Origin: Candidatus Delongbacteria bacterium
Lineage (GTDB): Bacteria > CAIWAD01
DNA: 64,000 nucleotides
Direction of reading: 5' to 3'
NCBI GenBank assembly: GCA_963663545.1
Contig: OY760505.1
Location: 256,001 to 320,000 of the forward strand
Shown here: one piece after another, positions 1 through 64,000 of the stretch
How positions within the stretch are numbered: the first letter of the stretch is position 1
Layout: each line of letters begins with the position of its first letter
Made by a program: the position numbers and the translations under genes
Notes under the pieces: model-generated
Databases searched by the model: none
The model's input: the letters and a program-made list of their open reading frames with translations, nothing else
What the model was told of the DNA's origin: nothing

Positions 1-338
1 GCGGCGACCAGAATCAGCGTAGGAAAAGCGCTGACATGAAAACGCTGCGCCAACTCCACACCTGCACCTTTTTCGGCGTCCACACTCAAGAGTAGGCGTT
101 CTGCGGCAAAGGTCTGAAAGGCATCACTCGGAAAGACATCGGCTTCGATGCGACGACACCAACCGCACCATTCGGTACTAAAGTCGACAAGCATCTGTTT
201 GTCCTCGCTGCGAGCGCGTTCAAAGGCTTGCTGCGGATCGGACATGAAGCCAAGCGGACTAAGATCCGTGGCAACGGCACTGAGGATACTGCCAAAGAAA
301 ACAACCGCCAGTAGCGGCAAGGTGCGGATGCTGATCAT
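1..338 (-). CDS. Exported thioredoxin-family protein (3' end outside window)
   Basis: Not in the ORF track; own translation of the minus strand: MISIRTLPLLAVVFFGSILSAVA...MLVDFSTEWCGWCRRIEADVF...FHVSAFPTLILV. Signal-peptide-like N-terminus, WCGWC motif, cis-Pro 'FPT'. Confidence 0.85.
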   Translation of the reverse strand, partial: MISIRTLPLLAVVFFGSILSAVATDLSPLGFMSDPQQAFERARSEDKQMLVDFSTEWCGWCRRIEADVFPSDAFQTFAAERLLLSVDAEKGAGVELAQRFHVSAFPTLILVA

Positions 339-947
339 GATGAACCTCATTCAATAGAGACGGAAAAGGTAAGAAATCAGGAACGCGCAGCAAGTGAGGG
401 CGTGTTAAAACTGAATCGAATGCTAATAAACGACGCAGCGATTCGTGGGATCAGGCTTGAGTGACCCGCGCAACCCTCGACCGGGCAGGAGGTAGCCAAT
501 GCCAGAAGAACCTACCGTCAGTGAAGTTGGGCTGGATTCCGCTGAGAGCAGAACAGCGGCCCTCAGGCCGCCGCTCTCATCCCCCTCACTCCCCTTGCTG
601 GGAGGCCCCTCCCCCAGAAACCAATACGGTGTTGCAAGTGGAGCCAGCTTATAGGTCACAATCTTGATTCAGAATACGGCAAGAGTTGTGCCACTATTTG
701 TCCATTTGGCCAACAGGTTGGGAGAAAAGCTGAATTGAACTTAAACAGCTTTGAATGAACCTCATTCGCAGGCCAAATAGCAGGTGTAAGCCAGAACTTG
801 TTGAGGGTTTTGAGCGAGCGAGGTACTACGATTTGTTTGCAAAAATAGACATCCCGAACAATCAATCATCAGGGATACAGACTTGAAGACGATTCAATGC
901 ACTTGAATTCTTTTCAAGTCGAATTCAACACAACAAAGCTAGTGTCG

Positions 948-2327
948 TTAAGACTCCTGCTTTTTCCGCAGCTCATCCAGGTCAATACCGTATGATTTAA
1001 CCTTGTGACATAGATTATCAAGGCCAATCTCAAGTGTTGCCGCCGTCTTCTTCATATTGTATTGATTACGCGCCAGGGCGTCGATGACAAGATTTCGCTT
1101 GAACAGCTCAACCTGCTCCCTAAATCCATGTCCCGGTGCCATGGGTGCAAGATCATCGGTGTCGACAACCACAGCAAGATGTAGATCCTGTTCATCCAAC
1201 TCCCGCTTGGCTGTACTGAAGGGTGTCAGCGCAACAGCGCGCTGGATCAGTCCTTGCAGACTGCGCAGATTACCAGGGAAGCTCAAGGTGGTCAGATAGA
1301 GTTCCCCCTGAGCCGTGATGCCTGTAAAGGGTTTTTGCAGTTGCTTGCCCGCCTGTCGCAGGAAACTGTTTGCAATCAATGTCAGGTCTTCACGCCGGTC
1401 TGCGAGCGCGGGTAGAGAAATCGAAAAAGTGTGCAGCTTCATGTTCAGCTCTCGCTGAAACCGCCCCTCGTTAACGGCCTGCTTCAACTCATTGCTCGCC
1501 GAGGCAATGATACGCGTATCCGCGTGCTGCTCTTCGCACTCCCCTATCTTGCTGAACAAGCCTGTCTCCAGATAGCGGCGCAGTCGCGCCTGAATGTGTT
1601 GTCCAATTCGATGCAGGCCATCCAGGTACAGGCTCCCACCCGAAGCCAGCTCCAACAGACCAGGTTGCACCGAGTCTCCGCATTTTCCAAAGATCTCCTG
1701 AGCCAGCTCTTCTTCTTGAAAGCGCGAGCAATCCACCGTAATGTAGGGGCCGTCTTTGCGGTGGCTAAGGGCATGCAGTGTTTCGGCAAGTACACTGCAG
1801 CCGGTGCCTGTTTCTCCTTGTATCAGAACCGGCTGATCCAGCCCGACATAGTGCTGCACCAGGAAGTACACCTTGCGCATCGCCTCGCTCTGCCCGACCA
1901 GGCCACGGCTCTGCATGGTCAGATTCATCAGATACTCACGGTCCAGGCGAAGTGTAATGGTCTCAAGACCGTTTCGCAGGCTTTGCACAAGCTGGTGCTG
2001 GCTGATCGGCTTGCTGAAGAAGTTGGTCGCCCCGGCTTTGGTGGCTATGATCGCATTCTCAACGTTGTAGTTGTCGCCTGTTAGAATAAACAGCGGCGCC
2101 AAGGGGAACTGTGTCCGCATAAGGCGCAGCACCTCCAGGCCACTCAGGTCGGGCAGTGTGATATCAATCAGCGCGCAATCAAAAGGATCATCGCGTACGG
2201 CTTCCAACGCGCGAGCGCCGGTCGTGTAGCAGCGGGCAATCCAACCTTGCGCTTCGATGATCTCTTCAATCTCTGTCAGCAGTTTTGTGTCATCGTCCAA
2301 AACCAGAATGACCGGTGTGCGCGCCAT
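948..2327 (-). CDS. NtrC/Fis-family response regulator (REC - degenerate AAA+ - HTH)
   Basis: REC motifs VLDDD, LIDITLP, FSKP; AAA+-like GETGTG, RIIAS, FPGNLRSL; C-terminal Fis-like HTH. ATG at 2327 preferred over the GTG at 2363. Confidence 0.85.
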   Translation of the reverse strand: MARTPVILVLDDDTKLLTEIEEIIEAQGWIARCYTTGARALEAVRDDPFDCALIDITLPDLSGLEVLRLMRTQFPLAPLFILTGDNYNVENAIIATKAGATNFFSKPISQHQLVQSLRNGLETITLRLDREYLMNLTMQSRGLVGQSEAMRKVYFLVQHYVGLDQPVLIQGETGTGCSVLAETLHALSHRKDGPYITVDCSRFQEEELAQEIFGKCGDSVQPGLLELASGGSLYLDGLHRIGQHIQARLRRYLETGLFSKIGECEEQHADTRIIASASNELKQAVNEGRFQRELNMKLHTFSISLPALADRREDLTLIANSFLRQAGKQLQKPFTGITAQGELYLTTLSFPGNLRSLQGLIQRAVALTPFSTAKRELDEQDLHLAVVVDTDDLAPMAPGHGFREQVELFKRNLVIDALARNQYNMKKTAATLEIGLDNLCHKVKSYGIDLDELRKKQES

Positions 2328-2392
2328 GTCTTCGCCCCTTCCCTCGGTTGATTCCTTAGCCACAGCTGCCCTAAGACCGCTTTGGCTGACGA

Positions 2393-5017
2393 TCAGGCCC
2401 TAGGCGCCTGTGGAATATCGATGATGAACTCGGCCCCTTCGCCTGACTCAGAACGAACCTGAAGCCTTCCATTGTGGCTTTCGATCACGCTTTGCACTAC
2501 AGCGAGACCGATACCATGTCCCTCGCTGAAAAAGCTTTGGTGCTGGTGCAGAATCAACGGAAGTTGGTCCTTCTCGATGCCGATGCCGTTGTCGCGTACT
2601 ATCATGCGTACCCAGCGGTGATCCCCCTCGACAAACTCGAAAAGCTCCACTTCAATCCTACCATCTCCCTGGACAGCCTTCAGAGCATTGTCCAGCAAGT
2701 TCGTCAGCAAGGTCAGGAAGTGGTATTCATCTACCAGCGCGTAAGGCAGTTCTTCGGGGAAGCGCACGTGAAGATCCACGTGCACCTCACGCAGAAAACG
2801 GTCGCGATAGGTCTCTGAGAAGCGCGAAACGAGCTTGCCCAAATCCAAAGGCTGGGGGTGTACGACTCGCTCGCTGATCTCAAAGAACTCTTGAATGATC
2901 TGATCGATATCGCGGGCCGTATCGAGGATGCGCTGCTGCTTGTCGCGGACATACTCACACTGCGGCGGTGCCTTCTCCAGCAGAAAAATCAGACTCCCTT
3001 CGGCCATCAGTCGCAACCGCTGCAAGGGCGTCTTGAGCTTGTGAGCTACGCTCTGCGACATCACACGCCAAACATGGCGTTTGGTCCCATCCAGCTGTAG
3101 CGTGATGTCTTGAACGATCAGGATGACGCCTCCGCCCAGAGCACGACGGCGAATGGGAACCACGCGATAGAACCAGATGCGCGGTCCATCCTCGGTCACC
3201 AGCTCGACCATGCCTTCGTCTGGCTGGTCCTTGAAGAGACTGAAGCGCAACTCTTCCAGCACCGTGCCTGCAAACAGAGCATCTGCGCCACAGCGTTTAT
3301 CGAGCAGGCCAGGAACCTGACTGACAGGCGTGTTCAGCATGCGCCAGAACCTCTGATTGGCTGAATGCAGGCGTCGACGATCATCGAAGACAACGACGCC
3401 ATCGGGAGCCATGCTGAAGAGCACATCGCTGAGGGTGTGAAAAAAGCGCCAGCGCAAGGTCAAAATGAGGATGTACTGCAGAAGCAGCAGAAGTGGCAGA
3501 CTGATAAGCAGTACAGATAACCAGACGGGCAGATTCCAGGCTCGGGAAACCCGCAGGTTGAGCACTTCGTCCGTGAGATTGAGCATCCAGGCTGGCCCCT
3601 GTTCATCCTCGTAAAAGGGTAGCACCGCCTGTCCATCACTCGGACGACGAAACTGATTCTGCAACAGATGATTCGTGAGATGACTCAGCGCCAGCAATCG
3701 CAGTTTGCAATCCGCCAACACCAGATTACCCGAAGAGGTAGCCATTAGCAGGGCATCCTGCGAGCAGCGCTGGCTCTTCAGAAGCCCATGACGGTGCGGC
3801 AAACAGCCCAGCAGACGAATGGGCTCCTGCATGCTGACTTCACGTGTTACAGCGAAGTTCTCATCCAGCTGTAGGAGTCGTTGGCCATCCTCAACGGTGT
3901 AGTACCAATACTGGCCGTTGCTGGAACCGCAGCTCAACCAGTCCCAGCTTGCAGGCACATCCGCACTGCGCTCTACGCGGAGGCTGTCTGTGTTCAGCAG
4001 GTGCGCCACTGTCCAGACGCTATCGCCCTTCTGACTTGTCTGCAGCAGCAGGACCGTCTCCGGAACAGGTAATTCCATCGCCCGTGTGATACAGCCGTCA
4101 CTGTTTGTATCACCGCTCGCGATGATCTGTACTTGACCGTTATGATCAAGTTGTGTCACACTGGCATCCAGGCAGGAAGAACTCCACTTGCGCTGTTGAT
4201 GCGACTGCGTGCAGATCCATCCCTTTTCACCTATCGGAACAAGTGCCGTTAACGCTCCGGCCAGATCAACGTGCCACAATTCCTTCCAATCGCTGGCTGC
4301 CATCATGAAGAGCTTGTACTCGTTGCGATCAGAATCAAGGTTGGTCAGTTCGATGCTGTACAACAACTCCAATCCTGGACGCTCGGGGACAAGATCACCG
4401 AAATCGTGTAACACGGCATCGTAGCGCATAATGCCCGAAGTATCAGCGGGAGTGTAGAGGGTGCGCTTCGCGGAGTAATCGTAACACAGCTTGCCTCCGG
4501 CTTCCTCGCTGATGCCCACACACATGTACCCATACTCACGTCCGCCACCGTATTGCTCCGGCAGTGTGTAGCGTTTGTGATACAAGAGATAGGGAGTTTC
4601 GTGCGTGCAGTGGATCACGGTTGCGATATCCGGCCAACCGGATCCATCGCGAGAAATCACCGGAGTTGAAACGCGCTCAACAGCTTCAACCACGCGATGA
4701 AAGGGCTGTGTCAGGATCAACGAACCCATTTCTGTGAAGTGAAAGGCAATGTTGCCCCGCGAGGGACCCATCATCAGTCGCATGTAAGCGTCCACACCAT
4801 TGCTGGTGCGATGTGGAATGGCAATCAGACGACAATCGACATCACTGCGTTCACGATCGACTTCCAGCTTCCAGCGCGTCTTCCCAACCGCTTCACGCCA
4901 GGTGGAAAGCGAGTCCATAGTGTAATGGGAGACCGCGTACAGCAATACCAGGCCCAGTGCTGCCAGGCTTGCGACAATCACGAATACTGTCTTTGACCGG
5001 TATCTCAGTCCGTACAT
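2393..5017 (-). CDS. Membrane sensor histidine kinase (large extracytoplasmic domain, PAS, HisKA, HATPase)
   Basis: Two TM segments flank a ~470-aa region; H-box AHKLKTPL, N-box NLLDNALKA, G1 DNGIGI, G2 GHGIGL; adjacent to the response regulator. Confidence 0.9.
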   Translation of the reverse strand: MYGLRYRSKTVFVIVASLAALGLVLLYAVSHYTMDSLSTWREAVGKTRWKLEVDRERSDVDCRLIAIPHRTSNGVDAYMRLMMGPSRGNIAFHFTEMGSLILTQPFHRVVEAVERVSTPVISRDGSGWPDIATVIHCTHETPYLLYHKRYTLPEQYGGGREYGYMCVGISEEAGGKLCYDYSAKRTLYTPADTSGIMRYDAVLHDFGDLVPERPGLELLYSIELTNLDSDRNEYKLFMMAASDWKELWHVDLAGALTALVPIGEKGWICTQSHQQRKWSSSCLDASVTQLDHNGQVQIIASGDTNSDGCITRAMELPVPETVLLLQTSQKGDSVWTVAHLLNTDSLRVERSADVPASWDWLSCGSSNGQYWYYTVEDGQRLLQLDENFAVTREVSMQEPIRLLGCLPHRHGLLKSQRCSQDALLMATSSGNLVLADCKLRLLALSHLTNHLLQNQFRRPSDGQAVLPFYEDEQGPAWMLNLTDEVLNLRVSRAWNLPVWLSVLLISLPLLLLLQYILILTLRWRFFHTLSDVLFSMAPDGVVVFDDRRRLHSANQRFWRMLNTPVSQVPGLLDKRCGADALFAGTVLEELRFSLFKDQPDEGMVELVTEDGPRIWFYRVVPIRRRALGGGVILIVQDITLQLDGTKRHVWRVMSQSVAHKLKTPLQRLRLMAEGSLIFLLEKAPPQCEYVRDKQQRILDTARDIDQIIQEFFEISERVVHPQPLDLGKLVSRFSETYRDRFLREVHVDLHVRFPEELPYALVDEYHFLTLLTNLLDNALKAVQGDGRIEVELFEFVEGDHRWVRMIVRDNGIGIEKDQLPLILHQHQSFFSEGHGIGLAVVQSVIESHNGRLQVRSESGEGAEFIIDIPQAPRA

Positions 5018-5040
5018 ACTCTTGCCGTGGACCCCTCAGA

Positions 5041-5538
5041 CTACAGCCGCGCGAAGCCCTCCCGCATGCGGCGCCAGGAATCCAGCAGCCCCTCAGATAT
5101 GACTTTTGTCGCCGCGAGTGCAGGCATGAAATTCGTATCCCCATTCCAACGCGGAACCAGATGCCAATGCAAGTGCTGATCGATGCCAGCTCCGGCTGGA
5201 CGACCAATGTTCATGCCGATGTTGAAGCCCTGGGGGGTTATTGCGTCACGCATGATCCGCTGGGCATCCTGCAAGGTCTGCTGACATTCCAACAACTCCC
5301 CAGGAGTGAGCTGAAGAAAATCCCCTGTGTGACGGTAGGGGACAACCATCAGATGTCCGTTGTTGTACGGGTAGAGATTCATCAGCACAAAGCAATGCTC
5401 ACGGCGTGTTACAATCAGGTTCTCCTGATCCTGGCTTTCATCCTCAAGCGGCTTCCAGCAGAAAATACAGCCCTCGCGCTTGGGTTTGTCAACCTGAGTG
5501 ATGTACTGGCTGCGCCATGGCGCCCACAGGTGATCCAT
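5041..5538 (-). CDS. HIT-family hydrolase / Ap4A phosphorylase-like
   Basis: MDHLWAPWR start, CIFC, NLYPYNNGHLMVVP, HIT motif HLHWHLVPR. Confidence 0.92.
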   Translation of the reverse strand: MDHLWAPWRSQYITQVDKPKREGCIFCWKPLEDESQDQENLIVTRREHCFVLMNLYPYNNGHLMVVPYRHTGDFLQLTPGELLECQQTLQDAQRIMRDAITPQGFNIGMNIGRPAGAGIDQHLHWHLVPRWNGDTNFMPALAATKVISEGLLDSWRRMREGFARL

Positions 5539-5729
5539 TCCATATCCTCGGCATCTGGTGTTGAGCGCGTCCAATGTAACAAAGCCCGTGACATCGAATC
5601 GGTCTCAATGCAAGGGGCGACCCGCGGGCCGCCCCAAAACCTTCTCCTGTTCAGGTTCATAAGCAGGAAAGGGTCTCCGCACCCGGCAGCACTGTCCGCC
5701 GGGAGTTTATCTTCTTCACGTCTATCGAA

Positions 5730-6140
5730 TCAGCCTTTGCATTCCTCTGAGAGCTCCAGCAGAACGCCGGAGGTCGATTTGGGATGCACGAAGGCAATAC
5801 GCTTTCCGCCAGCGCCCATGCGCGGGGTCTCGTCAATCAGCTTGACACCCTGCTCTTTCAAACGGGCTAATGCGTCGTCGATGTTATCTACGGTGATGGC
5901 AATGTGATGAATACCGGGGCGGTTCTTCTCGAGGTAGCGCGCGATCGGGCTGGCCGGATCGGTGGGCTCGAGCAACTCGATGTGCGTACGATCCACTTCA
6001 CCCATGGCGACATTCACCTTCTGATCGTCGACATATTCACGCTCAAGAAAAAGCAGTCCCAGCGCCTGTTCCCAGAAGGGCTGCGCCTCGTCCAGACTGT
6101 TCACCGCGATACCGATATGGTCAATCTTGTCAATCTTCAT
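5730..6140 (-). CDS. mce: Methylmalonyl-CoA epimerase
   Basis: IDHIGIAV, IELLEP, GIHHIA, FVHPKSTSGVLLEL: VOC-fold metal ligands typical of MCE. Confidence 0.9.
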   Translation of the reverse strand: MKIDKIDHIGIAVNSLDEAQPFWEQALGLLFLEREYVDDQKVNVAMGEVDRTHIELLEPTDPASPIARYLEKNRPGIHHIAITVDNIDDALARLKEQGVKLIDETPRMGAGGKRIAFVHPKSTSGVLLELSEECKG

Positions 6141-6259
6141 CGGATTCTCCTTTGCTGGCGCCACTGTTTCAGGCGCCCACGAAGCACAATGTACAAAGCC
6201 AGGCGAAGGCTGTCACGTCTATAACAGGTTGAATTTCGCCCGGCGGCGATATCACCGTG

Positions 6260-9136
6260 TTATTTCCGCCAGAAATTATCACAGGCGCGCAGAAGCTCGC
6301 GTTCCTGGTAAAAGACCTTCGACGGCGCGCCAATACTGCCTGTAAACTGCTCGCCGTAGCGTTTTTGTATGACGCGTTTGTCCAGCAGTAGAAAGATGCC
6401 GCGATCTTGCTCGTGGCGAATCAGTCGGCCGCTGCCCTGACGAAAACGTATCACGGCTTCAGGCACACTGTACTCCATGAAGCTGTTGCGACCGCTGCGA
6501 TCCAGCGCCTCCATGCGCGCGGCTACCATCGGCTCGCTGGGGACGGCGAAAGGCAACTTGGTCATGACCAGTAGCTGAAGCGCATCACCGGGCACATCCA
6601 CGCCTTCCCAGAAGGAATCGGTACCCAGCAGAATCGCGTTGCCCGCCTCGCGGAAGCGGCGCAGGATCTCATGACGCGGACCGTCCATGCCTTGCGCCAA
6701 CAGAGGCGTCTGCCGGTAATCCAGCCGCGCAAGGAGCTCCTCGTAGGTGCGGTTGAGCAAGCCGTAGCTGGTAAACAGCACCAGAGTTCCCTTTTGGAAA
6801 GAGGTCGCCAGCTCACCCAGCAGCTCCGCCAGCTGAGCCGCGTAGGCCCAGGCATTTTTGCCACTGGGCTCAGGCAGCCAGTTGGGAATGAAAAAGCGCA
6901 GTTGCCGCTCCAGGTCAAAGGGGCTGCCGTAGACGCGACACTCTACGGGACGCTCCTGCTGATTCAGACCGGTGCTGCCCAGGAAATAGTCGAAGCTGCC
7001 GTCCACGGCGAGGGTGGCGCTCACCAGCAGAAGCGAGCTGAGACGCGAATAAAGCTTGGCGGCGAGTTGACGCCCCAGGTCCAGCGGACAACGGAAGAAG
7101 GTAGTCTCGTAGCTGACCGGGTGCACCTCGTACCAGCAAACCTCGTCAGCGCCTTCGTAGGCAGCCAACTCGTTTTCGAGAGTGCAAGCCTCCAGCACCT
7201 GACCGCCCAGACTGTGGAACTCGCCCTCGACCTCCGGATGCGCATCGCGGAAATCGGCAGGCAACTCCTCCAGCAGACGCGTGGTTTGCTCTATGGCGCG
7301 CTTGAGCCGCGGCAGGTACTGGTCCAGTTCCTGTTGCAGCGCGTAATACATGCGCAGCGGGTTTTCCTCGGGCGTGTAGCGTTGCTTCTGGGTGAAGCGC
7401 GTGCGTGCAATCTGCTCAGCCCAGCGCTCACGTTGTCCCTCAATCAATTGCTCGCGCAGGCTGCTTAGCGGCTCATCGTAGGCGGCCAGCGCTTCGGCGC
7501 ACTCCTCCAGGCTGTGTATCACCGTATCACGCGTTGCGCCTTCCGGCAAGCCCGTCAGCAGACGACTGCGCAGTTGACGAAGCAGACCACGTCCGTCACC
7601 AGGACTGTAGAGCGCGCGAGTGCGGTTCTGCAGCATGCCGAAACTGAAGCCCTTGCGCAGATGCCTCTCGGCGCAAGCCTGCAGATTGTGCGCCTCGTCC
7701 AGCACCAGGCACGAATACTCGCCCAGCACACGGCCTTCGACCTCCAGATCCGAAAGCACCAGGCTGTGATTCACCACCAGCAGGTGCGCATCGGCTGCCT
7801 GGCGGCGTGCGCGATTGACAAAACAACGCTCGCTGGCCCGGCATCGCGGGTTGGCGCAATGTTGGCTCTCGCTGCGCAGCTGCGCCCACAGAGCGGGCGC
7901 GTTGCGATAATGGAAGCCGACACACTCTTCCACATCACCCGTGCGTGTCTGCGCCAGCCAGACCACTAGCGGTAGCAGTTTCAGCCGATCCTTGACGCTC
8001 AGACGGTCCTGGGCCTCCTCCAGCAGACGTTGCCAGCGCTGGCCGCAGATGTAATTGCCGCGCCCCTTCAGCAATACCGCCTTCAGCGGACCGCGTAACA
8101 GGCGTCCCAGGCGTGGAATGTCCTCGCGAAAGAGCTGATCCTGCAAATTGCGTGTGTGTGTGGAAATCACAACTCCGCGCTCGCCCTGTGATACAAGCTC
8201 GCGTCCGCGCAGAATGGCGGGCACCAGATACGCAAAGGATTTGCCAGTACCCGTAGCGGCTTCGGCAGCCAGGAATCCCGGCGTTGCCTGCCAGCCCAGC
8301 GTGCGCGCCGCCTCCCGGGCCAACTCGACTTGAGCCGGGCGCAGCGTGAAACCGGGAAGAGCTTCCTGCAACAGGCCTGTATCACCGAACCAGTCGTCCA
8401 TTGAAGCGGAGTCTTCTCCCTCCAAGTCCGCCTTGTGATACACGTTACCCGTCGTCTCGGGCAGAAAGCGGGCAAAGTCCTCCGGACCGCCGTGCTGACG
8501 ATAGACTTCGTAAGCGCCAGCGCAAAGAGTCTCGAGCACATCGCCTGTAGCACGCGTCAGAATCACCAGCTCGCGCAATTGCACCAGCGGAAGTCCGCGT
8601 AACACGCGCAGCAAATGCAGAAGCAGCTCGGCAGTGGCGGCTGCATCGTCGCCAGCGCGATGCGCCTTGTCCAGGTTGATATCAAACCAACCGGCCAGTT
8701 CCGACAGACGATGATTGCTTACCGTCGGCAATAGTGTCTGCGCCAGCGGAACCGTGTCGACGGCCAGCAGCGGCGCTTCATAGGCCAACCCTAGCCGCTT
8801 GCACCAGCGCGTCAGCATGCCCAGGTCAAAGGCGATGTTGTGGGCCACAACTGGCGCTTCACCCAGGAAATCCAGAAAGTCGGGCAGGACTTCTTCGATG
8901 CGTCGTGCATCACGCACCATGCCAGGCTTGATACCCGTTAGTTTCGTGATACGCGGCGGAATGGCCGTCTGCGGATGAACCAGCTGATTGAAGCGCGCCT
9001 CTTCTTCGCCGTTGCGGTAACGCACCGCGCCGATCTCGATGATTTCGCAGTCGTCATCAAGCCCGGTGGTCTCCAGGTCGAAGCAGACAAAGGTGGACAG
9101 TCCAGTGGCGGCCAGCAGCTCGCGCAGTTCCCTCAT
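6260..9136 (-). CDS. dinG: 3'-5' exonuclease (DEDDh) fused to a DinG-family helicase
   Basis: N-terminal FDLETTG / AHNIAFD / HRAGDDA; Walker A AEAATGTGKS, Fe-S cysteines, DEAH, FWEGVDVPG, QGSGRLIR. Confidence 0.92.
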   Translation of the reverse strand: MRELRELLAATGLSTFVCFDLETTGLDDDCEIIEIGAVRYRNGEEEARFNQLVHPQTAIPPRITKLTGIKPGMVRDARRIEEVLPDFLDFLGEAPVVAHNIAFDLGMLTRWCKRLGLAYEAPLLAVDTVPLAQTLLPTVSNHRLSELAGWFDINLDKAHRAGDDAAATAELLLHLLRVLRGLPLVQLRELVILTRATGDVLETLCAGAYEVYRQHGGPEDFARFLPETTGNVYHKADLEGEDSASMDDWFGDTGLLQEALPGFTLRPAQVELAREAARTLGWQATPGFLAAEAATGTGKSFAYLVPAILRGRELVSQGERGVVISTHTRNLQDQLFREDIPRLGRLLRGPLKAVLLKGRGNYICGQRWQRLLEEAQDRLSVKDRLKLLPLVVWLAQTRTGDVEECVGFHYRNAPALWAQLRSESQHCANPRCRASERCFVNRARRQAADAHLLVVNHSLVLSDLEVEGRVLGEYSCLVLDEAHNLQACAERHLRKGFSFGMLQNRTRALYSPGDGRGLLRQLRSRLLTGLPEGATRDTVIHSLEECAEALAAYDEPLSSLREQLIEGQRERWAEQIARTRFTQKQRYTPEENPLRMYYALQQELDQYLPRLKRAIEQTTRLLEELPADFRDAHPEVEGEFHSLGGQVLEACTLENELAAYEGADEVCWYEVHPVSYETTFFRCPLDLGRQLAAKLYSRLSSLLLVSATLAVDGSFDYFLGSTGLNQQERPVECRVYGSPFDLERQLRFFIPNWLPEPSGKNAWAYAAQLAELLGELATSFQKGTLVLFTSYGLLNRTYEELLARLDYRQTPLLAQGMDGPRHEILRRFREAGNAILLGTDSFWEGVDVPGDALQLLVMTKLPFAVPSEPMVAARMEALDRSGRNSFMEYSVPEAVIRFRQGSGRLIRHEQDRGIFLLLDKRVIQKRYGEQFTGSIGAPSKVFYQERELLRACDNFWRK

Positions 9137-9169
9137 GGTTCACATCCTTGGTTCGGCAGGCAGCAAAGA

Positions 9170-9214
9170 AAACGGGCGGCGCGAACGCCGTCATGGCGCG
9201 AACGCCGCCCGTTT
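9170..9214. terminator. Probable intrinsic terminator after gcvPB
   Basis: Stem aaacgggcggcg...cgccgcccgttt with A/T tails. Confidence 0.6.
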
Positions 9215-9237
9215 GTATTTACAAATACAGGCCGTGC

Positions 9238-10692
9238 TTACATGCAGCAGCCGGGAGTCCAGGTGAGCTGGGCGCGTTTGACGGCCATTACGTCGTCCAG
9301 CTTGCGCACCGGCGCGTTATTGGGAGCCGATTCCAACTCGGGCGCCTTGCGCTCCGCCTCGTCGGCGATTTGCAGCATGGCGGCGATGAAACGGTCCAGT
9401 GTATCACGGCTTTCGGTTTCCGTGGGTTCGATCATCAACGCTTCAGGCACGATCATCGGGAAGTAGGTGGTCGGCGCATGCACACCGAAATCAAGCAATC
9501 GCTTGGCCACATGGCTGGCCTTGTAGCCCAGCTTCTTCTGCTCGACGGCGCTGAAGACCACCTCGTGCATCGGCATCAAGTCGTAGAAGAGACGGAAACG
9601 ATCCTGCAGCTTGACGCGAATGTAATTGGCGTTGAGCACGGCGTTCTCGGCCACGCGTTTCAGTCCGGCGGCGCCCAGACGGCGCAGATAAACATAGGCG
9701 CGCAACATCACGGAGAAATTGCCGTGGAAGGCGTGCACCTTGCCCACCGACAGATCACCCACTTCCTGCCAGACAACGCCTGTATCACGGCGCACCGTCA
9801 CCGGCGTGGGCAGGAAGGGCGCCAGGCAGTCCTTGACCACCAGCGGACCGGCACCAGGTCCACCTCCACCGTGCGGTGTCGAGAAGGTCTTGTGCAGATT
9901 GATGTGCATCACGTCAAAGCCCAGGTCGCCGGGGCGCACAATGCCCAGCAGCGCGTTCAGATTGGCACCGTCCATGTAAGACAGCGCTCCGGCCTCGTGC
10001 ACCAGGCGATTGGCCTCGACAATCTGACGCTCGAAGATGCCCAAGGTATTAGGGTTCGTCACCATGAGCGCGGCAACATCGTCATCGAGCGCGGCCTTCA
10101 GGCTCTCCAGATCGATGCAGCCGTCGGCGCCCGACTTCAGCAGCTTGGGCGTGAAGCCGGCCATGGCGATGGAGGCGGGATTCGTACCATGGGCGCTATC
10201 GGGAATCAGCACGTACTTGCGCGCTTTGCCCCAGTGCTCGTGATACTTGCGAATCATGAAGAGCGCAGTCAACTCGCCGTGGGCACCGGCCACCGGCTGC
10301 AGCGTCACGGCGTCCATGCCGCTGATGCATACCAGCTGCTCGCCCAGGCTGTGCAAGAGTTCCAGCGCACCGGGCACTTGCTCGTCGGGCTGACACGGAT
10401 GCAGATTGGCAAAACCGGGCAGGCTGGCCAGGGCATCGTTCACCTTGGGATTGTATTTCATGGTGCAGGAACCCAGCGGATAGAAATCCTTGTCCAGGTG
10501 GTGATTCAGCACCGAAAGGCCAATGTAGTGGCGCACCACTTCGGGCTCCGCCAGCTCCGGCAGGGCGATCTCGCTCGCGCGCAACCCCGTTGCCGGCGTG
10601 CGGGGCTGAAGGCCGCCAAAGGAGACACCGCCGCGCTTGGCGGTAAAGCTGCTGCTACCGGGGCGGCTCTTCTCAAAGATCAGCTTGCTCAT
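9238..10692 (-). CDS. gcvPB: Glycine dehydrogenase (decarboxylating) subunit 2
   Basis: YPLGSCTMKYNP, AHGTNPAS, PLP lysine in HINLHKTFSTPHGGGGPG. Confidence 0.96.
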   Translation of the reverse strand: MSKLIFEKSRPGSSSFTAKRGGVSFGGLQPRTPATGLRASEIALPELAEPEVVRHYIGLSVLNHHLDKDFYPLGSCTMKYNPKVNDALASLPGFANLHPCQPDEQVPGALELLHSLGEQLVCISGMDAVTLQPVAGAHGELTALFMIRKYHEHWGKARKYVLIPDSAHGTNPASIAMAGFTPKLLKSGADGCIDLESLKAALDDDVAALMVTNPNTLGIFERQIVEANRLVHEAGALSYMDGANLNALLGIVRPGDLGFDVMHINLHKTFSTPHGGGGPGAGPLVVKDCLAPFLPTPVTVRRDTGVVWQEVGDLSVGKVHAFHGNFSVMLRAYVYLRRLGAAGLKRVAENAVLNANYIRVKLQDRFRLFYDLMPMHEVVFSAVEQKKLGYKASHVAKRLLDFGVHAPTTYFPMIVPEALMIEPTETESRDTLDRFIAAMLQIADEAERKAPELESAPNNAPVRKLDDVMAVKRAQLTWTPGCCM

Positions 10693-12029
10693 TTCGCACC
10701 CCCTTCCAGCACCTTGCGCACAAGGGCCAGATAGCCTTCGTAGTCCTGCTGGTTCTGGACTTCGTTGACCGTTACCAGCAGGCCGCCATCGATGCCTTCC
10801 ACCGGCAGACCGACCAGAATGCCCGTTTCGCGACCGGCCGCCAGTAGCGCCTCGCGATCGGGTACGCTTACAACGAATTCGCGGAAGAATTCGCGGCCAG
10901 CACGATGCACGCTCACACCGGGCAGCGCTTCAAGCTGCTCCGCCAGCCAACTGGCGCGGGTGTAGAGCGCCTGCGCTTTGTCGCGCAGCCCTTCGGGTCC
11001 AAGGAGCGCCATGTGGATGGTGGCAAAAGTGCCCACCAGCGCTTGGTTGGTGCAGATGTTAGAGGTGGCCTTTTCGCGGCGAATGTGCTGCTCGCGGGTC
11101 TGGAACGTCAGTACGTAGCCAGTGTTGCCCGCGGCGTCTTCGGTGGCACCGATCAGACGACCGGGCATGAAGCGCGTGAACTCAGCCTTGGCGGTAAAGA
11201 AGCCAATGTAAGGGCCGCCGTACTGCAGAGGCTGACAGAGGCTCTGCCCCTCGGCCACTGCGATATCAGCGCCCAGCTCACCCGGCGAAGCAAAGAGGCC
11301 GATGGAGAGCGGGTCGAAAACGTGAACCAGCGCAGCACCCACACCGTGCGTCAGCTCGGCCACCGCAGCCACGTCTTCCATCAGACCGTGGCAATTGGGG
11401 CTCTGCACGACAACGCACGCGGTCTGCTCATTCAGCTCGGCCTTGAGCGCGTCGATGGAGAGCGCTTCGCCCAGCGGCAGACGCACCAGCTCGATGCCCT
11501 GATCCAGCAGATACGTATTGATGACCTGATTGGTGTGCGACCAAAGTTCGCCCGCCAGCACAACGCGCGTGCGCTTGCGTACCAGCACCGCCATGCGGAT
11601 GGCCTCGACCACGGCGGTGGAGCCATCGTACATGGAAGCATTGGCCACATCCATGCCCGTCAGTCCGGTGAGCATGGTCTGGAATTCAAAAATGGTCTGC
11701 AGCGTACCCTGGCTGACTTCGGCCTGATAGGGCGTGTACGCGGTGTAGTACTCGCTGCGCATGGCAACCGCCTTCACCGCTTCGGGAACCATGGTCACAT
11801 AGGCACCGCCCCCCAGATAGCAATTCTGCGGCAGGGGACAGCAGTTGCGCGCGGCCAGTTCCTGTACGTGGCGTACCAGGTCGGGCTCCGCCAAAGGCGC
11901 AGGCAAGGGCAATTCACCCTGAACCCGCAACTCACCGGGAATGTAGCTGAACAGCTCATCAAGGCTGTTCACACCGATGGCGGCCAGCATTTCGCGCCGG
12001 TCCGCATCGGTATTGCTGATATAGGGCAT
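10689..12029 (-). CDS. gcvPA: Glycine dehydrogenase (decarboxylating) subunit 1
   Basis: YTAYTPYQAEVSQGTLQ, ANASMYDG, REQHIRREKATSNICTNQ; start MPYISNT after GGAGG; ATGA overlap with gcvPB. Confidence 0.96.
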   Translation of the reverse strand: MPYISNTDADRREMLAAIGVNSLDELFSYIPGELRVQGELPLPAPLAEPDLVRHVQELAARNCCPLPQNCYLGGGAYVTMVPEAVKAVAMRSEYYTAYTPYQAEVSQGTLQTIFEFQTMLTGLTGMDVANASMYDGSTAVVEAIRMAVLVRKRTRVVLAGELWSHTNQVINTYLLDQGIELVRLPLGEALSIDALKAELNEQTACVVVQSPNCHGLMEDVAAVAELTHGVGAALVHVFDPLSIGLFASPGELGADIAVAEGQSLCQPLQYGGPYIGFFTAKAEFTRFMPGRLIGATEDAAGNTGYVLTFQTREQHIRREKATSNICTNQALVGTFATIHMALLGPEGLRDKAQALYTRASWLAEQLEALPGVSVHRAGREFFREFVVSVPDREALLAAGRETGILVGLPVEGIDGGLLVTVNEVQNQQDYEGYLALVRKVLEGGAK

Positions 12030-12085
12030 GACACCTCCATGGTCGGCATGGCCGACAACCCGCTCTTTGCAGGCGGGGGACAAAC

Positions 12086-12118
12086 AAGGACGGCGGAGCC
12101 CGTCAAGGGTCCGCCGTT
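12086..12118. terminator. Hairpin between gcvH and gcvPA
   Basis: acggcgga-gcccgtcaaggg-tccgccgt inverted repeat. Confidence 0.45.
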
Positions 12119-12143
12119 ACCAATTGAAAGCCGCCCGGGATCC

Positions 12144-12524
12144 TTAGATCTCGATGTGCTTCTCGTACTCGTCCGGACCCATCAGGTCTTCCAGCTCCTT
12201 GACATCGCGCAGCTTGATGCGATAGAGCCAGCCGCCGTGATAAGGATCGCCGTTGATGGCATCGGGAGTGTCGGCCAGCGCCTCGTTGACTTCGGTAATC
12301 TCGCCGCTGACGGGAGCGTAGATGTCGGCCATGGCCTTGACGGCCTCGATGGTGCCGATACTGTCGCCCTTCTCGAACTCTTCGCCTGCGCCGACGAGCT
12401 CGAGCATCACGATGTCGCCCAACTCACTCTGGGCAAAATCGGTGATACCAACAACGACCTCGTCGCCTTCAACCAGCACCCATTCGTGGTCGTCGGTGTA
12501 GAGCAGGTTGCCCGGTACGCTCAT
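12144..12524 (-). CDS. gcvH: Glycine cleavage system H protein
   Basis: YTDDHEWV, GITDFAQSELGDIV, lipoyl lysine in IEAVKA. Confidence 0.96.
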   Translation of the reverse strand: MSVPGNLLYTDDHEWVLVEGDEVVVGITDFAQSELGDIVMLELVGAGEEFEKGDSIGTIEAVKAMADIYAPVSGEITEVNEALADTPDAINGDPYHGGWLYRIKLRDVKELEDLMGPDEYEKHIEI

Positions 12525-12566
12525 GATCATCTCCGAATAATATTGGCGGATGCGATTCCGCTTGTC

Positions 12567-13910
12567 CTATGGTTTGTATTCATGCTGCTCCAAAAAGCGA
12601 ATGTCGTATTCGCCGGAGCGGAAGGTTTCGTTCTGCATCAGCCATTTGTGGAAGGGAACCGTGCTACGCACGCCCTCGACCACGTACTCCTCCAGCGCAC
12701 GGGCCATGCGAATGATCGCGCGCTGGCGATCCGGCGCGTGAACAATGAGCTTGCCCATCAGGCTGTCGTAGTGCGGAGGAATGGTGTAGCCCTGGTACAC
12801 GTGGCTGTCGACGCGCACACCGGGGCCGCCAGGCAGATTCAGCGCCTGGATGGTGCCCGCAAAGGGCATGAAGTTCTTTGCCGGATCCTCGGCGTTGATC
12901 CGGCACTCAATGGCGTGACCGTTCAGCTGGATCTGCTGTTGACTCAGGGCCAGCGGCTCACCCACGGCGCACAGGATCATCTGACGAATCAGATCGACGC
13001 CGGTCACCATCTCGGTCACCGGATGTTCCACCTGAATGCGCGTGTTCATTTCCATGAAATAGAACTCGCCGTCCTGCAGCAGAAACTCAACCGTACCCGC
13101 GCTGGAATAACCCACGGCGTGACCGGCGGCGACTGCGGCCGCACCCATACGTTCGCGCAATTCAGGTGATACAGCCGGGCTGGGACACTCCTCCACCAGC
13201 TTCTGATGTCGGCGTTGAACGGTGCAGTCGCGCTCGCCCAGGTGTAACACGTTGCCGTGGCGATCGGCGATGATCTGCAGCTCGACGTGGCGCGGCCGCT
13301 CGAGATACTTCTCGAGATAGAGCCCCGCGTTGCCGAAGCCTGCCTGTGCTTCCGCGCTGGCGGTCTTGAAGGCGTGCTCGACATCCGCCGCGCTACGAGC
13401 GACACGCATGCCGCGTCCGCCTCCACCGGCGGTGGCTTTCAAAATGACAGGATAGCCCACGTCCTCGGCCAGACGGCTGGCTTCCTCGGCGGACTCCAGC
13501 AGGCCCTCGCTTCCGGGCACCACCGGTACACCGGCAGCACGCATGGTGCGCTTGGCTTCGGCCTTGTCGCCCATGCGACGGATGGCTTCGGGCGTCGGTC
13601 CCACAAAGGTAAGTCCGTGCTCTTCGCACATTTCGGCAAAGGCCGCGTTCTCGGCGAGAAAGCCGTAACCCGGATGAAGGGAGTCGCAATCGTGAGTATC
13701 GGCGGCAGCCAGCAAGCTGCGCACGTTCAGATAGCTCTGCGCAGAAGGCGGCGGTCCGATACAGACAGCCTCGTCTGCGAAGCGCACGTGCAGGCTGTCG
13801 GCGTCGGCGGTGGAATACACAGCCACGCTCTCAATGCCCAGCTCCCGGCAGGCGCGCACCACCCGCAGGGCGATCTCTCCGCGGTTGGCAATCAGCATGC
13901 GTCGGAACAA
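12567..13910 (-). CDS. accC: Acetyl-CoA carboxylase biotin carboxylase
   Basis: [40 protein letters not shown]. Confidence 0.96.
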
Positions 13911-13919
13911 GACGACCTC

Positions 13920-14393
13920 CTAGTGCGGATCGATACGGAACAGAATCTGATCGAACTGGACCGGGCTGGAATTGTCCACCAAAATCTCAGCGATGGTGCC
14001 GGAGATCTCAGCCTCGATCTCGTTCATGATCTTCATGGCTTCGATGATGCAAAGCGTCTGGCCCGCCTTGATGCTGTCGCCCACTTCAACGAAGGGCTTG
14101 GCGTCGGGGCTGGGGCTGCGATAGAAATTGCCCACCATCGGTGATTTGACATCCTCCAGTGTGCTGTCGACCACGGCCGGAGCGGCGGCTGCGACAACAG
14201 GCTGGGCGGGCGCTGCGGGCCCCGCACTCAGGGAAGCCGGCGCGGCAAACACGCTCTCGACCACCTGCGGCACGGCGACTCCGCGACTCTCCTTGCGGAT
14301 GCGGATCTGCAGTTCGCCTTCTTCGATCTCGAGGGAAGAAATGTTGGCTCCCTCTACGAGGCGCACCAGTTTGCGAATCTCATTGAAATCCAT
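13920..14393 (-). CDS. accB: Biotin carboxyl carrier protein
   Basis: Ala/Pro linker, SPMVGNFY, biotin motif EAMKIMNEI. Confidence 0.96.
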
Positions 14394-14426
14394 CGGCTGT
14401 CCTTTTTCTGCTCGCTCGAGTTGAGC

Positions 14427-14987
14427 TTACTTGACGCGCTCGACGTACTCACGCTTGCGGGTGTCCACCTTGATTACCTCGCCCTCTCCAATGAAGAAGG
14501 GGACCATCACCGTGCAGCCTGTCTCCAGCTTGGCCGGCTTCTTGCCGCCCTGCGCGGTGTCGCCCTTGTCGTTGGGCTCGGTCTCGACAATCTGCAGCAC
14601 GACGTGAATCGGCAGCTCGATGCCAAGCGCTTCGGTGCCATGGAATAGCACGTCCACTTCGGTGGTTTCCTTCATCAGATCGATGACCTCGTCCACCAGG
14701 TAATCGGGCAGAATCAACTGCTCGTAGGTCTCATTGTCCATAAAGGTGTAGCCGGTTGCGTCCCTGTACAGGTACTGCATCTGGCGACTCTCCAGGCGGA
14801 CGATTTCGATCTTTTCGCCTGAGCGGAAGGTGGGGTCCAGGACCTTTCCGGTACGCACGTTCTTGATCTTGGTGCGCACGAAGGCACCGCCCTTGCCGGG
14901 CTTGACGTGCTGGAATTCGATGATGCGAAAAAGGTCGTTGTCGATTTTGATGGTCAGTCCGTTTCGGAAATCTGCAGTCGATGCCAT
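14427..14987 (-). CDS. efp: Elongation factor P
   Basis: HVKPGKGGAFVR, KGDTA, KPAKLETG, VPFFI. Confidence 0.97.
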   Translation of the reverse strand: MASTADFRNGLTIKIDNDLFRIIEFQHVKPGKGGAFVRTKIKNVRTGKVLDPTFRSGEKIEIVRLESRQMQYLYRDATGYTFMDNETYEQLILPDYLVDEVIDLMKETTEVDVLFHGTEALGIELPIHVVLQIVETEPNDKGDTAQGGKKPAKLETGCTVMVPFFIGEGEVIKVDTRKREYVERVK

Positions 14988-15085
14988 AACGCGGGAGTTC
15001 TCCTGGTTCTTTTGCCAAGTCGCTTCCGGTGGGCCAAACAGGGGCAGTCAGCCGGGCGAATGCGGAATTTATTAATCGAGCCCTA

Positions 15086-17699
<2,614 letters not shown>

Positions 17700-17811
17700 G
17701 CTTCCTCCTTTGCGCTTTGAAGGAGAAGATAAATCATCCCACCCTTCTACATCGCGATCGGAATCGCCAGACAGCGCCGCTCAACAGGTTCTTACTCCCC
17801 CCCCCCACTCT

Positions 17812-17842
17812 TATCGCTACCGGTATCGGTATCGGGATCGAC
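17812..17842. repeat. (ATCGGT)n-type hexamer tract
   Basis: ttatcgctaccggtatcggtatcgggatcg; same family at about 21282, 29601, 29772, 49780 and 62729. Confidence 0.7.
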
Positions 17843-18008
17843 TCCAAGGGTGTCGGACCGTGATTCCAAGCTAGCGCAGCCTCAGACAGTGAAATCAGGA
17901 GTGGGATGTATCACAGCATGATCGTGATACACGACAAATGGGACGTGCAATGAAGAGCTGGAAAGTAGGTGCGGCGTGATTCCTGCACCCAGTCCAAATC
18001 TGTAATAC

Positions 18009-18038
18009 GAAAACGAGGCCCAAGCGGGCCTCGTTTCT
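18009..18038 (-). terminator. Intrinsic terminator
   Basis: aaacgaggccc-aagc-gggcctcgttt downstream of the 18070 gene. Confidence 0.7.
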
Positions 18039-18069
18039 TCTACACAGAAAAGGTGAATGAAAGTCAGGG

Positions 18070-18972
18070 CTAACGCACCAGCACCATCTTGCGGGTCTCC
18101 GTCAGCCGACCCGACTGCAGGCGGTAGAAATAGGTACCGCTGGGCAGGTTGGCCGCGTCGAAGGACACCGTGTGCTGCCCGCTCTCCATCAAACCGTTCG
18201 CCAGCGTGCTCACCAACGAACCATTCAGGTTGTAGACCTTCAGCTGAGTCATCTCGGTCTCGGGCAAGCTGAAGCTGATGGCGGTAGTGGGGTTGAAGGG
18301 GTTCGGATAGTTCTGGCTCAGGCCAAAGCTACCAGCGACCGGATCGGCGGAGGCTACTGGAGGTGCAGCAGGTAGGCCCTCGAGGGTGACGCTGTAGGCG
18401 ATCTCGTCGGGGAAATCGGTACCGTAGCCGAAGAGACCCAGCAGCAGCCAGTACTGACCGGCATTCAGGGTGATATCGTAGCTAACGATGCCGTCGATTG
18501 ACTCGTACTCAGAGCTCAAGTCGTAGCCCGGAACTGAACAGTCCAAAGTACCCACGCTGTTGCCATAAACGGTAGCGTAGAATGGGATCACGGTTTCCGT
18601 CTCGGCGTAGACGGTCAGCGTGGTGGTTTCGGTCAAAGTGATCTCGTACCAGTCCAGGTCGCGGAAGTTGTTGCCACTACTGGTAACGTAGGTGAACAAG
18701 GTGCCACAGATGTGGGCGTATGCCGGCTGTGCCATGTAAGGAATGGAGTTGCATGCGCCGTTTTGATCCGCGACTGGATCACTGTGCGGAGGCAGGTTTT
18801 CCAGGAAGGCGCCGTCGCAGCTCAGATCACGCGGTCCAGGAATGCAAGCCGCCGTCGGGGCGGGCGTGTAACCAGCCGGAGCCTGTACAGCGGAGGTTGA
18901 AGAAGCGAGGTTGGCGTTGGCGTTTAGTGAGAGGGCACAGGCCAGACAAGTGACGATGAGCATACGGTTCAT
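18070..18972 (-). CDS. Secreted protein with C-terminal T9SS/FlgD-Ig-type sorting domain
   Basis: Signal peptide MNRMLIVTCLACALSLNANA; DLDWY pre-peptidase-like motif; C-terminal FGLSQNYPNPFNPTT...SGTYFYRL...KMVLVR. Confidence 0.85.
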   Translation of the reverse strand: MNRMLIVTCLACALSLNANANLASSTSAVQAPAGYTPAPTAACIPGPRDLSCDGAFLENLPPHSDPVADQNGACNSIPYMAQPAYAHICGTLFTYVTSSGNNFRDLDWYEITLTETTTLTVYAETETVIPFYATVYGNSVGTLDCSVPGYDLSSEYESIDGIVSYDITLNAGQYWLLLGLFGYGTDFPDEIAYSVTLEGLPAAPPVASADPVAGSFGLSQNYPNPFNPTTAISFSLPETEMTQLKVYNLNGSLVSTLANGLMESGQHTVSFDAANLPSGTYFYRLQSGRLTETRKMVLVR

Positions 18973-19249
18973 TCTAAATCCTTCCTTCTCCCCCAGGGGC
19001 CGCCTGAGGTATGTTTGATGTTGCATTGCCAATTCGCCAGCCGCAGTGGCAAAGGGTGTGCCACGAATTTCAATCACCGGATATTACACTATTTAGGCCC
19101 ATTCTTTACTCGTGCCGAGTCGCAATTTTGCCCGATTTTGAACACTTCCAAGCATACTGACAGATTTCCTGTATAAAACCCCGCCGTTGGGCGGGGGCTC
19201 TGGAAGCTTAATTGATTGGCTAGTGGACCGATTCGCGTTGAGGGCGAGC

Positions 19250-20006
19250 TTATTTAAGTAGCATCACCTTCTGGATTGCACTTTCATGCGGCGTGCTCAC
19301 TTTGATCAAGTATAAACCGCTGGCAAGATCTGCGGCTGAGAAAGCGTACTGGTTCTCGCCGGCAGTGCACTCCTCGTCCAGCAGCAGCCGTACACGCTGT
19401 CCGCACAGATTAAAGACCTCAAGACGCGTGCGGGCCGATGCGGGCTGCGCCCAGCGCACAAGGGTCGTTGGATTGAAAGGATTAGGATAGTTGTCGTGTA
19501 ACACCAGCGACCCGGGTATCACGGCCTGTTCCTTCACTCCCGAGGAAGTCAGGCCCAGCGCGGTCGATAAATAGTCGACGGCGCTCTCCGGCGTGTACTA
19601 GTGCAGCGAGAGAGCCGTGATACGACACTCGAAGGGCTCGTCGACCCACACTCCGGCAACGCGGCCATTGTTGTCGTCGCTGGTCTGCCAGACGCAGGCC
19701 TCGTAGCCCTCTTGCAGATAGTCCTCAGCCATGGGAGCTAAAGCGATGACCAGTGAATCGGGATTCTGGGCAGCCACCAGCTCTTCGTCTATCACCAGAT
19801 TCGTTCCAGAGGGTGAGTGTGTCCCACCCGCGCGGATGCCTCTCAGAAGCTCCGTGAGGAGACCATACTCGGTGGGAGTCTCGTACACGAGCATTACCGG
19901 CTCCCCGGCTCCCAACTCCAAGTAGTCCATCCCAGGAATGCTGCCGGGCAAACACCCCTGTCCCGTCACCAGCACGCGTCCGCCAATGCGTGTGATGGGA
20001 TTGAGC
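19250..20006 (-). pseudogene. 5'-truncated secreted-protein gene with an in-frame TAG and a C-terminal sorting domain
   Basis: ORFs 19598..20014 and 19250..19537 are in the same frame and separated only by TAG at 19598-19600 (…RITALSLH*YTPESAVDYL…NYPNPFNP…KVMLLK). The 5' end abuts the tandem array. Confidence 0.75.
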
Positions 20007-20960
20007 TGCAGCACAGCTGGTCAGCAAGCGATTTCACTCAGCTTTCTGCAACCATCTCTTGCAGGCAACTGCAATAGCCTGTACATCGCGGCCTCTTCGC
20101 GAGCATGGCTCAATTGGTAGAGTGCCAGCTTCCCAGTTCCTCTGCTGCACGCGGACGCGTAGCGTCTGAGGTGCAGCATAGCTGGTCAGCAAGCGATTTC
20201 ACTCAGCTTTCTGCAACCATCTCTTGCAGGCAACTGCAATAGCCTGTACATCGCGGCCTCTTCGCGAGCATGGCTCAATTGGTAGAGTGCCAGCTTCCCA
20301 GTTCCTCTGCTGCACGCGGACGCGTAGCGTCTGAGGTGCAGCACAGCTGGTCAGCAAGCGATTTCACTCAGCTTTCTGCAACCATCTCTTGCAGGCAACT
20401 GCAATAGCCTGTACATCGCGGCCTCTTCGCGAGCATGGCTCAATTGGTAGAGTGCCAGCTTCCCAGTTCCTCTGCTGCACGCGGACGCGTAGCGTCTGAG
20501 GTGCAGCACAGCTGGTCAGCAAGCGATTTCACTCAGCTTTCTGCAACCATCTCTTGCAGGCAACTGCAATAGCCTGTACATTGTGACCCACTTGCGAGCG
20601 TAACTCAGTTGGTAGAGTGCCAGCTTCCCAGTTCCTCTGCTGCACGCGGACGCGTAGCGTCTGAGGTGCAGCACAGCTGGTCAGCAAGCGATTTCACCCG
20701 GCTTTCTGCAACTATCTCTTGCAGGCAACTGCAATAGCCTGTACATCGCGGCCTCTTCGCGAGCATGGCTCAATTGGTAGAGTGCCAGCTTCCCAGTTCC
20801 TCTGCTGCACGCGGACGCGTAGCGTCTGAGGTGCAGCACAGCTGGTCAGCAAGCGATTTCACTCAGCTTTCTGCAACCATCTCTTGCAGGCAACTGCAAT
20901 AGCCTGTACATTGTGACCCACTTGCGAGCGTAACTCAGTTGGTAGAGTGCCAGCTTCCCA
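20007..20960 (+). repeat. Tandem array with a 165-bp period, ~5.8 units: promoter + tRNA-Gly 5' half + 44-bp hairpin + AGCTGGTC
   Basis: tRNA 5' halves start at 20099, 20264, 20429, 20594 and 20759, and the full tRNA at 20924 (exact 165-bp spacing). Confidence 0.95.
20884..20912 (+). promoter_or_regulatory. Sigma70-type promoter of tRNA-Gly (repeated in every array unit)
   Basis: TTGCAG-N17-TACATT followed by a GC-rich discriminator, ~11 nt before the tRNA. Confidence 0.65.
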
Positions 20961-20996
20961 AGCTGGTCGTCGCGGGTTCGAGCCCCGTCGCTCGCT
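20924..20996 (+). tRNA. tRNA-Gly (anticodon CCC), CCA not encoded
   Basis: Acceptor stem GCGAGCG/CGCTCGC, D-arm, anticodon stem CCAGC-TTCCCAA-GCTGG, T-arm with GGTTCGAG. Confidence 0.96.
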
Positions 20997-21004
20997 GTTT
21001 GTCA

Positions 21005-21183
21005 GCTTCGCTGACAACTCGCCGAAGACACCCGAGGGCGTCTTCGCCACAAAAGCAGCTGCCGTTCTCCGCTACGCGGAGAACAAACTCATCAGGGAAC
21101 ATGCTTCGCTGACAACTCGCCGAAGACACCCGAGGGCGTCTTCGCCACAAAAGCAGCTGCCGTTCTCCGCTACGCGGAGAACA
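21005..21183. repeat. Two direct copies (81 bp, period 98) of a double-hairpin REP-like unit
   Basis: gcttcgctgacaactcgccgaagacacccgagggcgtcttcgcc...gttctccgctacgcggagaaca at 21005 and 21103. Confidence 0.9.
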
Positions 21184-21217
21184 GATCCATCGAAGTATGT
21201 GAACCGTGTCTGGGTTT

Positions 21218-21316
21218 GTGCCAGCTTCCCTGTTCCTCTGCTGCACGCGGACGCGCAGCGTCTGAGGTGCAGCACGGCTCTCCGATACCGATACCGATAC
21301 CGATACCGATATCGAT
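21218..21316. repeat. Solo copy of the anticodon-stem fragment + 44-bp hairpin, followed by (CCGATA)n
   Basis: gtgccagcttccc-tgttcctctgctgcacgcggacgcgcagcgtctgaggtgcagcac, then about five ccgata units. Confidence 0.85.
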
Positions 21317-21321
21317 GGGAG

Positions 21322-22320
21322 CTACTCCGCGCTGTGTTTTCTCAGGCTGCCGGCGACATCGCCTTTCCATTCTGCGCTCGTCTCAAGCGGACAGATCTCG
21401 GGAGGAGTTTCGTACCAGCGCTGCATGCCTTTGCGCCAATGACACCAGCTGGTTTCCGGGCCAAAATCGTGGGTGCTGAGCACGCAGGTTTCGCCCTGCG
21501 GGCTGAGGGCGTGTATCACGACTGATCCCAGAAAGCCCTCGCGCAGCCGGGCCATATCGGCCATCGCTTCGTGACAGGCCTCCTCCACACTCAGGCCGAA
21601 ACGCATGGCGGCCACCACTGCGCGCGCCGTGCCCGCTCGAATCGTCATCTCGCCGGTGTGGGTGCAGGCACAGGCTCCGTAGCGCTGATCGACGTAGAGG
21701 CCCGCGCCAATGACCGGCGAATCCCCCAGACGGCCAGGATACTTGTGCGCCCAACCGCTGGTGCTGGTGCCTCCTGCCAGCTGGCCTTGCTTGTTAATGC
21801 AGAGCAGAACCGTGGTGCCCTTGGCCATGTGCAGGCTCTCGCGCGGCCAGCAATAGGGCGCTAGCGGCTCACGACCAGAAAGCGCATTGCTCAGTCGTGC
21901 GCTCTGACGCTGTCGATGCCAGACTTCGCTTTCGTCGCTAAGCATCTCCGCTTCGGCAGCACCCACTTCACGGGCAAATCGTGCAGCACCTTCACCCACC
22001 AGCATCACGTGAGGCAATTTCTCCATGACACGGCGTGCTACACTGACCGCATGCAGGTAGCCGGAAAGCGCTCCCACACTGCCGCAGCAGCGTGTTACGC
22101 CATCCATGATGGCCGCATCGCACTCCACCACTCCTGCCAGATTGGGGTAACCGCCATAACCGACGGTACGCACAGCAGGATCGGCCTCCACGGGATGAAT
22201 GCCCGCCTCAACAACGTCCAAGGCGCTCTTGCCAGCCTCCAGGGCCAGTACAGCGGCATCCATGCCCACGCGTCCTTCGCCATTCATCAGTACCAGCACA
22301 ACAAGCTCCCTTGCCTGCAA
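21322..22320 (-). CDS. Isoaspartyl peptidase / glycosylasparaginase family Ntn-hydrolase
   Basis: TVGYGGYPN, ECDAAIMDG, GTT nucleophile site, TSTSGWAHKYPGRLGDSPVIGAG; start uncertain. Confidence 0.88.
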   Translation of the reverse strand: MQARELVVLVLMNGEGRVGMDAAVLALEAGKSALDVVEAGIHPVEADPAVRTVGYGGYPNLAGVVECDAAIMDGVTRCCGSVGALSGYLHAVSVARRVMEKLPHVMLVGEGAARFAREVGAAEAEMLSDESEVWHRQRQSARLSNALSGREPLAPYCWPRESLHMAKGTTVLLCINKQGQLAGGTSTSGWAHKYPGRLGDSPVIGAGLYVDQRYGACACTHTGEMTIRAGTARAVVAAMRFGLSVEEACHEAMADMARLREGFLGSVVIHALSPQGETCVLSTHDFGPETSWCHWRKGMQRWYETPPEICPLETSAEWKGDVAGSLRKHSAE

Positions 22321-22334
22321 GCGTCACTTATGTA

Positions 22335-23303
22335 TCACACCCGCCCACGAATCAGCAGAAAGAGAAAGAAAGGGCCACCCAACAGCGCCGTTAGAATACC
22401 CACCGGCATTTCCGCAGGAGCCAGCAGACTACGGGCCAGTGTATCACAGGCCACCAGAAACAGGCCACCGGCAGGAAACACCCAAGCACCAAGGCGCGCG
22501 TGCGTCGGCCCCAGCAGAAGACGCAGAATATGCGGCACCATCATGCCCACAAAGGCGATGGGACCGCAGACGGCCACCACCGCGCCCACAATCAGCGCAC
22601 TGGTTCCCAGCACAACGCGTCTCACACGGCGCAGATTCACGCCACGACTGGCGGCCAGCTCCTCGCCCGTGCACAACAAATCCAGCTCTCGGTGATGCAG
22701 TAGTAGCACAACGGATCCGCCAAGCACCAGCAAGGCCGTGAAGATCAGCTGCACCGTACCCGGAGCCGTGATACTCCCCATCAGCCAGCGCAGCAGACGA
22801 AAGGTCTGGGTGTAATCCGCCAGATATTGGGCCAGCATGACCAGGCTGCCGCAAATGAAATTGAGCGCCACACCCGCTAGAAGCAGACTGTGCTGCGTCA
22901 GTCCACCGGCAGCGCGTCCCACCAGCAGCACCAGGCCCATGGTGGCAAGCGCTCCCCCCATTGCGCCCGCAACACTCAAGCCTCCTGCCAGGCCGACTCC
23001 CAGGCCGAAAAGCGTCACCATCGCTGCGCCCAGCGACGCACCGGAAGCCAGTCCCAGTGTGTAGGGTGTGGCGAGCGGGTTGCGAAACAGCGCCTGGTAG
23101 ACCATGCCCGCGACCGCCAGGCCGCCTCCAGCCAGAAAGGCCAACAACACGCGCGGCAAACGCAGGTGCAAGAGGATCATCTGCTCATAGCCCGTGCTCT
23201 GCCAGAATGCGGGGGAAATCCAGGGCACACCGGCACTCACCGCCAGCAGCAGAAGAAAGGGCAACAGCACGTAGAGCAGAACCAGAGGCAGTCGCTGACT
23301 CAC
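22335..23303 (-). CDS. FecCD/BtuC-family ABC permease
   Basis: RLPRVLL, QALFRNPLATP, GEELAASRGV, GPIAFVGMMVPH. Confidence 0.92.
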   Translation of the reverse strand: MSQRLPLVLLYVLLPFLLLLAVSAGVPWISPAFWQSTGYEQMILLHLRLPRVLLAFLAGGGLAVAGMVYQALFRNPLATPYTLGLASGASLGAAMVTLFGLGVGLAGGLSVAGAMGGALATMGLVLLVGRAAGGLTQHSLLLAGVALNFICGSLVMLAQYLADYTQTFRLLRWLMGSITAPGTVQLIFTALLVLGGSVVLLLHHRELDLLCTGEELAASRGVNLRRVRRVVLGTSALIVGAVVAVCGPIAFVGMMVPHILRLLLGPTHARLGAWVFPAGGLFLVACDTLARSLLAPAEMPVGILTALLGGPFFLFLLIRGRV

Positions 23304-24052
23304 GCCGGACCTCCTTCTCTGAAGCCCTCCGGCAGACGCCCGTAGAGCTCTTGCAGCATCTGTGGCTGCAGCAGCCCCTGCACTTGGCCGAAGTATACCC
23401 TCTCACCCTGCTTCAGTGCGATGGCTGTATCACAAAGCGCGCTCATCGCACGCAAATCGTGACTCACCAGCAGATAAGAGCAGGCACGCTCGGCATGGAT
23501 GCGTCGCAAGACCTCGGCAAACTCGACACACTGACCAGGGTCGAGAAACGCGGTCGGCTCGTCCAGGAGCAGCCACTCGGCTTCCTGCGCCAGTGCTGCG
23601 GCCAGCATCACGCGCTGCTTCTCGCCACCGGATAATGTGGACATCCGACGCTTGCGCCACTCCACACATGACGTCAGTTCAAGGGCGTGACACACCGCCG
23701 GGTGATCGGTGGCCGGCGAGCTGAAACGCGGCTCGCGAGCGTAGCGTGCCAGGGCAACGAAATCTTCTACAAGGAAGTCGCTGCCCTGACGATCAGCTTG
23801 AGGAACCCAGGCCATGAGCCCTGCGCGTTCACGAGCCGTGATCCGTGGCAACGCACGCCCCGCGAACTGAATCCCGCCGTGATACGGAAGCAGTCCCAGC
23901 AGGCAACGCAGCAGCGTGCTTTTTCCTGCTCCGTTGGGCCCTGCCAGCAGACAGCGCGAACCCGCAGGCAACTTCAGGCTGAGATCCTTCAGCAGGAAAC
24001 GCCCACCGCGCTGCACACTTAGATGCTCGAATTGCAGCTCGCTCAAGGACAC
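23300..24052 (-). CDS. Iron-chelate/cobalamin ABC transporter ATPase
   Basis: GPNGAGKS, LSGGEKQR, LLLDEPT, SHD. Confidence 0.92.
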   Translation of the reverse strand: MSLSELQFEHLSVQRGGRFLLKDLSLKLPAGSRCLLAGPNGAGKSTLLRCLLGLLPYHGGIQFAGRALPRITARERAGLMAWVPQADRQGSDFLVEDFVALARYAREPRFSSPATDHPAVCHALELTSCVEWRKRRMSTLSGGEKQRVMLAAALAQEAEWLLLDEPTAFLDPGQCVEFAEVLRRIHAERACSYLLVSHDLRAMSALCDTAIALKQGERVYFGQVQGLLQPQMLQELYGRLPEGFREGGPA

Positions 24053-24939
24053 AGCGTCTCCCGCTTCAATTCAGGATGCAGACAAAGTGCCAGTTCACAC
24101 AGAGCTTGCCCCAGCCGCGGGCCCGGAATCGTCAAGACAGGATCGCTGAGCACAAAGACGTGCCCCTGTGTCACGGCAACAATGCCCTGCAACAGCAGCC
24201 AATCCTCGCGCAGGCTCTCCTCTGAGCGTGCACCGTTCTCTGGAACCAGCTCGAATATCACCTCCGGTTGCAGGTGATACAAACTCTCGCGATCAACCTG
24301 TGGCACGGCAGGAAGACTGCCAGCATAAACGTTCTCGCCACCCGCCAGTGTAAGTAGCTCGCTCAAATAACTACCGCCACCGGTCATGTAGAGGTCGCGG
24401 GGTAGTCCGGGAGCCGGGTCTCGACCAACGCAAAGTGCCGTGCGTATCACAGGGAAAGGTGCACAGAGCTGCTGTACGTGATCCAGCTGTGTCTGCAACG
24501 CCTGTTTCAGTGAGTCGGCGCGGGTTTCCCCGCCCAAGTAGAGTTGCAGGCTATCGAGGGAGGACAACAAACCGGCCAGTGTGTCGTGTTGCAGCAGCAG
24601 ACAGCGAATGCCCATCGCCCGCAGACTCTGGGCGGCATCGGCGCCCTCGCGCAGCAGTAACACCAGATCGGGTTGCAGTCGTACAACGGATTCGATGCTC
24701 AGATCCAGGTAGCCGCCCACACGTGGCAGCTCCTGTGTTTCCGTGGGCCAATTGCAGTAGCGTGTCACGCCCACCACACGATCCCCTGCTCCGCAGGCGA
24801 AAAGGCACTCGGTGATACTTGGTGCCAGGCTGACCAGCCTCTGCGGGGATGTCGATACTGGAACAGAACCTAGCGCGTTCACCGGCTGTGGCAGCAGGCA
24901 AAGCAGCGCGAAAAGCAGGCTGAAAAGGGTGATACGCAC
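24043..24939 (-). CDS. BtuF-like periplasmic binding protein (helical-backbone metal receptor)
   Basis: Signal peptide; PQRLVSLAPSITE, VVGVTRYCNWP, PGPR; GTG start after GAGG. Confidence 0.88.
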   Translation of the reverse strand: MRITLFSLLFALLCLLPQPVNALGSVPVSTSPQRLVSLAPSITECLFACGAGDRVVGVTRYCNWPTETQELPRVGGYLDLSIESVVRLQPDLVLLLREGADAAQSLRAMGIRCLLLQHDTLAGLLSSLDSLQLYLGGETRADSLKQALQTQLDHVQQLCAPFPVIRTALCVGRDPAPGLPRDLYMTGGGSYLSELLTLAGGENVYAGSLPAVPQVDRESLYHLQPEVIFELVPENGARSEESLREDWLLLQGIVAVTQGHVFVLSDPVLTIPGPRLGQALCELALCLHPELKRETLCP

Positions 24940-24988
24940 GCGGCTACCTCGAGAATGACTCCTGCAAGGTAACAATCGCGGCAAGGCT

Positions 24989-25771
24989 TCAGAGGAAGCG
25001 CGTGAGTAGGGTGTCGATCTGGCCAGCCCAATAGGGAATCTGGTCGCCGACGAAGATAGCGAAGGGCGCCATCAGCAGGCCGAGCATCACAATGCCCACG
25101 CCGATTTTCAGTGGAAAGCCGACGATAAAGATGTTCATCTGCGGCACGACGCGCGCCACCACCCCCAGCCCGACTTCGGCCAGCAACAGAGCCGCCAGCA
25201 CCGGTGCCCCCATGCGCAGCCCAAGAATGAGCACCTCGCCCGAGATGCGAATGGCGTCGTCGCGCAGAAGCCCGCTCAGCTCCACACCGCCTATGGGCAG
25301 ACGCTGAAAGCTCTCGAAGAGCGCACTCAGGATCATGTGATGCCCGTCCAGAACCAGGAAGATTAGTAGTAGCCCCCAGCGCAAGAGTTGGCTGATCAGA
25401 CTCTCCTGCGAGCCCGACTCGGGATCCAGCACCGCAACTACGCCGAAGCCCATCTGCACCCCGACGAGCTGTCCCGCAAACTGGGCCGCCCAGAAGAGGG
25501 CCTGTATCACAGCGCCCAGGAACACTCCCAGAAAGACTTCGTGAAAGGCCATGCCCAGCCAGGAATAAATAGAATGCGGCCCCGGCGGCAGGTGATCCAC
25601 CGGCAGTAGCGGTATCACAATCAGGGTCAGAATGATACCGAAGGAGATCTTCCATCTTGTATTGGTGGCGCGCGAGCCAAAGAAAGGTGCCGCAATCAGC
25701 AGCCCCAGAATGCGCATCAGGACCAGCAAAAAAAGCTCGACCAGCGCCAGGGGAAACTCGAAGAAGGGCAT
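24989..25771 (-). CDS. fliR: Flagellar export protein FliR
   Basis: Polytopic; AGQLVGVQMGF, LDGHH, RVVPQMNIFIVGFPLK. Confidence 0.95.
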   Translation of the reverse strand: MPFFEFPLALVELFLLVLMRILGLLIAAPFFGSRATNTRWKISFGIILTLIVIPLLPVDHLPPGPHSIYSWLGMAFHEVFLGVFLGAVIQALFWAAQFAGQLVGVQMGFGVVAVLDPESGSQESLISQLLRWGLLLIFLVLDGHHMILSALFESFQRLPIGGVELSGLLRDDAIRISGEVLILGLRMGAPVLAALLLAEVGLGVVARVVPQMNIFIVGFPLKIGVGIVMLGLLMAPFAIFVGDQIPYWAGQIDTLLTRFL

Positions 25772-26037
25772 CAGCTAAGTCCCGTGATCAGCGAAAATAG
25801 GTTGGTGGTGTACGCCAGCAGGGATTGCATCATCCAGGGCATCAGAAACAGAAGCGTAAGTGCAACGGCGACGATCTTGGGGATGAAGGTCAGCGTCATC
25901 TCGTGTACCTGTGTCACGCTCTGCAGGATGCCGATGACCAGACCCACCACCAGACCGACAATCAGAATCGGTCCGGCAATCAGGAAGGAAATCCACAAGG
26001 TTTCCTTGATCAGGTGTACGACGAGTTCCTGTGACAC
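25771..26037 (-). CDS. fliQ: Flagellar export protein FliQ
   Basis: QSVTQVHEMTLTFIPK. Confidence 0.95.
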   Translation of the reverse strand: MSQELVVHLIKETLWISFLIAGPILIVGLVVGLVIGILQSVTQVHEMTLTFIPKIVAVALTLLFLMPWMMQSLLAYTTNLFSLITGLS

Positions 26038-26052
26038 AAGACAGGTCCTTCT

Positions 26053-26808
26053 TTAGAATCGGAAGCCTTCCACAACCGAACGTATCAGCAGATTCCAGCC
26101 GTCCACCAGCACAAAGAGCAGCACTTTGAAGGGCAGACTGATCATCACCGGCGGCAGCATCATCATACCCATGCTCATCAGCACACTGGCGACCACCATG
26201 TCGATGACCAGGAAGGGCAGGTAGATCATGAAGCCGATTTGAAAACCAATGCGTAGTTCGCTGATGACGAAGCCCGGTATCACAACGGTAATGGGCAGCT
26301 CTTCAGGCGTGCTGGGACGGTCGATGTGCGCCAGTCGCACGAAGAGCGCCAGGTCCTCCTGCCGCGTCTGCCGCAGCATAAAATCCTTGAAAGGCTGCTG
26401 GCCAATGACAAAGGCCTCTTTTTGCGTGATGTCCCCGTTCAGATAGGGCTGCAGCGCCTCCTGATTCATCTGATCGAAGGCTGGTCGCATCACAAAGAAA
26501 GTCAGAAAGAGCGCGAGGCCCACCAGCAGCTGGTTGGGCGGCAATTGCTGCGTTCCCAGCGCCTGGCGAATGAAATGCAAGACAACGATGATGCGCGTGA
26601 AGCTGGTGGTCATGATGAGCAAGGCGGGCGCCAAGGCCAGCAGCGTCATCAGCAGCAGGATTTCCAGCGCGACGACAAAATCCGGCGAAGCGCCTTGTCC
26701 TCCCGCACCAAAACTGATGCTCAGACCGCCCGGAGCGGCCGCAGGCGCTTGGGCAATAGCGGGCAGCGCCAGCAGAAAGAGCGGCAGGAGTTTCAGCAGG
26801 CCTTTCAT
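26053..26808 (-). CDS. fliP: Flagellar export protein FliP
   Basis: MTTSFTRI, QQLPPNQ, PFLVIDMVVASVLMSMGMMMLPP, LFVLVDGW. Confidence 0.97.
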   Translation of the reverse strand: MKGLLKLLPLFLLALPAIAQAPAAAPGGLSISFGAGGQGASPDFVVALEILLLMTLLALAPALLIMTTSFTRIIVVLHFIRQALGTQQLPPNQLLVGLALFLTFFVMRPAFDQMNQEALQPYLNGDITQKEAFVIGQQPFKDFMLRQTRQEDLALFVRLAHIDRPSTPEELPITVVIPGFVISELRIGFQIGFMIYLPFLVIDMVVASVLMSMGMMMLPPVMISLPFKVLLFVLVDGWNLLIRSVVEGFRF

Positions 26809-27248
26809 TTTGCGCCGCCCCCGGCCGATTCAGCCTGGCTCAGAAAACCGCTGAAGGGGCCGCCTCCGCGGCAGTCGCGTATCACGGCTTCCGCCTCCTC
26901 GCCCTTCCAGGTTTGCAGCGAGCGAATGCCGCCGTCGCTGATTCCCAGCAGAAGCACACGATCGGCGGCGCGTACCAGCAGCAGTTGCCGACGCGGTCCA
27001 AGCCCCAGTGCCTGCAGGCTTTCCAGCGGTCGTCGCGGTGATCCCGGTTTGACGCGCGTGTGCAGATAATCGCGCCCCAGGCGTAGCACCCAGTAGAAGA
27101 CGAAGAAGAGCAGAAAGACCAGCGCGGCCTTGATTCCCAGCATCCACAGGCTTTCGCTGGCGCCTGACAGATGCCGGAAGGCGCCCAGACTGTCGGCGAA
27201 TTGTGTCACGGGGGAAGCTTGTCCCAAGCTGTCGGCGGCGGGTATCAT
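26805..27248 (-). CDS. fliO: Flagellar biosynthesis protein FliO
   Basis: Single TM, LGPRRQLLLVR...LLLGIS; lies between fliN and fliP. Confidence 0.8.
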   Translation of the reverse strand: MIPAADSLGQASPVTQFADSLGAFRHLSGASESLWMLGIKAALVFLLFFVFYWVLRLGRDYLHTRVKPGSPRRPLESLQALGLGPRRQLLLVRAADRVLLLGISDGGIRSLQTWKGEEAEAVIRDCRGGGPFSGFLSQAESAGGGAK

Positions 27249-28244
27249 TTACTGCGTAGCCTGTCGCATGCGCTCTTCCATCTTGACCAGATCCGTGATA
27301 CGCACGCCGAAATTCTCGTCGATGACCACGACCTCGCCCAGCGCGAACTTCTTGCCGTTGACAAAGAGATCCACCGGCTCGCCCACCAACTTGTTCAGCT
27401 CGACGATGGAGCCCGGGTTCAGCTCGACGATATCTTTGATCAGCATGCGCGTGCGGCCCAGCTCGATGGTCACCGGCAGATCCAGATCCAGCACCTTGCC
27501 CAGACTGTGGGTCATGGTCCCATCAAAGGCATTGCTCGCAGGCTGAGGCGCAGAGCCGAAATCGGTGAACTCGGCGCGCTTGACCTCCCGCTGGGGCTCC
27601 TCGTCGGGAATAGTGTCGGGCATGGGGATCTCGATCTCGCGCGGTGCGTCCTCCTGCGGTTCAGACGCACTTGCTCCGTCAGCTCCATGCAGCAGCACCT
27701 TGCCCAAGGATTCAAAGGCTTCGGGGCTGTAGGCCTTGAGCAGTGTGGCAGGCGCCTGGCCTTCGATGATGACTTCAAAGCGCACCAGCACCCAGTCGGC
27801 GTATTCGGCAGCCAATTCGGCCATGGTCATCAGCCGCGCGGCCTGCACCTCGTTACGCAGACTCAGCCCCAGGCGCAGCGACATGTCGGTCATCTCCGCG
27901 CCCATGAGCTGATTGATGGCTTCGACGATGCCGTCCAGATGCTCGTCGGGCATGAACTCCACTTCGCCGTCGCCCATGATCATGAAGTCGACGACCTTGG
28001 CGGTGAGGATCTTGCTGAGCAGGAAAAGAATGCTGCCCGAAAGCCCCTTCACAAAGGTGGATTCCACCTGGACCAGCTCGTCCTCGCCCAGACCGTTCAG
28101 GTAATCCGCGTCCACCTTGACCAGCTCGAGCAGATTGACCTTGGTCTCCAGGTTGATCACCGTGCGGAAGATCTCACCCGCGCGCTCGGCGAAGCCCGTC
28201 TCCAGCGTCTGATAGGCTTCCAGATTGGGAATGCTCTCTGCCAT
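27249..28244 (-). CDS. fliN: Flagellar motor switch FliN with an N-terminal CheC-like domain (FliY-type)
   Basis: C-terminal SpoA domain (LDLPVTIELGRT, GEPVDLFVNGK, GEVVVIDENFGVRI); N-terminal CheC-like region with EAINQLMG. Confidence 0.9.
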   Translation of the reverse strand: MAESIPNLEAYQTLETGFAERAGEIFRTVINLETKVNLLELVKVDADYLNGLGEDELVQVESTFVKGLSGSILFLLSKILTAKVVDFMIMGDGEVEFMPDEHLDGIVEAINQLMGAEMTDMSLRLGLSLRNEVQAARLMTMAELAAEYADWVLVRFEVIIEGQAPATLLKAYSPEAFESLGKVLLHGADGASASEPQEDAPREIEIPMPDTIPDEEPQREVKRAEFTDFGSAPQPASNAFDGTMTHSLGKVLDLDLPVTIELGRTRMLIKDIVELNPGSIVELNKLVGEPVDLFVNGKKFALGEVVVIDENFGVRITDLVKMEERMRQATQ

Positions 28245-28291
28245 AATCCTGCCTTGCTCCTGCCTATATCAGGCCTGTGCCAGCCGCCTGG

Positions 28292-29296
28292 CTAGCCAGC
28301 GTGAAACTCATTCCAGATCGGATCGTGCAGACGATCCACTTCCTGTGTGATACGAAAACCACGGCGCAGGCCCAGCTTTCCGGGGCGCCCGAGGAATTTC
28401 ACTTTGTTGCCGACGTACATCGGCAGCTCATCCTGCTCGCGTACGTCGAGAGTCAGCACGTCGCCCTTCTTCAGATGGAAGAACTCCGCCAGACTGACGT
28501 GCGCCTCGCCCAGCACTGCGCGCAGATCCAGTTCGCCGCAGAGAATGCGGTGCGCCACCGGCTGCCGCGCCTCGTCGTCCATGCGGCGGCCTTTGAGGTT
28601 CATGCGGCGGCCCATCACCAGATTGGGCACGGCGGGCTCGAGGACGAAATAGGGCATGCACACGTTCATCGGGAAGGTGAAATTGCGCACGCGGATCTCG
28701 AAGAAGACCACGGCCACCGTTTCGCTGGCGGGCGCGATCTGCACGAACTGCGGATTACTTTCGTAGGATTCGATGCGGAAGTCCATGGGAAACATGATCG
28801 ACCAGGCCTCATTGAGGGTGTCAATGAGCGTGTTGACGGTGCGCTCGATGACGTTCTGCTCGATGATGGTGATTTCGCGCGGGTCGCTGAGCTTCTCGCC
28901 ATGACCACCCAGCAGACGGTCGACCATGTAGAGCACGAACTGCGGTGAGAGCTCGACGATGATGGCGCCCTCGACGCGCTGGCTGCCCAGTACGTACATG
29001 CAGCTCAGTTCCGGCAGACTCATGGTGTATTCGGCGTAGGTCACCTGGTCCATGGAGAGCAGGTTGATTTCGGCCATAATGCGCATGGTGCTGGAAAGGT
29101 GCGTGCCCATCGCGCGCGCCAGCCCCTCGTGGATCGTGCGCAGGCTGCGCATCATATCCTTGCTGATGCGCTCGGGATGTTTGAAATCGTAGGGAGTGAC
29201 CTCTTTCAGGTCCTCCGGGACGATTTCTTTGGCGCTGGTGCCTTTGTAGCTGGCCAGCAGACTGTTGATCTCATTCTGGGAGAGGATCTTGTTCAT
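28292..29296 (-). CDS. fliM: Flagellar motor switch FliM
   Basis: CheY-binding LSQNEINSLL, YDFKHP, DRLLGG, ESNPQFVQI. Confidence 0.95.
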   Translation of the reverse strand: MNKILSQNEINSLLASYKGTSAKEIVPEDLKEVTPYDFKHPERISKDMMRSLRTIHEGLARAMGTHLSSTMRIMAEINLLSMDQVTYAEYTMSLPELSCMYVLGSQRVEGAIIVELSPQFVLYMVDRLLGGHGEKLSDPREITIIEQNVIERTVNTLIDTLNEAWSIMFPMDFRIESYESNPQFVQIAPASETVAVVFFEIRVRNFTFPMNVCMPYFVLEPAVPNLVMGRRMNLKGRRMDDEARQPVAHRILCGELDLRAVLGEAHVSLAEFFHLKKGDVLTLDVREQDELPMYVGNKVKFLGRPGKLGLRRGFRITQEVDRLHDPIWNEFHAG

Positions 29297-29394
29297 GCCA
29301 CGCCTGTCCTCGCGCTCTCGCTCCCGGGAACCCTGCCGGACTCCCGCCCTGGCTCGCGAAGCGTTTCTTCGCAGAGCAATGCCCACTGTTCATG

Positions 29395-29409
29395 GCAAAG
29401 CGCGTGCCG
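29395..29409 (-). promoter_or_regulatory. Probable sigma54 promoter of fliM-fliR
   Basis: Minus strand CGGCAC-GCGCT-TTGC (-24/-12 consensus YGGCAC-N5-TTGC). Confidence 0.65.
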
Positions 29410-29600
29410 ACTTGCGAAATCCTGAACTTCGGCACTTCAGTCTAGCGGCAGATGGCTTCAACAGCGGGTTTGCAGAATCAGGCGCAATCAACGGGCCGGT
29501 TCGCGCGAAGCTGAGAAAGAAGCTCGGGGGGCAAGGTCTGCAGGGTGAGCTGGGCATCGCTTGCCTACAGCCAAGCAACCATGAGCAGCACGCGCTCTTA

Positions 29601-29950
29601 ATCGGTATCGGTGCCGACTCCTTTGGAGTCGGATCGAGTCTTCTCTTCTCCCTTCGTCCTTCTGTCACTACCAGCACCAACGAATGCTTCGCCAGCCTCT
29701 CTGATCGGACGGTGATACAACCGATTGTCGGAGAGAGTGGAAGGGAAGAAGACAAAGACTAAGACTAAGAACGATACCGATACCGATACCGATAGCGATA
29801 CCGATAAAGTGTATGAGGGATCGTAACATGGGCTTCACGAATGCCTATGGACGAAGCCATGCCGCTTCGTAGAGTGACGTGTTGAGCCAGGTCCTGAAGC
29901 ATGGCTTCGTCGAGGTGTCGCGCACGAAGTGCTCGACACACCGATAGCGA
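29601..29950. repeat. Non-coding mosaic repeat: inverted (ATCGGT)n/(ACCGAT)n tracts plus a stem/36-nt-loop module
   Basis: atcggtatcggtgccgactc…gagtcgg; gataccgataccgatacc; gacgaagccatgc…gcatggcttcgtcgaggtg. Confidence 0.8.
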
Positions 29951-29970
29951 TTAAAAGATGTGCTGGGGGG

Positions 29971-30657
29971 TTACTTCTGCTTGAGAATGTAGATTTCCAC
30001 GCGCCGGTTGCGGCCACGGTTCTCTACGCTGTCGTTGGGCACATCGGGACGATATTCGCCAAAACCGACGGCGGCCAACTTGCGGGGCTCAAGCACATTG
30101 GTGGCTTCGATGTAGCGCAGCACGCTTGTGGCGCGCGCAACGGAGAGTTCCCAGTTGCTGGGAAAGCGGATAGTGCTGATGGGCACGTCGTCGGTGTAGC
30201 CTTCCACCCGCACTTCGGCAACCTGCATCGAGCTGATCATGCCGATGACGCCGTCAAGAATCGGGTAGAACTGCGCTTTGATTTCACTGCGACCGGGGTT
30301 GAATAGGATGGCGTCCTGCATCACGATGCGCACGCCCTCGGTGTCCCAGTAGACATTAAGCTTGTCGGCCATTTCCGACTGCTCGAGCTGCTCAATCAGC
30401 TGTTCCAGCGCCTCTTCGAAAGCCTCGCTCTCAATGGGATCCGTCTCGATCGCCGAGGAACCCGCGTCCGGCTCCATGAATCCGGTGCCGCCCTTCATGG
30501 AACCCATCGCCTTGCGGAACTTGACGATCTCCATGGTGGAAAAACTCACCAGCAAAATGAAAAAGACCAGCAGCAGGCTCATCAGGTCACCGTAGGTGGC
30601 CATCCAGCCTGGCGCGGTCGGCGCTTCCATTTTTGGCGGTTCTTTTTTCTTCCCCAT
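29971..30657 (-). CDS. motB: Flagellar stator MotB
   Basis: WMATYGDLMSLLLVFF (conserved Asp), OmpA-like EGYTD, SNWELS, NRRVEI. Confidence 0.95.
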   Translation of the reverse strand: MGKKKEPPKMEAPTAPGWMATYGDLMSLLLVFFILLVSFSTMEIVKFRKAMGSMKGGTGFMEPDAGSSAIETDPIESEAFEEALEQLIEQLEQSEMADKLNVYWDTEGVRIVMQDAILFNPGRSEIKAQFYPILDGVIGMISSMQVAEVRVEGYTDDVPISTIRFPSNWELSVARATSVLRYIEATNVLEPRKLAAVGFGEYRPDVPNDSVENRGRNRRVEIYILKQK

Positions 30658-31424
30658 TATCCTGCTTCGCCGCTATTGCGCTGTGCGGGCGGCAGGAAGG
30701 TATGCAGCTTCTCCGCCACCAGACGCGGATTGTCACCGTTCTGAATGGCCAGAATGCCCTCGACGATCAGCGTCTTGCGGGCAATCTCTTGTTTGGAACG
30801 CATCGCCAGTTTGGCGTTGAGGGGCAAAGCCAGCAGGTTGGCGATAAAGGCGCCATAGAAGGTGGTAAGCAGGGCGACGGCCATACCGCCACCAATCTTG
30901 GATGGATCGTCCAGGGCCTGAAGCATCTGGATCAAACCGATCAGTGTACCGATCATGCCGAAGGCCGGTGCATAGGTGGCCATCTGCATCCAGAAACTGC
31001 CTCCGTCCGCATGGCGATCCATCAGGCTGGACAGCTCGATATCCATGATCTGCTGAATGGTGTCGGGCTCGGTGCCGTCCACGGCCAGGCGCAAACCGCC
31101 TTTCATAAACTCGTCATCGACGGCTTCCAGACCCTGCTCAATAGCCAGAATACCCTCGCGCCGCGCCTTCTCCGCGATGGCTACGAGGGTCTCGATGGTT
31201 TCCTGCATCGTGGGGTCTTTGTACAGGATGGCCTTCATCAGCGAGCCGTGAATGCCAAGTACCTGGCTGAGGGGAAAGGACATGAAGAGAGCGCCTAAGG
31301 TTCCGCCCACCACAATCATGAAGGAGCCAATATCGATGAAGAATACGGCTCCCGGCTTGGACGCGATGGCAAAGATCACGAAGCCGTAGCCGAGTACCAT
31401 GCCGATGACGGTTGCCAGATCCAT
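30657..31424 (-). CDS. motA: Flagellar stator MotA
   Basis: MDLATVIG, ARREGIL, APAFGMIGTLIGL, ALLTTFYG. Confidence 0.95.
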   Translation of the reverse strand: MDLATVIGMVLGYGFVIFAIASKPGAVFFIDIGSFMIVVGGTLGALFMSFPLSQVLGIHGSLMKAILYKDPTMQETIETLVAIAEKARREGILAIEQGLEAVDDEFMKGGLRLAVDGTEPDTIQQIMDIELSSLMDRHADGGSFWMQMATYAPAFGMIGTLIGLIQMLQALDDPSKIGGGMAVALLTTFYGAFIANLLALPLNAKLAMRSKQEIARKTLIVEGILAIQNGDNPRLVAEKLHTFLPPAQRNSGEAG

Positions 31425-31484
31425 AGTGTCCTAAGCGACCGCGCGCTGCGGCCAGGTAGATTGACGGTTTTCGGGACCCTCACT

Positions 31485-31511
31485 TTATCGGCAAGCGCTA
31501 CGCTTCCTTGA
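31485..31511 (-). promoter_or_regulatory. Sigma28 (FliA) promoter of motAB
   Basis: Minus strand TCAA-N15-GCCGATAA (consensus TAAA-N15-GCCGATAA). Confidence 0.75.
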
Positions 31512-31619
31512 TAGTATGGAAGCAGAAAAGGCCGCTCCAGGCCGAAAAAAGGGCAACGACCCGCGGATTCAGGCCGCGAGCCGTCGCCCGGACAGCATCA
31601 ATTTGCGTTCACCGAAGAC

Positions 31620-33533
31620 TTATCGCTTCAGGTTGATGACGTCGCTCAACATCTCGTCGGAGGTGGTGATCACCTTACCCGAGGCCTGGAAGCCGCGCTG
31701 GGCAATGATCATGTTGGTGAACTCCTCGGAGAGGTCGGTGTTGGACATTTCCAGATAACCGGACTGCACCGTCGAGCCGAAGGTGTTACCCGGCAGACCG
31801 ATCACCGGCGAGCCGGCGCTACCGTTGGCCTGGTAGCTCGAAGTGCCGACGGCGTCCAGACCCTGCGGGTTGGTGAACTGCGCCAACAGAATTTGAGCCA
31901 GCGTCTTGAGCTTGCCGTTGGAATAGACGCCCTGAATGGATCCATCGTCGAGGAAGTCGAGGGATTCCAGCACGCCCATCGGGCTGCCGTCCTGGTCGAT
32001 GGCCAGGGTGGTGGTGGAAGACTCGGTCTGGGTGATGCCGTTGAAGGTACCCGGCTCGCCCACATCAAAGGCGATGTCCATCATCGAGCCCGTGCCCGAA
32101 TCGAAGGTCAGGCTGCCGCCGCCCGAATCGAACTTCCAGCTACCCAGCGATCCATCGTTGTTGAAGACCACCGTACCCGAATTGCCGCTGAAGCTGCGGG
32201 CAGGGAAGGGAATGTCCACTTCCCAGGTCCAGGTGTTGGCTTCTTCGCTGCGGGTGAAGGTCATGGTCAGCGTGTGGGCCGAACCCAGACTGTCGTAGAT
32301 GGTGATGGAGGTGTCGTGGTTGGTATCCGTGGTGGCAACCTGGAAAGTACCCGCCTGCAGTCCCTCCGGTGCGTAGACCGTCAGGCCGCCATCGCCCAGA
32401 TTGGTGATGTTGGTGATCTGACCGGTCAGGGGATCCATGTCACCCAACTCCAGCACGACGGGATCCATCTCGACGCCGCTCGAGGTGGTGAAGATGCTGG
32501 TGGCCACCAGGGTCTCGTCCACACCGTCGTCGGCCACCACATCTGAGGTGCCGAAGACCTGTGACAGGATGTTGCTGGTGGTGGCGTCCTCAGTGAGTTC
32601 CACGTTCAGGTCGCTGCCGTTACCGAAGTAGGTACGATTGATCACCAGCTCACCGTCCACCAGACGGGCCTCGACGCCGGTCGAGGAGTTCTGGATGGTG
32701 CTGATGAAATCGCCGATGGTCGTGTCGGCCGTCAAGCCGTCGATGGTCACGTCGCGCTGTCCGTCGATGGTCAGGGTCAGGTCACCGAAATCGGTAATGC
32801 CCAGCTCCTCGAAGGTCGTGGTCACCAGCAGTTCCATGCCCATGGCATTGGTTCCGGTGAAGGTCGACTGCGTGGCGGCCTCACCGGTGACAGTCACGTC
32901 GTACACTCCACCCAGGCCGTTGTAGGCCGTGCCACTGACACCCGTCACACCGGCGGTGTTGTTGATGTCGACCAGCGAAGCTTCCGAAGTGCTCTCGGTG
33001 GCGTTCAGATTGCACTTGAACTTCACTTCGGTGGTGGCTTCCGGCGCAATCTTCTGGCCCAGCGGGAGGGAGATAGCACCGATCTCGCTGATGTTGGGCA
33101 GCGCGCCATCCTGATCGGCCATCAGGCCCATCACGCGGTAGCCATTGGAAGAAATAAGGTTGCCGCTTTCATCCACCTGGAAAGCACCGTTGCGCGTGTA
33201 GAGGCGCTCGTTGCCGGCGGCGGTGATGAAAAAGGCGTCGCCCTGAATCGCCAGGTCCGTGTTTGTACCCGTCAACTCCAGGTTGCCCTGCTCGAAAATG
33301 CGGTCGATGGAAGAGACCTTCGTACCCAGGCCGATCTGGATCGGCACCAGGGTGGAGGCTCCACCGGCCGGCTTGAAGCTGTTGCGCAGCGTCTGCGAGA
33401 AGGTGTCGGTAAAGTTTACGCGGCTGCGCTTGAAGCCAACGGTGTTTGCGTTGGCAATGTTGTTACCGACCACATCCAGCTTCTGCTGGTGGGCCATCAA
33501 GCCAGAAATTCCTGTGAAGAGAGAACGCAACAT
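31620..33533 (-). CDS. flgE: Flagellar hook protein FlgE (long, 637 aa)
   Basis: SLFTGISGL, GNNIANANTVGFK, DLAIQG, YTRNGAF, LEMSNTDLSEEF, AQRGFQAS. Confidence 0.95.
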   Translation of the reverse strand: MLRSLFTGISGLMAHQQKLDVVGNNIANANTVGFKRSRVNFTDTFSQTLRNSFKPAGGASTLVPIQIGLGTKVSSIDRIFEQGNLELTGTNTDLAIQGDAFFITAAGNERLYTRNGAFQVDESGNLISSNGYRVMGLMADQDGALPNISEIGAISLPLGQKIAPEATTEVKFKCNLNATESTSEASLVDINNTAGVTGVSGTAYNGLGGVYDVTVTGEAATQSTFTGTNAMGMELLVTTTFEELGITDFGDLTLTIDGQRDVTIDGLTADTTIGDFISTIQNSSTGVEARLVDGELVINRTYFGNGSDLNVELTEDATTSNILSQVFGTSDVVADDGVDETLVATSIFTTSSGVEMDPVVLELGDMDPLTGQITNITNLGDGGLTVYAPEGLQAGTFQVATTDTNHDTSITIYDSLGSAHTLTMTFTRSEEANTWTWEVDIPFPARSFSGNSGTVVFNNDGSLGSWKFDSGGGSLTFDSGTGSMMDIAFDVGEPGTFNGITQTESSTTTLAIDQDGSPMGVLESLDFLDDGSIQGVYSNGKLKTLAQILLAQFTNPQGLDAVGTSSYQANGSAGSPVIGLPGNTFGSTVQSGYLEMSNTDLSEEFTNMIIAQRGFQASGKVITTSDEMLSDVINLKR

Positions 33534-33626
33534 GATGCTCTCCTTTCAATCCATCCAATCTGCGTTAATTGATTTGTCAAGTTCGTGTATCACGGCCCTT
33601 ACCCCGTGATACAGCCGGAGTCAGGA

Positions 33627-34352
33627 TCAGAAAAGATCGCCAACAGCACTGGAGCCATTGGCCGTTTCGTCGCCCGTCTCATCCGGTTCTATGATTTCAG
33701 CCACGGAGGCCATCTCAACCTCCTGGTCGTCGATGATCAACAATGCCAGACCCTCACTGAAATGCACTGCGGTTACTTCGCCGCGCAACATGGCACGAAT
33801 CTCTACTTCCTCACCGGCTGAATCCTCAGCGGAGATCTCGATGGTGTAGGTGCCATCGGGAAGCTGCGTACCCGCGCTATCCTTGCCATCCCAAGAGACC
33901 GTGCCATCTCCATTGGGCTCCGTTGTGAAGCTCGCAAGCTGCGCACCCAGCGAATCCAGCACCTTCACCGTTACCTCAGATGGCTCCACCAACGCTTCAT
34001 AGGAAAGGGTGGCTTCGCCATCACGCAGCAAAATGCCATCGTGCACGGCAACCACTTCCTTACCGATCAAACCTGTGGCCATCTCGCTCTGAACGGAGCT
34101 AGCTAGAACCGTGGTCATCTCGATCTGGGTTTCCATCTGATCGTTCAGGTTTTCCATCTGCTCAAGGGAGGAGAATTGGGCGAGCTGCGCGGCGAACTCT
34201 TGTGACTCAAGTGGATTCAGCGGATCCTGATTCTGCAGCTGCACGACAAGCAATTGCAGGAAGTCGTCCTTGCTCATCACGGAGTTGTCACTGACGACGG
34301 ACGAGGCGTCGTAGGTGTAGGTGTTACTACTGATCGCGGTGATGTCACTCAT
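33627..34352 (-). CDS. flgD: Hook cap FlgD
   Basis: FLQLLVVQLQNQDPLNP, QLAQFSSLEQ, WDGKD. Confidence 0.95.
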   Translation of the reverse strand: MSDITAISSNTYTYDASSVVSDNSVMSKDDFLQLLVVQLQNQDPLNPLESQEFAAQLAQFSSLEQMENLNDQMETQIEMTTVLASSVQSEMATGLIGKEVVAVHDGILLRDGEATLSYEALVEPSEVTVKVLDSLGAQLASFTTEPNGDGTVSWDGKDSAGTQLPDGTYTIEISAEDSAGEEVEIRAMLRGEVTAVHFSEGLALLIIDDQEVEMASVAEIIEPDETGDETANGSSAVGDLF

Positions 34353-37300
34353 CTCAATGTCTCCTCACCAAAGGCGGCCATTTCCGATGCGAAATCCGCA
34401 TCGCCCTGTTTCACGCCGACCTCTTCAGGCCGACTCTGACCCTGCTCCTGACCGGATTGCGATCCGGTCTGCTGCCGCCTGGCACTCTCATCCTGCACCG
34501 CCAGCTCCACCTGATCCAGCCGAATGCCGGATCGCTGCAACTGCTCGCGCAGTTCGTTCAACCCCTCGCGCACTGTGTCACGTCCCGCGTGACTCTCAGC
34601 AATCACACGCAGACTTACTTCGCCCTGCTGTTCACTCAACTGCAGCCGAATTCTGCCTAGCTGGGCGGGATTCAACTCCATCAGGGCTTCGCGACGACCG
34701 CTGTACTGCATCAGCCGCATGCGCGCCGATAGGCGCTCCATGTTGGCTATCACCTGTCGACGCTGTTCCGCGCTTTCTTCCGTGGACAGTGAGCGGCTGT
34801 CCATTGTCTGCGCAGTACCTTGCCCGTCGCTGCTGTCAAAGCGCACACGCTGAAGTCCGCTTGTGGAAGCATTCCAGACCACTTTTGTCACGTCTGCAAC
34901 CGGCATCTCCGCAGCCTGCCGTTTCACGCTTGGCAAATCCCGCGCCTGTTTCTGCGAATTGTCTTCCTGTTGCTGTCTCTCGGCGTCTGTTGCGCCAAAA
35001 ACGCGATCCATTTCGCGGCGCAAACGGCTGCCTTCTCCCTGGCTGAGTACACTGTCACGCTCGTTCTGTGTCACAGATGTATCACGGGAATTCGCTTTAA
35101 CTCCGCCGTCTCCACTGTCCAAGCGGTTTCCAAAGCTCGTCGTCTGAAGCGAGTTCACAACTCCCGCCATCTCAGCGCTGCGCATCATTCCCTCGCGGCT
35201 GACCGCAATCAGCACATCCATGTCCTGCAACAAAGCGCTGATGGGACGCTGGCTAATTTGTGCGGACTGAGTTGGTGTCGGTTCAGGAGCTGCAACTAGG
35301 GAAGTTGCGGACTTCTGAAGGGAAAGCTCTTCCGACATTGTTGCAGGCCTTGTGGCGCTTTCTGCCCCTTCTACTTCCTCGGCACTGCGTGCTATATCCA
35401 GCTCGGGCACGGTCCACTCCGTATGTGCAGTGGAGCGATTGCCGGTTTGATTCGCCCAGCGCACAGCGTCAGGCCTAAGCTCATCGTGGATTAGCGATGA
35501 GGTAGCGGTCTGTGTCCCCACGGATGACTGGAACTCATCGGGATTCCCTGTCGCTTTCACGGAAGTAGAATCGTCAGAGGGACTGTCTTGCGCCTGTGTC
35601 ATTTGCTGAGGCTCAGACGGCGTCGCGCTCTGAGATTGCGGCTCAATCGGCAGGGTCGTTGGCTCCGCGACGATCCGTGTCACGGGCGTAGGAGCTGACT
35701 CCATATCAGCAATGGCCTGTGTCTGTGGCGGTGTCACAGTCTGCGGCTGCAGTTCAGTCGGCACGGTCGTTGGATCAGCGGCAACTCGTGTCACAGGCGT
35801 GGAAGTCGATTCGCCAGGCACGCTTGCCTGTGCCTGCGGCTCAATCTGCGATTGCGTGGCGTGTTGCGGCGCAGAGTGAATTGCCTGTTGCGGCTCCGTC
35901 GGCACGACCAACGGCTCAGCGGCAACTCGTGTCACGGGCGTGGAAGTCGAATCGCCAGATGCACCTGCCTGAACCTGCTGCGCGATCTGCGATTGCGCGG
36001 CTTGTTGCGGCGCAGATTGAGTTGCGTGTTGCGGCTCCGTCGGCACGGTTGTTGGATCAGCGGCAACTCGTGTCACGGGCGCGGCTGTCGATTCCGCAGA
36101 TACACTGGCCTGTGCCTGCGGCGCAATCTGCGATTGCGCGGCTTGTTGCGGCGCAGATTGAGTTGCGTGTTGCGGCTCCGTCGGCACGGTTGTTGGATCA
36201 GCGGCAACTCGTGTCACGGGCGCGGCTGTCGATTCCGCAGATACACTGGCCTGTGCCTGCGGCGCAATCTGGGATTGCGTGGATTGTTGCGGCGCAGAGT
36301 GAGTTGCCTGCTGCGGCTCCGTCGGCACGGCCAAAGGCTCAGCGGCAACTCGTGTCACGAGCGCGGCTGTAGAGTCGCCTGACACACTTGTCTGTGCCTG
36401 CGGCACGATCTGCGATTGCGCGGCTTGTTGCGGCGCAGACTGAGTTGCCTGCTGCGGCTGCGTCGGCGCGGCCACCGGTTCAACGGCAACTCGTGTCACG
36501 AGCGCGGCTGTAGAGTCGCCTGACACACTTGTCTGTGCCTGCGGCACGATCTGCGATTGCGCGGCTTGTTGTGGCGCAGAGTGAGTTGCCTGCTGCGGCT
36601 CCGTCGGCACGGCCATCGGCTCAACGCCAACTCGTGTCACGGGCGTGGAAGTCGACTCGCCAGATGCACCAGCCTGAACATGCTGCACGATCTTCGATTG
36701 CGCGGCTTGTTGCGGCGCAGACTGAGTTGCCTGCTGCGGCTGCGTCGGCGCGGCCACCGGTTCAACGGCAACTCGTGTCACGAGCGCGGCTGTAGAGTCG
36801 CCTGACACACTTGTCTGTGCCTGCGGCACGATCTGCGATTGCGCGGCTTGTTGTGGCGCAGAGTGAGTTGCCTGCTGCGGCTCCGTCGGCACGGCCATCG
36901 GCTCAACGCCAACTCGTGTCACGGGCGTGGAAGTCGACTCGCCAGATGCACCAGCCTGAACATGCTGCACGATCTTCGATTGCGCGGCTTGTTGCGGCGC
37001 AGAGTGGGTTGCCTGCTGCGGATCAGTCGAAACGACCGATGGCTCGACGGCTACTCGTGTCACGGACACGGCTGTCGATTCGCCAGACACGTTTGCCTGG
37101 TCCTGCTGCGCGATCTGCGATTGCGCGGTTTGTTGCGGCGCAGATTGAGTTGCCTGTTGCGGCTGCGTCGGCGCGGCCACCGGTTCAACGGCAACTCGTG
37201 TCACGAGCGCGGCTGTAGAGTCGCCTGACACACTTGTCTGTGCCTGCGGCTCGATCTGGGATTGCGCGGCGTGTTGCGGCGCAGAGTGAGTTGCCTGTTG

Positions 37301-40300
37301 CGGCTCCGTCTGCACGGCCAACGGCTCAGCGGCAACTCGTGTCACGGGCGCGGAAGTCGATTCGCCAGGCACGCGTGCTTGAACCTGCGGCTCGATCTGC
37401 GACTGCGCGGCGTGTGGCGGCGCAGAGTGAATTGCCTGTTGCGGCTCCGTCGAAACGACCGTTGACTCAACGACGACTCGTGTCACGGGCGCAGCAGTCG
37501 ATTCGCCAGGCACGCTTGCTTGAACCTGCTGCGCGATCTGCGATTGCGCGGCTTGTTGCGGCGCAGAGTGAGGTGCCTGTTGCGGCTCAGTTGGCACGCC
37601 CAAAGGTTCAACGGCTGCTCGTGTCACGGGCGCAGCAGTCGATTCGCCAGGCACGCTTGCCTGGGCCTGCGGCTCAATCTTCGATTGCGTGGATTGTTGC
37701 GGCGCAGAGTGAGTTGCCTGTTGCGGCTCCGTCGAAACAACCGTTGACTCAGCGACAACTCGTGTCACAGGCGCAGCAGTCGATTCGCCAGACACACTAG
37801 ACTGAACCTGCTGTGCGATCTGCGATTGCGCGGCTTGCTGCGGCGCAGAGTGAATTGCCTGCTGCGACTCCGTCGGCGAGGCCAACGGCTCAGCGCCAAC
37901 TCGTGTCACGGGCGTGGAAGTCGACTCGCCAGATGCACCAGCCAGAACATGCTGCGTGATCTGCGATTTCGTGGCGTGTTGCGGCGCAGAGTGGGTGGCC
38001 TGTTGCGGCTCCGTCGGCGCGGCCATCGGCTCAGCGTTAACTCGTGTCACGGGCGCAGAAGTCGATTCGCCAGATGCACCAGCCAGAACATGCTGCGTGA
38101 TCTGCGATTTCGTGGCGTGTTGCGGCGCAGAGTGGGTGGCCTGTTGCGGCTCCGTCGGCGCGGCCATCGGCTCAGCGTTAACTCGTGTCACGGGCGCAGA
38201 AGTCGATTCGCCAGGCACGCTTGCTTGAACCTGCTGCGCGATCTGCGATTGCGCGGCTTGTTGCGGCGCAGAGTGAGTTGCCTGCTGCGGCTCCGTCGAA
38301 ACGACCGTTGACTCAACGACGACTCGTGTCACGGGCGCAGCAGTCGATTCGCCAGGCACGCTTGCTTGAACCTGCTGCGCGATCTGGGATTGCGCGGCTT
38401 GTTGCGGCGCAGAGTGAGGTGCCTGTTGCGGCTCAGTTGGCACGCCCAAAGGTTCAACGGCTGCTCGTGTCACGGGCGCAGCAGTCGATTCGCCAGGCAC
38501 GCTTGCTTGAACCTGCTGCGCGATCTGGGATTGCGTGGCGTGTTGCGGCTCTGTCGGCGAGACCAACGGCTCGGCGGCAACTCGTGTCATAGGCACAGCA
38601 GTCGATTCGCCAGGCACGTGTGCTTGAACCTGCGGCTCGATCTGCGACTGCGCAGCGTGTTGCGGCGCAGAGTGGGTGGCCTGTTGCGGCTCCGTCGGCG
38701 CAGCCATCGGCTCAACGGCAACTCGTGTCAAGGGCGCAGAAGCAGACTCGGAAGGCACGCTTGCTTGAACCTGCTGCGTGATCTGCGATTGCGTGGCGTG
38801 TTGCGGCGCAGAGTGGGTGGCCTGTTGCGGCTCCGTCGGCACGGTCGTTGGATCAGCGGCAACTCGTGTCACAGGCATTGAAGTCGATTCGCCTGACACG
38901 CTTGCCCGTACCTGCGGCGCGATCTTCGATTGCGCGGCTTGTTGCGGCGCAGAGTGAGTTGCCTGCAGCGGCTCCGTCGGCACGGCCAAAGGCTCAGCGG
39001 CACCTCGTGTCACGGGCACGGCAGTCGAATCGCCAGATGCACCTGCCTGAACCTGTTGCGCGATCTTCGATTGCGCGGCTTGTTGCGGCGCAGAGTGAAT
39101 TGCCTGTTGCGGCTCTGTCGGCACGACCAACGGTTCAGCGACTACTCGTGTCACGGGCGTTGAAGTCGATTCGCCAGACATGCTTGCCTGGGCCTGCGGC
39201 TCAATCTGCGATTGCGCAGCGTGTTGCGGTGCAGAGTGAGGTGCCTGTTGCGGCTCCGTCGGCACGGCCATCGGCTCAGCGGCAACTCGTGTCACAGGCG
39301 CAGCAGTCGATTCGCCAGGCACGCTTGCCTGGGCCTGCTGCGCGATCTGCGATTGCGCGGCTTGTTGCGGCGCAGAGTGAGGTGCCTGCTGAGGCTCCGT
39401 TGGCGCGGCCAACGGTTCAGCGGCAACTCGTGTCACGGGCGCAGAAGCAGACTCGGAAGGCACGCTTGCCTGGGCCTGCGGCTCAATCTTCGATTGCGTG
39501 GCGTGTTGCGGCGCAGAGTGGGTTGCCTGTTGCGGCTCCGTCGACACGGCCAAAGGTTCAACGGCAACTCGTGTCACAGGCGCAGCAGTCGATTCGCCAG
39601 ACACGCTTGCCTGGGCCTGCGGCTCAATCTTCGATTGCGTGGATTGTTGCGGCGCAGAGTGAGTTGCCTGCAGCGGCTCCGACAGCACGGCCACCGGTTC
39701 GGTGGCAACTCGTGTCACGGGCGCAGAAGTCGATTCGCCAGGCACGCTTGCTTGAACCTGCTGCACGATCTTCGATTGCGCAGCTAGTTGCGGCGTAGGT
39801 TGGGTTGCCTGCTGCGGCTCCGTCGGCGCGACCAAAGGTTCAACGGCAACTCCAGTCACGGGCGCGGAAGTCGACTCGCCAGATGCACCAGCCTGAACAT
39901 GCTGCATGATCTTCGATTGCGTGGCGTTTTGCGGCGCAGAGTGAGTTGCCTGCAGCGGCTCAGTTGGCACGGCCAACGGTTCAACGGCAACTCGTGTCAC
40001 GGGCGCAGAAGCAGACTCGGAAGGCACGCTTGCTTGAACCTGCTGCGCGATCTGCGATTGCGTGGCGTGTTGCGGCGCAGAGTGGGTTGCCTGTTGCGGC
40101 TCCGTCGGCGCAGCCATCGGCTCAACGGCAACTCGTGTCACGGGCGAGGCTGTCGACTCGCCAGAAGCACCAGCCTGAACATGCTGCACGATCTTCGATT
40201 GCGCAGCTAGTTGCGGCGTAGGTTGGGTTGCCTGTTGCGGCTCCGTCGGCACGGCCATCGGCTCAGCGCCAACTCGTGTCACGGGCGCGGCAGTCGATAC

Positions 40301-42436
40301 GGCAGACACACTGGCCTGTGCCTGCGGCTCGATCTGCGATTGCGTGGCTTGCTGCGGCGCAGACTGTGTTGCCTGCTGCGGCTCCGTCGGCACGGCCAAT
40401 GGCTCAACGGCACCTCGTGTCACGGACGCGGCTGTCGATTCGCCAGATGCACCAGCCTGAACATGCTGCACGATCTTCGATTGCGCAGCTAGTTGCGGCG
40501 CAGAGTGGGTTGCCTGCTGCGGCTCCGTCGGCACGGCCAATGGCTCAACGGCACCTCGTGTCACGGACGCGGCTGTCGATTCGCCAGACACGTTTGCCTG
40601 GTCCTGCTGCGCGATCTGCGATTGCGCGGCTTGTTGCGGCGTAGGTTGGGTTGCCTGCTGCGGCTCCGTCGGCACGGTCGTTGGATCAGCGGCAACTCGT
40701 GTCACAGGCATTGAAGTCGATTCGCCTGACACGCTTGTCTGGGCCTGGGTCTCGATCTGCGATTGCGTGGCGTTTTGCGGCGCAGAGTGAGTTGCCTGTT
40801 GCGGCTCCGTCGGCGCAGCCAACGGCTCAGCGGCACCTCGTGTCACAGACGCGGCTGTCGATTCGGCAGACACGCTTGCCTGGTCCTGCTGCGCGATCTG
40901 CGATTGCGCGGCTTGTTGCGGCGTAGGTTGGGTTGCCTGCTGCGGCTCCGTCGGCACGGTCGTTGGATCAGCGGCAACTCGTGTCACAGGCATTGAAGTC
41001 GATTCGGCAGACACACTGGCCTGTGCCTGCGGCTCGATCTGCGACTGCATGGATTGCTGCGGCGCAGAGTGAATTGCCTGCTGCGACTCCGTCGGCGAGG
41101 ACAACGGCTCAGCGCCAACTCGTGTCACGGGCGTGGAAGTCGACTCGCCAGATGCACCAGCCTGAACATGCTGCACGATCTTCGATTGCGCAGCTTGTTG
41201 CGGCGTAGATTGGGTCGCCTGCTGCGGCTCCGTCGGCACGGTCGTTGGATCAGCGGCAACTCGTGTCACGGGCGCAGTGGCAGACTCACTAGAGGCGACG
41301 GCCTGTGTCTGTGTCTGTGTCGTTGCTCGCGGTTGCGGCGCAGGCTGCGCACTAGCAGTCGCGATCTCCTGTCTTGCCATTTGCGGCATCGCAACTGCAT
41401 CTGGCCGACTTGTTGAACGGGAAGCAGAATCGCCGTCAAGCTGTGACACGTGCGTTGGCGAAGTTTCTGCAGCCCCAGCCCGCACGGCAGGATTCACAGG
41501 CTCCCGCGAGATCGTGGTCGACTCTTTCGTAAAGACATCGCTTGTCCGATAGCGAATCTGCGCGCTACGCTCGCGCTGCCAGTCCTCCAACGCATCGGCC
41601 TCGTCCTGGAGCTGTTTGAAAGCAAGCACGCCCGATTCTTCGTCAGCGGAAGAGGCTTCGGTCTCGGCACTGGAGTGTGTCACAGCTTCTGCAGGCGATT
41701 CGCTTGTCCTCGGGACATCTGCACTTGTCTGCAGCGTATCACCGGCTTGCGACCGGTCCTGCCGGGTCAAGGTCTGAGCAAGACTCTGCTTCTGAGTCTG
41801 CTGCTGTGCCAACGGTTCCGTCTTCAGCAGCTGCACTTCAGGCCGTGCTTCTGCTGTAGCACGTGGCAGGTTCACGGGAGCTGCATCACCGCGCTGGTAT
41901 TCGTCCGGAGCAGCAACACCACTCATCGAGTCGTTGGCAGCTTCCTCGCCGGTCTTTTTGGCTAGGACGTCAACGCCCTCAGTCGCAGGGCGCGAAGTGG
42001 TGTTTGAGGAGACACTCCACAGCAGTGTGCCTGCCGCATCGGACGATGGTTCCTGCAGCAACTCATGGCTAGGCTCGGATTCATCTTCGCTACCGAAAGA
42101 TGGTGCGAGGGAAGCGTCGACAGCCTTTCGTGACACGGGCTCATCCTGAATCAGCCACTCCTCCAGTAGTTCGCTGGCGCGTGATACGCCGACCGCCGGT
42201 CGTTGCGTGATCAACTGAGAAGTCTGCTCAGGCAGGCTCGAGTTTTTTGTCTTCTCTGCCGATTGATACTGCGCCAGCGCAGCAGCAAAGCTCGTGGCTT
42301 TCCCGCCCTCCTGACTGCGCAGTTCGGCAAGCAGCTGCTCCAACTGGCGACCGGGTGACGCAGAGACGCCTGTACCGGCTTGTTCGCCGGTAGCAAAAAA
42401 GAAGAAACTGCTCTGCGAGTCGACCCTGCCCTGCAT
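34349..42436 (-). CDS. fliK: Flagellar hook-length control protein FliK, giant, with a central 47-aa repeat
   Basis: Lies just upstream of flgD; C-terminal Flg_hook domain (LNPAQLGRIRLQL…LNELREQLQRSGI); ATG after AGGAG; uninterrupted frame. Confidence 0.88.
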   Translation of the reverse strand: MQGRVDSQSSFFFFATGEQAGTGVSASPGRQLEQLLAELRSQEGGKATSFAAALAQYQSAEKTKNSSLPEQTSQLITQRPAVGVSRASELLEEWLIQDEPVSRKAVDASLAPSFGSEDESEPSHELLQEPSSDAAGTLLWSVSSNTTSRPATEGVDVLAKKTGEEAANDSMSGVAAPDEYQRGDAAPVNLPRATAEARPEVQLLKTEPLAQQQTQKQSLAQTLTRQDRSQAGDTLQTSADVPRTSESPAEAVTHSSAETEASSADEESGVLAFKQLQDEADALEDWQRERSAQIRYRTSDVFTKESTTISREPVNPAVRAGAAETSPTHVSQLDGDSASRSTSRPDAVAMPQMARQEIATASAQPAPQPRATTQTQTQAVASSESATAPVTRVAADPTTVPTEPQQATQSTPQQAAQSKIVQHVQAGASGESTSTPVTRVGAEPLSSPTESQQAIHSAPQQSMQSQIEPQAQASVSAESTSMPVTRVAADPTTVPTEPQQATQPTPQQAAQSQIAQQDQASVSAESTAASVTRGAAEPLAAPTEPQQATHSAPQNATQSQIETQAQTSVSGESTSMPVTRVAADPTTVPTEPQQATQPTPQQAAQSQIAQQDQANVSGESTAASVTRGAVEPLAVPTEPQQATHSAPQLAAQSKIVQHVQAGASGESTAASVTRGAVEPLAVPTEPQQATQSAPQQATQSQIEPQAQASVSAVSTAAPVTRVGAEPMAVPTEPQQATQPTPQLAAQSKIVQHVQAGASGESTASPVTRVAVEPMAAPTEPQQATHSAPQHATQSQIAQQVQASVPSESASAPVTRVAVEPLAVPTEPLQATHSAPQNATQSKIMQHVQAGASGESTSAPVTGVAVEPLVAPTEPQQATQPTPQLAAQSKIVQQVQASVPGESTSAPVTRVATEPVAVLSEPLQATHSAPQQSTQSKIEPQAQASVSGESTAAPVTRVAVEPLAVSTEPQQATHSAPQHATQSKIEPQAQASVPSESASAPVTRVAAEPLAAPTEPQQAPHSAPQQAAQSQIAQQAQASVPGESTAAPVTRVAAEPMAVPTEPQQAPHSAPQHAAQSQIEPQAQASMSGESTSTPVTRVVAEPLVVPTEPQQAIHSAPQQAAQSKIAQQVQAGASGDSTAVPVTRGAAEPLAVPTEPLQATHSAPQQAAQSKIAPQVRASVSGESTSMPVTRVAADPTTVPTEPQQATHSAPQHATQSQITQQVQASVPSESASAPLTRVAVEPMAAPTEPQQATHSAPQHAAQSQIEPQVQAHVPGESTAVPMTRVAAEPLVSPTEPQHATQSQIAQQVQASVPGESTAAPVTRAAVEPLGVPTEPQQAPHSAPQQAAQSQIAQQVQASVPGESTAAPVTRVVVESTVVSTEPQQATHSAPQQAAQSQIAQQVQASVPGESTSAPVTRVNAEPMAAPTEPQQATHSAPQHATKSQITQHVLAGASGESTSAPVTRVNAEPMAAPTEPQQATHSAPQHATKSQITQHVLAGASGESTSTPVTRVGAEPLASPTESQQAIHSAPQQAAQSQIAQQVQSSVSGESTAAPVTRVVAESTVVSTEPQQATHSAPQQSTQSKIEPQAQASVPGESTAAPVTRAAVEPLGVPTEPQQAPHSAPQQAAQSQIAQQVQASVPGESTAAPVTRVVVESTVVSTEPQQAIHSAPPHAAQSQIEPQVQARVPGESTSAPVTRVAAEPLAVQTEPQQATHSAPQHAAQSQIEPQAQTSVSGDSTAALVTRVAVEPVAAPTQPQQATQSAPQQTAQSQIAQQDQANVSGESTAVSVTRVAVEPSVVSTDPQQATHSAPQQAAQSKIVQHVQAGASGESTSTPVTRVGVEPMAVPTEPQQATHSAPQQAAQSQIVPQAQTSVSGDSTAALVTRVAVEPVAAPTQPQQATQSAPQQAAQSKIVQHVQAGASGESTSTPVTRVGVEPMAVPTEPQQATHSAPQQAAQSQIVPQAQTSVSGDSTAALVTRVAVEPVAAPTQPQQATQSAPQQAAQSQIVPQAQTSVSGDSTAALVTRVAAEPLAVPTEPQQATHSAPQQSTQSQIAPQAQASVSAESTAAPVTRVAADPTTVPTEPQHATQSAPQQAAQSQIAPQAQASVSAESTAAPVTRVAADPTTVPTEPQHATQSAPQQAAQSQIAQQVQAGASGDSTSTPVTRVAAEPLVVPTEPQQAIHSAPQHATQSQIEPQAQASVPGESTSTPVTRVAADPTTVPTELQPQTVTPPQTQAIADMESAPTPVTRIVAEPTTLPIEPQSQSATPSEPQQMTQAQDSPSDDSTSVKATGNPDEFQSSVGTQTATSSLIHDELRPDAVRWANQTGNRSTAHTEWTVPELDIARSAEEVEGAESATRPATMSEELSLQKSATSLVAAPEPTPTQSAQISQRPISALLQDMDVLIAVSREGMMRSAEMAGVVNSLQTTSFGNRLDSGDGGVKANSRDTSVTQNERDSVLSQGEGSRLRREMDRVFGATDAERQQQEDNSQKQARDLPSVKRQAAEMPVADVTKVVWNASTSGLQRVRFDSSDGQGTAQTMDSRSLSTEESAEQRRQVIANMERLSARMRLMQYSGRREALMELNPAQLGRIRLQLSEQQGEVSLRVIAESHAGRDTVREGLNELREQLQRSGIRLDQVELAVQDESARRQQTGSQSGQEQGQSRPEEVGVKQGDADFASEMAAFGEETLR
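35720..41330 (-). repeat. ~40 tandem 141-bp (47-aa) repeats inside fliK
   Basis: Unit of type PVTRVAAEPLAVPTEPQQATHSAPQQAAQSQIAQQVQASVPGESTAA; one shortened 39-aa unit; copy number estimated as span/141. Confidence 0.95.
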
Positions 42437-42445
42437 GGGCAACTC

Positions 42446-43072
42446 CTAACTCTTTTCCCGTTGCTCGATGGCCAAGGCCCTTTCACGAATCAGGCGCGAA
42501 ATTCCGGCGGCGCGCTCGGGGGGCATTGCCGCAAGGATTTTTGCGGCAGTTCGCTCTTCGATCTGCAGCAGAATGGCCGCCACGCTGCGATCGTCCATCT
42601 TCATCATAACGGGAGCCGCCTTGCGCGGCTGCATCGAACCAAAGACGCGCGAGAGGCGCGCGATGTCGCCGGAGGTCAGCTCCAGCTCGCGACGTTCCAT
42701 TTCATCTAGCTGTTCACGCAGGGAATCCAGCCGCGAGATCATGCGAGCGGTTGAATCCTGCATCATGGCCAACTGGGTATTCTTCTCGACGACGTGATCC
42801 ACCAACTCGCCAATGGCCATGCTCAGACTGTCGGCCAGAAGCGAATCCATGGCGGCCTCGTACAGCGGATTGGGCCGGTTCTGCTCCAGCTCCGTCTGCG
42901 TGGCCTCCAGCTCTTCCATGTTCTTCTGGAAAAAGAAGAACATCATCATGTTGATGATGGCCATCGAGGTAAAGAAAGCGCCGACGACCAGCAGAACTTT
43001 CCCACCCTTCTTCTTGCCACCCTTTTTCGGCGGCTCCTGAGCCTCGCCTTCAAGGCGTTCTTTTTCGGCCAT
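42446..43072 (-). CDS. MotE/YlxF/FlbB-like flagellar protein (TM, coiled coil, MgtE_N-like)
   Basis: FGSMQPRKAA…ILAAMPPERAA; usual position between fliJ and fliK. Confidence 0.7.
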   Translation of the reverse strand: MAEKERLEGEAQEPPKKGGKKKGGKVLLVVGAFFTSMAIINMMMFFFFQKNMEELEATQTELEQNRPNPLYEAAMDSLLADSLSMAIGELVDHVVEKNTQLAMMQDSTARMISRLDSLREQLDEMERRELELTSGDIARLSRVFGSMQPRKAAPVMMKMDDRSVAAILLQIEERTAAKILAAMPPERAAGISRLIRERALAIEQREKS

Positions 43073-43095
43073 TGCCGGCTCCTCGCGTGGGGCGA

Positions 43096-43602
43096 CTAGC
43101 GCCCGGACCGCTTGCTGCCTAGAGTTTTCGACTTCGCGCGCTCTTCGCCCGGTCGCGTGTGATCCAAACGCTGCCAGGCCTCGCGCAATCCGATATCATC
43201 CAATACGACCCGTTCGGCATGCGCTTCTTCGCGCAGCCAGGCTTCCTGCCATCGTTCGTGGAGGCGATCGAAAGCCTGCCGATCGCGGCCAGCCTCCACC
43301 AGTCGCTCGCGCGCCTTCTGCAGCGGCTCCTGTAGCAACTCCATCTTGGCTGAACGCCGACGGATATTCAGCTCCTGCCACTCCAGATACGCGTTCACCA
43401 GCGTCCAGCGATCTGAGGAAATTCCTGCCGCCATTTCCTCGCCGGCGCGCTCGTTCATCTCACAGAGCAATTGACGGGCCTCTTCCAGCGAACGCCGCTG
43501 GAGCTCCTGCTCCTGCAACAGTGCGCCCAGCTCGAGCTTGCGCTTTTTCTCGAGGCGCTCTTTGATGCGTTGCACACGCTTCAGCCGAAAACTGGCGCTC
43601 AT
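43096..43602 (-). CDS. fliJ: Flagellar export chaperone FliJ
   Basis: FRLKRVQRIK start, coiled coil, follows fliI. Confidence 0.8.
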   Translation of the reverse strand: MSASFRLKRVQRIKERLEKKRKLELGALLQEQELQRRSLEEARQLLCEMNERAGEEMAAGISSDRWTLVNAYLEWQELNIRRRSAKMELLQEPLQKARERLVEAGRDRQAFDRLHERWQEAWLREEAHAERVVLDDIGLREAWQRLDHTRPGEERAKSKTLGSKRSGR

Positions 43603-44957
43603 CGCGCGCCCTGGGCCTGCGTGCTACGCGCCGCGCTTTGTGCTTGCTGAGTCAGAAGGCGCAGTCCCTCAAGGGTGTCTGCGAAGCGTGTGCCCTCGTA
43701 CATATCCTGCTGTAGAAAGGTGCGAATGGATTCCATGCGACGTAGCGCTTCGTCCACATCGGGATCCGCCCCGCGCTGGTAGGCGCCGATCTGGATCAAA
43801 TCCTCCGCTTCCTGATGGGCGGCCAGCCAGCGCTGCAATCTGCGGCTGGACTGCAAGTGCTCGGCGTCGACCAGATCGGTCATGACGCGTGATACACTGG
43901 CCAAAGTGTCGATGGCCGGATAATGGCCGCGGTCCGCCAGTCGCCGCGAAAGCACCATGTGACCATCCAGGATCGAGCGGGCCGAATCGGCAATGGGATC
44001 GGTCATGTCGTCGCCATCAACGAGCACCGTGTAGAAAGCGGTAATGGCGCCGTGCTGGTCGCGACCGGTACGTTCCAGCAGCGAAGGCAGCAGCGCAAAA
44101 ACCGAAGGCGTGTAGCCCTTTGTGGTCGGCGGCTCACCCGCTGCCAGACCAATCTCCCGCTGCGCCATGGCCACACGCGTGAGACTGTCCATCAGCAGCA
44201 GCACGTCCAACCCACGATCGCGGAAGCTCTCCGCCAGTGCCGTGGCCATTTGCGCGCCGCGCCGCTTCAGCAGCGGTGCCATGTCGCTGGTAACCACGAC
44301 GACCACGCTGCGCGCCAGACCCTCAGGCCCCAGGTCGCGCTCGATGAACTCGCGCACTTCGCGACCGCGCTCGCCGATGAGCCCGATCACGTTGACCTGC
44401 GCACTGCTCATGCGCGAAATCATGCCCAGCAGCACACTCTTGCCCACACCCGCACCAGCAAAGATGCCGACGCGCTGGCCGCTGCCGCAGGTGAGTTGAG
44501 AATCGATGGCGCGAATTCCGGTGGACAGTACCTGGTCGATACGCGGGCGACTGAGAGCTGCGGGTGCCAGGCGATGCAGCGGAACGGATTCCACTGTCGC
44601 CAAGGGCCCCAAGCCATCCAGTGGCCTGCCGAGCGGATCGATAACGCGGCCCAGGAGCTGCATGCCCGCAGGCACCGTGGGCGGCAGCGGGCTGCGTCTC
44701 ACTGTATCACCAGGACTAATTCCCGTCAAATCGCCCAAGGGCATCAGCAGTGTGTTACCGGCGCGAAAGCCGATGATCTCGGCCTCAATGCTGCCGCCGT
44801 CACGGGCGCGCTCGATGCGGCAGGCGTCGCCCAGACTGCCCTCCGGGCCACGACTCTCAACCACCAGACCCGTGACACGATCCACGCGACCCAGCAACGG
44901 CCAGGCCTGCTGGTGGATCACGCTCTCGTAGAGCCCGCTCAGTGCCAGCTCGCTCAC
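43599..44957 (-). CDS. fliI: Flagellar export ATPase FliI
   Basis: GIFAGAGVGKS, GERGREVREF, DSLTR, GEPPTTKGY, GHYPAID. Confidence 0.97.
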   Translation of the reverse strand: MSELALSGLYESVIHQQAWPLLGRVDRVTGLVVESRGPEGSLGDACRIERARDGGSIEAEIIGFRAGNTLLMPLGDLTGISPGDTVRRSPLPPTVPAGMQLLGRVIDPLGRPLDGLGPLATVESVPLHRLAPAALSRPRIDQVLSTGIRAIDSQLTCGSGQRVGIFAGAGVGKSVLLGMISRMSSAQVNVIGLIGERGREVREFIERDLGPEGLARSVVVVVTSDMAPLLKRRGAQMATALAESFRDRGLDVLLLMDSLTRVAMAQREIGLAAGEPPTTKGYTPSVFALLPSLLERTGRDQHGAITAFYTVLVDGDDMTDPIADSARSILDGHMVLSRRLADRGHYPAIDTLASVSRVMTDLVDAEHLQSSRRLQRWLAAHQEAEDLIQIGAYQRGADPDVDEALRRMESIRTFLQQDMYEGTRFADTLEGLRLLTQQAQSAARSTQAQGAR

Positions 44958-45691
44958 GCCTCGTCCTCGGTAGCGGGACGTCGGACAATGGCCGCCAACG
45001 CCTGTTCCTCGAGATGGGCGAGCATTTCAGCAGGCAGTGTGTCGACGACGCCGTGCGCCAACTCCAGACGGCAGGAGCCCAGTGGGATCTCGGGACTCGC
45101 TACCCATTCAACACGCCCCTGCAAGCGCTGTCTAAGCTGTTCCATGCCAGGGTCCGCACTCAGACGACGGCGGTCCTCGGGGTGCAGACGAAAGCGATAC
45201 ACGTCCTCGCCCGCCCAGTGCTCCACCAGCTCGCGCACTTGACGCCCCAGCAACTGTTCGTCCAGCGGCAGTTCGCGCGCCAGCACACGTTCGGCCATCC
45301 AGCGCACCAGGCGCACCAGCTCACGATCTGCATCACGGTGATACTCGCCGGCTGCACGACGGAACTCCGTCTGCATCAGCGCAATCAGGCTGAACTGCTC
45401 GCGCATCTGCGCCAGCATTTCCTCGCGTCCCTGCTCGCGTCCCTCCTCGAGGGCCTGATTGGAGGCGGCCTCGAGACGACGATCCTCTTCAGCGGCCATC
45501 TCCGCCAGACTGGCCATCAGGCGACGATTATCCTCCTGCAAACGCTCGATGCGGCGCTGGTAGACGCGCATGGCGGTGCGCTCGCGCTCGCTGGCTTCGG
45601 GCATGCGCTGTGTGACACGCACTTCCTCAGGGCTTGCGGTATCGACGTAGCTCGCGCCTCCGGCTCGTATGCGGTCGGCGGGAATGATCAC
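44954..45691 (-). CDS. fliH: Flagellar assembly protein FliH
   Basis: GxxxG (EGREQG), RLHPED, GSCRLE; between fliG and fliI. Confidence 0.8.
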   Translation of the reverse strand: MIIPADRIRAGGASYVDTASPEEVRVTQRMPEASERERTAMRVYQRRIERLQEDNRRLMASLAEMAAEEDRRLEAASNQALEEGREQGREEMLAQMREQFSLIALMQTEFRRAAGEYHRDADRELVRLVRWMAERVLARELPLDEQLLGRQVRELVEHWAGEDVYRFRLHPEDRRRLSADPGMEQLRQRLQGRVEWVASPEIPLGSCRLELAHGVVDTLPAEMLAHLEEQALAAIVRRPATEDEA

Positions 45692-45704
45692 AATGCGCTC
45701 CTGA

Positions 45705-46727
45705 TTAGACCATCACATCGCTGTTGTCGGAGGTACGGCTGATATGGATCTGGCCCTCCTCCTCGAGGCGACGGATGACGTCGACGATGCGCTGCTGCAC
45801 CTCTTCCACTTCGCGCAGACGCACCGGCGGCATGAATTCGAGTTCTTCGCGGATCATCTCGGCGGCACGGCTGGAGACGTTGCCCAGCATCTTGTCCGCC
45901 AGATCCGAGGTACAGGCCTTCAGCGCCAGCGTCAAGTCCTTGTTGTCCACCTCGCGCAGCACCTGCTGAATGGTGCGATCGTCCATGTTGATGATGTCTT
46001 CGAAGACGAACATCAGGTTCTTGATTTCGGCGGACAGATCCGGATCCTCGCGCGAAATGCCCTGCAGCACGCTCTTCTCCACACTCGAACCCGTCAGGTT
46101 GAGGATGTCGGCGGCCGCCTTTACGCCACCCAGCACCGAACCCATGGCGCTGAAGTCGATGCGGCTCTCGAGCACGCGCTCGACGCTCTGGATGGTTTCC
46201 GGTGATACACGCTCCATCTTCGAGAAGCGCAGGAGCGCCTCCGTGGCGATGTCCGTGGGCAGATTGGCCAGAATGTCGGCCGCCTGGGGCGGACTGAGCT
46301 GAGTCAGCACTAGCGCGATGGTCTGGGGGTGTTCACGCTGCAGGAAGCTCAGCAGCTCGCTGGAGTCCACATCTTTGAGCACGTTGAAGCCCTTGATTTG
46401 CAGACTGGCTTTCACTCGCTTGATGATGTCGATGGCCCTCATTTCGCCCAGTGCGCTCTGCAGCACATTCTGAGCGTAGTTCATACCGCCTTCCTTGATG
46501 TAGTCGGAGGCGAGAACCATTTCGTAAAAATCCTCTTCGGATGCACTCAAAACATCGGCGGGCATGTTTCCGAGCTGGATGATCTCCTTGGTGATCAGCT
46601 CCACTTCGTCGTCTTCGAGGTGCTTGATCACTTCGGTGGCCGACTCGGGACCGATGCTGATCATGAAAGCGGCCGCCTTCTGGATGCCGCTAAGTTCCTC
46701 GTACTGGGTCAGTCTGTCCTGTGACAT
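45705..46727 (-). CDS. fliG: Flagellar motor switch FliG
   Basis: QKAAAF, EHPQTIA, GGVKAAA, MFVFED, Q…IVDVIRRLEEEG. Confidence 0.97.
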   Translation of the reverse strand: MSQDRLTQYEELSGIQKAAAFMISIGPESATEVIKHLEDDEVELITKEIIQLGNMPADVLSASEEDFYEMVLASDYIKEGGMNYAQNVLQSALGEMRAIDIIKRVKASLQIKGFNVLKDVDSSELLSFLQREHPQTIALVLTQLSPPQAADILANLPTDIATEALLRFSKMERVSPETIQSVERVLESRIDFSAMGSVLGGVKAAADILNLTGSSVEKSVLQGISREDPDLSAEIKNLMFVFEDIINMDDRTIQQVLREVDNKDLTLALKACTSDLADKMLGNVSSRAAEMIREELEFMPPVRLREVEEVQQRIVDVIRRLEEEGQIHISRTSDNSDVMV

Positions 46728-46730
46728 GGC

Positions 46731-48290
46731 TCAGGCCTCCAGCAGCCAGGTGCGCACCAGGCGGGCTGCTTCTTCGGGACTTTCCTTGCAGAACTCCATC
46801 ACCTTGCGGTGCGTGCGAATCAGCTGCCGCTGTTCGGGCGAACGCTGGTTCTCCGCCTCGGCGGAAAGCGGCATATCGTCCTCGGGTTCGTCGCCACTGC
46901 GACCACGGGCGCTGGCCAGAATCAAGGCACGCTTGTCGTCGAAGGCCACGCTGATGCTGCGATTGACGCGCACCACCACGTTGCGCAGCGTGATCAGAAA
47001 GACCACGATGCCAACCACAAAGATGATCTTGCGCAGAATATCCACACCGATGTTCTGGTACTGCATGCGACGCAGGCCGCTCATTTGGTCTTCGCGCTCG
47101 CTATTGTCGAAGGCGATGTTCATGGCGCTGATTTCGTCGCCGCGTGAGGCACTGAAACCGACGGCGGCCTTGAGCACATTGCCCAGACGCGCCATCTCGT
47201 CATCGCTGCGCGGCATGTAGGTCATGACCTGATCGCCGTCCTGCTCTACTTCCACGTAGGTGCCGTCCACCACCAGGGATACCGTGATACGTCGCAGGGC
47301 GCCCTGCTGGCCACGACTGTGCTCGAGGATCTCGTTCACCTCGTAATTCGTGATACGCCGCTCCTGATTGGTGGCGCTGGTATCCTGGGCGGTGCTGCTC
47401 TCTTCGTTGCTCTCCTGACTGCGCACGCTGCGCTTCTCAGGATCGAAGAGGCGGCTGGTGCGCTCGAGATAGGTGAAGTCCAGCTCTGCGGCCACGCGTA
47501 CTACACTGCGACCGGCGCCCAGCACCTGGTCCATCACCTGCTGGCCGGCGCGGGTCAGATAGGCATCGACGCGGCGATTGAGCTCGAGCTGCTTGTTGGT
47601 GACGGTGAAGAACTCGCTCTGGTCGCTGGCCTCGTTGAGCAGACGGCCACGGCTGTCCACGACGGTGACACGCGTGGGATCCAGGTTTTCGACGCTGGCG
47701 GCCACCAGCGCCACCACGCTCTGCACTTCGGCAGCGGGCGCCTGGGCTCCGACGGTGACCAGTGTGACGCTGGCGGTAACGGGCACGTCCTCGTCGCTGA
47801 AGAGGCTGGGTCGCGGCTGCACGATGTGTACGGTGGCGGCCTCGATCCAGTCGAGGGCGGCCAGCGTGCGCGCCAACTCGCCCTCGAGCGCGCGCTTCTG
47901 CATCATCTCCAGTTCGCGATCGCTGATGCCCAGTCGCTGCTGATCCAGCAGCTCGTAACCCGCGATGGGTTTGTGCGGACCTCCGTCGGCGGCCAGTTTG
48001 ATGCGCAGACGGTAGAGCTCGCTGCGGGGCACCATGACCGTACCGCCGCCCGCCGTCAACTTGTAGGGCACCTTCTGCGCTTCGAGGCTCTCCACCACCT
48101 TGCCGGCTTCGGCCTCCGCCAGGTTCGAGTAGAGGGGCGCCCAGTCGGGCTGGCTGGCCCAGACGCCCAGCAGCACGATCAGCACCAGACCGCCCACCAG
48201 CGCGGCGCCCGTCAATACCAGGCGCACGCGACCAGGGCCGTTCCAGCTCTCGCGCACATAATCCAAAAGGCTTTGTAGGAACTTGGGCAC
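46731..48290 (-). CDS. fliF: Flagellar MS-ring FliF
   Basis: LYSNL, GYELLD, RALEGELARTL, TVVDSRG, NYEVN, RGDEI, two TM segments. Confidence 0.95.
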   Translation of the reverse strand: MPKFLQSLLDYVRESWNGPGRVRLVLTGAALVGGLVLIVLLGVWASQPDWAPLYSNLAEAEAGKVVESLEAQKVPYKLTAGGGTVMVPRSELYRLRIKLAADGGPHKPIAGYELLDQQRLGISDRELEMMQKRALEGELARTLAALDWIEAATVHIVQPRPSLFSDEDVPVTASVTLVTVGAQAPAAEVQSVVALVAASVENLDPTRVTVVDSRGRLLNEASDQSEFFTVTNKQLELNRRVDAYLTRAGQQVMDQVLGAGRSVVRVAAELDFTYLERTSRLFDPEKRSVRSQESNEESSTAQDTSATNQERRITNYEVNEILEHSRGQQGALRRITVSLVVDGTYVEVEQDGDQVMTYMPRSDDEMARLGNVLKAAVGFSASRGDEISAMNIAFDNSEREDQMSGLRRMQYQNIGVDILRKIIFVVGIVVFLITLRNVVVRVNRSISVAFDDKRALILASARGRSGDEPEDDMPLSAEAENQRSPEQRQLIRTHRKVMEFCKESPEEAARLVRTWLLEA

Positions 48291-48304
48291 GGTTCAACTC
48301 CGCC

Positions 48305-48649
48305 TTAGATCTGCATTCTCATGACTTCCTGGTAGCCTTCCATCAGCTTGTTGCGGACCTCCACCAGAAAGCGGAAGGAGGTGCTGGCCTTTTCCATGGC
48401 CAGCATGGCGTCGTGGACATTCTCCACTTCGCCAGCGATGAAGCGCGCAGACATTTCGTCGCTGTTCACCTGCTGCTCGTTGACCGATTCCACCACCTTC
48501 TTCATGGTGTCGGTGAAGCTCGGCCCGTCGACGCTGCTGCTGCCTTGTGATACACCGGTGCCACTCGTTCCCGTGCGGATTCCGGCGGTCTCGTTGCGGT
48601 AGCCGGAAAGCAGCTGGTTGAAGCGTTCGCTGGGACTGATTACCGCCAT
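48305..48649 (-). CDS. fliE: Hook-basal body protein FliE
   Basis: HDAMLAMEKA…VRNKLMEGYQEVMRMQI. Confidence 0.95.
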   Translation of the reverse strand: MAVISPSERFNQLLSGYRNETAGIRTGTSGTGVSQGSSSVDGPSFTDTMKKVVESVNEQQVNSDEMSARFIAGEVENVHDAMLAMEKASTSFRFLVEVRNKLMEGYQEVMRMQI

Positions 48650-48650
48650 A

Positions 48651-49151
48651 CTAGATCTCCAGAGCCTTGGCAGCCATTTCCTTGGCGGCCTGAATCGCCG
48701 TCAAGTTCGCCTCGTAAGCGCGACTGGCCGCAATCAAGTGCGTCATTTCTTCCACCAGATTGATGTCGGGATAGGCCACATAGCCGTTCTCGTCCGCGTC
48801 GGGATGGTCGGGATCGAACTCCATGCGCGGCTTGCGGTTCTGGGTCTGAATCTCCGCCTGGACGCCGTGCAGGGATTCGGGATAATCGCCCGCCTCGGTG
48901 GAGTTGATGTGATCCGGATGCGTGGTCAGGATCTCCACGCCCTCACGCTGCTCGGGATCGAAGTACTCCTGCTGCAGCTCGCCCTCGCGCATGGTGGTTA
49001 CCAGCGGCTGAAAGGGACCGCCGTTGGCGCCGCGCGTGGTGTGCACGTTGGCGATGTTCTCGCTGATGGCGTCCATGCGGCGACGCTGGGCCTGCAGCCC
49101 GCTGCGGCTGATGTCCAGATTGAAGAAAGCGGTGGGGTCCTGAATCTTCAT
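48651..49151 (-). CDS. flgC: Basal-body rod FlgC
   Basis: SGLQAQRRRMDAISENIAN, DPDHPDADENGYV, ASRAYEAN. Confidence 0.96.
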   Translation of the reverse strand: MKIQDPTAFFNLDISRSGLQAQRRRMDAISENIANVHTTRGANGGPFQPLVTTMREGELQQEYFDPEQREGVEILTTHPDHINSTEAGDYPESLHGVQAEIQTQNRKPRMEFDPDHPDADENGYVAYPDINLVEEMTHLIAASRAYEANLTAIQAAKEMAAKALEI

Positions 49152-49167
49152 TCTCTACACCTTGTGA

Positions 49168-49596
49168 CTAGTCCTGACCGGTGATGGCCAAACGCAGACT
49201 GCTGAATTTCTCTTGTGTCACACGCGTCTCAAAACGCCAGGTGAGCATCACACGCGCCAGCTCGGTCATTTCGCGGTCGATGTCGATGTTGTTGTGGCCG
49301 TTGAAATAGTCGGTGTTCTCGTCCACCGACAGCTTGGCCTGCACCACCTCGGCGTCGCCCGGGTGCGGCAGATGCTCGGGATGCGTGCGGGAAATCTCGC
49401 CGGAACGGTTTTCCTCCAGCGCTTCCTTCAGCTGCTCCTCGAATTCCACCACGCGACGCTGATAACCGTCCACTTCGGCGTTGGCCACGTTGTTGGCAAT
49501 GGCCTTCTGACGCAGCGCGGCCGCGTCCAGCGCGCTGTCCAGCAGGGGCAGCAGGCTGCGGCGGAAGAGCAGGTTGTCGCTGATTTCGTTCATCAT
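49168..49596 (-). CDS. flgB: Basal-body rod FlgB
   Basis: RQKAIANNVANA, NNIDIDREM; first gene of the operon. Confidence 0.93.
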   Translation of the reverse strand: MMNEISDNLLFRRSLLPLLDSALDAAALRQKAIANNVANAEVDGYQRRVVEFEEQLKEALEENRSGEISRTHPEHLPHPGDAEVVQAKLSVDENTDYFNGHNNIDIDREMTELARVMLTWRFETRVTQEKFSSLRLAITGQD

Positions 49597-49654
49597 TCTC
49601 TCCAGGAATTCCGGTCCACGATTGCCCACGGGACCATGATCCGCGATGCTTTCG

Positions 49655-49669
49655 GCAATTCCTGTGCCA
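49655..49669 (-). promoter_or_regulatory. Sigma54 promoter of the flgB operon
   Basis: Minus strand TGGCAC-AGGAA-TTGC, a perfect -24/-12 consensus ~60 nt upstream of flgB. Confidence 0.85.
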
Positions 49670-49730
49670 TGTAGCTAAGGCTAGGAGAATTCTGGTGTAA
49701 GTTCCGGAATGCAGAACTTCAGGAGTGGTG

Positions 49731-51126
49731 GATAGGGGGGCGTGCTTGCCCCCCTATGGAATTTGTTTCCCCCCGCTCAAATCGGTATCGGTGCCGACCC
49801 TGCGGGTCGGATCGCTATCGGTATCGAGGCATTGCCGTGCAGCCAGCCGTATGTATCCTATGGACGAAGGCGTGCTACTCTGTGGAACGACGCTGACAGC
49901 TGAGTTCATTTGCACGACTTCGTCGAGGTCACGTGCGCAGCGCGTGACACGCCTAGCGGCGGGGCTCTCGTCTGCGACGCAGCGAAAGAGCACCGCCGAC
50001 GCGGTGCAGGACCTACTTTTCTTTGTCGCAACAAAGAAAAGTAGGGCAAAAGAAAATGCTCGGGCTCTCCGACCCGAGGACGCTTGTCCGCTGGACAACC
50101 GCCGCGGGCGGGTACCATATGCTTGCAGCAGGGCTACGCTCATGTGTTCACACCTTCGGTGTTCACTTATGGCCTTACGGCCATTTGGGTGTGTCTGCTA
50201 TAGGGATGAGTGGCTGTATGGTTGAAGAATCGGGGCCGATTCTTCAGCCTCTTCTGACGGGAAGCCCAGTGTACACTATGGACGAAGACCCGCAATTTAG
50301 CGGAGTTGCAAATACGGTCGCACGAGATGCGGGGCTTCGTCGAGGTGCTGACCGCATAGCGGGCAGCACACCTGTATGGCTGAAGAATCGGCAGCCGATT
50401 CTTCGGCTTCTCTTCGACAGGAAGCCATTGTACACTGTGGGCGAAGACGTGCAGTTTCGTAGCGATGAGATTGCAGCAATTCATGATGCACGGGTTCGCC
50501 GAGGTGTTTTGCGAAGCAAAACACACGCGGGCGGGCACCATTTGATGGCTGAGGGGCTACGCTCATGTGTTCACAACGTAGGGCAGAATTCGCAAAGCGG
50601 ATTCTGCGAGCGACTTGACCCGAAGCAAAGCTAAGGGGCAAGTCGACGTTCACCTCTGGCCTAACGGCCATCTGGGTGAGCTGGCTTAGGGGTAGAGTGG
50701 CTGTATGGCTGAAGAATCGGCAGCCGATTCTTCGCCTTCTCTTCGACAGGAAGCCATTGTACACTGTGGGCGAAGACGTGCAGTTTCGTAGCGATGAGAT
50801 TGCAGCAATTCATGATGCACTGGTTCGCCGAGGTGTTTTGCGAAGCAAAACACACGCGGGCGGGTACCATTTATTGGCTTCTGGGCTACGCTCATTTGTT
50901 CACACCTTCGGTGTTCACTCTTGGCCTAACGGCCATCTGGGTGAGCTGGCTTAGGGGTAGAGTGGCTGTATGGCTGAAGAATCGGCAGCCGATTCTTCGG
51001 CTTCTCTTCGACAGCAATCATTGAAGGCCAGGAGGAGATTTCTCGCGAATTCGCAGAGCGGCGCAAGCGGCTCAAACTGAATGCGAGGAATCTCCGAGGT
51101 GTCGAGCACGTCGTGCTCGACACACG
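49731..51126. repeat. Left mosaic hairpin element (non-coding, with internal direct repeats)
   Basis: Hairpins gaagaatcggcagccgattcttc, gtgttttgcgaagcaaaacac, gcagaattcgcaaagcggattctgc, tactttctttg-type; ~200-bp duplication (about 50373 and 50700) and ~90-bp duplication (about 50657 and 50922). Confidence 0.85.
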
Positions 51127-51129
51127 AGT

Positions 51130-51534
51130 TCAATGCTTGAGCAGTTGCTTCAAATCGATGGTGCTTGCAGGGAAAGCGGCAAGCAGACCTTTGTCGGACG
51201 TGAAGAGGGGCACTTCCAGGCGCCGGGCCAGGGTAAGAAACTCGCAGTCGTAGGCCGGGCACGCGGATTCGTCGACACAGGAAAGCACATCAGCCGAGGC
51301 AGGCTCGTACTCCCCGCCGCTCATCAGTTCTTCCGCCTCCGTCATGAGTTGCAGAGCGGCACTTCTGCTTAGCTGACCGCCGCGCATGTACTGCGCAAGT
51401 ACGTTGCGGAACTCGCTGCGCCACAGCAGGGGAGCAAGCCAGTGGGAATCGCGCATGAACAGGGCTTCCGCATGAGGTGTGTACTCGCCCTCAATCAGCA
51501 GATAGGCAATCACATTGGTGTCCACGACAATCAT
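51130..51534 (-). CDS. vapC: PIN-domain VapC-type toxin
   Basis: IVVDTNV, SEFRNVL, AYDCEF, LFTSDK. Confidence 0.9.
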   Translation of the reverse strand: MIVVDTNVIAYLLIEGEYTPHAEALFMRDSHWLAPLLWRSEFRNVLAQYMRGGQLSRSAALQLMTEAEELMSGGEYEPASADVLSCVDESACPAYDCEFLTLARRLEVPLFTSDKGLLAAFPASTIDLKQLLKH

Positions 51535-51773
51535 GAGCGCCCCTGCGTACGCGCCTGGTCCAGTAGCTCCTGGGTCAATGCGGGCAGTTTGCGCCGACTA
51601 CGAGCGGCCGCCAGACGCTCGAGCAGCTCGTGCCTGCCCGAGGGACACGACCCCAGCGATGTGCTCAAGCGGTATAAGATTTCTCCTGCAATGCTGCGGT
51701 AGTTGGCTTGGGCACTGAATCTGATCCTCTCATACAAATCGTCGGGAATGTTCTTCAAGGTGATGGCTGGCAT
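51531..51773 (-). CDS. Ribbon-helix-helix (Arc/FitA-like) antitoxin
   Basis: MPAITLKNIPDDLYERIR…A..N.RS…EI; ATGA overlap with the toxin gene. Confidence 0.85.
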   Translation of the reverse strand: MPAITLKNIPDDLYERIRFSAQANYRSIAGEILYRLSTSLGSCPSGRHELLERLAAARSRRKLPALTQELLDQARTQGRS

Positions 51774-52048
51774 AGACGGCCTCGTGGTTCCATTTCGGTT
51801 GTGATTCGGAACCTAGTTTCAGCCTTGCACAAACACAAGCTACTTCCGCCTTGCTGGATTCCCTCCAGTATTTGGTCCTGAGGAAGGGGACGAGATCGTG
51901 GTGTCAGCGAACCTGCACACTTTTCTGCTCTCGTTCACCTGTTCTTTCTCATGACACGAGCGGGGCAATGGATCGGTATCTCTTTCGGCAGTGGTTTCGA
52001 CTTCCCGGAACACGTGGTCTACCGGCAATTTGGAGAAGTTGGCCGTTG

Positions 52049-52448
52049 TCAAAGCTGCGCCAGCCATTGTTTAACCAAACTTTGGATATACTCGCACTTT
52101 GCGACTGCATCCGAGTCAGACGCAAACGAAATGATGCAGCGATCCTTCGCTACCCACTTCACTAAACCCAAAACCCAGCGAATCATCCAACTGGAATTGC
52201 ACTGAATTGTCCTTGGTCTTTGCACCTCTATGAAGGATGAGCTGGAACATAGCGCCTGGATGGATCCGAAACGTTGCAAAGTGATCATCAAGGTAGAAGC
52301 TTGGAGCATTCCATTTCACTTCTTCTTGAATTCTCGTGTCTATGCCAAGAACTGCAATGCGTAGTGCTTCAATGCCCTTCTTGTACGGGTGCTGCAAGGC
52401 TACAAGGAATTCTTCAACTGACGAGGATTCTGACTTCTTCTTTGCCAT
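52049..52448 (-). pseudogene. DUF1801/YdhG-like cassette gene frameshifted by a 7-bp duplication
   Basis: EEVKWNAPSF, LILHRGAK; AAACCCA duplicated at 52164-52177; removing one copy gives …DDSLGLVKWVAKDR…VKQWLAQL*. Confidence 0.75.
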
Positions 52449-52468
52449 CGATCATCTCATGTGTTGTT

Positions 52469-52600
52469 GGCTAACGTCGGCTTCTGCGGCACACGGCTAG
52501 TGGGTGTCGACTCGAAGCGAGTCGGGCGACGCTTGCGTCGCAAGATCTACGGGTTCGCGAAGCGAACCGGCTTTCGCTGAACCGTAACTTATGCATGCTC
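52469..52600 (-). mobile_element. Degenerate or partial attC site
   Basis: GGCTAAC (GTTAGCC on the minus strand) just upstream of the DUF1801 start, followed by GCGAAGC-type hairpins; the matching R'' arm is not clearly found. Confidence 0.5.
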
Positions 52601-52703
52601 ACCTTCTTTGCCTTGGAGCGCCAAGGAAACCGCTACTTGTCGATAGTTCCGGAATTGTAGCGTAATTTCGCTTATAGCCAAGAAAAACAGTGTGGCTGCC
52701 TGC

Positions 52704-54977
52704 TCAGTCGAAAGATGCATGAACTCTGAAAAACTGCCGGGGCCACGTGTGGGAATCTAAACTGAAAGTTGTATCGGCTGTAACTTCAGCTAGCAAGCCC
52801 CATTCCTCAAAAGGAGCATATGAATCAACGGAGCTATAGATTTTATAGCCTGCGGCATACTGAACTGGATGCCAAGAGATTCTTAGACCAGTTGAGTCCT
52901 GCGAGGTGAAACTAAGTGTCGGGGCGTCTGAAAGCGAGTGTGGAAAAATCTCATCATGTAACTCGTTCAACCATGGCGTGAAATTACAGCTTCCGGAAAA
53001 GAGGTGAATCCCATCTGCAATGGAGGATGAATCCGTTGTGCCCCAATACATGAAGCCGAGATCCAGCTCAGCGGCATTGTTGTGGTAAACATTAAAGAGC
53101 CCGTTTGAATGAATATCGTTCCATTCAGAAACCGCTCCACCACCGTTCAACCCGCTGCTCTCGTTGTACAAATAGACACCATGAGTGCCATTATCAACTA
53201 TGTAACAGTTTATCAATGTCGGAGTGGAGTTTGGCCCCACATAGATCCCCGCTGTCTCGCTGTATCTGACTAAGCAGTTTGCGAAAGTGACTTCGTGGGA
53301 AGTTGACAGTCGGACACAACCAGTCGAAGAACCCGCATATTCAATTACACAGTCGGAACATCTGCAAGTTGACATCCCAAATGAATTATTAAACTGGATA
53401 CCCTTCCAATCACCGGGAGCAGGCGTTTCGCTATTTGAAGTGAAAACTATTGGTTCAAACTCGCTACCAATTGCCAGTAATGATCCCTGAGCATTTAAAA
53501 GATAATCGCCATTGAACCTAAGTGTGCACCCGGGCGCAATCTCCAGACTATCACCCGCCTGAACAAGTAAATCATCATCAATGATGTATGGAACATTGTA
53601 GTTATTCCAATATCCGCGACAACCATCTCCTTCGACTACTAGAATACCCTGAAAGGCATTATCATGCAAATTGAGCGGACCTGTGATGTTTGAAACACTT
53701 ACAGCCTCTAAAATTATCGGATAATCATCACAGTCCATGATTTCGCAATTATTCATTTCGACTTCGCAATCTATACCCAAACATATACCTGGACCAGAGC
53801 ATTCGCCTATTACACAATCATCGAAACATGCACGCGAGCTACTTATTGAAAACCCTCCGTACAAAGAAAACTGAATGTTGGAATTGCTAATGTTAACATT
53901 GCCCTGGGAAACTCTGACTGATCCGTTGGAGCTTGAACCGGCGTAGAAAATATCACAGAAGTTTAACCTTGAATCCCGTGAACCTGGATTGAAGGTAAAA
54001 CCGGCCCAATCACCTGCCGCTGGTGATTCATTATCAGAAGTGAAAGTAATCCTGGCTTCAGGTGTGCCTTCCGCAATTAGGGTTCCCGCAACGTTGACTG
54101 AAGCCGGATTAGTTGATACACCAGAAAGCCGTATGATATTGCCTGGATCAATTATTAATGTATCACCTCCTGCAATGCTAACAGATGCGTTTTGTATAAC
54201 ATACGGAACGCCAAAACTTGCCCAGCGCCCCTCAGTTAAACCATTTGCAGTAACAAGGATTGCATCTGTTGCATTTCCATAGATTTCCATGTCTCCGGTA
54301 ATTTCATTCACTCCAGATGCTGATGTCTCAATAGGGTACCCGCCGTTGTTGATAATGGTGCAGTCATTTATGTATGGTTCGGAATAGTAAACGCTTGTAC
54401 CTCTACAGATAACGCCGCCTGCTGCATTATTCCGTATCACGCAGTTCGTAATGGATGCATTATGGACTGTACTAGGCGTGCCGGTGTGAGCCGCGATTTG
54501 TATTCCATATGATGATGAATGCTGAATCGTGCTGTTGGCAATGAGTTTGTTGTCATCGTCGCCGATAACATAGATACCGCTACTCCCAGCATAAGAAATG
54601 TCGCAATAGTCGAATATCACACTATCTGAAGTTGTAGAGTAGAAGCCATTCCAATCTCCAGGATTTGGATTGGGAGAACTGGAGGTGAAGATAATCCGCT
54701 GAGTTAGAGTTCCGATTGCCTGAAGTGACCCGTGTATATAGACTGTTATCCTAAATTGTGCCTCAGCATCAAACTGAACATAGCATCCTGGTAAAATGAT
54801 CAGCGTTGCTCCCGTTCCGATCGTTAATCCTGCCCAGACAACATGTGGATTATCAGCTGGCGACCACACCTCATCCTCAAACAAATGACCGGAATGATAG
54901 GTTTGGGCCGATAGTGTAAGAGGCAAGAAAAGCAGACTCAGTATAACAACTAATTGCTGGACACAAATGCGATTCAT
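52704..54977 (-). CDS. Secreted right-handed parallel beta-helix repeat protein (cassette)
   Basis: Signal peptide; three internal repeats (I.FTS…P.PGDW.G..F, C.I.YAG); AT-richer than the host genes. Confidence 0.8.
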   Translation of the reverse strand: MNRICVQQLVVILSLLFLPLTLSAQTYHSGHLFEDEVWSPADNPHVVWAGLTIGTGATLIILPGCYVQFDAEAQFRITVYIHGSLQAIGTLTQRIIFTSSSPNPNPGDWNGFYSTTSDSVIFDYCDISYAGSSGIYVIGDDDNKLIANSTIQHSSSYGIQIAAHTGTPSTVHNASITNCVIRNNAAGGVICRGTSVYYSEPYINDCTIINNGGYPIETSASGVNEITGDMEIYGNATDAILVTANGLTEGRWASFGVPYVIQNASVSIAGGDTLIIDPGNIIRLSGVSTNPASVNVAGTLIAEGTPEARITFTSDNESPAAGDWAGFTFNPGSRDSRLNFCDIFYAGSSSNGSVRVSQGNVNISNSNIQFSLYGGFSISSSRACFDDCVIGECSGPGICLGIDCEVEMNNCEIMDCDDYPIILEAVSVSNITGPLNLHDNAFQGILVVEGDGCRGYWNNYNVPYIIDDDLLVQAGDSLEIAPGCTLRFNGDYLLNAQGSLLAIGSEFEPIVFTSNSETPAPGDWKGIQFNNSFGMSTCRCSDCVIEYAGSSTGCVRLSTSHEVTFANCLVRYSETAGIYVGPNSTPTLINCYIVDNGTHGVYLYNESSGLNGGGAVSEWNDIHSNGLFNVYHNNAAELDLGFMYWGTTDSSSIADGIHLFSGSCNFTPWLNELHDEIFPHSLSDAPTLSFTSQDSTGLRISWHPVQYAAGYKIYSSVDSYAPFEEWGLLAEVTADTTFSLDSHTWPRQFFRVHASFD

Positions 54978-55172
54978 TTGGACACTCCCTGAGATAGACG
55001 AAAATTGAGAACACTGCAATTCCCAGACCTACGCCATCTCCATATGAATAACAATTGTTTACTGCCGTAATCTGTTTAATTGGAAGACCCAAAATGTACA
55101 TTTTCGTTCACCGTATATAGGTATGTAAATGATATTTCACTGGTATTCTTTGATTGCGGATTCTGCTTCTCT

Positions 55173-55247
55173 GCCTAACGGCGAGCATGAACCGCGTCGT
55201 GAAGGCCGTCGGCGGCCTTCACGTCGCGTTCCATGCTCTTGTTAGCT
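55173..55247 (-). mobile_element. Integron attC site
   Basis: GCCTAAC…GTTAGCT with internal palindrome gagcatg…gtgaaggccg/cggccttcac…catgctc; the TAA of the upstream gene lies inside R''. Confidence 0.9.
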
Positions 55248-57290
55248 GTCCGTCTTCTTCTCCGCAATTGCACATAGCCAAGGAATGCTCTTACTTCCTC
55301 TCTCCTCAATCTCTCGCGCTATCTTCCTGACGAGGAACCCGTTCCTCTCAAGCACTCCAGTGAGAGAGCCGAAAGTATGAAATTGAAAAAAGCGTCCGCC
55401 GAGCCCCTCTTCAGTATCAAGAAAAGACAGACCATCTCCCTCTTTCGTCATCACAAAAAGGAGTCCGTGCGGTCGAAGAACGCGGTTGGATTCCGCCAAA
55501 GCTGCATCAGCCATAACTCCTTTTGCGATCACAGGCAAATGAAGAAGGGAAGCATTCTGCCTAACGACATCGAATGACTCCCCCTCGAAGTGGGAAAGAT
55601 CACGCATGTCGCATTCGACCACGCTTCCGTCAGTAAGAATACCAACTTGGATTTTATCCTCAATCATCCTGACAAAGGCAGGGCACTTCTCGATTCCCAC
55701 TGCGTCGATCTTTAACACGTTTTGAGCGTAATCGAGATCGCGACCGTTACCCGTCGCCACGTCAAGGATCCGGGGGCGTTCGAGCCCAAGGGCAGAGGCA
55801 CAGTGCGACAACATTTCACGCCACAGCCTCTTGTCCAAATCGTGAGGCTCCGTCCAGCGTATCTCCGCGTAACGATTAGCTCCGCAATCGTATGTTGATA
55901 CTGTCAGGTCAATCAATCGCTCTGCAAGAGCTACTGCGGCGCTCTGCGCGGCATGCCTGTCAGCGGGGTGACATTCGGTTATGCCTTGCAGAAGGTTCGC
56001 GAGTTCCGCTGTCATGTCATAACCAGATGTCATGTTTCGTCTCCTTATTGTATCCATGATCGTAGATGTCGTGTGTTCTCTTCCGTCGACTTCCGGTGTC
56101 TCCCGGAAAAGCCCCCAATATGCGCACTCCCTGGGACCCAATTTGAACAGGACGGGTGGTGACTCTCGGGCACTCAGCCCCGAGATCCGCTCACTCATTG
56201 TGCGGGCCACAACAAAAGCGTTGTATAGCGGAATATCCAGGATTCCGTGTACTAGCTCAAACGCACGGCATCCCTTAATCAAGGCGAGGTCAGCGAGGCG
56301 CACGAGGCCGCGCACCTCTGGCGATAGCTTGGTCCAGTTCAGGGCGGCCAGCGAAGGACCACTGGCAGTCCAAAAGAAGCGACCAGTGGCCGACAAGCCC
56401 CGCAGTTCACGGTATGGCGGAAGATGGAGAATCTGCAGTAGCTGCTGCAAACTGAGGTCATTACCATATTCTGCCCTTTTCGGCACCACGCACACGCTGG
56501 TGTGCCTCGCGTGACGGAGAAGCTCTTGGACAACCAGCAAGTCGAAGAACGACTCTATCACATCATCGGTGAACCACAGCACCAGTGCGGAGTGACCGAA
56601 GTCCTCAACAAACGCCTCAAACTCGAAGAGTGGTGTTGGGTGCAGGGCGCGTGATATGAGCTGTTCCAGGTAGCGCTCCGCGTCCTCGTCCGTGAGAGGT
56701 CTACCAACGTAGTCGGCGAGTGGTATGCCCACATCGCGAACAGTGGAGGCCGCGCTCGAGGCTCCCTTTAGATCGAGGCCAGAACACCCTGCTGCAATAG
56801 CCAATCGAACGAACTCCGAAAGGTCATGTTGGCCCGCCTCGCGCAATCGAAGAACGACGCGCGGAAGCAAGTCAAAGGCAAGGCGGTTGAACTCCGCATG
56901 GGAAGGCTTGGTCTCGTAGCCGTCGCGTAGAGCTGTGGCCCGCACAACCCGGCAGACTACATCCGGAATCTCTTGATTCCAGAGGGAGCGCGCGAGGATC
57001 CTTCCCCGGTGGGACAGGGCCAGAAACCGCTTCAGTTCGGCTATGCACGCGTCGGATAGGCGATGTGTCTCTTTCGAGCCGATCCCAGGGATGCACCGGT
57101 TGATGTACTCAAGTACTTGATCGCGGATCCAGTCGTCGGCGGATGGCTCACTGTCACCAAGCTCGACGAGATGTGTGCGCCGGTCATGGAGAGTAAAGGA
57201 CATGGGCAAGACTTCCGCGCTATAGCTTCCAACCTCACTAACGTCGAAGAAAGGGAAGTCATCACCCAGGAGATCCGCGAGTTCATCCAT
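55242..57290 (-). CDS. ARMT1/DUF89-like domain fused to a class I SAM-dependent methyltransferase
   Basis: DUF89-like FTDDVIESFFD, YGND, IKGCRAFE; C-terminal ILDVATGNG, CDMRDL, SFDVV..NASLLHL, RVLRPHG. ATG overlaps the upstream stop (ATGGATGA). Confidence 0.7.
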   Translation of the reverse strand: MDELADLLGDDFPFFDVSEVGSYSAEVLPMSFTLHDRRTHLVELGDSEPSADDWIRDQVLEYINRCIPGIGSKETHRLSDACIAELKRFLALSHRGRILARSLWNQEIPDVVCRVVRATALRDGYETKPSHAEFNRLAFDLLPRVVLRLREAGQHDLSEFVRLAIAAGCSGLDLKGASSAASTVRDVGIPLADYVGRPLTDEDAERYLEQLISRALHPTPLFEFEAFVEDFGHSALVLWFTDDVIESFFDLLVVQELLRHARHTSVCVVPKRAEYGNDLSLQQLLQILHLPPYRELRGLSATGRFFWTASGPSLAALNWTKLSPEVRGLVRLADLALIKGCRAFELVHGILDIPLYNAFVVARTMSERISGLSARESPPVLFKLGPRECAYWGLFRETPEVDGREHTTSTIMDTIRRRNMTSGYDMTAELANLLQGITECHPADRHAAQSAAVALAERLIDLTVSTYDCGANRYAEIRWTEPHDLDKRLWREMLSHCASALGLERPRILDVATGNGRDLDYAQNVLKIDAVGIEKCPAFVRMIEDKIQVGILTDGSVVECDMRDLSHFEGESFDVVRQNASLLHLPVIAKGVMADAALAESNRVLRPHGLLFVMTKEGDGLSFLDTEEGLGGRFFQFHTFGSLTGVLERNGFLVRKIAREIEERGSKSIPWLCAIAEKKTDS

Positions 57291-58131
57291 TGTCTTGATC
57301 CCCATCGTCCTTCATCTGATCACCATTGCCTTGATCCCACAGGTGGTCGAAATACGTGTTCAGCTTCGCGTATCCATGAGATCCCTTTCGAAAGACGATC
57401 ATCGGCAACCTCACTGGTGCGTCGCAGGAGAGGATGTTCGGCGAGAAGTAGCACCTATCGCTGAAAATGATGCATGTGCAGTACGGAGCTTGCATGTAGA
57501 AGCGATGGCTTATGGGGTGTTTGGAGAATGTCCGGTTCAAGTTGCCGATAGAGGCGACGGTGCTCTGTATGTCGATTGCGATTAGGGGCTCCTTCTCAAA
57601 CTCAGGGGTCTCAATTCTGGCCCGGTTGGTGGTCTCTGGCGCTTCTGGATGGGACAAGAGTGCCTTGACTGACACTGCTCCCGTCTCCTCGCTGAGTGAA
57701 CATATCTTGTAGATTGATCTGTAAAATGGGCCTGTTTGATTGAAGAAAACCCGAAGGGAAACTCCCACAAGCTTCACCTCGCCAGTAGTTGCATTGTCGA
57801 ATGCCGATTTAAGCGATATGAACGCGTTGTCAGGATACTCGTTCTGTTCGCGATCCTTGTAGACCCGGATGATGCCACCCTCCGCCAAATCCCGGAAAGC
57901 GGTCCAAATCGTGTCGGCGTCCTCCCGCTGCTTCACATGGTCGTAGAAGAAGCCCACCAAGAGGGGAAAGAGGATGCATGATCCCACCTGCGCGACAAGA
58001 AGAAGGACAATGGCCTTGAGAAGGCTTACGCTTGTCAACTGAGTGTTGAAGAGGGGGATCAGTAGGGAGATCGAGACGAGAAGGGATGAAACGGTTACCC
58101 AGAAGATGAACCAGTATCGCGTTTGCTTCAT
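57283..58131 (-). CDS. 2-TM membrane protein with a DUF5919/PLD-fold-like cytoplasmic domain
   Basis: Two N-terminal TMs; VKLVGVSL, VKALLSHP…RARIE, FY..AP…IIFSD..YFSP, YFDHLW pattern; start ATG just after attC. Confidence 0.6.
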   Translation of the reverse strand: MKQTRYWFIFWVTVSSLLVSISLLIPLFNTQLTSVSLLKAIVLLLVAQVGSCILFPLLVGFFYDHVKQREDADTIWTAFRDLAEGGIIRVYKDREQNEYPDNAFISLKSAFDNATTGEVKLVGVSLRVFFNQTGPFYRSIYKICSLSEETGAVSVKALLSHPEAPETTNRARIETPEFEKEPLIAIDIQSTVASIGNLNRTFSKHPISHRFYMQAPYCTCIIFSDRCYFSPNILSCDAPVRLPMIVFRKGSHGYAKLNTYFDHLWDQGNGDQMKDDGDQDNG

Positions 58132-58146
58132 TGTATGTTTCCCCAC

Positions 58147-58274
58147 AGCTAACGTGGTGTCCAGTGGGTGGGCGTCGAATCGCGACAGCCGACCAGAGAA
58201 CGAAATTTGTTGAGTGAAGACAGTGGTTAACAAAGGCGCGCTGTCGCCTGATCCACTGCAACACATGGTTAGCC
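58147..58274 (-). mobile_element. Integron attC site
   Basis: AGCTAAC…GTTAGCC; arms gtggtgtccagtgg/ccactgcaacacat, gcgacagc/gctgtcgc. Confidence 0.85.
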
Positions 58275-58275
58275 A

Positions 58276-58929
58276 TCATGCAGAAGGCAAAGTAAGTTTG
58301 TTAAGCTTTTCTACAAACGAGGAGGCTGAAGACCAGAAGAAGTCAGCGACTTCGTCAGCGAAATAATGCCAATTACTTCCCTCCTCTATGTGTCTTGATT
58401 CTAGAAGACCTTTCTTCAACAGGAAGTCCTCGACCTTTTTGTAGCCGCCGGAAAACTCTTCTTCCCAGAAGCCCCCAACGGCTGGTGGAAAGCACAGTTT
58501 ATAGCCAACCGCCCGACCGTGAGCAATGACATTCCTGAAATAGAACAACGTCTTTACGTTTTCCCAAAGCGCTGGATCACCGATGGTTTCGCTGGCTTTT
58601 TTTCCAACAACTAGCGAAAAGACTTCATCGTAGTTTTCGCTTCCGGTTGTTTTGGCAACGCGAAGACGAAGATCGTCTATAAGGCGCTTGTATAGAGGTA
58701 GAGAGTGTTCGCCACCTGTATTGATGTTCTTAATCAGGATGCGTTCGAAGTTGCCTTCGATAAAGTATGCAGAAGCAAGAATGATGGAATAGTTTATTCC
58801 CGATCGGATCGCCTCCGAGAGGTCTGGAGATGTTCTTTGCGTCGTTTGCCATTCAATCCACGGTGGGATGCACTCGAAGACATGAAAAGATTCGTGCGCT
58901 ACCGACCAGTTGCTAGGAGTAGATGCCAT
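58276..58929 (-). CDS. Hypothetical cassette protein with a HEPN-like RxxxxH motif
   Basis: Helical protein, IILASAYFIEG…FRNVIAHG; bounded by attC sites. Confidence 0.6.
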   Translation of the reverse strand: MASTPSNWSVAHESFHVFECIPPWIEWQTTQRTSPDLSEAIRSGINYSIILASAYFIEGNFERILIKNINTGGEHSLPLYKRLIDDLRLRVAKTTGSENYDEVFSLVVGKKASETIGDPALWENVKTLFYFRNVIAHGRAVGYKLCFPPAVGGFWEEEFSGGYKKVEDFLLKKGLLESRHIEEGSNWHYFADEVADFFWSSASSFVEKLNKLTLPSA

Positions 58930-58942
58930 GATTCCCTCTAAG

Positions 58943-59005
58943 GGCTAACGCTGCTTTTCAGCGGGCGCAGGCTTTTTGCGATCCTCTGCAAAAGCCTTGT
59001 TAGAT
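58943..59005 (-). mobile_element. Integron attC site
   Basis: GGCTAAC…GTTAGAT; arms gcttttcag/ctgcaaaagc with an extrahelical base. Confidence 0.88.
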
Positions 59006-59008
59006 TTA

Positions 59009-60394
59009 TCATCTCCTAATTTCCCGTATTATCCCTGGTATGTCTGAATGTTCGTTAACCCAAATCACAGAAACACCGAGTTTATTGAATGTTGACTCCT
59101 CTAACCCTCTAAACACGTTAGATATCTTATTTATGTCTCCAATATTTTTCAGACTTTTATTAGGTTTCCAGTGGTCTTTTAGGATTGCGTAATGGCGTAC
59201 CCCAGGTCTCTTTCTATGAGATATCTCCAATAATCTGCGTAAATTTGGATCGGTCATGCTTAAGCCCACAAAAAGACAAACATTATTTCTGAGTAAATTC
59301 AATTGTGTAATGTTTGTCCAGGCGTAAGGATCATTAAACTGAGAATGGTATGCCTCTTCACTTAATACCAATGATTCTCGGTATTTAGTGTTCAATTTCC
59401 CCTTAAAGGGAAGAAAACCATGGGGATGGAATACAGGTAGCTCGTTTTTAGATGGAATATCACCTTCAGAAACAATTACATAATAATCAACAGACCTCTT
59501 CTGCAGTTCAATTTCTAAAATTTCATCGTAGTTGTATGTTACTAACCCGACCAAGCCTTGGCGCTTTCTTCCTGGCACACACAAAGCGCCAATCTCTTCG
59601 ACTAATTCAGAGCTTTTTGTGGAATCAAAATTTAAATAAAGACTTCTTCTAACATACTCTGGAAAATTATTGCCCAAGCTGTCTCTCAAAATTCTAGCAG
59701 TTATCAAAGGGGATGCAGGAATTTCAGATTTGAAATAATTCACTAAAGAGCCTTTGCTACTCTTTAAACTTTTGAACGCAGGGTTTTTTCCAACAAGTGA
59801 TATAGATAAACTATTTAGCAGACTTTCCCATGATGGGAGCCCCGATGCCAATGATATTCCGGCACCAAGAAATAAAACTAATTGGTCCTCAAGATATGCA
59901 GACTTAAGTGAAGCTAAGTTCTGTTTTGTAATTGCATTTACATCTCGGTCCTCAAATATCTCTACTGCTTGGTTTAAATATTTTCTATCGTAAGTGAATG
60001 CGGCTTCAGGATTTTGCGAGGATAATCGCTCTACCTCTTCTTTTCCGTAGATTTCTATGACATTATTAGGAAACCGATCATGCAAATTGGCTTTTAATTT
60101 ATTCAGGCGAGAGGAACTCTGATTTGTAACTAAAAGGATGCTTGCAAAATTATAGTTGGTTCTAAATGACCTGTCTATTACTTTTCTCAAGCTTTCCCAT
60201 GATGCTAAATACTTAATCTCAATTACACATGGCCCCGGCAAATTTAAAATTCCGTCTGGTGCGATTGCATTGAACCCATAGTCCGAACCTGTTTCAGGGC
60301 CGGCGAGAAGTATCTTATTTTCTTTTCGGGATACTGCCCTAAGTATATTAAGAACATAACTTTCAAATTGGAAAGCGTGCAAAATATCTTGCAT
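59009..60394 (-). CDS. Restriction-endonuclease-like domain fused to a SIR2-like domain (cassette)
   Basis: N-terminal FE…GFNAIAPDG…VIEIK; SIR2: LFLGAGISLASGLPSW, VTYNYD, HPHG, LFVGLSMTDPNL. Start reassigned to the ATG after GAGGTG, downstream of attC. Confidence 0.82.
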   Translation of the reverse strand: MQDILHAFQFESYVLNILRAVSRKENKILLAGPETGSDYGFNAIAPDGILNLPGPCVIEIKYLASWESLRKVIDRSFRTNYNFASILLVTNQSSSRLNKLKANLHDRFPNNVIEIYGKEEVERLSSQNPEAAFTYDRKYLNQAVEIFEDRDVNAITKQNLASLKSAYLEDQLVLFLGAGISLASGLPSWESLLNSLSISLVGKNPAFKSLKSSKGSLVNYFKSEIPASPLITARILRDSLGNNFPEYVRRSLYLNFDSTKSSELVEEIGALCVPGRKRQGLVGLVTYNYDEILEIELQKRSVDYYVIVSEGDIPSKNELPVFHPHGFLPFKGKLNTKYRESLVLSEEAYHSQFNDPYAWTNITQLNLLRNNVCLFVGLSMTDPNLRRLLEISHRKRPGVRHYAILKDHWKPNKSLKNIGDINKISNVFRGLEESTFNKLGVSVIWVNEHSDIPGIIREIRR

Positions 60395-60420
60395 TCCTAT
60401 CACCTCTATCATTTCACGAA

Positions 60421-60506
60421 ATCTAACGTTTGGGCTCAGGGGCGTCAAAAAGCGGAGCGAGGAACGAGCGCAGCTTTTTGACGTCCCTTTGAGCCCATTG
60501 TTATGC
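60421..60506 (-). mobile_element. Integron attC site
   Basis: ATCTAAC…GTTATGC; tgggctca/tgagccca, gcgtcaaaaagc/gctttttgacgt; TAA of the upstream gene inside R''. Confidence 0.92.
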
Positions 60507-61454
60507 AAATTCTATTTCTTGGTGTCGTTTTAGCCAGCTTATAATCTCTGTTTGATCTCGAAGGTCTAGGCGCCATTGATGGTGCTCCTTTGCTTGTTGC
60601 TGAGCTGCCGAAGTGAAGCGACTGGTAGTTGCAATCATTCCCATAGTTGCCCTGAACTCTTCATTTACCCAATACATTACATTTCTTACTATCGATATAT
60701 CCACGGGATTACTTTGTGAGTGTCTTTTGCACTCCACGATTAATTTCACCGGTACACCCTCAATAAACTTGGACGATACAGCAATTATATCAGGACCTGG
60801 TGCATTGTTTCGTTTTACTAAATCAACAGCCCATCCATCTGCTTTAAGCAATTCGGCCACCATATTCTCAAAATCGCGTGGTGATACTATTTCCAACTCT
60901 TCAGGGTGCTCAATTAAATATTTAATATCCTTTTTTGTAATTTTAGACAGGAGTATTACAGAAGTTTCATCTCCTTCAAAAGCAGGCTCTTTTATATGCT
61001 TTAGTGCGAGGATTACTTGCTTTTTGAACTCAGCCTTGCTGTCGTAGCTGCTAATAACTCTTGACTCGGCAATCTTACCAAGTAGCGCACCGTAACTTGG
61101 ACGGTTATCTATTGCGTGCTTCGTAGATATTAAACCAGAGCGCCGTATAAAAAAGAAAACAGGCTTCCCAAAACTTTCCGCCAATTGAGTTTCAAATATA
61201 ACTCCAGGAACATTAACGTCATGTACCATCGTCCCCATTCTTGTTCCCAGAATGGTTAACACCGCGTCACATTGTTGAATAGAGCGGTTTAGGATTTCTT
61301 GAACAGTGAGTGTGGTAGCTGGAAAATATTCCCACATTACCGGAATGTGGCCAGCCGATAATATCGCATCTCTTGCGATTTCCCGTTCTTCCGCCATTTC
61401 AGACGTAGAACTGATGAAGATTCTCATTCCATTTCGGCTCTGGTTTTCATGCAT
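60501..61454 (-). CDS. DUF4062 domain fused to an Mrr-like restriction endonuclease (first cassette)
   Basis: RIFISSTS…EERE…CDAVLTILGTRMG…E…A…KPV; C-terminal PRDFENMVAELL, GPDIIA, IVECKR, GMIATTSRFT. Alternative start at 61427. Confidence 0.82.
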   Translation of the reverse strand: MHENQSRNGMRIFISSTSEMAEEREIARDAILSAGHIPVMWEYFPATTLTVQEILNRSIQQCDAVLTILGTRMGTMVHDVNVPGVIFETQLAESFGKPVFFFIRRSGLISTKHAIDNRPSYGALLGKIAESRVISSYDSKAEFKKQVILALKHIKEPAFEGDETSVILLSKITKKDIKYLIEHPEELEIVSPRDFENMVAELLKADGWAVDLVKRNNAPGPDIIAVSSKFIEGVPVKLIVECKRHSQSNPVDISIVRNVMYWVNEEFRATMGMIATTSRFTSAAQQQAKEHHQWRLDLRDQTEIISWLKRHQEIEFA

Positions 61455-61515
61455 AACATCTGATTCTACGGACCGTATAAGAACAGCCCTTGTGCCTTAT
61501 GCGGGTCCTGATAAG
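61451..61515 (-). mobile_element. Probable attI site (no attC palindrome upstream)
   Basis: Minus strand …cttatacggtccgtagaatcagatGTTATGC directly before the first cassette; no RYYYAAC partner arm. Confidence 0.55.
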
Positions 61516-61861
61516 TACGACAACCACATTGCTGCTTCTCTGTGCTTCCCATCCAATGTGTCCCTGAGAGTAGATATTCGGAGTAGGCAAAACAAGAGAA
61601 ATCACGGCTTTGTCCAGAATACATATCACCCGAAGTCGGCCCTGCAGCCTTCTCCAGGAATCTGTTTGCCTGCCCTACATAATCTCTTATCCCGACACAG
61701 AACGCGTACTTATCTGGGCAGACTTATCCTGACAGAGCCAGAGCTCCCGCCCTCCCTCCACGCCACCAGCCAATGACCATTTTCAGATTTCTGCATTCGT
61801 ACAGAAAGCAAGCCATTCATGTGCGTGCTGAGGGACATCGGGCCTTCCCTGTCATTGGGAC

Positions 61862-62820
61862 GCGCACTCGACACCGTCGACTAGACTTCGGACCTCGCAC
61901 ATCGTCTAGTCGTTCGACGAAGCCGTGCTTCAGGTCTTTGCCATCTGCGCCTCGCTGCGAATATGCACGGCTTCAGTCCGTGTGTGTCCCGCGCTTTCAC
62001 GCGTGACTCCTCGGAGACTTCTCGCATTCGGTTTGAGCCGCTTGCGCCGCTCTGCGAATTCGCGAGAAATCTCCTCCTGGCCTTCAACGATTGCTGTCGA
62101 AGAGAAGACGAAGAATCGGCTGCCGATTCTTCAGCCATGCAGCCATCCTACCCAACAGCAAGCCCACCGAAATGGCCGCAAGGCCAGAGGTGAACGTCGA
62201 CTTACCCCTTAGCTTTGCTTCGGGTCAAGTCGCTCGCAGAATCCGCTTTGCGAATTCTGCCCTTCGGCGTGAACCAATGAGCGCTGCCCTCCAGCCATCA
62301 AATGGTGCCCTGCCCGCGTGTGTTTTGCTTCGCAAAACACCTCGACGAAGCCCCGCGCAAAACGTACCCGTACATGAAACTCCAGCCAATTGCGGGTCTT
62401 CGTCCATAGGATACAATGGGTTCCTACCGATGAAAGGATGAGACATGTCCCCTGCAGCCAGCCGTCTGTGAACGTCGACTTTGCTCGCAAAGTCGATCCG
62501 TCGACTTTGCCAAGCAAAGTCGATCGTGAACTCGTTAGCGTATCCCAAGGCATCAGCCATGCCCGACCAGGCGTCCTCGACGAGTCGTCGAGGGCCTCTG
62601 GGCGGGCGAGCGTTTTCTTTGCGCCACTTTCTTTGACGCGACAAAGAAAGTGGCATCTTCTTCGCTTAGCGCCAGCGTAAGCCCCGCGCCAGCGGCAAAG
62701 AGAGGACATCAGCCGAAAGGCAGCGCCTCGATACCGATTCGACTCCGATAGGAGTCGGCACCGATCCCGATACCGATACCGACTCAAGAAAATGGTGCAG
62801 AAGGGGCGCCCATCCCCTTG
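61862..62820. repeat. Right mosaic hairpin element, an inverted relative of 49731-51126
   Basis: Reverse-complement matches: 62005-62140 to about 50965-51100, 62170-62345 to about 50500-50675, 62610-62655 to about 50012-50060, 62729-62783 to about 49780-49830. Confidence 0.88.
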
Positions 62821-62859
62821 CTTTTTGCCCAGCAAAACCTGTTCTTTTGTTCACCTTTT

Positions 62860-64000
62860 ATGAACGCCAACGACTCGACATTCTGGCTCCACCTGCGGCT
62901 GCCCGACTTCGCGGTGCAGGTCGAAGAGCAACTGAATCCGGCCCTGCGCCGGTGTCCCTTCGCCCTCTGCACCAGCCTGGACGGCCACGGTCGCGTGCTG
63001 GCGCTGAGTCCAGCGGTGGAGCTGCCCGGCTTTCGCAAGGGCCATTCGGTGGGCGAGCTGCGAAGGCGCAGCGGCGAGGTGGAATGCCTGCCCTTTCAGC
63101 CCGCGCGCCTGCGCGCGGTTCACACTCGAGTGCTGCAACTGCTGCAGGAGCGCGTGCCCGCGGTCAGCGCCAGCGGCAGCACCGGGTTCAGCATAGCCCT
63201 GGCGGGTTGCCGTCACCTCTTCGCCAGCGCCGGGGATCTGGGACTGGAACTGCGCTCGCTTCTTTCGTCACGCGAGGGACTGCACTCGGCCATCGGGCTG
63301 GCCTCCAGTGCCCTAGGTGCGAGGCTGATCGCGCGGCGCGCTGAGGCGGGCGAAATCTGCGCTCTGGAAGAGGAAGAAGTGCAGAAGCTGCTGGATTCCT
63401 TTCCGCTGACCTGGCTGCCGGGGGTGGGCGGCCTGCGCGAGGAGCTGGCGGAGCTGGGCCTGCACCTCATCGGCGACGCACGCCTGCTGGATCCGGCCTG
63501 GCTGCGCCGCGTCTGTGGCGACCGCGCCCGTCTGCTCCTGCGCTCCTTGGGCGAGCTGGAACCGGGCCCGCGCCTGCGTTCGCTGCAAGTGGCCCGCCTA
63601 CAGGTGAAGGACGCGCACAAGGCAGCGACACACAAAACGCCCCTGCGCGTGGAGCGTTCGTTGCCGGTGGCCCAGAGCGATCCGGGCGCTCTCTGGCAGG
63701 AGCTTTTCGGTCTGCTGGACGAGGCCGCCCAGCGGCTACATGCGCTGGATCTGGAAGCGCGTCGTCTGCTATTGGCGGTGGAATGGGACGATGGTCGCGT
63801 CCTGCTGCGAGGCGCACCTGTGCTGCGGGAGCCGGGCGATAGCGCGCTGGCCGCGTTGCGTCACTGCGGTCGCGGGCTGCTGAGTCGTGCGCTGGACAGT
63901 CGCCGTCTGCGGGTGCGCGCCCTCAAGGTGGAGTTGGGATCGCTTTCGCAAGCGCCCCACACCGTCGACCTGTTCGCGGCGGCACAGCAGGAAAAGCTGC
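62860..64000 (+). CDS. Y-family DNA polymerase-like protein, ImuB-type (3' end outside window)
   Basis: Not in the ORF track; own translation: MNANDSTFWLHLRLPDFAVQVE…PALRRCP…SAIGLASSALGARLIAR…PLTWLPGVG…LAELGLHLIGD…TVDLF. Lacks the catalytic D of 'D.D.FF' and the SIDE motif. Confidence 0.78.
   Translation, partial: MNANDSTFWLHLRLPDFAVQVEEQLNPALRRCPFALCTSLDGHGRVLALSPAVELPGFRKGHSVGELRRRSGEVECLPFQPARLRAVHTRVLQLLQERVPAVSASGSTGFSIALAGCRHLFASAGDLGLELRSLLSSREGLHSAIGLASSALGARLIARRAEAGEICALEEEEVQKLLDSFPLTWLPGVGGLREELAELGLHLIGDARLLDPAWLRRVCGDRARLLLRSLGELEPGPRLRSLQVARLQVKDAHKAATHKTPLRVERSLPVAQSDPGALWQELFGLLDEAAQRLHALDLEARRLLLAVEWDDGRVLLRGAPVLREPGDSALAALRHCGRGLLSRALDSRRLRVRALKVELGSLSQAPHTVDLFAAAQQEKL

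Follow-up and report, generated by a model that had tools for sequence, protein, structure and literature searches.

Results

The window, by which we mean the whole 64-kb stretch of DNA analysed here, comprises resident (core) DNA (4086..49950) and a defence island of low GC (49%) whose genes include PIN, SIR2-like and Mrr-like ones (50001..62200). All 37 Pfam-supported genes lie on the minus strand and the cumulative GC skew declines almost without a break along the window, which together suggest that it belongs to a single replichore. The resident DNA is studded with a short word, the 9-mer YGTGAYACR built around GTGATAC, at about 1.2 sites per kb. Of the 55 GTGATAC sites 52 fall in this DNA, as do 53 of the 54 copies of YGTGAYACR located outside tandem arrays. 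The minus-strand gene for a DinG-like helicase/exonuclease (6260..9136) carries seven GTGATAC sites (2.4 per kb), two of which, at 7516 and 7524, form a direct pair, and the gene for the NAD-dependent DNA ligase LigA, also on the minus strand (15086..17182), has four along with two YGTGACACR; three of the four GTGATAC sites in LigA encode Val-Ser-Arg by way of the rare codons GTA-TCA.

The heptamer GTGATAC/GTATCAC occurs exactly 55 times in the window, compared to 3.33 ± 1.85 times in dinucleotide shuffles of the window (largest count 8; 55 reached in 0/100) and to 8.2 expected under a Markov-3 model after masking of tandem arrays, where it is the top-ranked 7-mer (z 16). The enrichment ranges from 6.7-fold (Markov-3) to 17.8-fold (Markov-1). 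An earlier note on this DNA had reported about 50 sites, more than in random sequence, and had proposed a Markov-corrected score as a check; both the number and the excess hold, and 19 of the 20 coordinates that it gave are exact, while the remaining one, 8187, should read 8188. That note took the heptamer GTGAYAC as the unit. Its degenerate Y is justified by the flanks, since the 20 non-array GTGACAC sites all have R at +1 and all but one (19/20) have Y at -1, a signature common to both forms by which we place GTGACAC in the GTGATAC family, but the true unit is the 9-mer: information beyond the heptamer is limited to positions -2, -1 and +1, and further positions are at background. Outside tandem arrays we counted 54 copies of YGTGAYACR in the window, 27 per strand, where 2.9-3.6 are expected, a 15-18-fold enrichment.

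GTGACAC itself was found 59 times, with 20 sites outside arrays (6.1 expected) and 39 inside the 141-bp tandem repeats of a 2697-aa FliK-like ORF (35600..41400, minus strand), which harbour one GTGACAC per unit and no GTGATAC at all. The many GTGACAC sites noted before, among them one in nearly every FliK repeat, are real as counts, yet the array copies were amplified with the repeat and are not independent sites. One-base variants of GTGATAC are concentrated at positions 4 and 5, with GTGTTAC (13 versus 3.0 expected) and GTGCTAC (11 versus 5.6) being raised besides GTGACAC. An apparent shortage of position-1 and position-2 variants did not withstand codon shuffling, which left GCGATAC (2 versus 5.8) and GTGGTAC (0 versus 4.6) as the sole clear deficits; sub-words of the word itself had probably raised the Markov expectation too far. 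The word has a near-dyad symmetry (YGTG-A-YACR). GTGATAC differs from its reverse complement and is no perfect palindrome, the degenerate palindrome being the minority form YGTGACACR (19 sites).

Protein-preserving shuffles were applied to the 37 Pfam-supported genes (36,456 b; FliK-like gene, small ORFs and island excluded), which contain 42 GTGATAC sites. Synonymous-codon shuffling that leaves the protein unchanged yielded 6.96 ± 2.29 sites (maximum 14) and codon shuffling that also keeps dinucleotides yielded 13.44 ± 2.70 (maximum 22), with 0/300 shuffles of either kind reaching 42. For YGTGAYACR the two procedures predict 5.5 and 9.9 genic copies versus 37 present, and for GTGACAC 5.7 ± 2.3 (3/200 shuffles reach the observed 12) and 7.8 ± 2.2 (10/200). 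Frame use is even (8 and 9 sites in the two open sense frames; 8, 11 and 6 in the antisense frames), in the third sense frame the word would contain a TGA stop, and all five stop-free frames are occupied. GTGATAC is present in 42 of the 71 peptide contexts able to encode it, a saturation of about 60% (59%), and these word-compatible peptides are themselves in excess (71 versus 46.6 ± 6.4; 0/300 shuffles reach 71). Rare codons are drawn into the word as well, which accounts for 8 of 25 ATA, 8 of 47 TCA and 8 of 82 GTA codons. By the shuffles, the codon usage and the peptide contexts, YGTGAYACR is a DNA-level signal and not a by-product of coding. The earlier note had arrived at such a signal from sites on both strands, in several reading frames and often in A/T-ending codons, and had held that it would fall if the enrichment vanished under a shuffle of this kind; on each of these points the counts agree with it.

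The word is indifferent to coding status and strand. Its density in coding DNA (1.15 per kb) is matched in non-genic DNA (7 sites in 5,496 b); ORFs contain no fewer than 45 of the core's 52 GTGATAC sites, and 7 of the 52 are non-genic. Sites are spaced at random, with an exponential distribution (CV 0.99, KS p 0.94), over 64 kb, a length at which periods of 10-90 kb would be invisible. A possible strand bias, also raised in the earlier note, was absent from the window (30 versus 25 GTGATAC, binomial p 0.59; 27 versus 27 for the 9-mer). Four unrelated loci had 2, 1, 2 and 3 sites; these came from a LigA-based genome scan and are distant (39-41% LigA identity), not near relatives, and therefore serve as negative controls only. 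Together with the depleted island described below, they are the basis on which the word may be lineage-specific, as the earlier note proposed.

Three inverted pairs of the word were of note. One lies inside a histidine-kinase gene (4086..4113) and is predicted to fold into a hairpin (-22 kcal/mol, z -4.2), while two are intergenic, at 17908..17930 (9-bp stem in the centroid fold) and between the flgD stop and the flgE start at 33587..33612 (10-bp stem). We rejected a role of such pairs as transcription terminators, where most inverted pairs of known DNA uptake sequences lie: a T-run follows neither intergenic pair, although the organism does have canonical T-run terminators, and close pairs of the word are not in significant excess (4 versus 1.75 expected, P 0.10).

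The island harbours only three GTGATAC (0.25 per kb, versus 1.05-1.21 per kb in the core) and one YGTGAYACR, in keeping with the roughly three sites previously seen in what had been described as a 10-kb cassette array; this is one island and its lower GC also shifts the expectation, to 0.9-1.2 sites for the three seen.

Discussion

Abundance, independence of strand, frame and coding status, codon and amino-acid cost, saturation, and shortage in the island characterize YGTGAYACR in this window. DNA uptake sequences, the DUS of Neisseriaceae and the USS of Pasteurellaceae (together DUS/USS), resemble it in several of these respects, being words of 9-12 bp that occur on both strands, in genes in several frames, at roughly one per kb, a range that includes the density of about 1.2 per kb seen here; related species share DUS/USS as dialects. 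As far as the accessible part of PMC2817400 goes, known uptake sequences total 1,471, 765 and 1,892 per genome, the tripeptides that USS/DUS encode are about two-fold in excess, comparable to the excess of word-compatible peptides described above, and the sequences accumulate after transfer and are scarce in recently acquired genes, which the low density in our one island matches. The portion available of bioRxiv 10.1101/2025.10.24.684340 describes a bias of DUS/USS toward genome-maintenance genes; a similar bias may exist here, with the DinG-like and LigA genes holding 11 of the 42 genic sites against an expectation of 5.7 (post hoc binomial p 0.02). The same source places about half of DUS/USS in terminators, and 65%, 49% and 34.5% of uptake sequences lie in ORFs according to the part of PMC2817400 that we consulted, whereas here ORFs account for at least 45 of 52 core sites, the non-genic sites occur at genic density, the intergenic inverted pairs have no T-run and no concentration in terminators is seen. 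The sequence is unrelated to DUS/USS and the lineage is different. Known DUS and USS are moreover asymmetric, unlike the near-palindromic word, whose shape is at least equally compatible with a methyltransferase or with a dimeric protein that binds DNA.

On balance, we favour, with a probability of roughly 40%, the reading of YGTGAYACR as a hyper-iterated 'self' word that the resident chromosome carries and that is of the DUS/USS/HIP1 kind. A protein of a DNA-uptake or recombination route would recognise the duplex word in either orientation, the near-dyad YGTG-A-YACR hinting at a symmetric, possibly dimeric, reader. If word-bearing fragments were preferentially taken up or recombined, word-creating mutations would therefore spread by molecular drive, perhaps with some help from selection, and in the end occupy most of the positions that the proteins tolerate, and newly acquired DNA would start without the word. 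Neither a DNA methyltransferase nor a competence gene or pilin was detected among the 71 ORFs scanned in the window, so that nothing there ties the word to uptake. A T9SS sorting domain was found among the ORFs of the window, and LigA is 72% identical to its nearest protein and 54% or less to the next best; from that domain and the nearest named LigA matches (at most 54%) we loosely infer a placement in the Fibrobacteres-Chlorobi-Bacteroidetes group. It is tempting, though rather doubtful, to combine these elements into the first iterated sequence of the uptake or self-recognition type in a deep-branching lineage of this group, with a symmetric receptor unlike ComP, the neisserial pilin, with about 60% of positions filled and with proteins reshaped in the process.

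To our knowledge, Neisseriaceae and Pasteurellaceae are the only established cases of DNA uptake with sequence-specific recognition of self. Our literature search did not find GTGATAC or GTATCAC as a whole word, nor did it find anything on the GTGATAC word in work on other phyla, whether on novel uptake sequences or on over-represented words. Judging by titles and abstracts, none of the matches listed for the word together with 'methylome' concerned an iterated genomic word, and these were presumably incidental strings. Should the self-word reading be correct, its independent presence, at equal saturation, in a lineage that is unrelated and little studied would imply that genome-wide words arise repeatedly, and would offer a further system in which to ask if such words are maintained by drive or by selection. 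DNA constructs furnished with the word may then help to make the organism genetically tractable, and word density could flag foreign DNA in its genome.

The closest competitor keeps the comparison with cyanobacteria and dispenses with uptake. HIP1 (GCGATCGC) and the alternate HIPs are, in the portions of the HIP1 literature available to us, likewise hyper-abundant, frame-independent, present about once per gene and devoid of an evident RNA or peptide role, and the word here shares a dyad-like symmetry; the function of HIP1 was long unknown and has recently been linked to transformation. Words of the HIP1 type are further marked by conservation of sites at orthologous positions and by a periodic spacing of 10-90 kb. 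Over-representation of HIP1 is put at 15-300x in the part of PMC5861425 that we could consult, a range that includes the 15-18x of our 9-mer, and its one-base variants cluster at particular positions, as ours do at 4 and 5, albeit at others than these (Elhai, PMC4390886, as far as its accessible text goes). A word of this sort may be tied to an orphan DNA methyltransferase, through methylation-dependent biased mismatch repair or through selection for a chromosome-structure or repair signal, which the near-dyad family with its degenerate palindrome YGTGACACR and the equal density in coding and non-coding DNA would suit. The dominant form GTGATAC is, however, not a true palindrome, unlike HIP1; it contains no GATC, and the word spans 7-9 bases versus the 8 of HIP1. 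Random spacing within the 64 kb does not favour this reading, with the limit on detectable periods given above, and the sole ORF with a methyltransferase domain (55245-57305) is located in the island and has its matches among generic SAM-methyltransferase families. Nor do the counts fit an origin of GTGATAC from a methylated GTGWCAC parent by simple C-to-T deamination, as the T form (55) exceeds the C form (20) and their sum is far above the ~14 expected. Taken together, we consider a methyltransferase-linked word fairly unlikely.

The same GT-N3-AC shape, near-dyad symmetry and symmetric Y/R flanks, with sites equally divided between strands and present in all core regions tested, could also mark where an abundant dimeric protein with sequence specificity (nucleoid-associated or chromosome-organising) binds, the sites being kept by selection. 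Against this, nucleoid proteins are not known to impose anything near the constraint seen here, with seven bases invariant, 59% of codable contexts filled and an amino-acid cost large enough to measure; intergenic or promoter sites are not preferred either. Such a protein is improbable as the cause. A polar signal for recombination or segregation, in the manner of Chi, KOPS or AIMS, which is also a short over-represented word (here a 7- to 9-mer) dense in core genes, should be oriented, yet our word has no strand skew despite the apparent single replichore, and Chi is less dense and less enriched than YGTGAYACR; we reject this class as very improbable. Least credible of all is the absence of any signal, the word being either a codon or dipeptide by-product or a fragment of some longer repeat of the dispersed REP/MITE sort. 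Nothing but the raw count speaks for it, and the protein-preserving shuffles, which fall far below the observed number (42 versus 7.0 or 13.4), refute the coding artefact. A REP/MITE element is contradicted by the lack of a longer conserved unit, base composition deviating at -2, -1 and +1 only, and by the use of five reading frames with further sites in intergenic DNA: the 37 genes and the FliK-like ORF together contain 45 of the 55 GTGATAC sites, which are thus not mainly between genes.

Over-representation of GTGATAC and the extent of the word

The 64-kb window carries 55 copies of GTGATAC or its reverse complement GTATCAC (30 on the plus strand, 25 on the minus strand), compared to 3.33 ± 1.85 in dinucleotide-preserving shuffles (largest value 8). 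The iteration described in the earlier note is therefore real, and 19 of the 20 coordinates listed there are exact, the remaining one being shifted by a single base (8188, not 8187). When the tandem arrays at 35600-41400 and 20002-21183 were masked before ranking, GTGATAC led the over-represented 7-mers by a wide margin (z 16; 55 sites where a Markov-3 model predicts 8.2), and either GTGATAC or GTGACAC ranked first in each of three separate sub-regions of the core, i.e. the resident DNA outside the low-GC island at 50001-62200 (z 8.5-11.4). At four unrelated loci from a LigA-based search of genome contigs, serving as negative controls, the top 7-mer did not exceed z 6.3 and GTGATAC occurred 2, 1, 2 and 3 times. 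The 6-mers GTGATA (74 copies) and TGATAC (66 copies) are raised only because GTGATAC is raised, as 55 copies of each lie inside it.

The flanks of the 55 sites depart from background only at positions -2 (A 3, C 27, G 10, T 15), -1 (A 0, C 25, G 15, T 15) and +1 (A 31, C 4, G 15, T 5). GTGACAC sites outside the FliK-like array share this signature (n=20; purine at +1 in 20/20, pyrimidine at -1 in 19/20), and the full word is the 9-mer YGTGAYACR. Outside the arrays it is present at 54 sites (27 per strand; 35 YGTGATACR and 19 YGTGACACR), while 2.9 or 3.6 are expected under Markov-1 or Markov-3 models. Differently flanked GTGAYAC occurs about as often as expected, apart from copies with G at -1 (RGTGAYACR, 12 versus 3.9); the one-base variants GTGTTAC (13 versus 3.0) and GTGCTAC (11 versus 5.6) are slightly elevated, and no GTGGTAC is present (4.4 expected). 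The GTGAYAC form proposed earlier thus holds, but the GTGACAC copies in the FliK repeats cannot be counted as independent sites, since they were amplified along with the 141-bp unit: 39 of the 59 copies in the window fall one per unit in a giant ORF (34349-42442, minus strand, 2697 aa) that lies in the fliK position between flgD and fliJ and contains approximately 39 tandem 141-bp (47-aa) repeats of 81-84% identity.

Evidence for a signal at the level of DNA

According to Pfam matches, almost all genuine genes lie on the minus strand; among them are those for a sigma-54 response regulator, a histidine kinase, a DinG-like helicase, GcvPA/PB/H, AccB/C, EF-P, LigA, an iron ABC transporter and a long flagellar cluster. 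For 37 genes (36,456 b; FliK-like ORF, small ORFs and island excluded), synonymous codons were shuffled within each gene, which preserves the proteins and hence all dipeptides. The 42 genic GTGATAC sites compare with 6.96 ± 2.29 in these shuffles and with 13.44 ± 2.70 when dinucleotides were also kept, 42 being reached in 0/300 shuffles of either kind; YGTGAYACR behaved likewise (37 versus 5.5 ± 2.2 or 9.9 ± 2.0). The enrichment survives the very shuffle that the earlier note had named as its refuting test, bearing out the view that the word is a signal at the level of DNA.

All five stop-free frames are used (sense 8 and 9; antisense 8, 11 and 6), as had been claimed for several frames, and the mild shortage of sense-strand sites is sufficiently explained by the sixth frame, which would read TGA. 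The word also pulls in the rare codons ATA (8/25 inside GTGATAC), TCA (8/47) and GTA (8/82), in line with the A/T-ending codons remarked on in the earlier note. Synonymous choice would allow the word at 71 places in these proteins, and it is present at 42 of them; such word-compatible peptides are themselves in excess (46.6 ± 6.4 when amino-acid order was shuffled; 0/300 shuffles reach 71).

Distribution along the window

Core site spacing fits an exponential (CV 0.99, KS p 0.94), with 4 pairs within 30 bp versus 1.75 expected (P 0.10). The 37 genes carry 1.15 GTGATAC sites per kb, and non-genic DNA holds 7 in 5,496 bases. Three inverted pairs, two intergenic (17908/17924 and 33587/33606) and one within a gene (4086/4107), can each fold into a stem of roughly 9-10 bp. 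No T-run follows any of them, although canonical T-run terminators occur elsewhere.

The scarcity noted earlier in the supposed cassette region was confirmed: the island at 50001-62200 holds 3 GTGATAC sites (0.25/kb versus 1.05-1.21/kb in the core) and 1 of the 54 YGTGAYACR sites. Its genes encode PIN, beta-helix, SAM-methyltransferase/ARMT1-like, SIR2-like and Mrr-like proteins (Pfam), and an integron-type array, looked for in the island, was not recognised as such. The island is flanked by repeats (50084-51103 and 62005-62420): a unit of ~265-330 bp stands in about three direct copies at 50.1-51.1 kb and recurs in inverted orientation at 62.0-62.4 kb (196-220 nt arms, 88-89% complementary); a hairpin, GAAGAATCGGCAGCCGATTCTTC, lies inside every unit.

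Candidate functions of YGTGAYACR

As its anatomy fits that of known self-marking genome words, YGTGAYACR may be a self-DNA tag, a reading to which we assign a probability of about 0.4. A protein of an uptake or recombination route would read the word in duplex DNA, and the word would build up through drive or selection. Findlay and Redfield (PMC2817400) describe USS/DUS as roughly doubling the frequencies of the encoded tripeptides, as missing from genes that lack homologs in relatives and as sitting at poorly conserved residues; YGTGAYACR shares these three features. Among the four LigA sites, a sample too small for statistics, one lies at a very variable position (the window's Val in 2% and Ser in 3% of homologs; 100 of 120 homologs compared) and two lie at better-conserved Val-Ser-Arg tripeptides (Arg 99%, Ser 67-79%, Val 36-79%), both using the rare codons GTA-TCA. 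A 2025 preprint (10.1101/2025.10.24.684340) reports that USS/DUS are biased towards genome-maintenance genes; here 11 of 42 genic sites fall in the DinG-like and LigA genes versus 5.7 expected (p 0.02, post hoc). The same source puts about half of USS/DUS in terminators, a placement that the word here does not share.

A HIP-like word, tied to a methyltransferase or repair and lacking an uptake role, is a rather unlikely alternative to the self-DNA tag. HIP1 is 15-300-fold over-represented and apparently under selection (PMC5861425), is tied to methyltransferases (PMC4390886) and has lately been linked to transformation (bioRxiv 10.1101/2024.09.10.611283; PMC13756078). Simple deamination of a methylated GTGWCAC parent was rejected, as T forms are the more numerous and the two forms together are far above expectation. 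The family has near-dyad symmetry (YGTG-A-YACR). A site for an abundant dimeric DNA-binding protein appears improbable. A polar signal of the Chi, KOPS or AIMS type is contradicted by the lack of strand skew (30/25; 9-mer 27/27) in a window where cumulative GC skew drops almost steadily and the genes lie on one strand. Unconserved flanks and mostly genic sites speak against a REP or MITE element, and strand symmetry, the use of five frames and intergenic copies against an RNA or peptide motif. The word was not found in print in the main articles of the open-access literature searched.

Lineage and other sequence features

The LigA search of genome contigs found no near relatives. Among LigA proteins, the closest relative shares 72% identity and the rest at most 54%, with named matches among Calditrichaeota, Gemmatimonadetes and Melioribacteraceae MAGs. 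Next to the full flagellar gene cluster, where GC is ~60%, lies a gene (18070-19077, minus strand) whose product has a T9SS C-terminal sorting domain (Por_Secre_tail). This domain and the LigA similarity suggest, loosely, a deep, poorly sampled branch within the Fibrobacteres-Chlorobi-Bacteroidetes group.

In the whole window there is one copy of the palindrome GTATAC and none of GTGGTAC, against 351 of GATC; the scarcity of the first two (for GTATAC a raw count) could stem from restriction-site avoidance. A 165-bp unit at 20002-20996 is repeated in 5.8 tandem copies ending in an intact tRNA-Gly(CCC) gene (20924-20996); each unit carries the first ~37 nt of this tRNA (the 5' half as far as the anticodon) or a diverged version of them, followed by unrelated sequence. 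The 37 nt recur exactly at 20594, and a 98-bp repeat (1.8 copies, 21005-21183) follows the array. Short intergenic hexamer microsatellites, (CGATAC)n or its reverse complement (GTATCG)n, lie at 17824-17845, 21280-21312, 29770-29810, 49816-49830 and 62770-62790, and share GATAC with the main word; ATACCGATA is present in 12 copies versus 0.2 expected.

Follow-up and report, generated by a model that had tools for sequence, protein, structure and literature searches.

Tandem 165-bp repeats with a promoter-like motif and the 5' part of tRNA-Gly(CCC) upstream of the intact tRNA gene

The intact tRNA-Gly(CCC) gene and the repeat units

The window, by which we mean the whole 64-kb stretch of DNA analysed here, contains a single tRNA according to ARAGORN, a tRNA-Gly(CCC) on the forward strand (20924..20996) without an encoded CCA. 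The same tRNA is the sole Rfam match between positions 18000 and 23000 (RF00005, 65.2 bits, E 5e-13). T9SS cargo, flagellar genes and an NAD-dependent ligase in the window identify the host as a bacterium. The tRNA gene is overlapped by the right end of a 165-bp head-to-tail repeat, reported by Tandem Repeats Finder (TRF) at 20002-20960 with 5.8 copies, 95% matches, no indels and a score of 1739. In the phase beginning with AGCTGGTC, units start at 20015, 20180, 20345, 20510 and 20675, and a sixth runs from 20840 into the intact gene. TRF, ARAGORN and a reading of the sequence confirm the 165-bp tandem units of promoter-like motif, tRNA nt 1-37 and hairpin that an earlier note on this DNA had described, and the unit coordinates bear out its count of five, followed by a sixth that continues into the complete tRNA.

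Within a unit, nt 1-8 are AGCTGGTC, which equals tRNA nt 38-45, and are followed by a spacer (nt 9-44), a -35-like TTGCAG (nt 45-50), a 17-nt spacer between the two boxes (nt 51-67), a -10-like box (nt 68-73; TACATC in units 1, 2, 3 and 5, TACATT in units 4 and 6), an 11-nt leader (nt 74-84), tRNA nt 1-37 with CTTCCCA as its last letters (nt 85-121), and a 44-nt hairpin formed by an imperfect palindrome (nt 122-165). All five extra units carry both tRNA nt 1-37 and nt 38-45, with the palindrome between nt 37 and 38, and the DNA between the tRNA copies, which are 165 bp apart, is the tRNA gene's own upstream region. Because the AGCTGGTC that follows the palindrome is tRNA nt 38-45, the units can be described as tRNA nt 1-45 plus an insert, and no special junction is required. 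The T arm and the 3' acceptor strand are present only in the intact copy.

Other descriptions of the unit were considered and rejected. If it were a decayed whole tRNA gene with its trailer, the spacer should resemble tRNA nt 46-73 and the downstream DNA, and it does so no better than shuffled sequences (969 of 2000 as good). A coding sequence is rejected by a stop in every frame of each unit, and Rfam finds no known RNA family in the units besides tRNA.

Two unit types are present (A A A B A B from left to right), and they differ at 11 sites within a 27-nt patch and at none of the other 138 nt. Units 1-3 (20015-20179, 20180-20344 and 20345-20509; 20015..20509 in all, on the forward strand like the rest of the array) are of A type, with TACATC and with A7, G9, G10 and A15 in the tRNA part, and differ from one another at 1 nt only, the last base of unit 1. 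Unit 4 (20510..20674) is of B type; its promoter (TACATT), leader and tRNA nt 1-37 are as in the working gene, with 0 differences from unit 6 over 121 nt, and the palindrome follows. Unit 5 (20675..20839), again of A type, is set apart by three transitions of its own, all in the spacer (unit positions 24, 26 and 39), and the upstream part of unit 6 (20840..20923) consists of AGCTGGTC, the spacer, TTGCAG at 20884-20889, 17 nt, TACATT at 20907-20912 and the 11-nt leader. The A-type patch also creates an ATG and a 45-codon ORF, in which Pfam finds nothing below E 0.1.

With 1 nt to tell units 1-3 apart, and with exact identity over as much as 237 nt at a 165-nt lag, short reads could not count these units. 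It is conceivable, though very unlikely in our view, that the repeat is real and its copy number or mix of unit types is an artefact of assembly or a blend of strains. Against this stand the unit-specific variants and their order (A A A B A B, with three changes peculiar to unit 5 and one to unit 1) and the record of the window's LigA on a 3.72-Mb contig, a length that suggests an assembly of long-read grade, which could bridge 1 kb of repeats.

For comparison, we used the 119 other tRNA-Gly(CCC) loci among the matches listed for a query of 22 nt common to all units; for 80 of them the flanks extend over 2 kb and for the others over about 300 nt, and the source genome and its close relatives are not among them. 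The nearest LigA to that of the window is 72% identical. All 119 loci listed have a single match to the query, and such a promoter/5'-half array is found in none of them. Across 116 other tRNA-Gly(CCC) loci among the matches listed, pairs of the form TTGNNN-N16-18-TANNNT ending 9-22 nt before the tRNA gave 52 locus-offset matches, whereas the offsets 23 to 102 together gave 4. The modal distance from promoter to tRNA in the loci listed is 11 nt, the length of the window's leader, and one of them (L105) has TTGTGA-N16-TACATT-N11 before its tRNA. This shared spacing supports the earlier reading of the TTGCAG/TACAT pair as a promoter; a simple sigma-70 scan does not call the pair. The units are likely to be transcribed, given that their promoters retain the usual geometry of working tRNA promoters, and such RNA may have a role.

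Four of the five extra units, those of A type, have TACATC for TACATT, i.e., the last T of the -10 box is replaced by C, and their A7 is mismatched with C66. The A-type tRNA 5' end, which also has G9, G10 and A15, occurs in none of the 119 other tRNA-Gly(CCC) genes among the matches listed, and the B-type end in five of them. By these marks, the -10 change and tRNA positions unseen in the relatives listed, four of the five extra copies look dead. The A/B pattern would not be produced by simple duplication and drift and calls for either a hidden donor sequence or selection acting on the remainder of the unit; the clustering of the changes (11 in 27 nt against 0 in the other 138 nt) counts against a plain-duplication reading.

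These observations bear on the possibility that the array is maintained by selection for expression, with each unit as a small transcription unit of promoter, short leader, tRNA nt 1-37 and strong 3' hairpin that would give a tRNA-half-like RNA (a regulator or a decoy for anticodon-loop nucleases) or with stacked promoters raising the output of tRNA, which we regard as unlikely. The promoters have the spacing found at other tRNA-Gly(CCC) genes, but four of the five extra units are without the conserved last T of the -10 box. The lack of any A/B difference over the 138 nt outside the 27-nt patch could reflect constraint, although recent expansion would explain the identity of the units equally well. 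The hairpin is stable, and a complete unit is also more stable in its predicted fold than its shuffled versions (z -2.64), yet the hairpin has no U tract and no Rfam match. The variable patch would lie at the 5' end of the predicted RNA, where it is seed-like; against this, none of the 119 other loci among the matches listed carries such an array, and the defence-like genes are distant (30 kb). GGG is the rarest Gly codon (74 of 803, or 9% of Gly codons, in the 24 ORFs with Pfam support), so the demand for tRNA-Gly(CCC) is low and a benefit from dosage unlikely. An expression array for dosage control or decoys, as had been proposed, is not supported in view of the -10 changes, the aberrant tRNA positions, the rarity of GGG and the lack of an array in the 119 loci listed. 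The accompanying description of the array as amplifiable is retained in the plain sense of unequal crossing-over, which we favour, and not in that of a selected expression array.

The palindrome and the surroundings of the array

The copy of the 44-nt imperfect palindrome in unit 3 lies at 20466..20509, between tRNA nt 37 and 38, and the other copies at 20136-20179, 20301-20344, 20631-20674 and 20796-20839, all on the forward strand. Its predicted fold has an energy of -25.3 kcal/mol (z -4.27; 1 of 200 shuffles as stable), and a 38-nt core of it occurs six times in the window at up to 3 mismatches, versus 0 expected from 100 shuffles. The palindrome is not called by a terminator scan; each of the five copies is followed by AGCTGGTCAGC with no U tract, so that none has the GC-rich hairpin and subsequent U tract of an intrinsic terminator. 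It has no Rfam match, and there is no target duplication at the insert. Considered as dispersed repeats, the palindrome, the spacer and the unit of the 98-bp duplication described below have only chance matches of up to 11 nt elsewhere in the window, and none of the three is found in the 119 other tRNA-Gly(CCC) loci among the matches listed (E up to 1e-3).

A repeat search also identified a displaced 62-nt copy downstream of the tRNA (21218..21279, forward strand), which comprises tRNA nt 25-36, a T, the palindrome and GGCT and shares 95% identity with the copies in the array. It differs from them at three bases, two of which are those that flank the palindrome. The probability that both flanking bases changed by chance is about 0.003 by a rough estimate, which counts against reading the array as a local duplication by-product. 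Neither flank of the 62-nt copy resembles a decayed unit: in three comparisons, 173, 1908 and 1320 of 2000 shuffled sequences were as good.

The left edge of the array lies inside a unit and also truncates a decayed gene for a T9SS-secreted protein (19253..20020, reverse strand), the frame of which is open into the array edge and lacks the N-terminal part. This remnant has a Por_Secre_tail domain (Pfam) and an in-frame TAG at 19598-19600, and its matches, among the proteins of 449-2000 aa searched, mostly cover the C-terminal sorting domain only. Directly before the first AGCTGGTC, local alignment and the TRF start at 20002 place the last 13 nt of a further palindrome (20002..20014, forward strand; 12 of 13 match, and the copy is sure only from 20007); in the local alignment of the left flank with a unit tail, TGAGcTGCAGCAC is set against TGAGGTGCAGCAC, and 38 of 2000 shuffles are as good. 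As the leftmost unit is preceded by the same spacer, AGCTGGTC and hairpin tail, the array is simply cut off at its left.

To the right of the tRNA, a hairpin without a U tract (TTGTCAG / CTGACAA; 20999..21017, forward strand) is not called by the terminator scan. A second tandem duplication follows at 21005..21183 (forward strand; TRF, 98 bp x 1.8, 100% matches), with two hairpins per copy, and a microsatellite, (CCGATA) x 5.8, lies between the repeats and the end of an asparaginase gene (21282..21316, forward strand; TRF). One gap of 1.3 kb holds the array and two further young tandem duplications (98 bp x 1.8 and the hexamer x 5.8). The defence-like genes of the window lie 30 kb from the array. 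The displaced palindrome copy, the two unit types, the left edge inside a unit and the missing sigma-70 call are absent from the earlier note.

Comparable tRNA repeats and known systems

The closest known likeness is to the repeats of the tyrT-tyrV region of E. coli K-12 (rttR / tpr), where a 178-bp unit is present in 3.1 copies at 95% downstream of the tRNA, each copy with the last 19 nt of the tRNA; the array overlaps tyrV by 19 nt, and the 19-nt tRNA 3' end recurs every 178 nt. From this repeat analysis, the contrast drawn earlier with tyrT, where the 3' end is duplicated downstream, is correct. Both arrays run head to tail, abut an intact tRNA and carry a terminal piece of the tRNA in each unit, and they are similar in identity and copy number (95% in both, with 3.1 copies of 178 bp in E. 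coli and 5.8 copies of 165 bp in the window). They differ in that the E. coli repeats lie downstream with the 3' end, whereas those in the window lie upstream and carry the promoter, the first 45 nt of the tRNA and a palindrome in the anticodon loop. Because of this upstream position with promoter and 5' part, the window's repeats are a variant of the tyrT type rather than a plain member. According to a preprint, the E. coli tyrT repeat region gives rise to a processed RNA, rtT, said to affect processing of the tyrT transcript (bioRxiv 10.1101/2024.07.17.603846).

Two of the comparison loci also carry repeated tRNA ends. One (L103) has 140 bp x 1.9 copies with tRNA nt 56-73. The other (L082), known from 622 nt of a low-coverage short-read MAG contig, has 76 bp x 3.1 copies with tRNA-Gly(CCC) nt 44-73. 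Each repeated copy there, though not the working gene, has a 22-nt palindrome in its T loop at nt 56/57. In addition, an 84-nt insert in L082 duplicates tRNA nt 1-15 and displaces a promoter-bearing fragment, and a 46-nt hairpin stands directly after the displaced 5' fragment; a further locus, L023, represents the empty site for L082. L082 and the window are alike in the tandem repetition of a tRNA-Gly(CCC) end with its flank, in a break in the variable loop, in a palindrome that occupies the loop of the adjacent arm in dead copies only, and in a promoter-bearing 5' fragment displaced upstream. They differ in that L082 repeats the 3' end (nt 44-73) in 76-bp units, has a 22-nt T-loop palindrome and a single 15-nt 5' fragment, and is unrelated in sequence. 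A full-text literature search found no description of a layout like that of L082, nor of an array of tandem tRNA-end repeats like that of the window.

The recurrence of one architecture in two unrelated genomes, at nt 37/38 of the anticodon loop in the window and at nt 56/57 of the T loop in L082, raises the possibility that the 44-nt palindrome is a small element, or the product of a process, that targets tRNA stem-loops, with the arrays arising as a by-product of repair or recombination at the palindrome and the direct repeats. The 46-nt hairpin right after the displaced 5' fragment of L082, the empty site in L023 and the downstream 62-nt copy, which differs exactly at both bases flanking the palindrome, agree with such an origin. 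However, the two palindromes share no sequence, no further copy is found in the 64 kb or in the 119 loci among the matches listed, the window has no transposase or recombinase, the insert has no target duplication, and L082 amounts to 622 nt of a low-coverage short-read contig. We consider this origin quite unlikely.

In integrative elements, it is usually the 3' part of a tRNA that is duplicated. No integrase, recombinase or transposase family was found by Pfam (E limits 1e-3 and 1e-5) in the 53 ORFs of at least 90 aa across the 64 kb. The elements described by van der Gulik et al. (2023; PMC9897764) span 9-23 kb, include an integrase and have a partial tRNA copy at one end and a complete copy at the other. 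The window resembles them in having a tRNA fragment beside a complete gene, and perhaps also in the break, which lies in a loop that integrases reportedly use, and differs in having five copies 165 bp apart, the 5' part, no element body and no integrase in 64 kb. Neither element DNA between a partial and the complete copy nor, in the 64 kb, a recombinase gene beside the duplicated tRNA segment is present, as would be seen with att-type duplications. A phage or plasmid origin is likewise rejected, as matches to such records (14 phage, 28 plasmid) are confined to the tRNA.

The anticodon loop is reportedly a classic integrase crossover site, as Williams is said to have set out in 2002, the T loop being another, and the junction in the units falls in this loop, flanked by the inverted anticodon stem. 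A model of serial site-specific integration, in which a 165-bp circle inserts at the anticodon loop, each insertion adding a fresh promoter and 5' half, could thus draw on the junction, on the two unit types as two variants of the circle, and on the 84-nt insert of L082, which duplicates tRNA nt 1-15 and displaces the promoter-bearing fragment. Under such a model the leftmost unit would be the one first present in the chromosome and would adjoin unique DNA on its left, but the same spacer, AGCTGGTC and palindrome tail are found there. Moreover, collapsed att sites should leave the loop sequence on either side of the insert, and no such duplicate is seen. The AGCTGGTC after the palindrome is given no role, no integrase match exists in the 53 ORFs, and with the units ordered A A A B A B the working tRNA would have had a mismatched A-type front half again and again. 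The integration of a minimal circle put forward in the earlier note is not supported, as the 53 ORFs give no integrase match, the left end is cut inside a unit, other young tandem duplications adjoin the array and AGCTGGTC is left unexplained, and we regard it as highly improbable.

Two other kinds of system were considered. Archaeal split and intron-bearing tRNA genes (Nanoarchaeum, Caldivirga) have a separately promoted 5' half that extends to nt 37, or extra sequence at the canonical position 37/38, and the units are alike in having a promoted 5' half that ends at nt 37 and extra sequence at 37/38. This identity is rejected since there are no matching 3' halves: 8 nt of tRNA follow the insert, ARAGORN finds one T arm in 64 kb, and Rfam at E up to 1 on 18000-23000 gives the intact tRNA only and no 3' half. 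Nor can a bulge-helix-bulge form at 37/38, where insert bases 39-42 (CAGC) are unpairable with tRNA nt 32-35 (TTCC) and the fold is one long hairpin. Integron attC sites have the cores GTTRRRY and RYYYAAC. An integron cassette array is rejected, as the 53 ORFs include no integrase and the insert starts with GTTCCTC, without RRR, and has no inverse core.

Origin and significance of the array

Overall, we give slightly more credence than doubt to a reading in which the array is a locally generated satellite, made by recombination beside one working tRNA-Gly(CCC), and neither a mobile element nor a designed expression array. By analogy, it is best read as a promoter-side mirror of the 178-bp repeats of E. 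coli tyrT/tyrV. The satellite reading follows from several observations: the repeat is plain, head to tail and without indels, with a left end cut inside a unit; two more young tandem duplications and a decayed gene lie beside it; the A-type units bear marks of decay (TACATC, A7, G9, G10, A15); the 53 ORFs give no integrase, recombinase or transposase match, no copy of the palindrome, the spacer or the 98-bp unit occurs elsewhere in the window, and phage and plasmid matches cover the tRNA only; analogues exist in E. coli tyrT/tyrV, L103 and L082; and demand is low, with GGG at 9% of Gly codons.

The order of events and the recombination mechanism are inferred and may be outlined as follows. 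Each of the five dead copies consists of tRNA nt 1-45, interrupted by the palindrome, and of some 76 bp of promoter-containing DNA before it, without the T arm and the 3' acceptor strand. A 121-bp segment that ends in the variable loop at nt 45 may first have been duplicated in tandem, after which a dead copy would have gained the palindrome. The resulting 165-bp unit could then have expanded through unequal exchange between sister copies, or through replication slippage or template switching; with no more than 8 nt of homology to its right, the working copy is barred from gaining the palindrome through such exchange. A deletion would later have taken the left end of the array and the start of the neighbouring gene, a short stretch would have been replaced in some units (giving the A type), and a 62-nt piece would have been copied downstream. 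Under this satellite history, tRNA would be made by the last copy only. The B-type copies probably still fire as promoters, and their RNA might either read through to the tRNA and be trimmed by RNase P or end as a short hairpin-capped non-tRNA. We expect no selected function for the array.

In L082, independently, a palindrome likewise occupies the loop of the arm adjoining the break; this is a hint that a specific process, and not chance, was at work, and it counts against the satellite reading. A combined alternative, which we also hold to be quite improbable, is that the palindrome is the footprint of a process that acts on tRNA stem-loops and seeds arrays, and that the units make hairpin-capped 5' tRNA-half RNAs used as decoys or regulators. 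The locus would then be a new kind of tRNA-derived repeat locus and not junk. The import would be greater if a palindrome in a loop with a break in the variable loop, as seen in two unrelated genomes, marks a specific mechanism. It would also be greater if the units give rise to stable tRNA-half-like RNAs, because, to our knowledge, gene-encoded, promoter-driven tRNA halves are not known in bacteria. If the satellite reading holds, the array is an example of a highly structured and highly transcribed gene that sheds partial copies. It would also be a caution for annotation, since tRNA finders miss all five of the promoter-bearing front halves.

Anatomy of the array and its two unit types

The tandem array upstream of tRNA-Gly(CCC) spans 20002-20960, with a 165-bp period, 5.8 copies, 95% matches and zero indels, and its right end carries the sole tRNA gene of the window, tRNA-Gly(CCC) at 20924-20996 (ARAGORN; Rfam, 65.2 bits). 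When phased on AGCTGGTC, five extra copies start at 20015, 20180, 20345, 20510 and 20675, and unit 6, starting at 20840, runs on into the complete tRNA gene. Each unit consists, in order, of AGCTGGTC, a 36-nt spacer, TTGCAG, 17 nt, TACAT(C/T), an 11-nt leader, tRNA nt 1-37 and a 44-nt imperfect palindrome. Repeat calling, ARAGORN, Rfam and the unit alignment bear out the array and unit as described in the earlier note, which overlooked the two unit types, a displaced copy and the mid-unit left edge presented below. Because tRNA nt 38-45 are exactly AGCTGGTC, the simplest description of a unit is tRNA nt 1-45 preceded by about 76 bp of upstream DNA and interrupted, precisely at the nt 37/38 junction, by a 44-nt insert. 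The extra units lack both the T arm and the 3' acceptor strand. The palindrome, with a folding energy of -25.3 kcal/mol (z -4.27), is not followed by a U tract, was not called by a terminator scan and matched no Rfam family.

The units fall into an A type (units 1, 2, 3 and 5) and a B type (unit 4 and the working gene, unit 6), which differ at 11 positions, all within one 27-nt patch: the final base of the -10 box, six positions in the leader, and tRNA nt 7, 9, 10 and 15. Ten of these 11 differences are transitions and the remaining 138 nt are identical; unit 5 has three additional private transitions. For comparison, we used a set of at least 119 other loci with tRNA nt 16-37 in common, outside the source genome and its close relatives. 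Among the matches listed, the B-type 5' end (tRNA nt 1-15) is present in 5 of 119 other tRNA-Gly(CCC) genes and the A-type end in none, the closest being three mismatches away. Across the 116 tabulated loci among these matches, nt 15 is always G (A15 in the A type) and nt 9-10 read AA at 112 loci and AG at four (GG in the A type); the A-type A7 would oppose C66. Judged by these departures, tRNA constraint does not seem to act on the patch in four of the five extra copies. The A-type changes at nt 7 and 9 also give rise to an ATG, from which a frame of 45 codons extends across the palindrome and spacer (20435-20572, plus strand; likewise at the corresponding place in units 1, 2 and 5); it is probably a chance frame, since no family matched it (E 0.1 or worse).

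Promoter, demand for the tRNA and comparable loci

The TTGCAG/TACAT pair was not called by a simple sigma-70 scan. In the 116 of 119 listed loci with at least 120 nt upstream, TTGNNN-N16-18-TANNNT ending 9-22 nt before the tRNA gave 52 locus-offset hits, versus 4 across offsets 23-102, and the commonest promoter-to-tRNA distance is 11 nt, the same as in the window. L105, whose tRNA is the closest among the matches listed (97%), has TTGTGA-N16-TACATT-N11 upstream. This geometry supports, for the B-type units, the promoter proposed in the earlier note; they would thus carry one of the kind and in the position that this tRNA uses elsewhere. The A-type -10 box, TACATC, has lost the final T required by the TANNNT pattern. 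By itself, tRNA-Gly(CCC) reads GGG alone. Among 803 Gly codons in 24 Pfam-supported ORFs, GGG is the one used least (74, 9%), which speaks against selection for extra tRNA-Gly(CCC) and weakens the previously suggested role of the array in dosage control.

The window tRNA, in which CCA is not encoded, is identical in acceptor stem and in nt 1-15 to five of the 119 listed loci (L025, L036, L091, L105 and L116), from MAGs labelled Ignavibacteriales, Bacteroidaceae or unclassified. Against the protein collection, the best match to LigA (NAD-dependent DNA ligase) has 72% identity and the second about 54%, so close relatives may be absent from public data. This tRNA sharing fits an FCB-group organism whose LigA lacks any relative above 72%.

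The cross-genome comparison suggested earlier yielded no 5'-half array in the 119 listed loci, a set outside the source genome and close relatives; each has one match, with normal tRNA continuing after CCCA in all. Extra pieces of the locus's own tRNA (at least 12 nt) occur in three of the 119: L103 has a 140 bp x 1.9 array (341-607) after tRNA-Gly(CCC), in which every unit contains nt 56-73 in direct orientation and part of the T arm inverted; L045 has a T-arm piece in inverted orientation; the third is L082. An 80 bp x 4.3 array at L069 (1432-1907), between tRNA-Gly(GCC) and tRNA-Gly(CCC), is not tRNA-derived. In L082 (1-622), 76-bp x 3.1 units lie downstream of an intact tRNA. Each combines tRNA nt 44-73, split in the T loop by a 22-nt palindrome at the nt 56/57 junction, with a trailer of 24 nt; the repeat with its palindrome folds at -25.9 kcal/mol (z -3.6). 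Upstream, a 69-nt insert opening with a 46-nt hairpin parts the promoter and tRNA nt 1-15 from the intact gene. On sequence grounds, L023 (reverse strand, 1786-2095) is the empty site for L082, because it has the same flanks without either insert. L082 is a close mirror of the window array, with tRNA 3'-end copies downstream and a palindrome in a loop; as the analysis covered 622 nt of a low-coverage contig, it is a lead and not proof. In E. coli K-12, a 178-bp unit x 3.1 (95%) lies downstream of tyrV and every copy has the last 19 nt of the tRNA, whereas the window array lies upstream and repeats the promoter and 5' part. The tyrV repeat region is described as yielding rtT RNA (bioRxiv 10.1101/2024.07.17.603846).

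Surroundings and origin of the array

The left edge of the array falls inside a unit, with only the final 8-13 nt of the palindrome before the first AGCTGGTC. At this edge an open frame on the minus strand continues into the array; it is the remnant of a T9SS-sorted protein, lacks the N-terminal part and is divided by an in-frame TAG (19598-19600, minus strand) into 140-aa and 115-aa frames. Among proteins 449-2000 aa long, the size range searched, its matches mostly cover the sorting domain only. Downstream of the gene, the palindrome occurs a sixth time, in a displaced 62-nt copy (21218-21279, 95%) that comprises tRNA nt 25-36, the palindrome and four more bases, and differs from the array copies at three positions, including both bases flanking the palindrome. 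It is placed after a second tandem duplication in the same gap (98 bp x 1.8, 100%) and before a (CCGATA) microsatellite (21282-21316, 5.8 copies). This neighbourhood, with three tandem repeats within 1.3 kb, a gene in decay and a tRNA in low demand, is consistent with an unstable gap under weak constraint.

The earlier note had offered serial integration of a small circle at the working gene, each round adding a promoter and front half. This predicts that the leftmost unit is the original chromosomal promoter, with unique DNA on its left, but the same spacer, AGCTGGTC and palindrome tail were found there; it also leaves AGCTGGTC without a role and needs the working tRNA to have repeatedly carried the aberrant A-type half. 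The integrases that might accompany such an array were sought, and no integrase, recombinase or transposase family was found among the window's 53 ORFs of at least 90 aa, although an integrase could be encoded elsewhere in the genome. The palindrome, spacer and 98-bp unit have no copies elsewhere in the 64 kb or in the 119 listed loci, and matches in phage and plasmid collections are confined to the tRNA itself. For these reasons, we rate the probability of serial integration as low.

The array is best read as a satellite that recombination built from the promoter-proximal part of the gene, and we infer the following order of events. A segment of 121 bp whose end lies in the variable loop would have been tandemly duplicated, a dead copy would have acquired the palindrome, and the unit would have expanded via unequal exchange or template switching, with the working copy shielded from the palindrome because just 8 nt of homology lie past the insert. 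A deletion may then have trimmed the left end together with the neighbouring gene, the A patch may have come from short-tract replacement, and a stray 62-nt copy would have landed downstream. A satellite origin leaves the source of the palindrome unexplained and gives no account of its presence in a loop adjoining the break in two unrelated genomes (the window and L082), the extreme clustering of the A/B differences, or the altered bases on both palindrome sides in the downstream copy. On these grounds a palindrome-first or functional reading stays alive; its boldest version we consider improbable.

Other features of the window

The hexamer CCGATA/CGATAC recurs at no fewer than four sites in the 64 kb (~17812-17840, 21282-21316, 29772-29806 and ~62760-62782), two of them called by TRF with 5.8 copies each. 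An unusually long ORF for a hook-length control protein (34349-42442, minus strand, 2697 aa) has a C-terminal FliK hook-length domain and, at 35746-41275, a tandem repeat of 141 bp (47 codons) present in about 39 copies with 81-84% identity. The region at ~51000-62000 has low GC (43-48% vs ~60%) and defence-like genes, namely PIN (51130-51534), SIR2_2 (59009-60508) and Mrr_cat + DUF4062 (60501-61454), along with several ORFs that matched no family; this stretch, 30 kb away from the array, resembles an acquired defence island.

Follow-up and report, generated by a model that had tools for sequence, protein, structure and literature searches.

A mobile two-gene cassette that probably encodes an undescribed module for sensing and editing a phosphorylated small molecule

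Two genes carried together by one cassette on the minus strand of the window, the 64-kb stretch of DNA analysed here, form a mobile unit that is probably an undescribed module sensing and editing a phosphorylated small molecule, possibly with a role in defence. In the protein of gene 1 (57283..58131, 282 aa), a membrane anchor of two helices is followed by a long stalk helix and a PLD-fold domain without the HKD motif; the protein of gene 2 (55242..57305, 687 aa) is a fusion of a phosphatase domain of the DUF89/ARMT1-like type with a class I SAM methyltransferase. The best explanation for the pair is a ligand-gated membrane effector and a ligand-editing enzyme acting as a conflict (defence-type) system around one phosphorylated small molecule, a reading that we prefer to the others while placing it somewhat short of an even chance.

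The full open reading frame of gene 1 extends from 58266 to 57283, and its conserved start is the ATG at 58131. The start of the orthologue in a related locus (L001) matches this ATG, and a longer frame would enter an attC-like site. The octamer ATGGATGA was found on the minus strand at 57283-57290, where the preliminary description had placed an overlapping stop and start, and its TGA is indeed the stop of gene 1. The in-frame ATG at 57305, 15 nt 5' of the one in the octamer, is the more likely start of gene 2 on sequence grounds; AAGGA precedes it by 5 nt, and in L001 an ATG stands at the matching position and none at that of the second candidate. With this start the end of gene 1 and the beginning of gene 2 overlap by 23 nt (57283..57305), octamer included. 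The same two genes overlap by 19 nt in L001 and lie about 18 nt apart, without overlap, in another related locus (L003). The G+C contents of the two genes are similar (0.52 and 0.55) and unlike that of each neighbouring gene.

The cassette limits proposed earlier, 55173 and 58274, coincide with the exact outer edges of two attC-like sites, both on the minus strand. The site that closes the cassette (55173..55247) has the boxes R'' AGCTAAC (55241-55247) and R' GTTAGGC (55173-55179); the TAA stop of gene 2 sits inside this R'', and the G/TT crossover is expected between 55179 and 55178. Folded as DNA, the site gives the imperfect stem of a 3' attC, long and with single-base bulges, in which the R boxes are paired (z = -9.2 and -7.3 for the two strands; 0/200 shuffles equal it), and the homology with L001 stops at the gene 2 stop codon. 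The site of the preceding cassette (58147..58274) has R'' GGCTAAC (58268-58274) directly 3' of the preceding ORF's stop and R' GTTAGCT (58147-58153), so positioned that the two-gene cassette is expected to start at 58152. Its R boxes are also paired in the minimum-energy fold, with modest z values of -2.3 and -2.4 (4 and 2 of 200 shuffles equal it). Of the two flanking attC sites claimed earlier, the downstream one is thus strong and the upstream one moderate only. The site at the same place in L001 folds better (z = -3.5, two bulged bases), and the motif TTAGCTGT just 5' of the gene 1 start codon is kept in the upstream alignment with L001. Positions 58225-58274, tried as an alternative extent of the upstream site, were rejected as unstructured (z = +0.2, with 108/200 shuffles folding as well). 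A Pfam scan of the 54 window ORFs found no integrase domain, and the upstream side of the array leads into non-coding repeats and an imuB-like gene. As seen within the 64-kb window, the array is an attC cluster without an integrase.

Hydropathy, the AlphaFold2 model and Foldseek agree that gene 1 combines two transmembrane segments with a PLD-fold-like domain lacking HKD, as had been suggested. The transmembrane hairpin occupies residues 1-62 (57946..58131; model helices 2-28 and 37-84), and its two hydrophobic segments have their centres near residues 15-26 and 37-54. A hydrophobic N-terminus is present in all 48 aligned homologues and is resolved as two peaks in 27 of them. The PLD-fold domain spans residues 85-267 (57331..57879), as delimited by the 48-sequence alignment, the model (mean pLDDT 90.4) and Foldseek searches of the PDB and BFVD. 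In the Foldseek comparison that the preliminary description had asked for, residues ~87-267 matched PLD-fold structures at E values of 1e-6 to 1e-4, led by the non-catalytic PLD-fold domain of TrmBL2 (1e-6), which was followed by the nucleases Nuc, NucT and Zucchini together with the non-catalytic FAM83, and then by PLD3 and F13. Nearly all of the 58 PDB matches at E <= 1e-3 have a PLD fold, and the BFVD matches do likewise. Query-normalised TM values are low (0.33-0.38) because the gene 1 query includes the hairpin.

The catalytic motif of the PLD superfamily is HxK(x)4D. Gene 1 has the fold of this superfamily and lacks the motif: HxK is absent, and the matching stretch Y217-C218-T219 is invariant in the 48 sequences. 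We read Y217-C218-T219 ... S230-P-N232 as occupying the HKD position, an assignment made from the sequence and the strand pattern of the model. Nuc, NucT and Zucchini share the fold (target-normalised TM 0.51-0.61) and, like gene 1, have a single-copy domain that would need to dimerise; their Ser-x-Asn element after the second strand is also retained (S230, N232). The gene 1 family differs from them in being membrane-anchored and in having Tyr217 and Thr219 in place of the catalytic His and Lys. Sixteen alignment columns are invariant (G86, R94, G123, L126, R127, V128, F129, F130, L158, R170, E174, Y217, C218, T219, N232 and L234). Judged from the alignment, this strong conservation (mean column identity 39%) with one invariant Cys would suit an enzyme no less than a sensor.

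The family, which comprises at least 112 clusters in Bacteria and Archaea, has no Pfam model. The DUF5919-like label given to gene 1 earlier fails by Pfam, where none of the 48 members matches DUF5919 (PF19319) at E <= 1, and holds only through an Atlas look-up of one homologue, P0069. Similarly folded clusters in that look-up (feature similarity 0.95, structure TM 0.59-0.69) join DUF5919 to HTH or CAP12/PCTIR TIR domains. In another homologue, P0266, a TIR/SEFIR domain is attached to a gene-1-type domain with 42% identity over residues 79-266 and with the YCT and SPN motifs retained. The only TIR fusion of this domain observed here, P0266 is one sequence on one 2.7-kb contig. Both P0266 and a fusion protein in the related locus L014 hold the domain without membrane helices.

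Gene 2 proved to join DUF89/ARMT1-like motifs to a SAM methyltransferase, as claimed earlier. Its ARMT1-like module with an N-terminal helical extension covers residues 1-454 (55944..57305) and its methyltransferase domain residues 455-687 (55245..55943). Pfam places ARMT1-like_dom (PF01937) at residues 139-358 (31.7 bits, above the cut-off of 25) and Methyltransf_11 at residues 514-618 (E 2.6e-10), and the family profile matches the DUF89 structures 2g8l (E 2e-11) and 2ffj (5e-5). Conserved residues of the phosphatase are N110-Q111-E112, D178, K180, D247, D248, E251, D255, N282, D283, K344, G345 and E350. The motifs D247-D248-x-x-E251-x-x-x-D255, N282-D283 and K344-G345...E350 are each kept in 42-44 of 44 aligned relatives, with D247, D248, E251, D255, D283, K344, G345 and E350 present in all 44, and in alignment they correspond to the DUF89 motifs of 2g8l and 2ffj. 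PMC9062747 assigns the equivalent positions to the Asp nucleophile and to the ligands of metal and phosphate. The Asp nucleophile, the second metal Asp and Lys-Gly...Glu are shared by gene 2 and the DUF89 phosphatases (PH1575 2g8l, AF1104 2ffj and the Duf89 proteins of yeast and fission yeast). Gene 2 differs from them by its long N-terminal extension, its fused methyltransferase and Asp248, which replaces the metal-binding Asn beside the nucleophile in 44/44 relatives while D247, D283 and K344 stay intact. It is also linked to a membrane protein, and its relatives to TIR, PNP and HIT domains. The methyltransferase domain has a conserved Gly-rich motif I around D515/G519/G521 and a conserved family-specific stretch, D630-T-E-E-G-L-G-G-R-F-F-Q641. 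From these residues gene 2 looks like an active enzyme.

Among 37 scanned relatives of gene 2, ten begin with TIR_2, and six of these ten end in a methyltransferase. One begins with a PNP_UDP_1 domain that matches a PADLOC PN-superfamily effector model, three have HIT, and others have Metallophos, NUDIX or metallo-beta-lactamase folds; because these relatives were picked mainly for length, the counts are not frequencies. The TIR-bearing relatives are distant (24-31% identity). TIR fusions, now seen for relatives of both proteins, are a usual sign of a conflict system.

The partners of gene 1 were compared over 15 places, namely the window and 14 related loci. An orthologous methyltransferase adjoins the gene 1 family in 9/15, and an ARMT1-like partner in only 4/15. 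The constant partner of the family is therefore the methyltransferase, while the third partner varies, and the expectation that homologous pairs stay together is borne out for the former and not for the ARMT1-like domain. The free-standing methyltransferases beside gene 1 homologues are 36-40% identical to the methyltransferase domain of gene 2. The same gene pair occurs in L001 and L003, and a split form in L011; gene 1 proteins with ARMT1-like partners make up one clade (support 83/85). Related modules are discrete blocks of 2.0 kb and 4.6-4.9 kb that are 80-90% identical between Streptomyces species, with dissimilar flanks. The overlap, the recurrence in L001, L003 and L011 and these blocks in unrelated flanks bear out the earlier view of a conserved, mobile unit. 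The plasmid and phage collections searched yielded homologues of neither gene.

Integron cassettes carry phage-defence genes, according to paper abstracts. The cassettes adjoining the pair encode SIR2_2 (weak ThsA, LmuA and Dsr1 matches) and DUF4062-Mrr (PDC-S02), and the surrounding island is a G+C mosaic. The same island also contains a PIN/RHH pair (51130-51773). Of the 116 neighbouring ORFs in the 14 related loci, only one strongly matches a PADLOC defence component (PD-Lambda-2_C, in L004); ten mad2 matches reflect generic methyltransferase similarity, and the remaining matches are weak or involve generic domains. In PADLOC-DB v2.0.0 neither protein matches any family at E <= 0.01, and no description of the pair was found in the literature, in line with the earlier remark that it is not a recognised named system.

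In the mechanism that we propose, gene 1 would be held in the inner membrane by its helical hairpin, N-terminus in, with the PLD-fold domain in the cytoplasm. By analogy with regulators of the TrmB and HTH-DUF5919 types, whose PLD-fold domains bind effectors, this domain may be a ligand sensor, and the invariant R94, R127, R170, E174 and N232 are predicted to form a phosphate-binding pocket despite the replacement of HKD. Like gene 1, the TrmBL2/TrmB C-terminal domain and HTH-DUF5919 have a PLD fold without HKD joined to an output module. Their output is a DNA-binding domain, whereas that of gene 1 would be the membrane hairpin, acting by membrane damage or depolarisation. The DUF89-type aspartyl-phosphatase of gene 2 would take off a phosphate and the fused methyltransferase would cap the product, thereby making or, more likely, destroying the ligand of gene 1. 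Observed are the fold, the conserved residues, the linkage of the genes, their mobility and the TIR fusions of both families; from these we infer a phospho-ligand in the gene 1 pocket, gene 2 acting on that same ligand, and membrane damage upon phage infection.

CBASS, Pycsar and type II Thoeris have signal-activated membrane effectors, in which a small N-terminal membrane module precedes a cytoplasmic ligand-binding domain, and they similarly set a membrane effector beside an enzyme in a compact mobile operon. The present cassette differs in its PLD-like sensor and its phosphatase-methyltransferase partner; consisting of genes 1 and 2 only, it has no CD-NTase, cyclase or TIR signal synthase. 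As for MADS, methyltransferases beside gene 1 homologues give weak PADLOC matches to mad2 (E 1e-6 to 1e-19) in which only the methyltransferase core aligns, gene 2 itself has no match at E <= 0.01, and the other parts of that system are absent here. In bioRxiv 10.1101/2023.03.30.534895 mad2 is presented as the DNA methylase of the 8-gene MADS, a system with a predicted N6-methyltransferase. The earlier reading of a sensor/effector pair using a small-molecule or nucleotide signal is partly supported: the conserved unit, the domains, the defence-like neighbouring cassettes and the TIR fusions favour it, and it is weakened by the low count of ARMT1-like partners, by the single strong defence match near the relatives, by the lack of a known signal-making enzyme and by operons with SelD.

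These operons speak for a non-immune small-molecule pathway, possibly selenium-linked, which we hold to be nearly as probable as the conflict system. The gene 1 family would then be a membrane-anchored enzyme or carrier drawing on a phosphate-like donor, which in the actinobacterial clade would be selenophosphate made by the adjoining SelD. The invariant Cys218, in an oxyanion pocket, would accept selenium or sulfur, and methylation by the conserved methyltransferase would follow, with possible roles in detoxification or in making a methylated chalcogen or sugar-phosphate metabolite. The window cassette would be a SelD-independent derivative whose DUF89 phosphatase supplies or clears a phospho-intermediate. 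SelD lies directly upstream of, or overlaps, gene 1 homologues in 9/15 places (L002, L004-L010 and L012), mostly actinobacterial. It is a bona fide selenophosphate synthetase (TIGR00476 equivalog, 222-293 bits against a cut-off of 125), and its G-C-x-x-K loop, whose Cys and Lys we take to be the catalytic residues of E. coli SelD, is invariant in the 6 aligned sequences. Four Streptomyces loci consist of SelD and gene 1 alone (the 2.0-kb block), and five SelD loci add a ROK-like (sugar-kinase-like) protein, the orthologous methyltransferase and an NMN-adenylyltransferase-like protein. The latter composition reads as biosynthesis and looks like a metabolic operon, the context that was to count against the earlier proposal. 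Distant loci also hold a sugar-phosphate-isomerase-like protein, together with a Metallophos fusion and NDT-like domains, and weak methyltransferase matches include arsenite and selenoprotein methyltransferases. Overlap with selD is also how the senABC selenoneine cluster was discovered, according to bioRxiv 10.1101/2022.04.13.486033. Gene 1 homologues share this linkage with senABC, but the window cassette has no SelD, the partner proteins differ, and no SenA or SenB homologue occurs among the gene 1 neighbours scanned. In its available part, a 2026 review (PMC13188914) names only Sec, selenouridine, the molybdenum cofactor, selenoneine and ovoselenol as uses of selenium, so that another use here would be new. 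Against such a pathway, tblastn with the L004 SelD found none in the 64-kb window, L001 (only 3.2 kb), L003 (match at a contig end), L011, L013 or L014, and the SelD-linked gene 1 proteins form a clade separate from that of the window. Moreover, the catalytic His and Lys are missing from the PLD-fold domain, defence-like cassettes adjoin the pair, and the TIR fusions of both families are hard to square with plain metabolism.

Two further explanations carry less weight. Gene 1 is improbably a membrane phospholipid head-group enzyme, that is, a half-size cardiolipin-synthase-like PLD protein that would dimerise, with gene 2 dephosphorylating and methylating the head group and so altering the envelope. 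An N-terminal pair of membrane helices ahead of a PLD-fold domain that faces the membrane surface would resemble the architecture of ClsA, and classical head-group pathways run from synthase to phosphatase to methyltransferase. The weak PDB methyltransferase matches include a phosphoethanolamine N-methyltransferase, and the five-gene variant includes a CTP_transf_like enzyme. However, the HKD His and Lys are replaced in 48/48 homologues, P0266 and the L014 fusion dispense with the membrane helices, a non-catalytic regulator domain gives the best structural match, and SelD would be left without a role. Still more remote is the possibility that the pair stabilises the cassette array as an addiction (toxin-antitoxin-like) module, with gene 1 as membrane toxin and gene 2 as neutraliser and with neither a phage-defence nor a metabolic role. 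Toxin-antitoxin pairs are common in chromosomal cassette arrays, the frames overlap in a mobile unit, and the PIN/RHH pair shares the island; but both proteins far exceed the usual toxin-antitoxin size, both sets of catalytic residues are complete in gene 2, and the gene 1 partners vary among non-homologous enzymes.

In the most far-reaching reading, the gene 1 family might be a new kind of membrane receptor/effector, in which a de-catalysed PLD pocket reads a small molecule of the phosphate type. This would be selenophosphate or one of its derivatives in the actinobacterial modules coupled to SelD, and the product or substrate of the ARMT1-like-methyltransferase in the window cassette. The ARMT1-like-methyltransferase module might constitute an undescribed immune class with swappable effectors (TIR, a nucleoside phosphorylase or the 2TM-PLD protein in trans), a wider proposal that we regard as less likely than not.

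The window is a piece of bacterial chromosome of about 60% G+C, in which a flagellar gene cluster extends to 49.6 kb; an island at about 51-62 kb has lower and patchy G+C, and every gene in it lies on the minus strand. Within this island are gene 1 (58131..57283, minus strand, 282 aa), coding for a membrane-anchored protein, and gene 2 (57305..55242, minus strand, 687 aa), coding for a phosphatase-methyltransferase fusion. The octamer ATGGATGA was located at 57283-57290, exactly where the preliminary description had placed it, and its TGA is the stop codon of gene 1. For gene 2, the ATG at 57305 is the conserved start and has AAGGA 5 nt upstream. In L001, one of 14 related loci carrying gene 1 homologues (L001-L014), the gene 2 orthologue begins at the equivalent ATG and the second ATG is absent. 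Because gene 2 starts at 57305, the described stop/start overlap amounts to 23 nt in the window. The L001 genes overlap by 19 nt, and the two L003 homologues are separated by about 18 nt.

The two genes form one unit between two attC-like sites, whose outer edges are indeed the limits 55173 and 58274 first proposed for the cassette. Each site was evaluated by its DNA fold, as z against 200 shuffles on both strands. The downstream site (55173-55247; R'' AGCTAAC with a TAA stop inside, R' GTTAGGC) folds into a long hairpin with single-base bulges, with z of -9.2 and -7.3 and none of the 200 shuffles as good on either strand. The upstream site (58147-58274; R'' GGCTAAC, R' GTTAGCT) starts directly after the stop of the preceding ORF, and its R boxes pair in the best fold with a modest gain over shuffles (z -2.3 and -2.4; 4 and 2 of 200 shuffles as good). 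A shorter alternative for it, 58225-58274, was discarded at z +0.2, as 108 of 200 shuffles folded as well. In the upstream alignment, the motif TTAGCTGT directly before the start codon is kept between the window and L001, at the position where an attC crossover would put the cassette start; just upstream of this point, a site in L001 folds well (z = -3.5) and contains two bulged bases. At the 3' end, similarity between the window and L001 ends at the stop codon. Promoter and terminator sites in a scan of 54900-59200 were no more numerous than in shuffles.

The units of the island differ in base composition. G+C and third-position G+C are 0.38 and 0.35 for the SIR2_2 gene, 0.41 and 0.36 for DUF4062-Mrr, 0.47 and 0.49 for a 217-aa ORF, 0.52 and 0.66 for gene 1, 0.55 and 0.60 for gene 2 and 0.45 and 0.41 for a beta-helix gene, compared with 0.60-0.64 and about 0.80 for core genes. 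Scanning 54 window ORFs revealed no integrase domain, and the visible array is therefore an attC cluster without an integrase.

Several neighbours of the cassette were recorded. At 59009-61454 (minus strand, G+C 0.38-0.41), a DUF4062-Mrr_cat gene (60501-61454) overlaps a 499-aa SIR2_2 gene (59009-60508) by 8 nt; this unit has weak PADLOC (defence-system model) matches (ThsA, LmuA, Dsr1; PDC-S02), is followed by an attC-like site at 58943-59005 (z -2.6; 3 of 200 shuffles as good), and looks like a separate defence cassette. The 217-aa ORF (58276-58929, minus strand) is a unit of its own between two attC-like sites, and no match to it was found in Pfam, NCBIfam, PADLOC or PDB sequences. Adjoining the cassette on the other side, 52704-55019 (minus strand) codes for a 771-aa right-handed beta-helix protein (Beta_helix, NosD; G+C 0.45), after which no attC-like site was recognised. 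A PIN-domain gene and a ribbon-helix-helix (FitA-like) gene with overlapping frames at the left island edge (51130-51773, minus strand) are likely a toxin-antitoxin pair. Inverted non-coding repeats, 78-95% complementary, flank the island at 49817-51103 and 62005-62738; the left copy, in which units of about 265-330 nt are duplicated in tandem, is enlarged and rich in short palindromes. A coding role for these repeats was rejected, as the ORFs 62209-62835 and 50023-50634 have only repeated DNA in common. The repeats had no Rfam match, and Rfam and tRNA scans of the window gave only a tRNA-Gly at 20924-20996. Within the flagellar cluster, just upstream of flgD, a 2697-aa ORF (34349-42442, minus strand) has a 141-nt (47-aa) unit repeated in tandem about 39 times at 35746-41277. 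Its C-terminal region matches FliK, the hook-length control protein (2rrl, E 2.5e-4), and the product would be a giant molecular-ruler protein.

The gene 1 family had no match in Pfam, NCBIfam or PADLOC, and PDB sequence and profile searches with it gave nothing below E 0.3. At E <= 1e-3 it comprises at least 112 clusters, which come from Streptomyces, Methanothrix, Dehalococcoidia, Zixibacteria and numerous metagenomes. Across 48 aligned members, 16 columns are invariant, including R94, R127, R170, E174, Y217, C218, T219 and N232. In the AlphaFold2 model of gene 1 (mean pLDDT 90.4, pTM 0.74), helices 2-28 and 37-84 form a membrane hairpin and stalk, followed by an alpha/beta domain at residues 87-267. 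This domain has the PLD fold according to Foldseek, with TrmBL2 as the best match (E 1e-6) and Nuc, NucT, Zucchini, FAM83, PLD3 and poxvirus F13 next; viral structural matches were likewise PLD-fold proteins. The catalytic HKD motif is absent, as had been noticed earlier, since the domain contains no HxK. The segment Y217-C-T219 ... D225 ... S230-P-N232 spans two consecutive model strands (218-222 and 226-231), and from the motif definition we infer that this segment may be a remnant of the HKD/GSxN element. A cytoplasmic location of the domain is suggested by the positive residues at the N-terminus and by its need for partners in the cytoplasm. The DUF5919 domain once proposed for gene 1 was not recovered, as Pfam DUF5919 matched none of the 48 family members and gave only spurious membrane-protein matches. 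Look-up of the homologous protein P0069 in the Atlas of protein clusters reached clusters with DUF5919, both on features (0.95) and on structure (TM 0.59-0.69); among them are HTH-DUF5919 regulators and a CAP12/PCTIR-TIR cluster with DUF5919 in 11% of its members, and we treat this link as a lead.

Gene 2 was found to contain both of the domains originally described, ARMT1-like_dom (31.7 bits, cut-off 25) and the SAM-dependent Methyltransf_11. An exhaustive search with residues 1-490 retrieved 189 representative proteins at E <= 1e-3 (142 at 1e-10 or better, 42 at 1e-30 or better). Residues D247, D248, E251, D255, D283, K344, G345 and E350 are kept in 44/44 in an alignment of 49 sequences. The family profile matches the DUF89 structures 2g8l (E 2e-11) and 2ffj (5e-5), with which its T-D-D...E...D, N-D and K-G...E elements align; the predicted fold is a profile-based assignment. 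In PMC9062747, the aspartate nucleophile and the residues that ligate metal and phosphate are assigned to these DUF89 motif positions. Compared with DUF89 phosphatases, the only change in the gene 2 family is Asn to Asp beside the nucleophile. In the methyltransferase part the SAM motif is retained, and D630 to Q641 form a conserved stretch specific to the family; the closest solved relatives of this part are small-molecule methyltransferases. Atlas look-up of the gene 2 homologue P0123 returned only generic methyltransferase clusters, at 0.85.

Partners of the gene 1 family were surveyed by tblastn, Pfam and NCBIfam in one genome per species, giving 14 loci and, with the window, 15 places. 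An orthologous methyltransferase (36-70% identity with residues 455-687 of gene 2) lies beside gene 1 at 9/15 (window, L001-L006, L010, L011), but the ARMT1-like domain does so at only 4/15, fused in the window, L001 and L003 and as a separate opposite-strand gene in L011. Of the two halves of gene 2, the methyltransferase is the constant partner. Selenophosphate synthetase (SelD) is present at 9/15 places (L002, L004-L010, L012), directly upstream of or overlapping the gene 1 homologue; L002 is the exception, with SelD at the downstream operon end. These SelD proteins score 222-293 bits on the selD equivalog (cut-off 125), and the G-C-x-x-K loop is invariant in the six sequences aligned. In the gene 1 tree, the window protein clusters with the ARMT1-partnered ones (support 83/85) and the SelD-linked proteins form a separate group (91/91), while the placement of L003 is unresolved; the L001 protein is identical to P0008.

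Five of the SelD loci (L004:4791-9278, L005, L006, L010 and L002; Streptomyces, Glycomyces and an acidobacterium) add a ROK-like 425-aa protein, the methyltransferase and an NMN-adenylyltransferase-like protein to SelD and the gene 1 homologue. The ROK-like protein was considered as a homologue of the gene 2 N-terminal domain, and no homology was found. Four Streptomyces loci (L007, L008, L009, L012; about 4777-6777 each) contain only overlapping SelD and gene 1 homologues, in four different neighbourhoods. The 2.0-kb two-gene block is 84-85% identical in DNA among these four species, and the five-gene block of 4.6-4.9 kb is 80-90% identical among three Streptomyces species. Because the flanks have no similarity in either case, the blocks are discrete, transferable modules. 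A DDE transposase lies directly downstream of the five-gene block of L004 (9427-10197). The two distant loci (26-29% identity), L014:3951-8012 and L013:4374-7969, contain another methyltransferase, whose N-terminus is nucleoside-deoxyribosyltransferase-like, and a protein of 525-542 aa weakly similar to sugar-phosphate isomerases. In L014 the isomerase-like protein precedes and the methyltransferase follows the gene-1-type domain, which is fused to Metallophos (calcineurin-like phosphoesterase). Among PDB sequences, the accessory proteins L011:4221-5672 and L013:4374-5951 had no match, and tblastn of plasmid and phage collections with the gene 1 and gene 2 proteins found none either.

Both families are linked to conflict-system domains. 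Among the 150 listed relatives of the gene 2 N-terminal part, 37 were given to Pfam; because they were chosen mostly for length, the counts are not frequencies. TIR_2 stands at the N-terminus in 10/37, of which 6 end in a methyltransferase (P0198, P0210, P0214, P0217, P0227 and P0242, about 1000-1370 aa; P0227 additionally has Metallophos). In 1/37, P0191, the TIR is replaced by PNP_UDP_1, a nucleoside phosphorylase that matches the PADLOC PN-superfamily effector model. HIT occurs in 3/37, and Metallophos, NUDIX with PPDK, a metallo-beta-lactamase fold, guanylate kinase and MFS are single cases. The ARMT1-like part matched no PADLOC model among the 27 proteins scanned. On the gene 1 side, P0266 (543 aa; one sequence from one 2.7-kb contig) was the sole such protein found among the longer relatives. 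It joins a TIR/SEFIR domain (3-124), standing where the membrane hairpin would be, to a gene-1-type domain (358-536) that is 42% identical to gene 1 and keeps the conserved motifs.

The suspected proximity to defence genes has some support in the window, where the defence-like adjacent cassettes code for SIR2_2 and DUF4062-Mrr, but little in the related loci. Among 116 neighbouring ORFs at the 14 loci, the sole strong match to a defence component was PD-Lambda-2_C in L004 (2986-4107, a Beta_protein homologue, E 1e-33), about 0.7 kb upstream of the Streptomyces five-gene block. Ten mad2 matches reflected generic methyltransferase similarity, and the remaining matches were weak or to generic domains. 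Membership in MADS was rejected on the same ground, and gene 2 of the window has no mad2 match.

Most safely, the pair can be described as a mobile module, complete in itself: a predicted DUF89-type phosphatase, together with a methyltransferase, would act on some phosphorylated small molecule, and this molecule or a related one would be bound by the membrane-anchored, de-catalysed PLD-fold protein. Integron cassettes reportedly carry phage-defence genes, as paper abstracts state. We tentatively favour a conflict system, in which gene 1 would act as the ligand-gated effector and gene 2 would edit the ligand, because both families recur fused to TIR, gene 1 shares its fold with regulator sensor domains, the gene arrangement matches signal-activated membrane effectors, and the cassette sits amid defence-like cassettes. 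Close behind, and a somewhat weaker possibility, comes a non-immune pathway, in which selenophosphate would be handled by Cys218 in an oxyanion pocket, after which the methyltransferase would cap what is formed; this reading owes this place to the SelD linkage of gene 1 homologues. The pair might instead serve a lipid head-group role, which we regard as unlikely compared with either of these readings, and the pair acting as an addiction module is more improbable still.

As anticipated, the pair matched no named system, either in PADLOC, where neither protein had a match, or in any published description found. DUF5919 was not mentioned in the openly available literature searched, and DUF89, "TIR domain" and methyltransferase were not found together there. 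Papers on DUF89 and phage, covered mostly by titles and abstracts, contained none on such a system; one match in fact concerned DUF891 and another was a fission-yeast enzyme study. For ARMT1 with TIR, only one preprint was found, in which an ARMT1-like phosphatase comes up solely in a metal-cofactor context, and "damage-control phosphatase" with "defense system" gave unrelated papers only. If the cassette is a defence system, it would combine an HKD-less PLD sensor fold with DUF89 phosphatase-methyltransferase chemistry, used by no described system, and would also explain the TIR-ARMT1-like-methyltransferase proteins, which have no assigned function at present. A 2026 review (PMC13188914) gives selenocysteine, selenouridine, the molybdenum cofactor, selenoneine and ovoselenol as the uses of selenium, and the five-gene block fits none of the selenium pathways named there. 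If the selenium link is the key, the gene 1 family would mark a further biological use of selenophosphate. Under either reading, a fold, a conserved pocket and several partners can now be assigned to a widespread, strongly conserved family without a Pfam entry, which thereby becomes testable.
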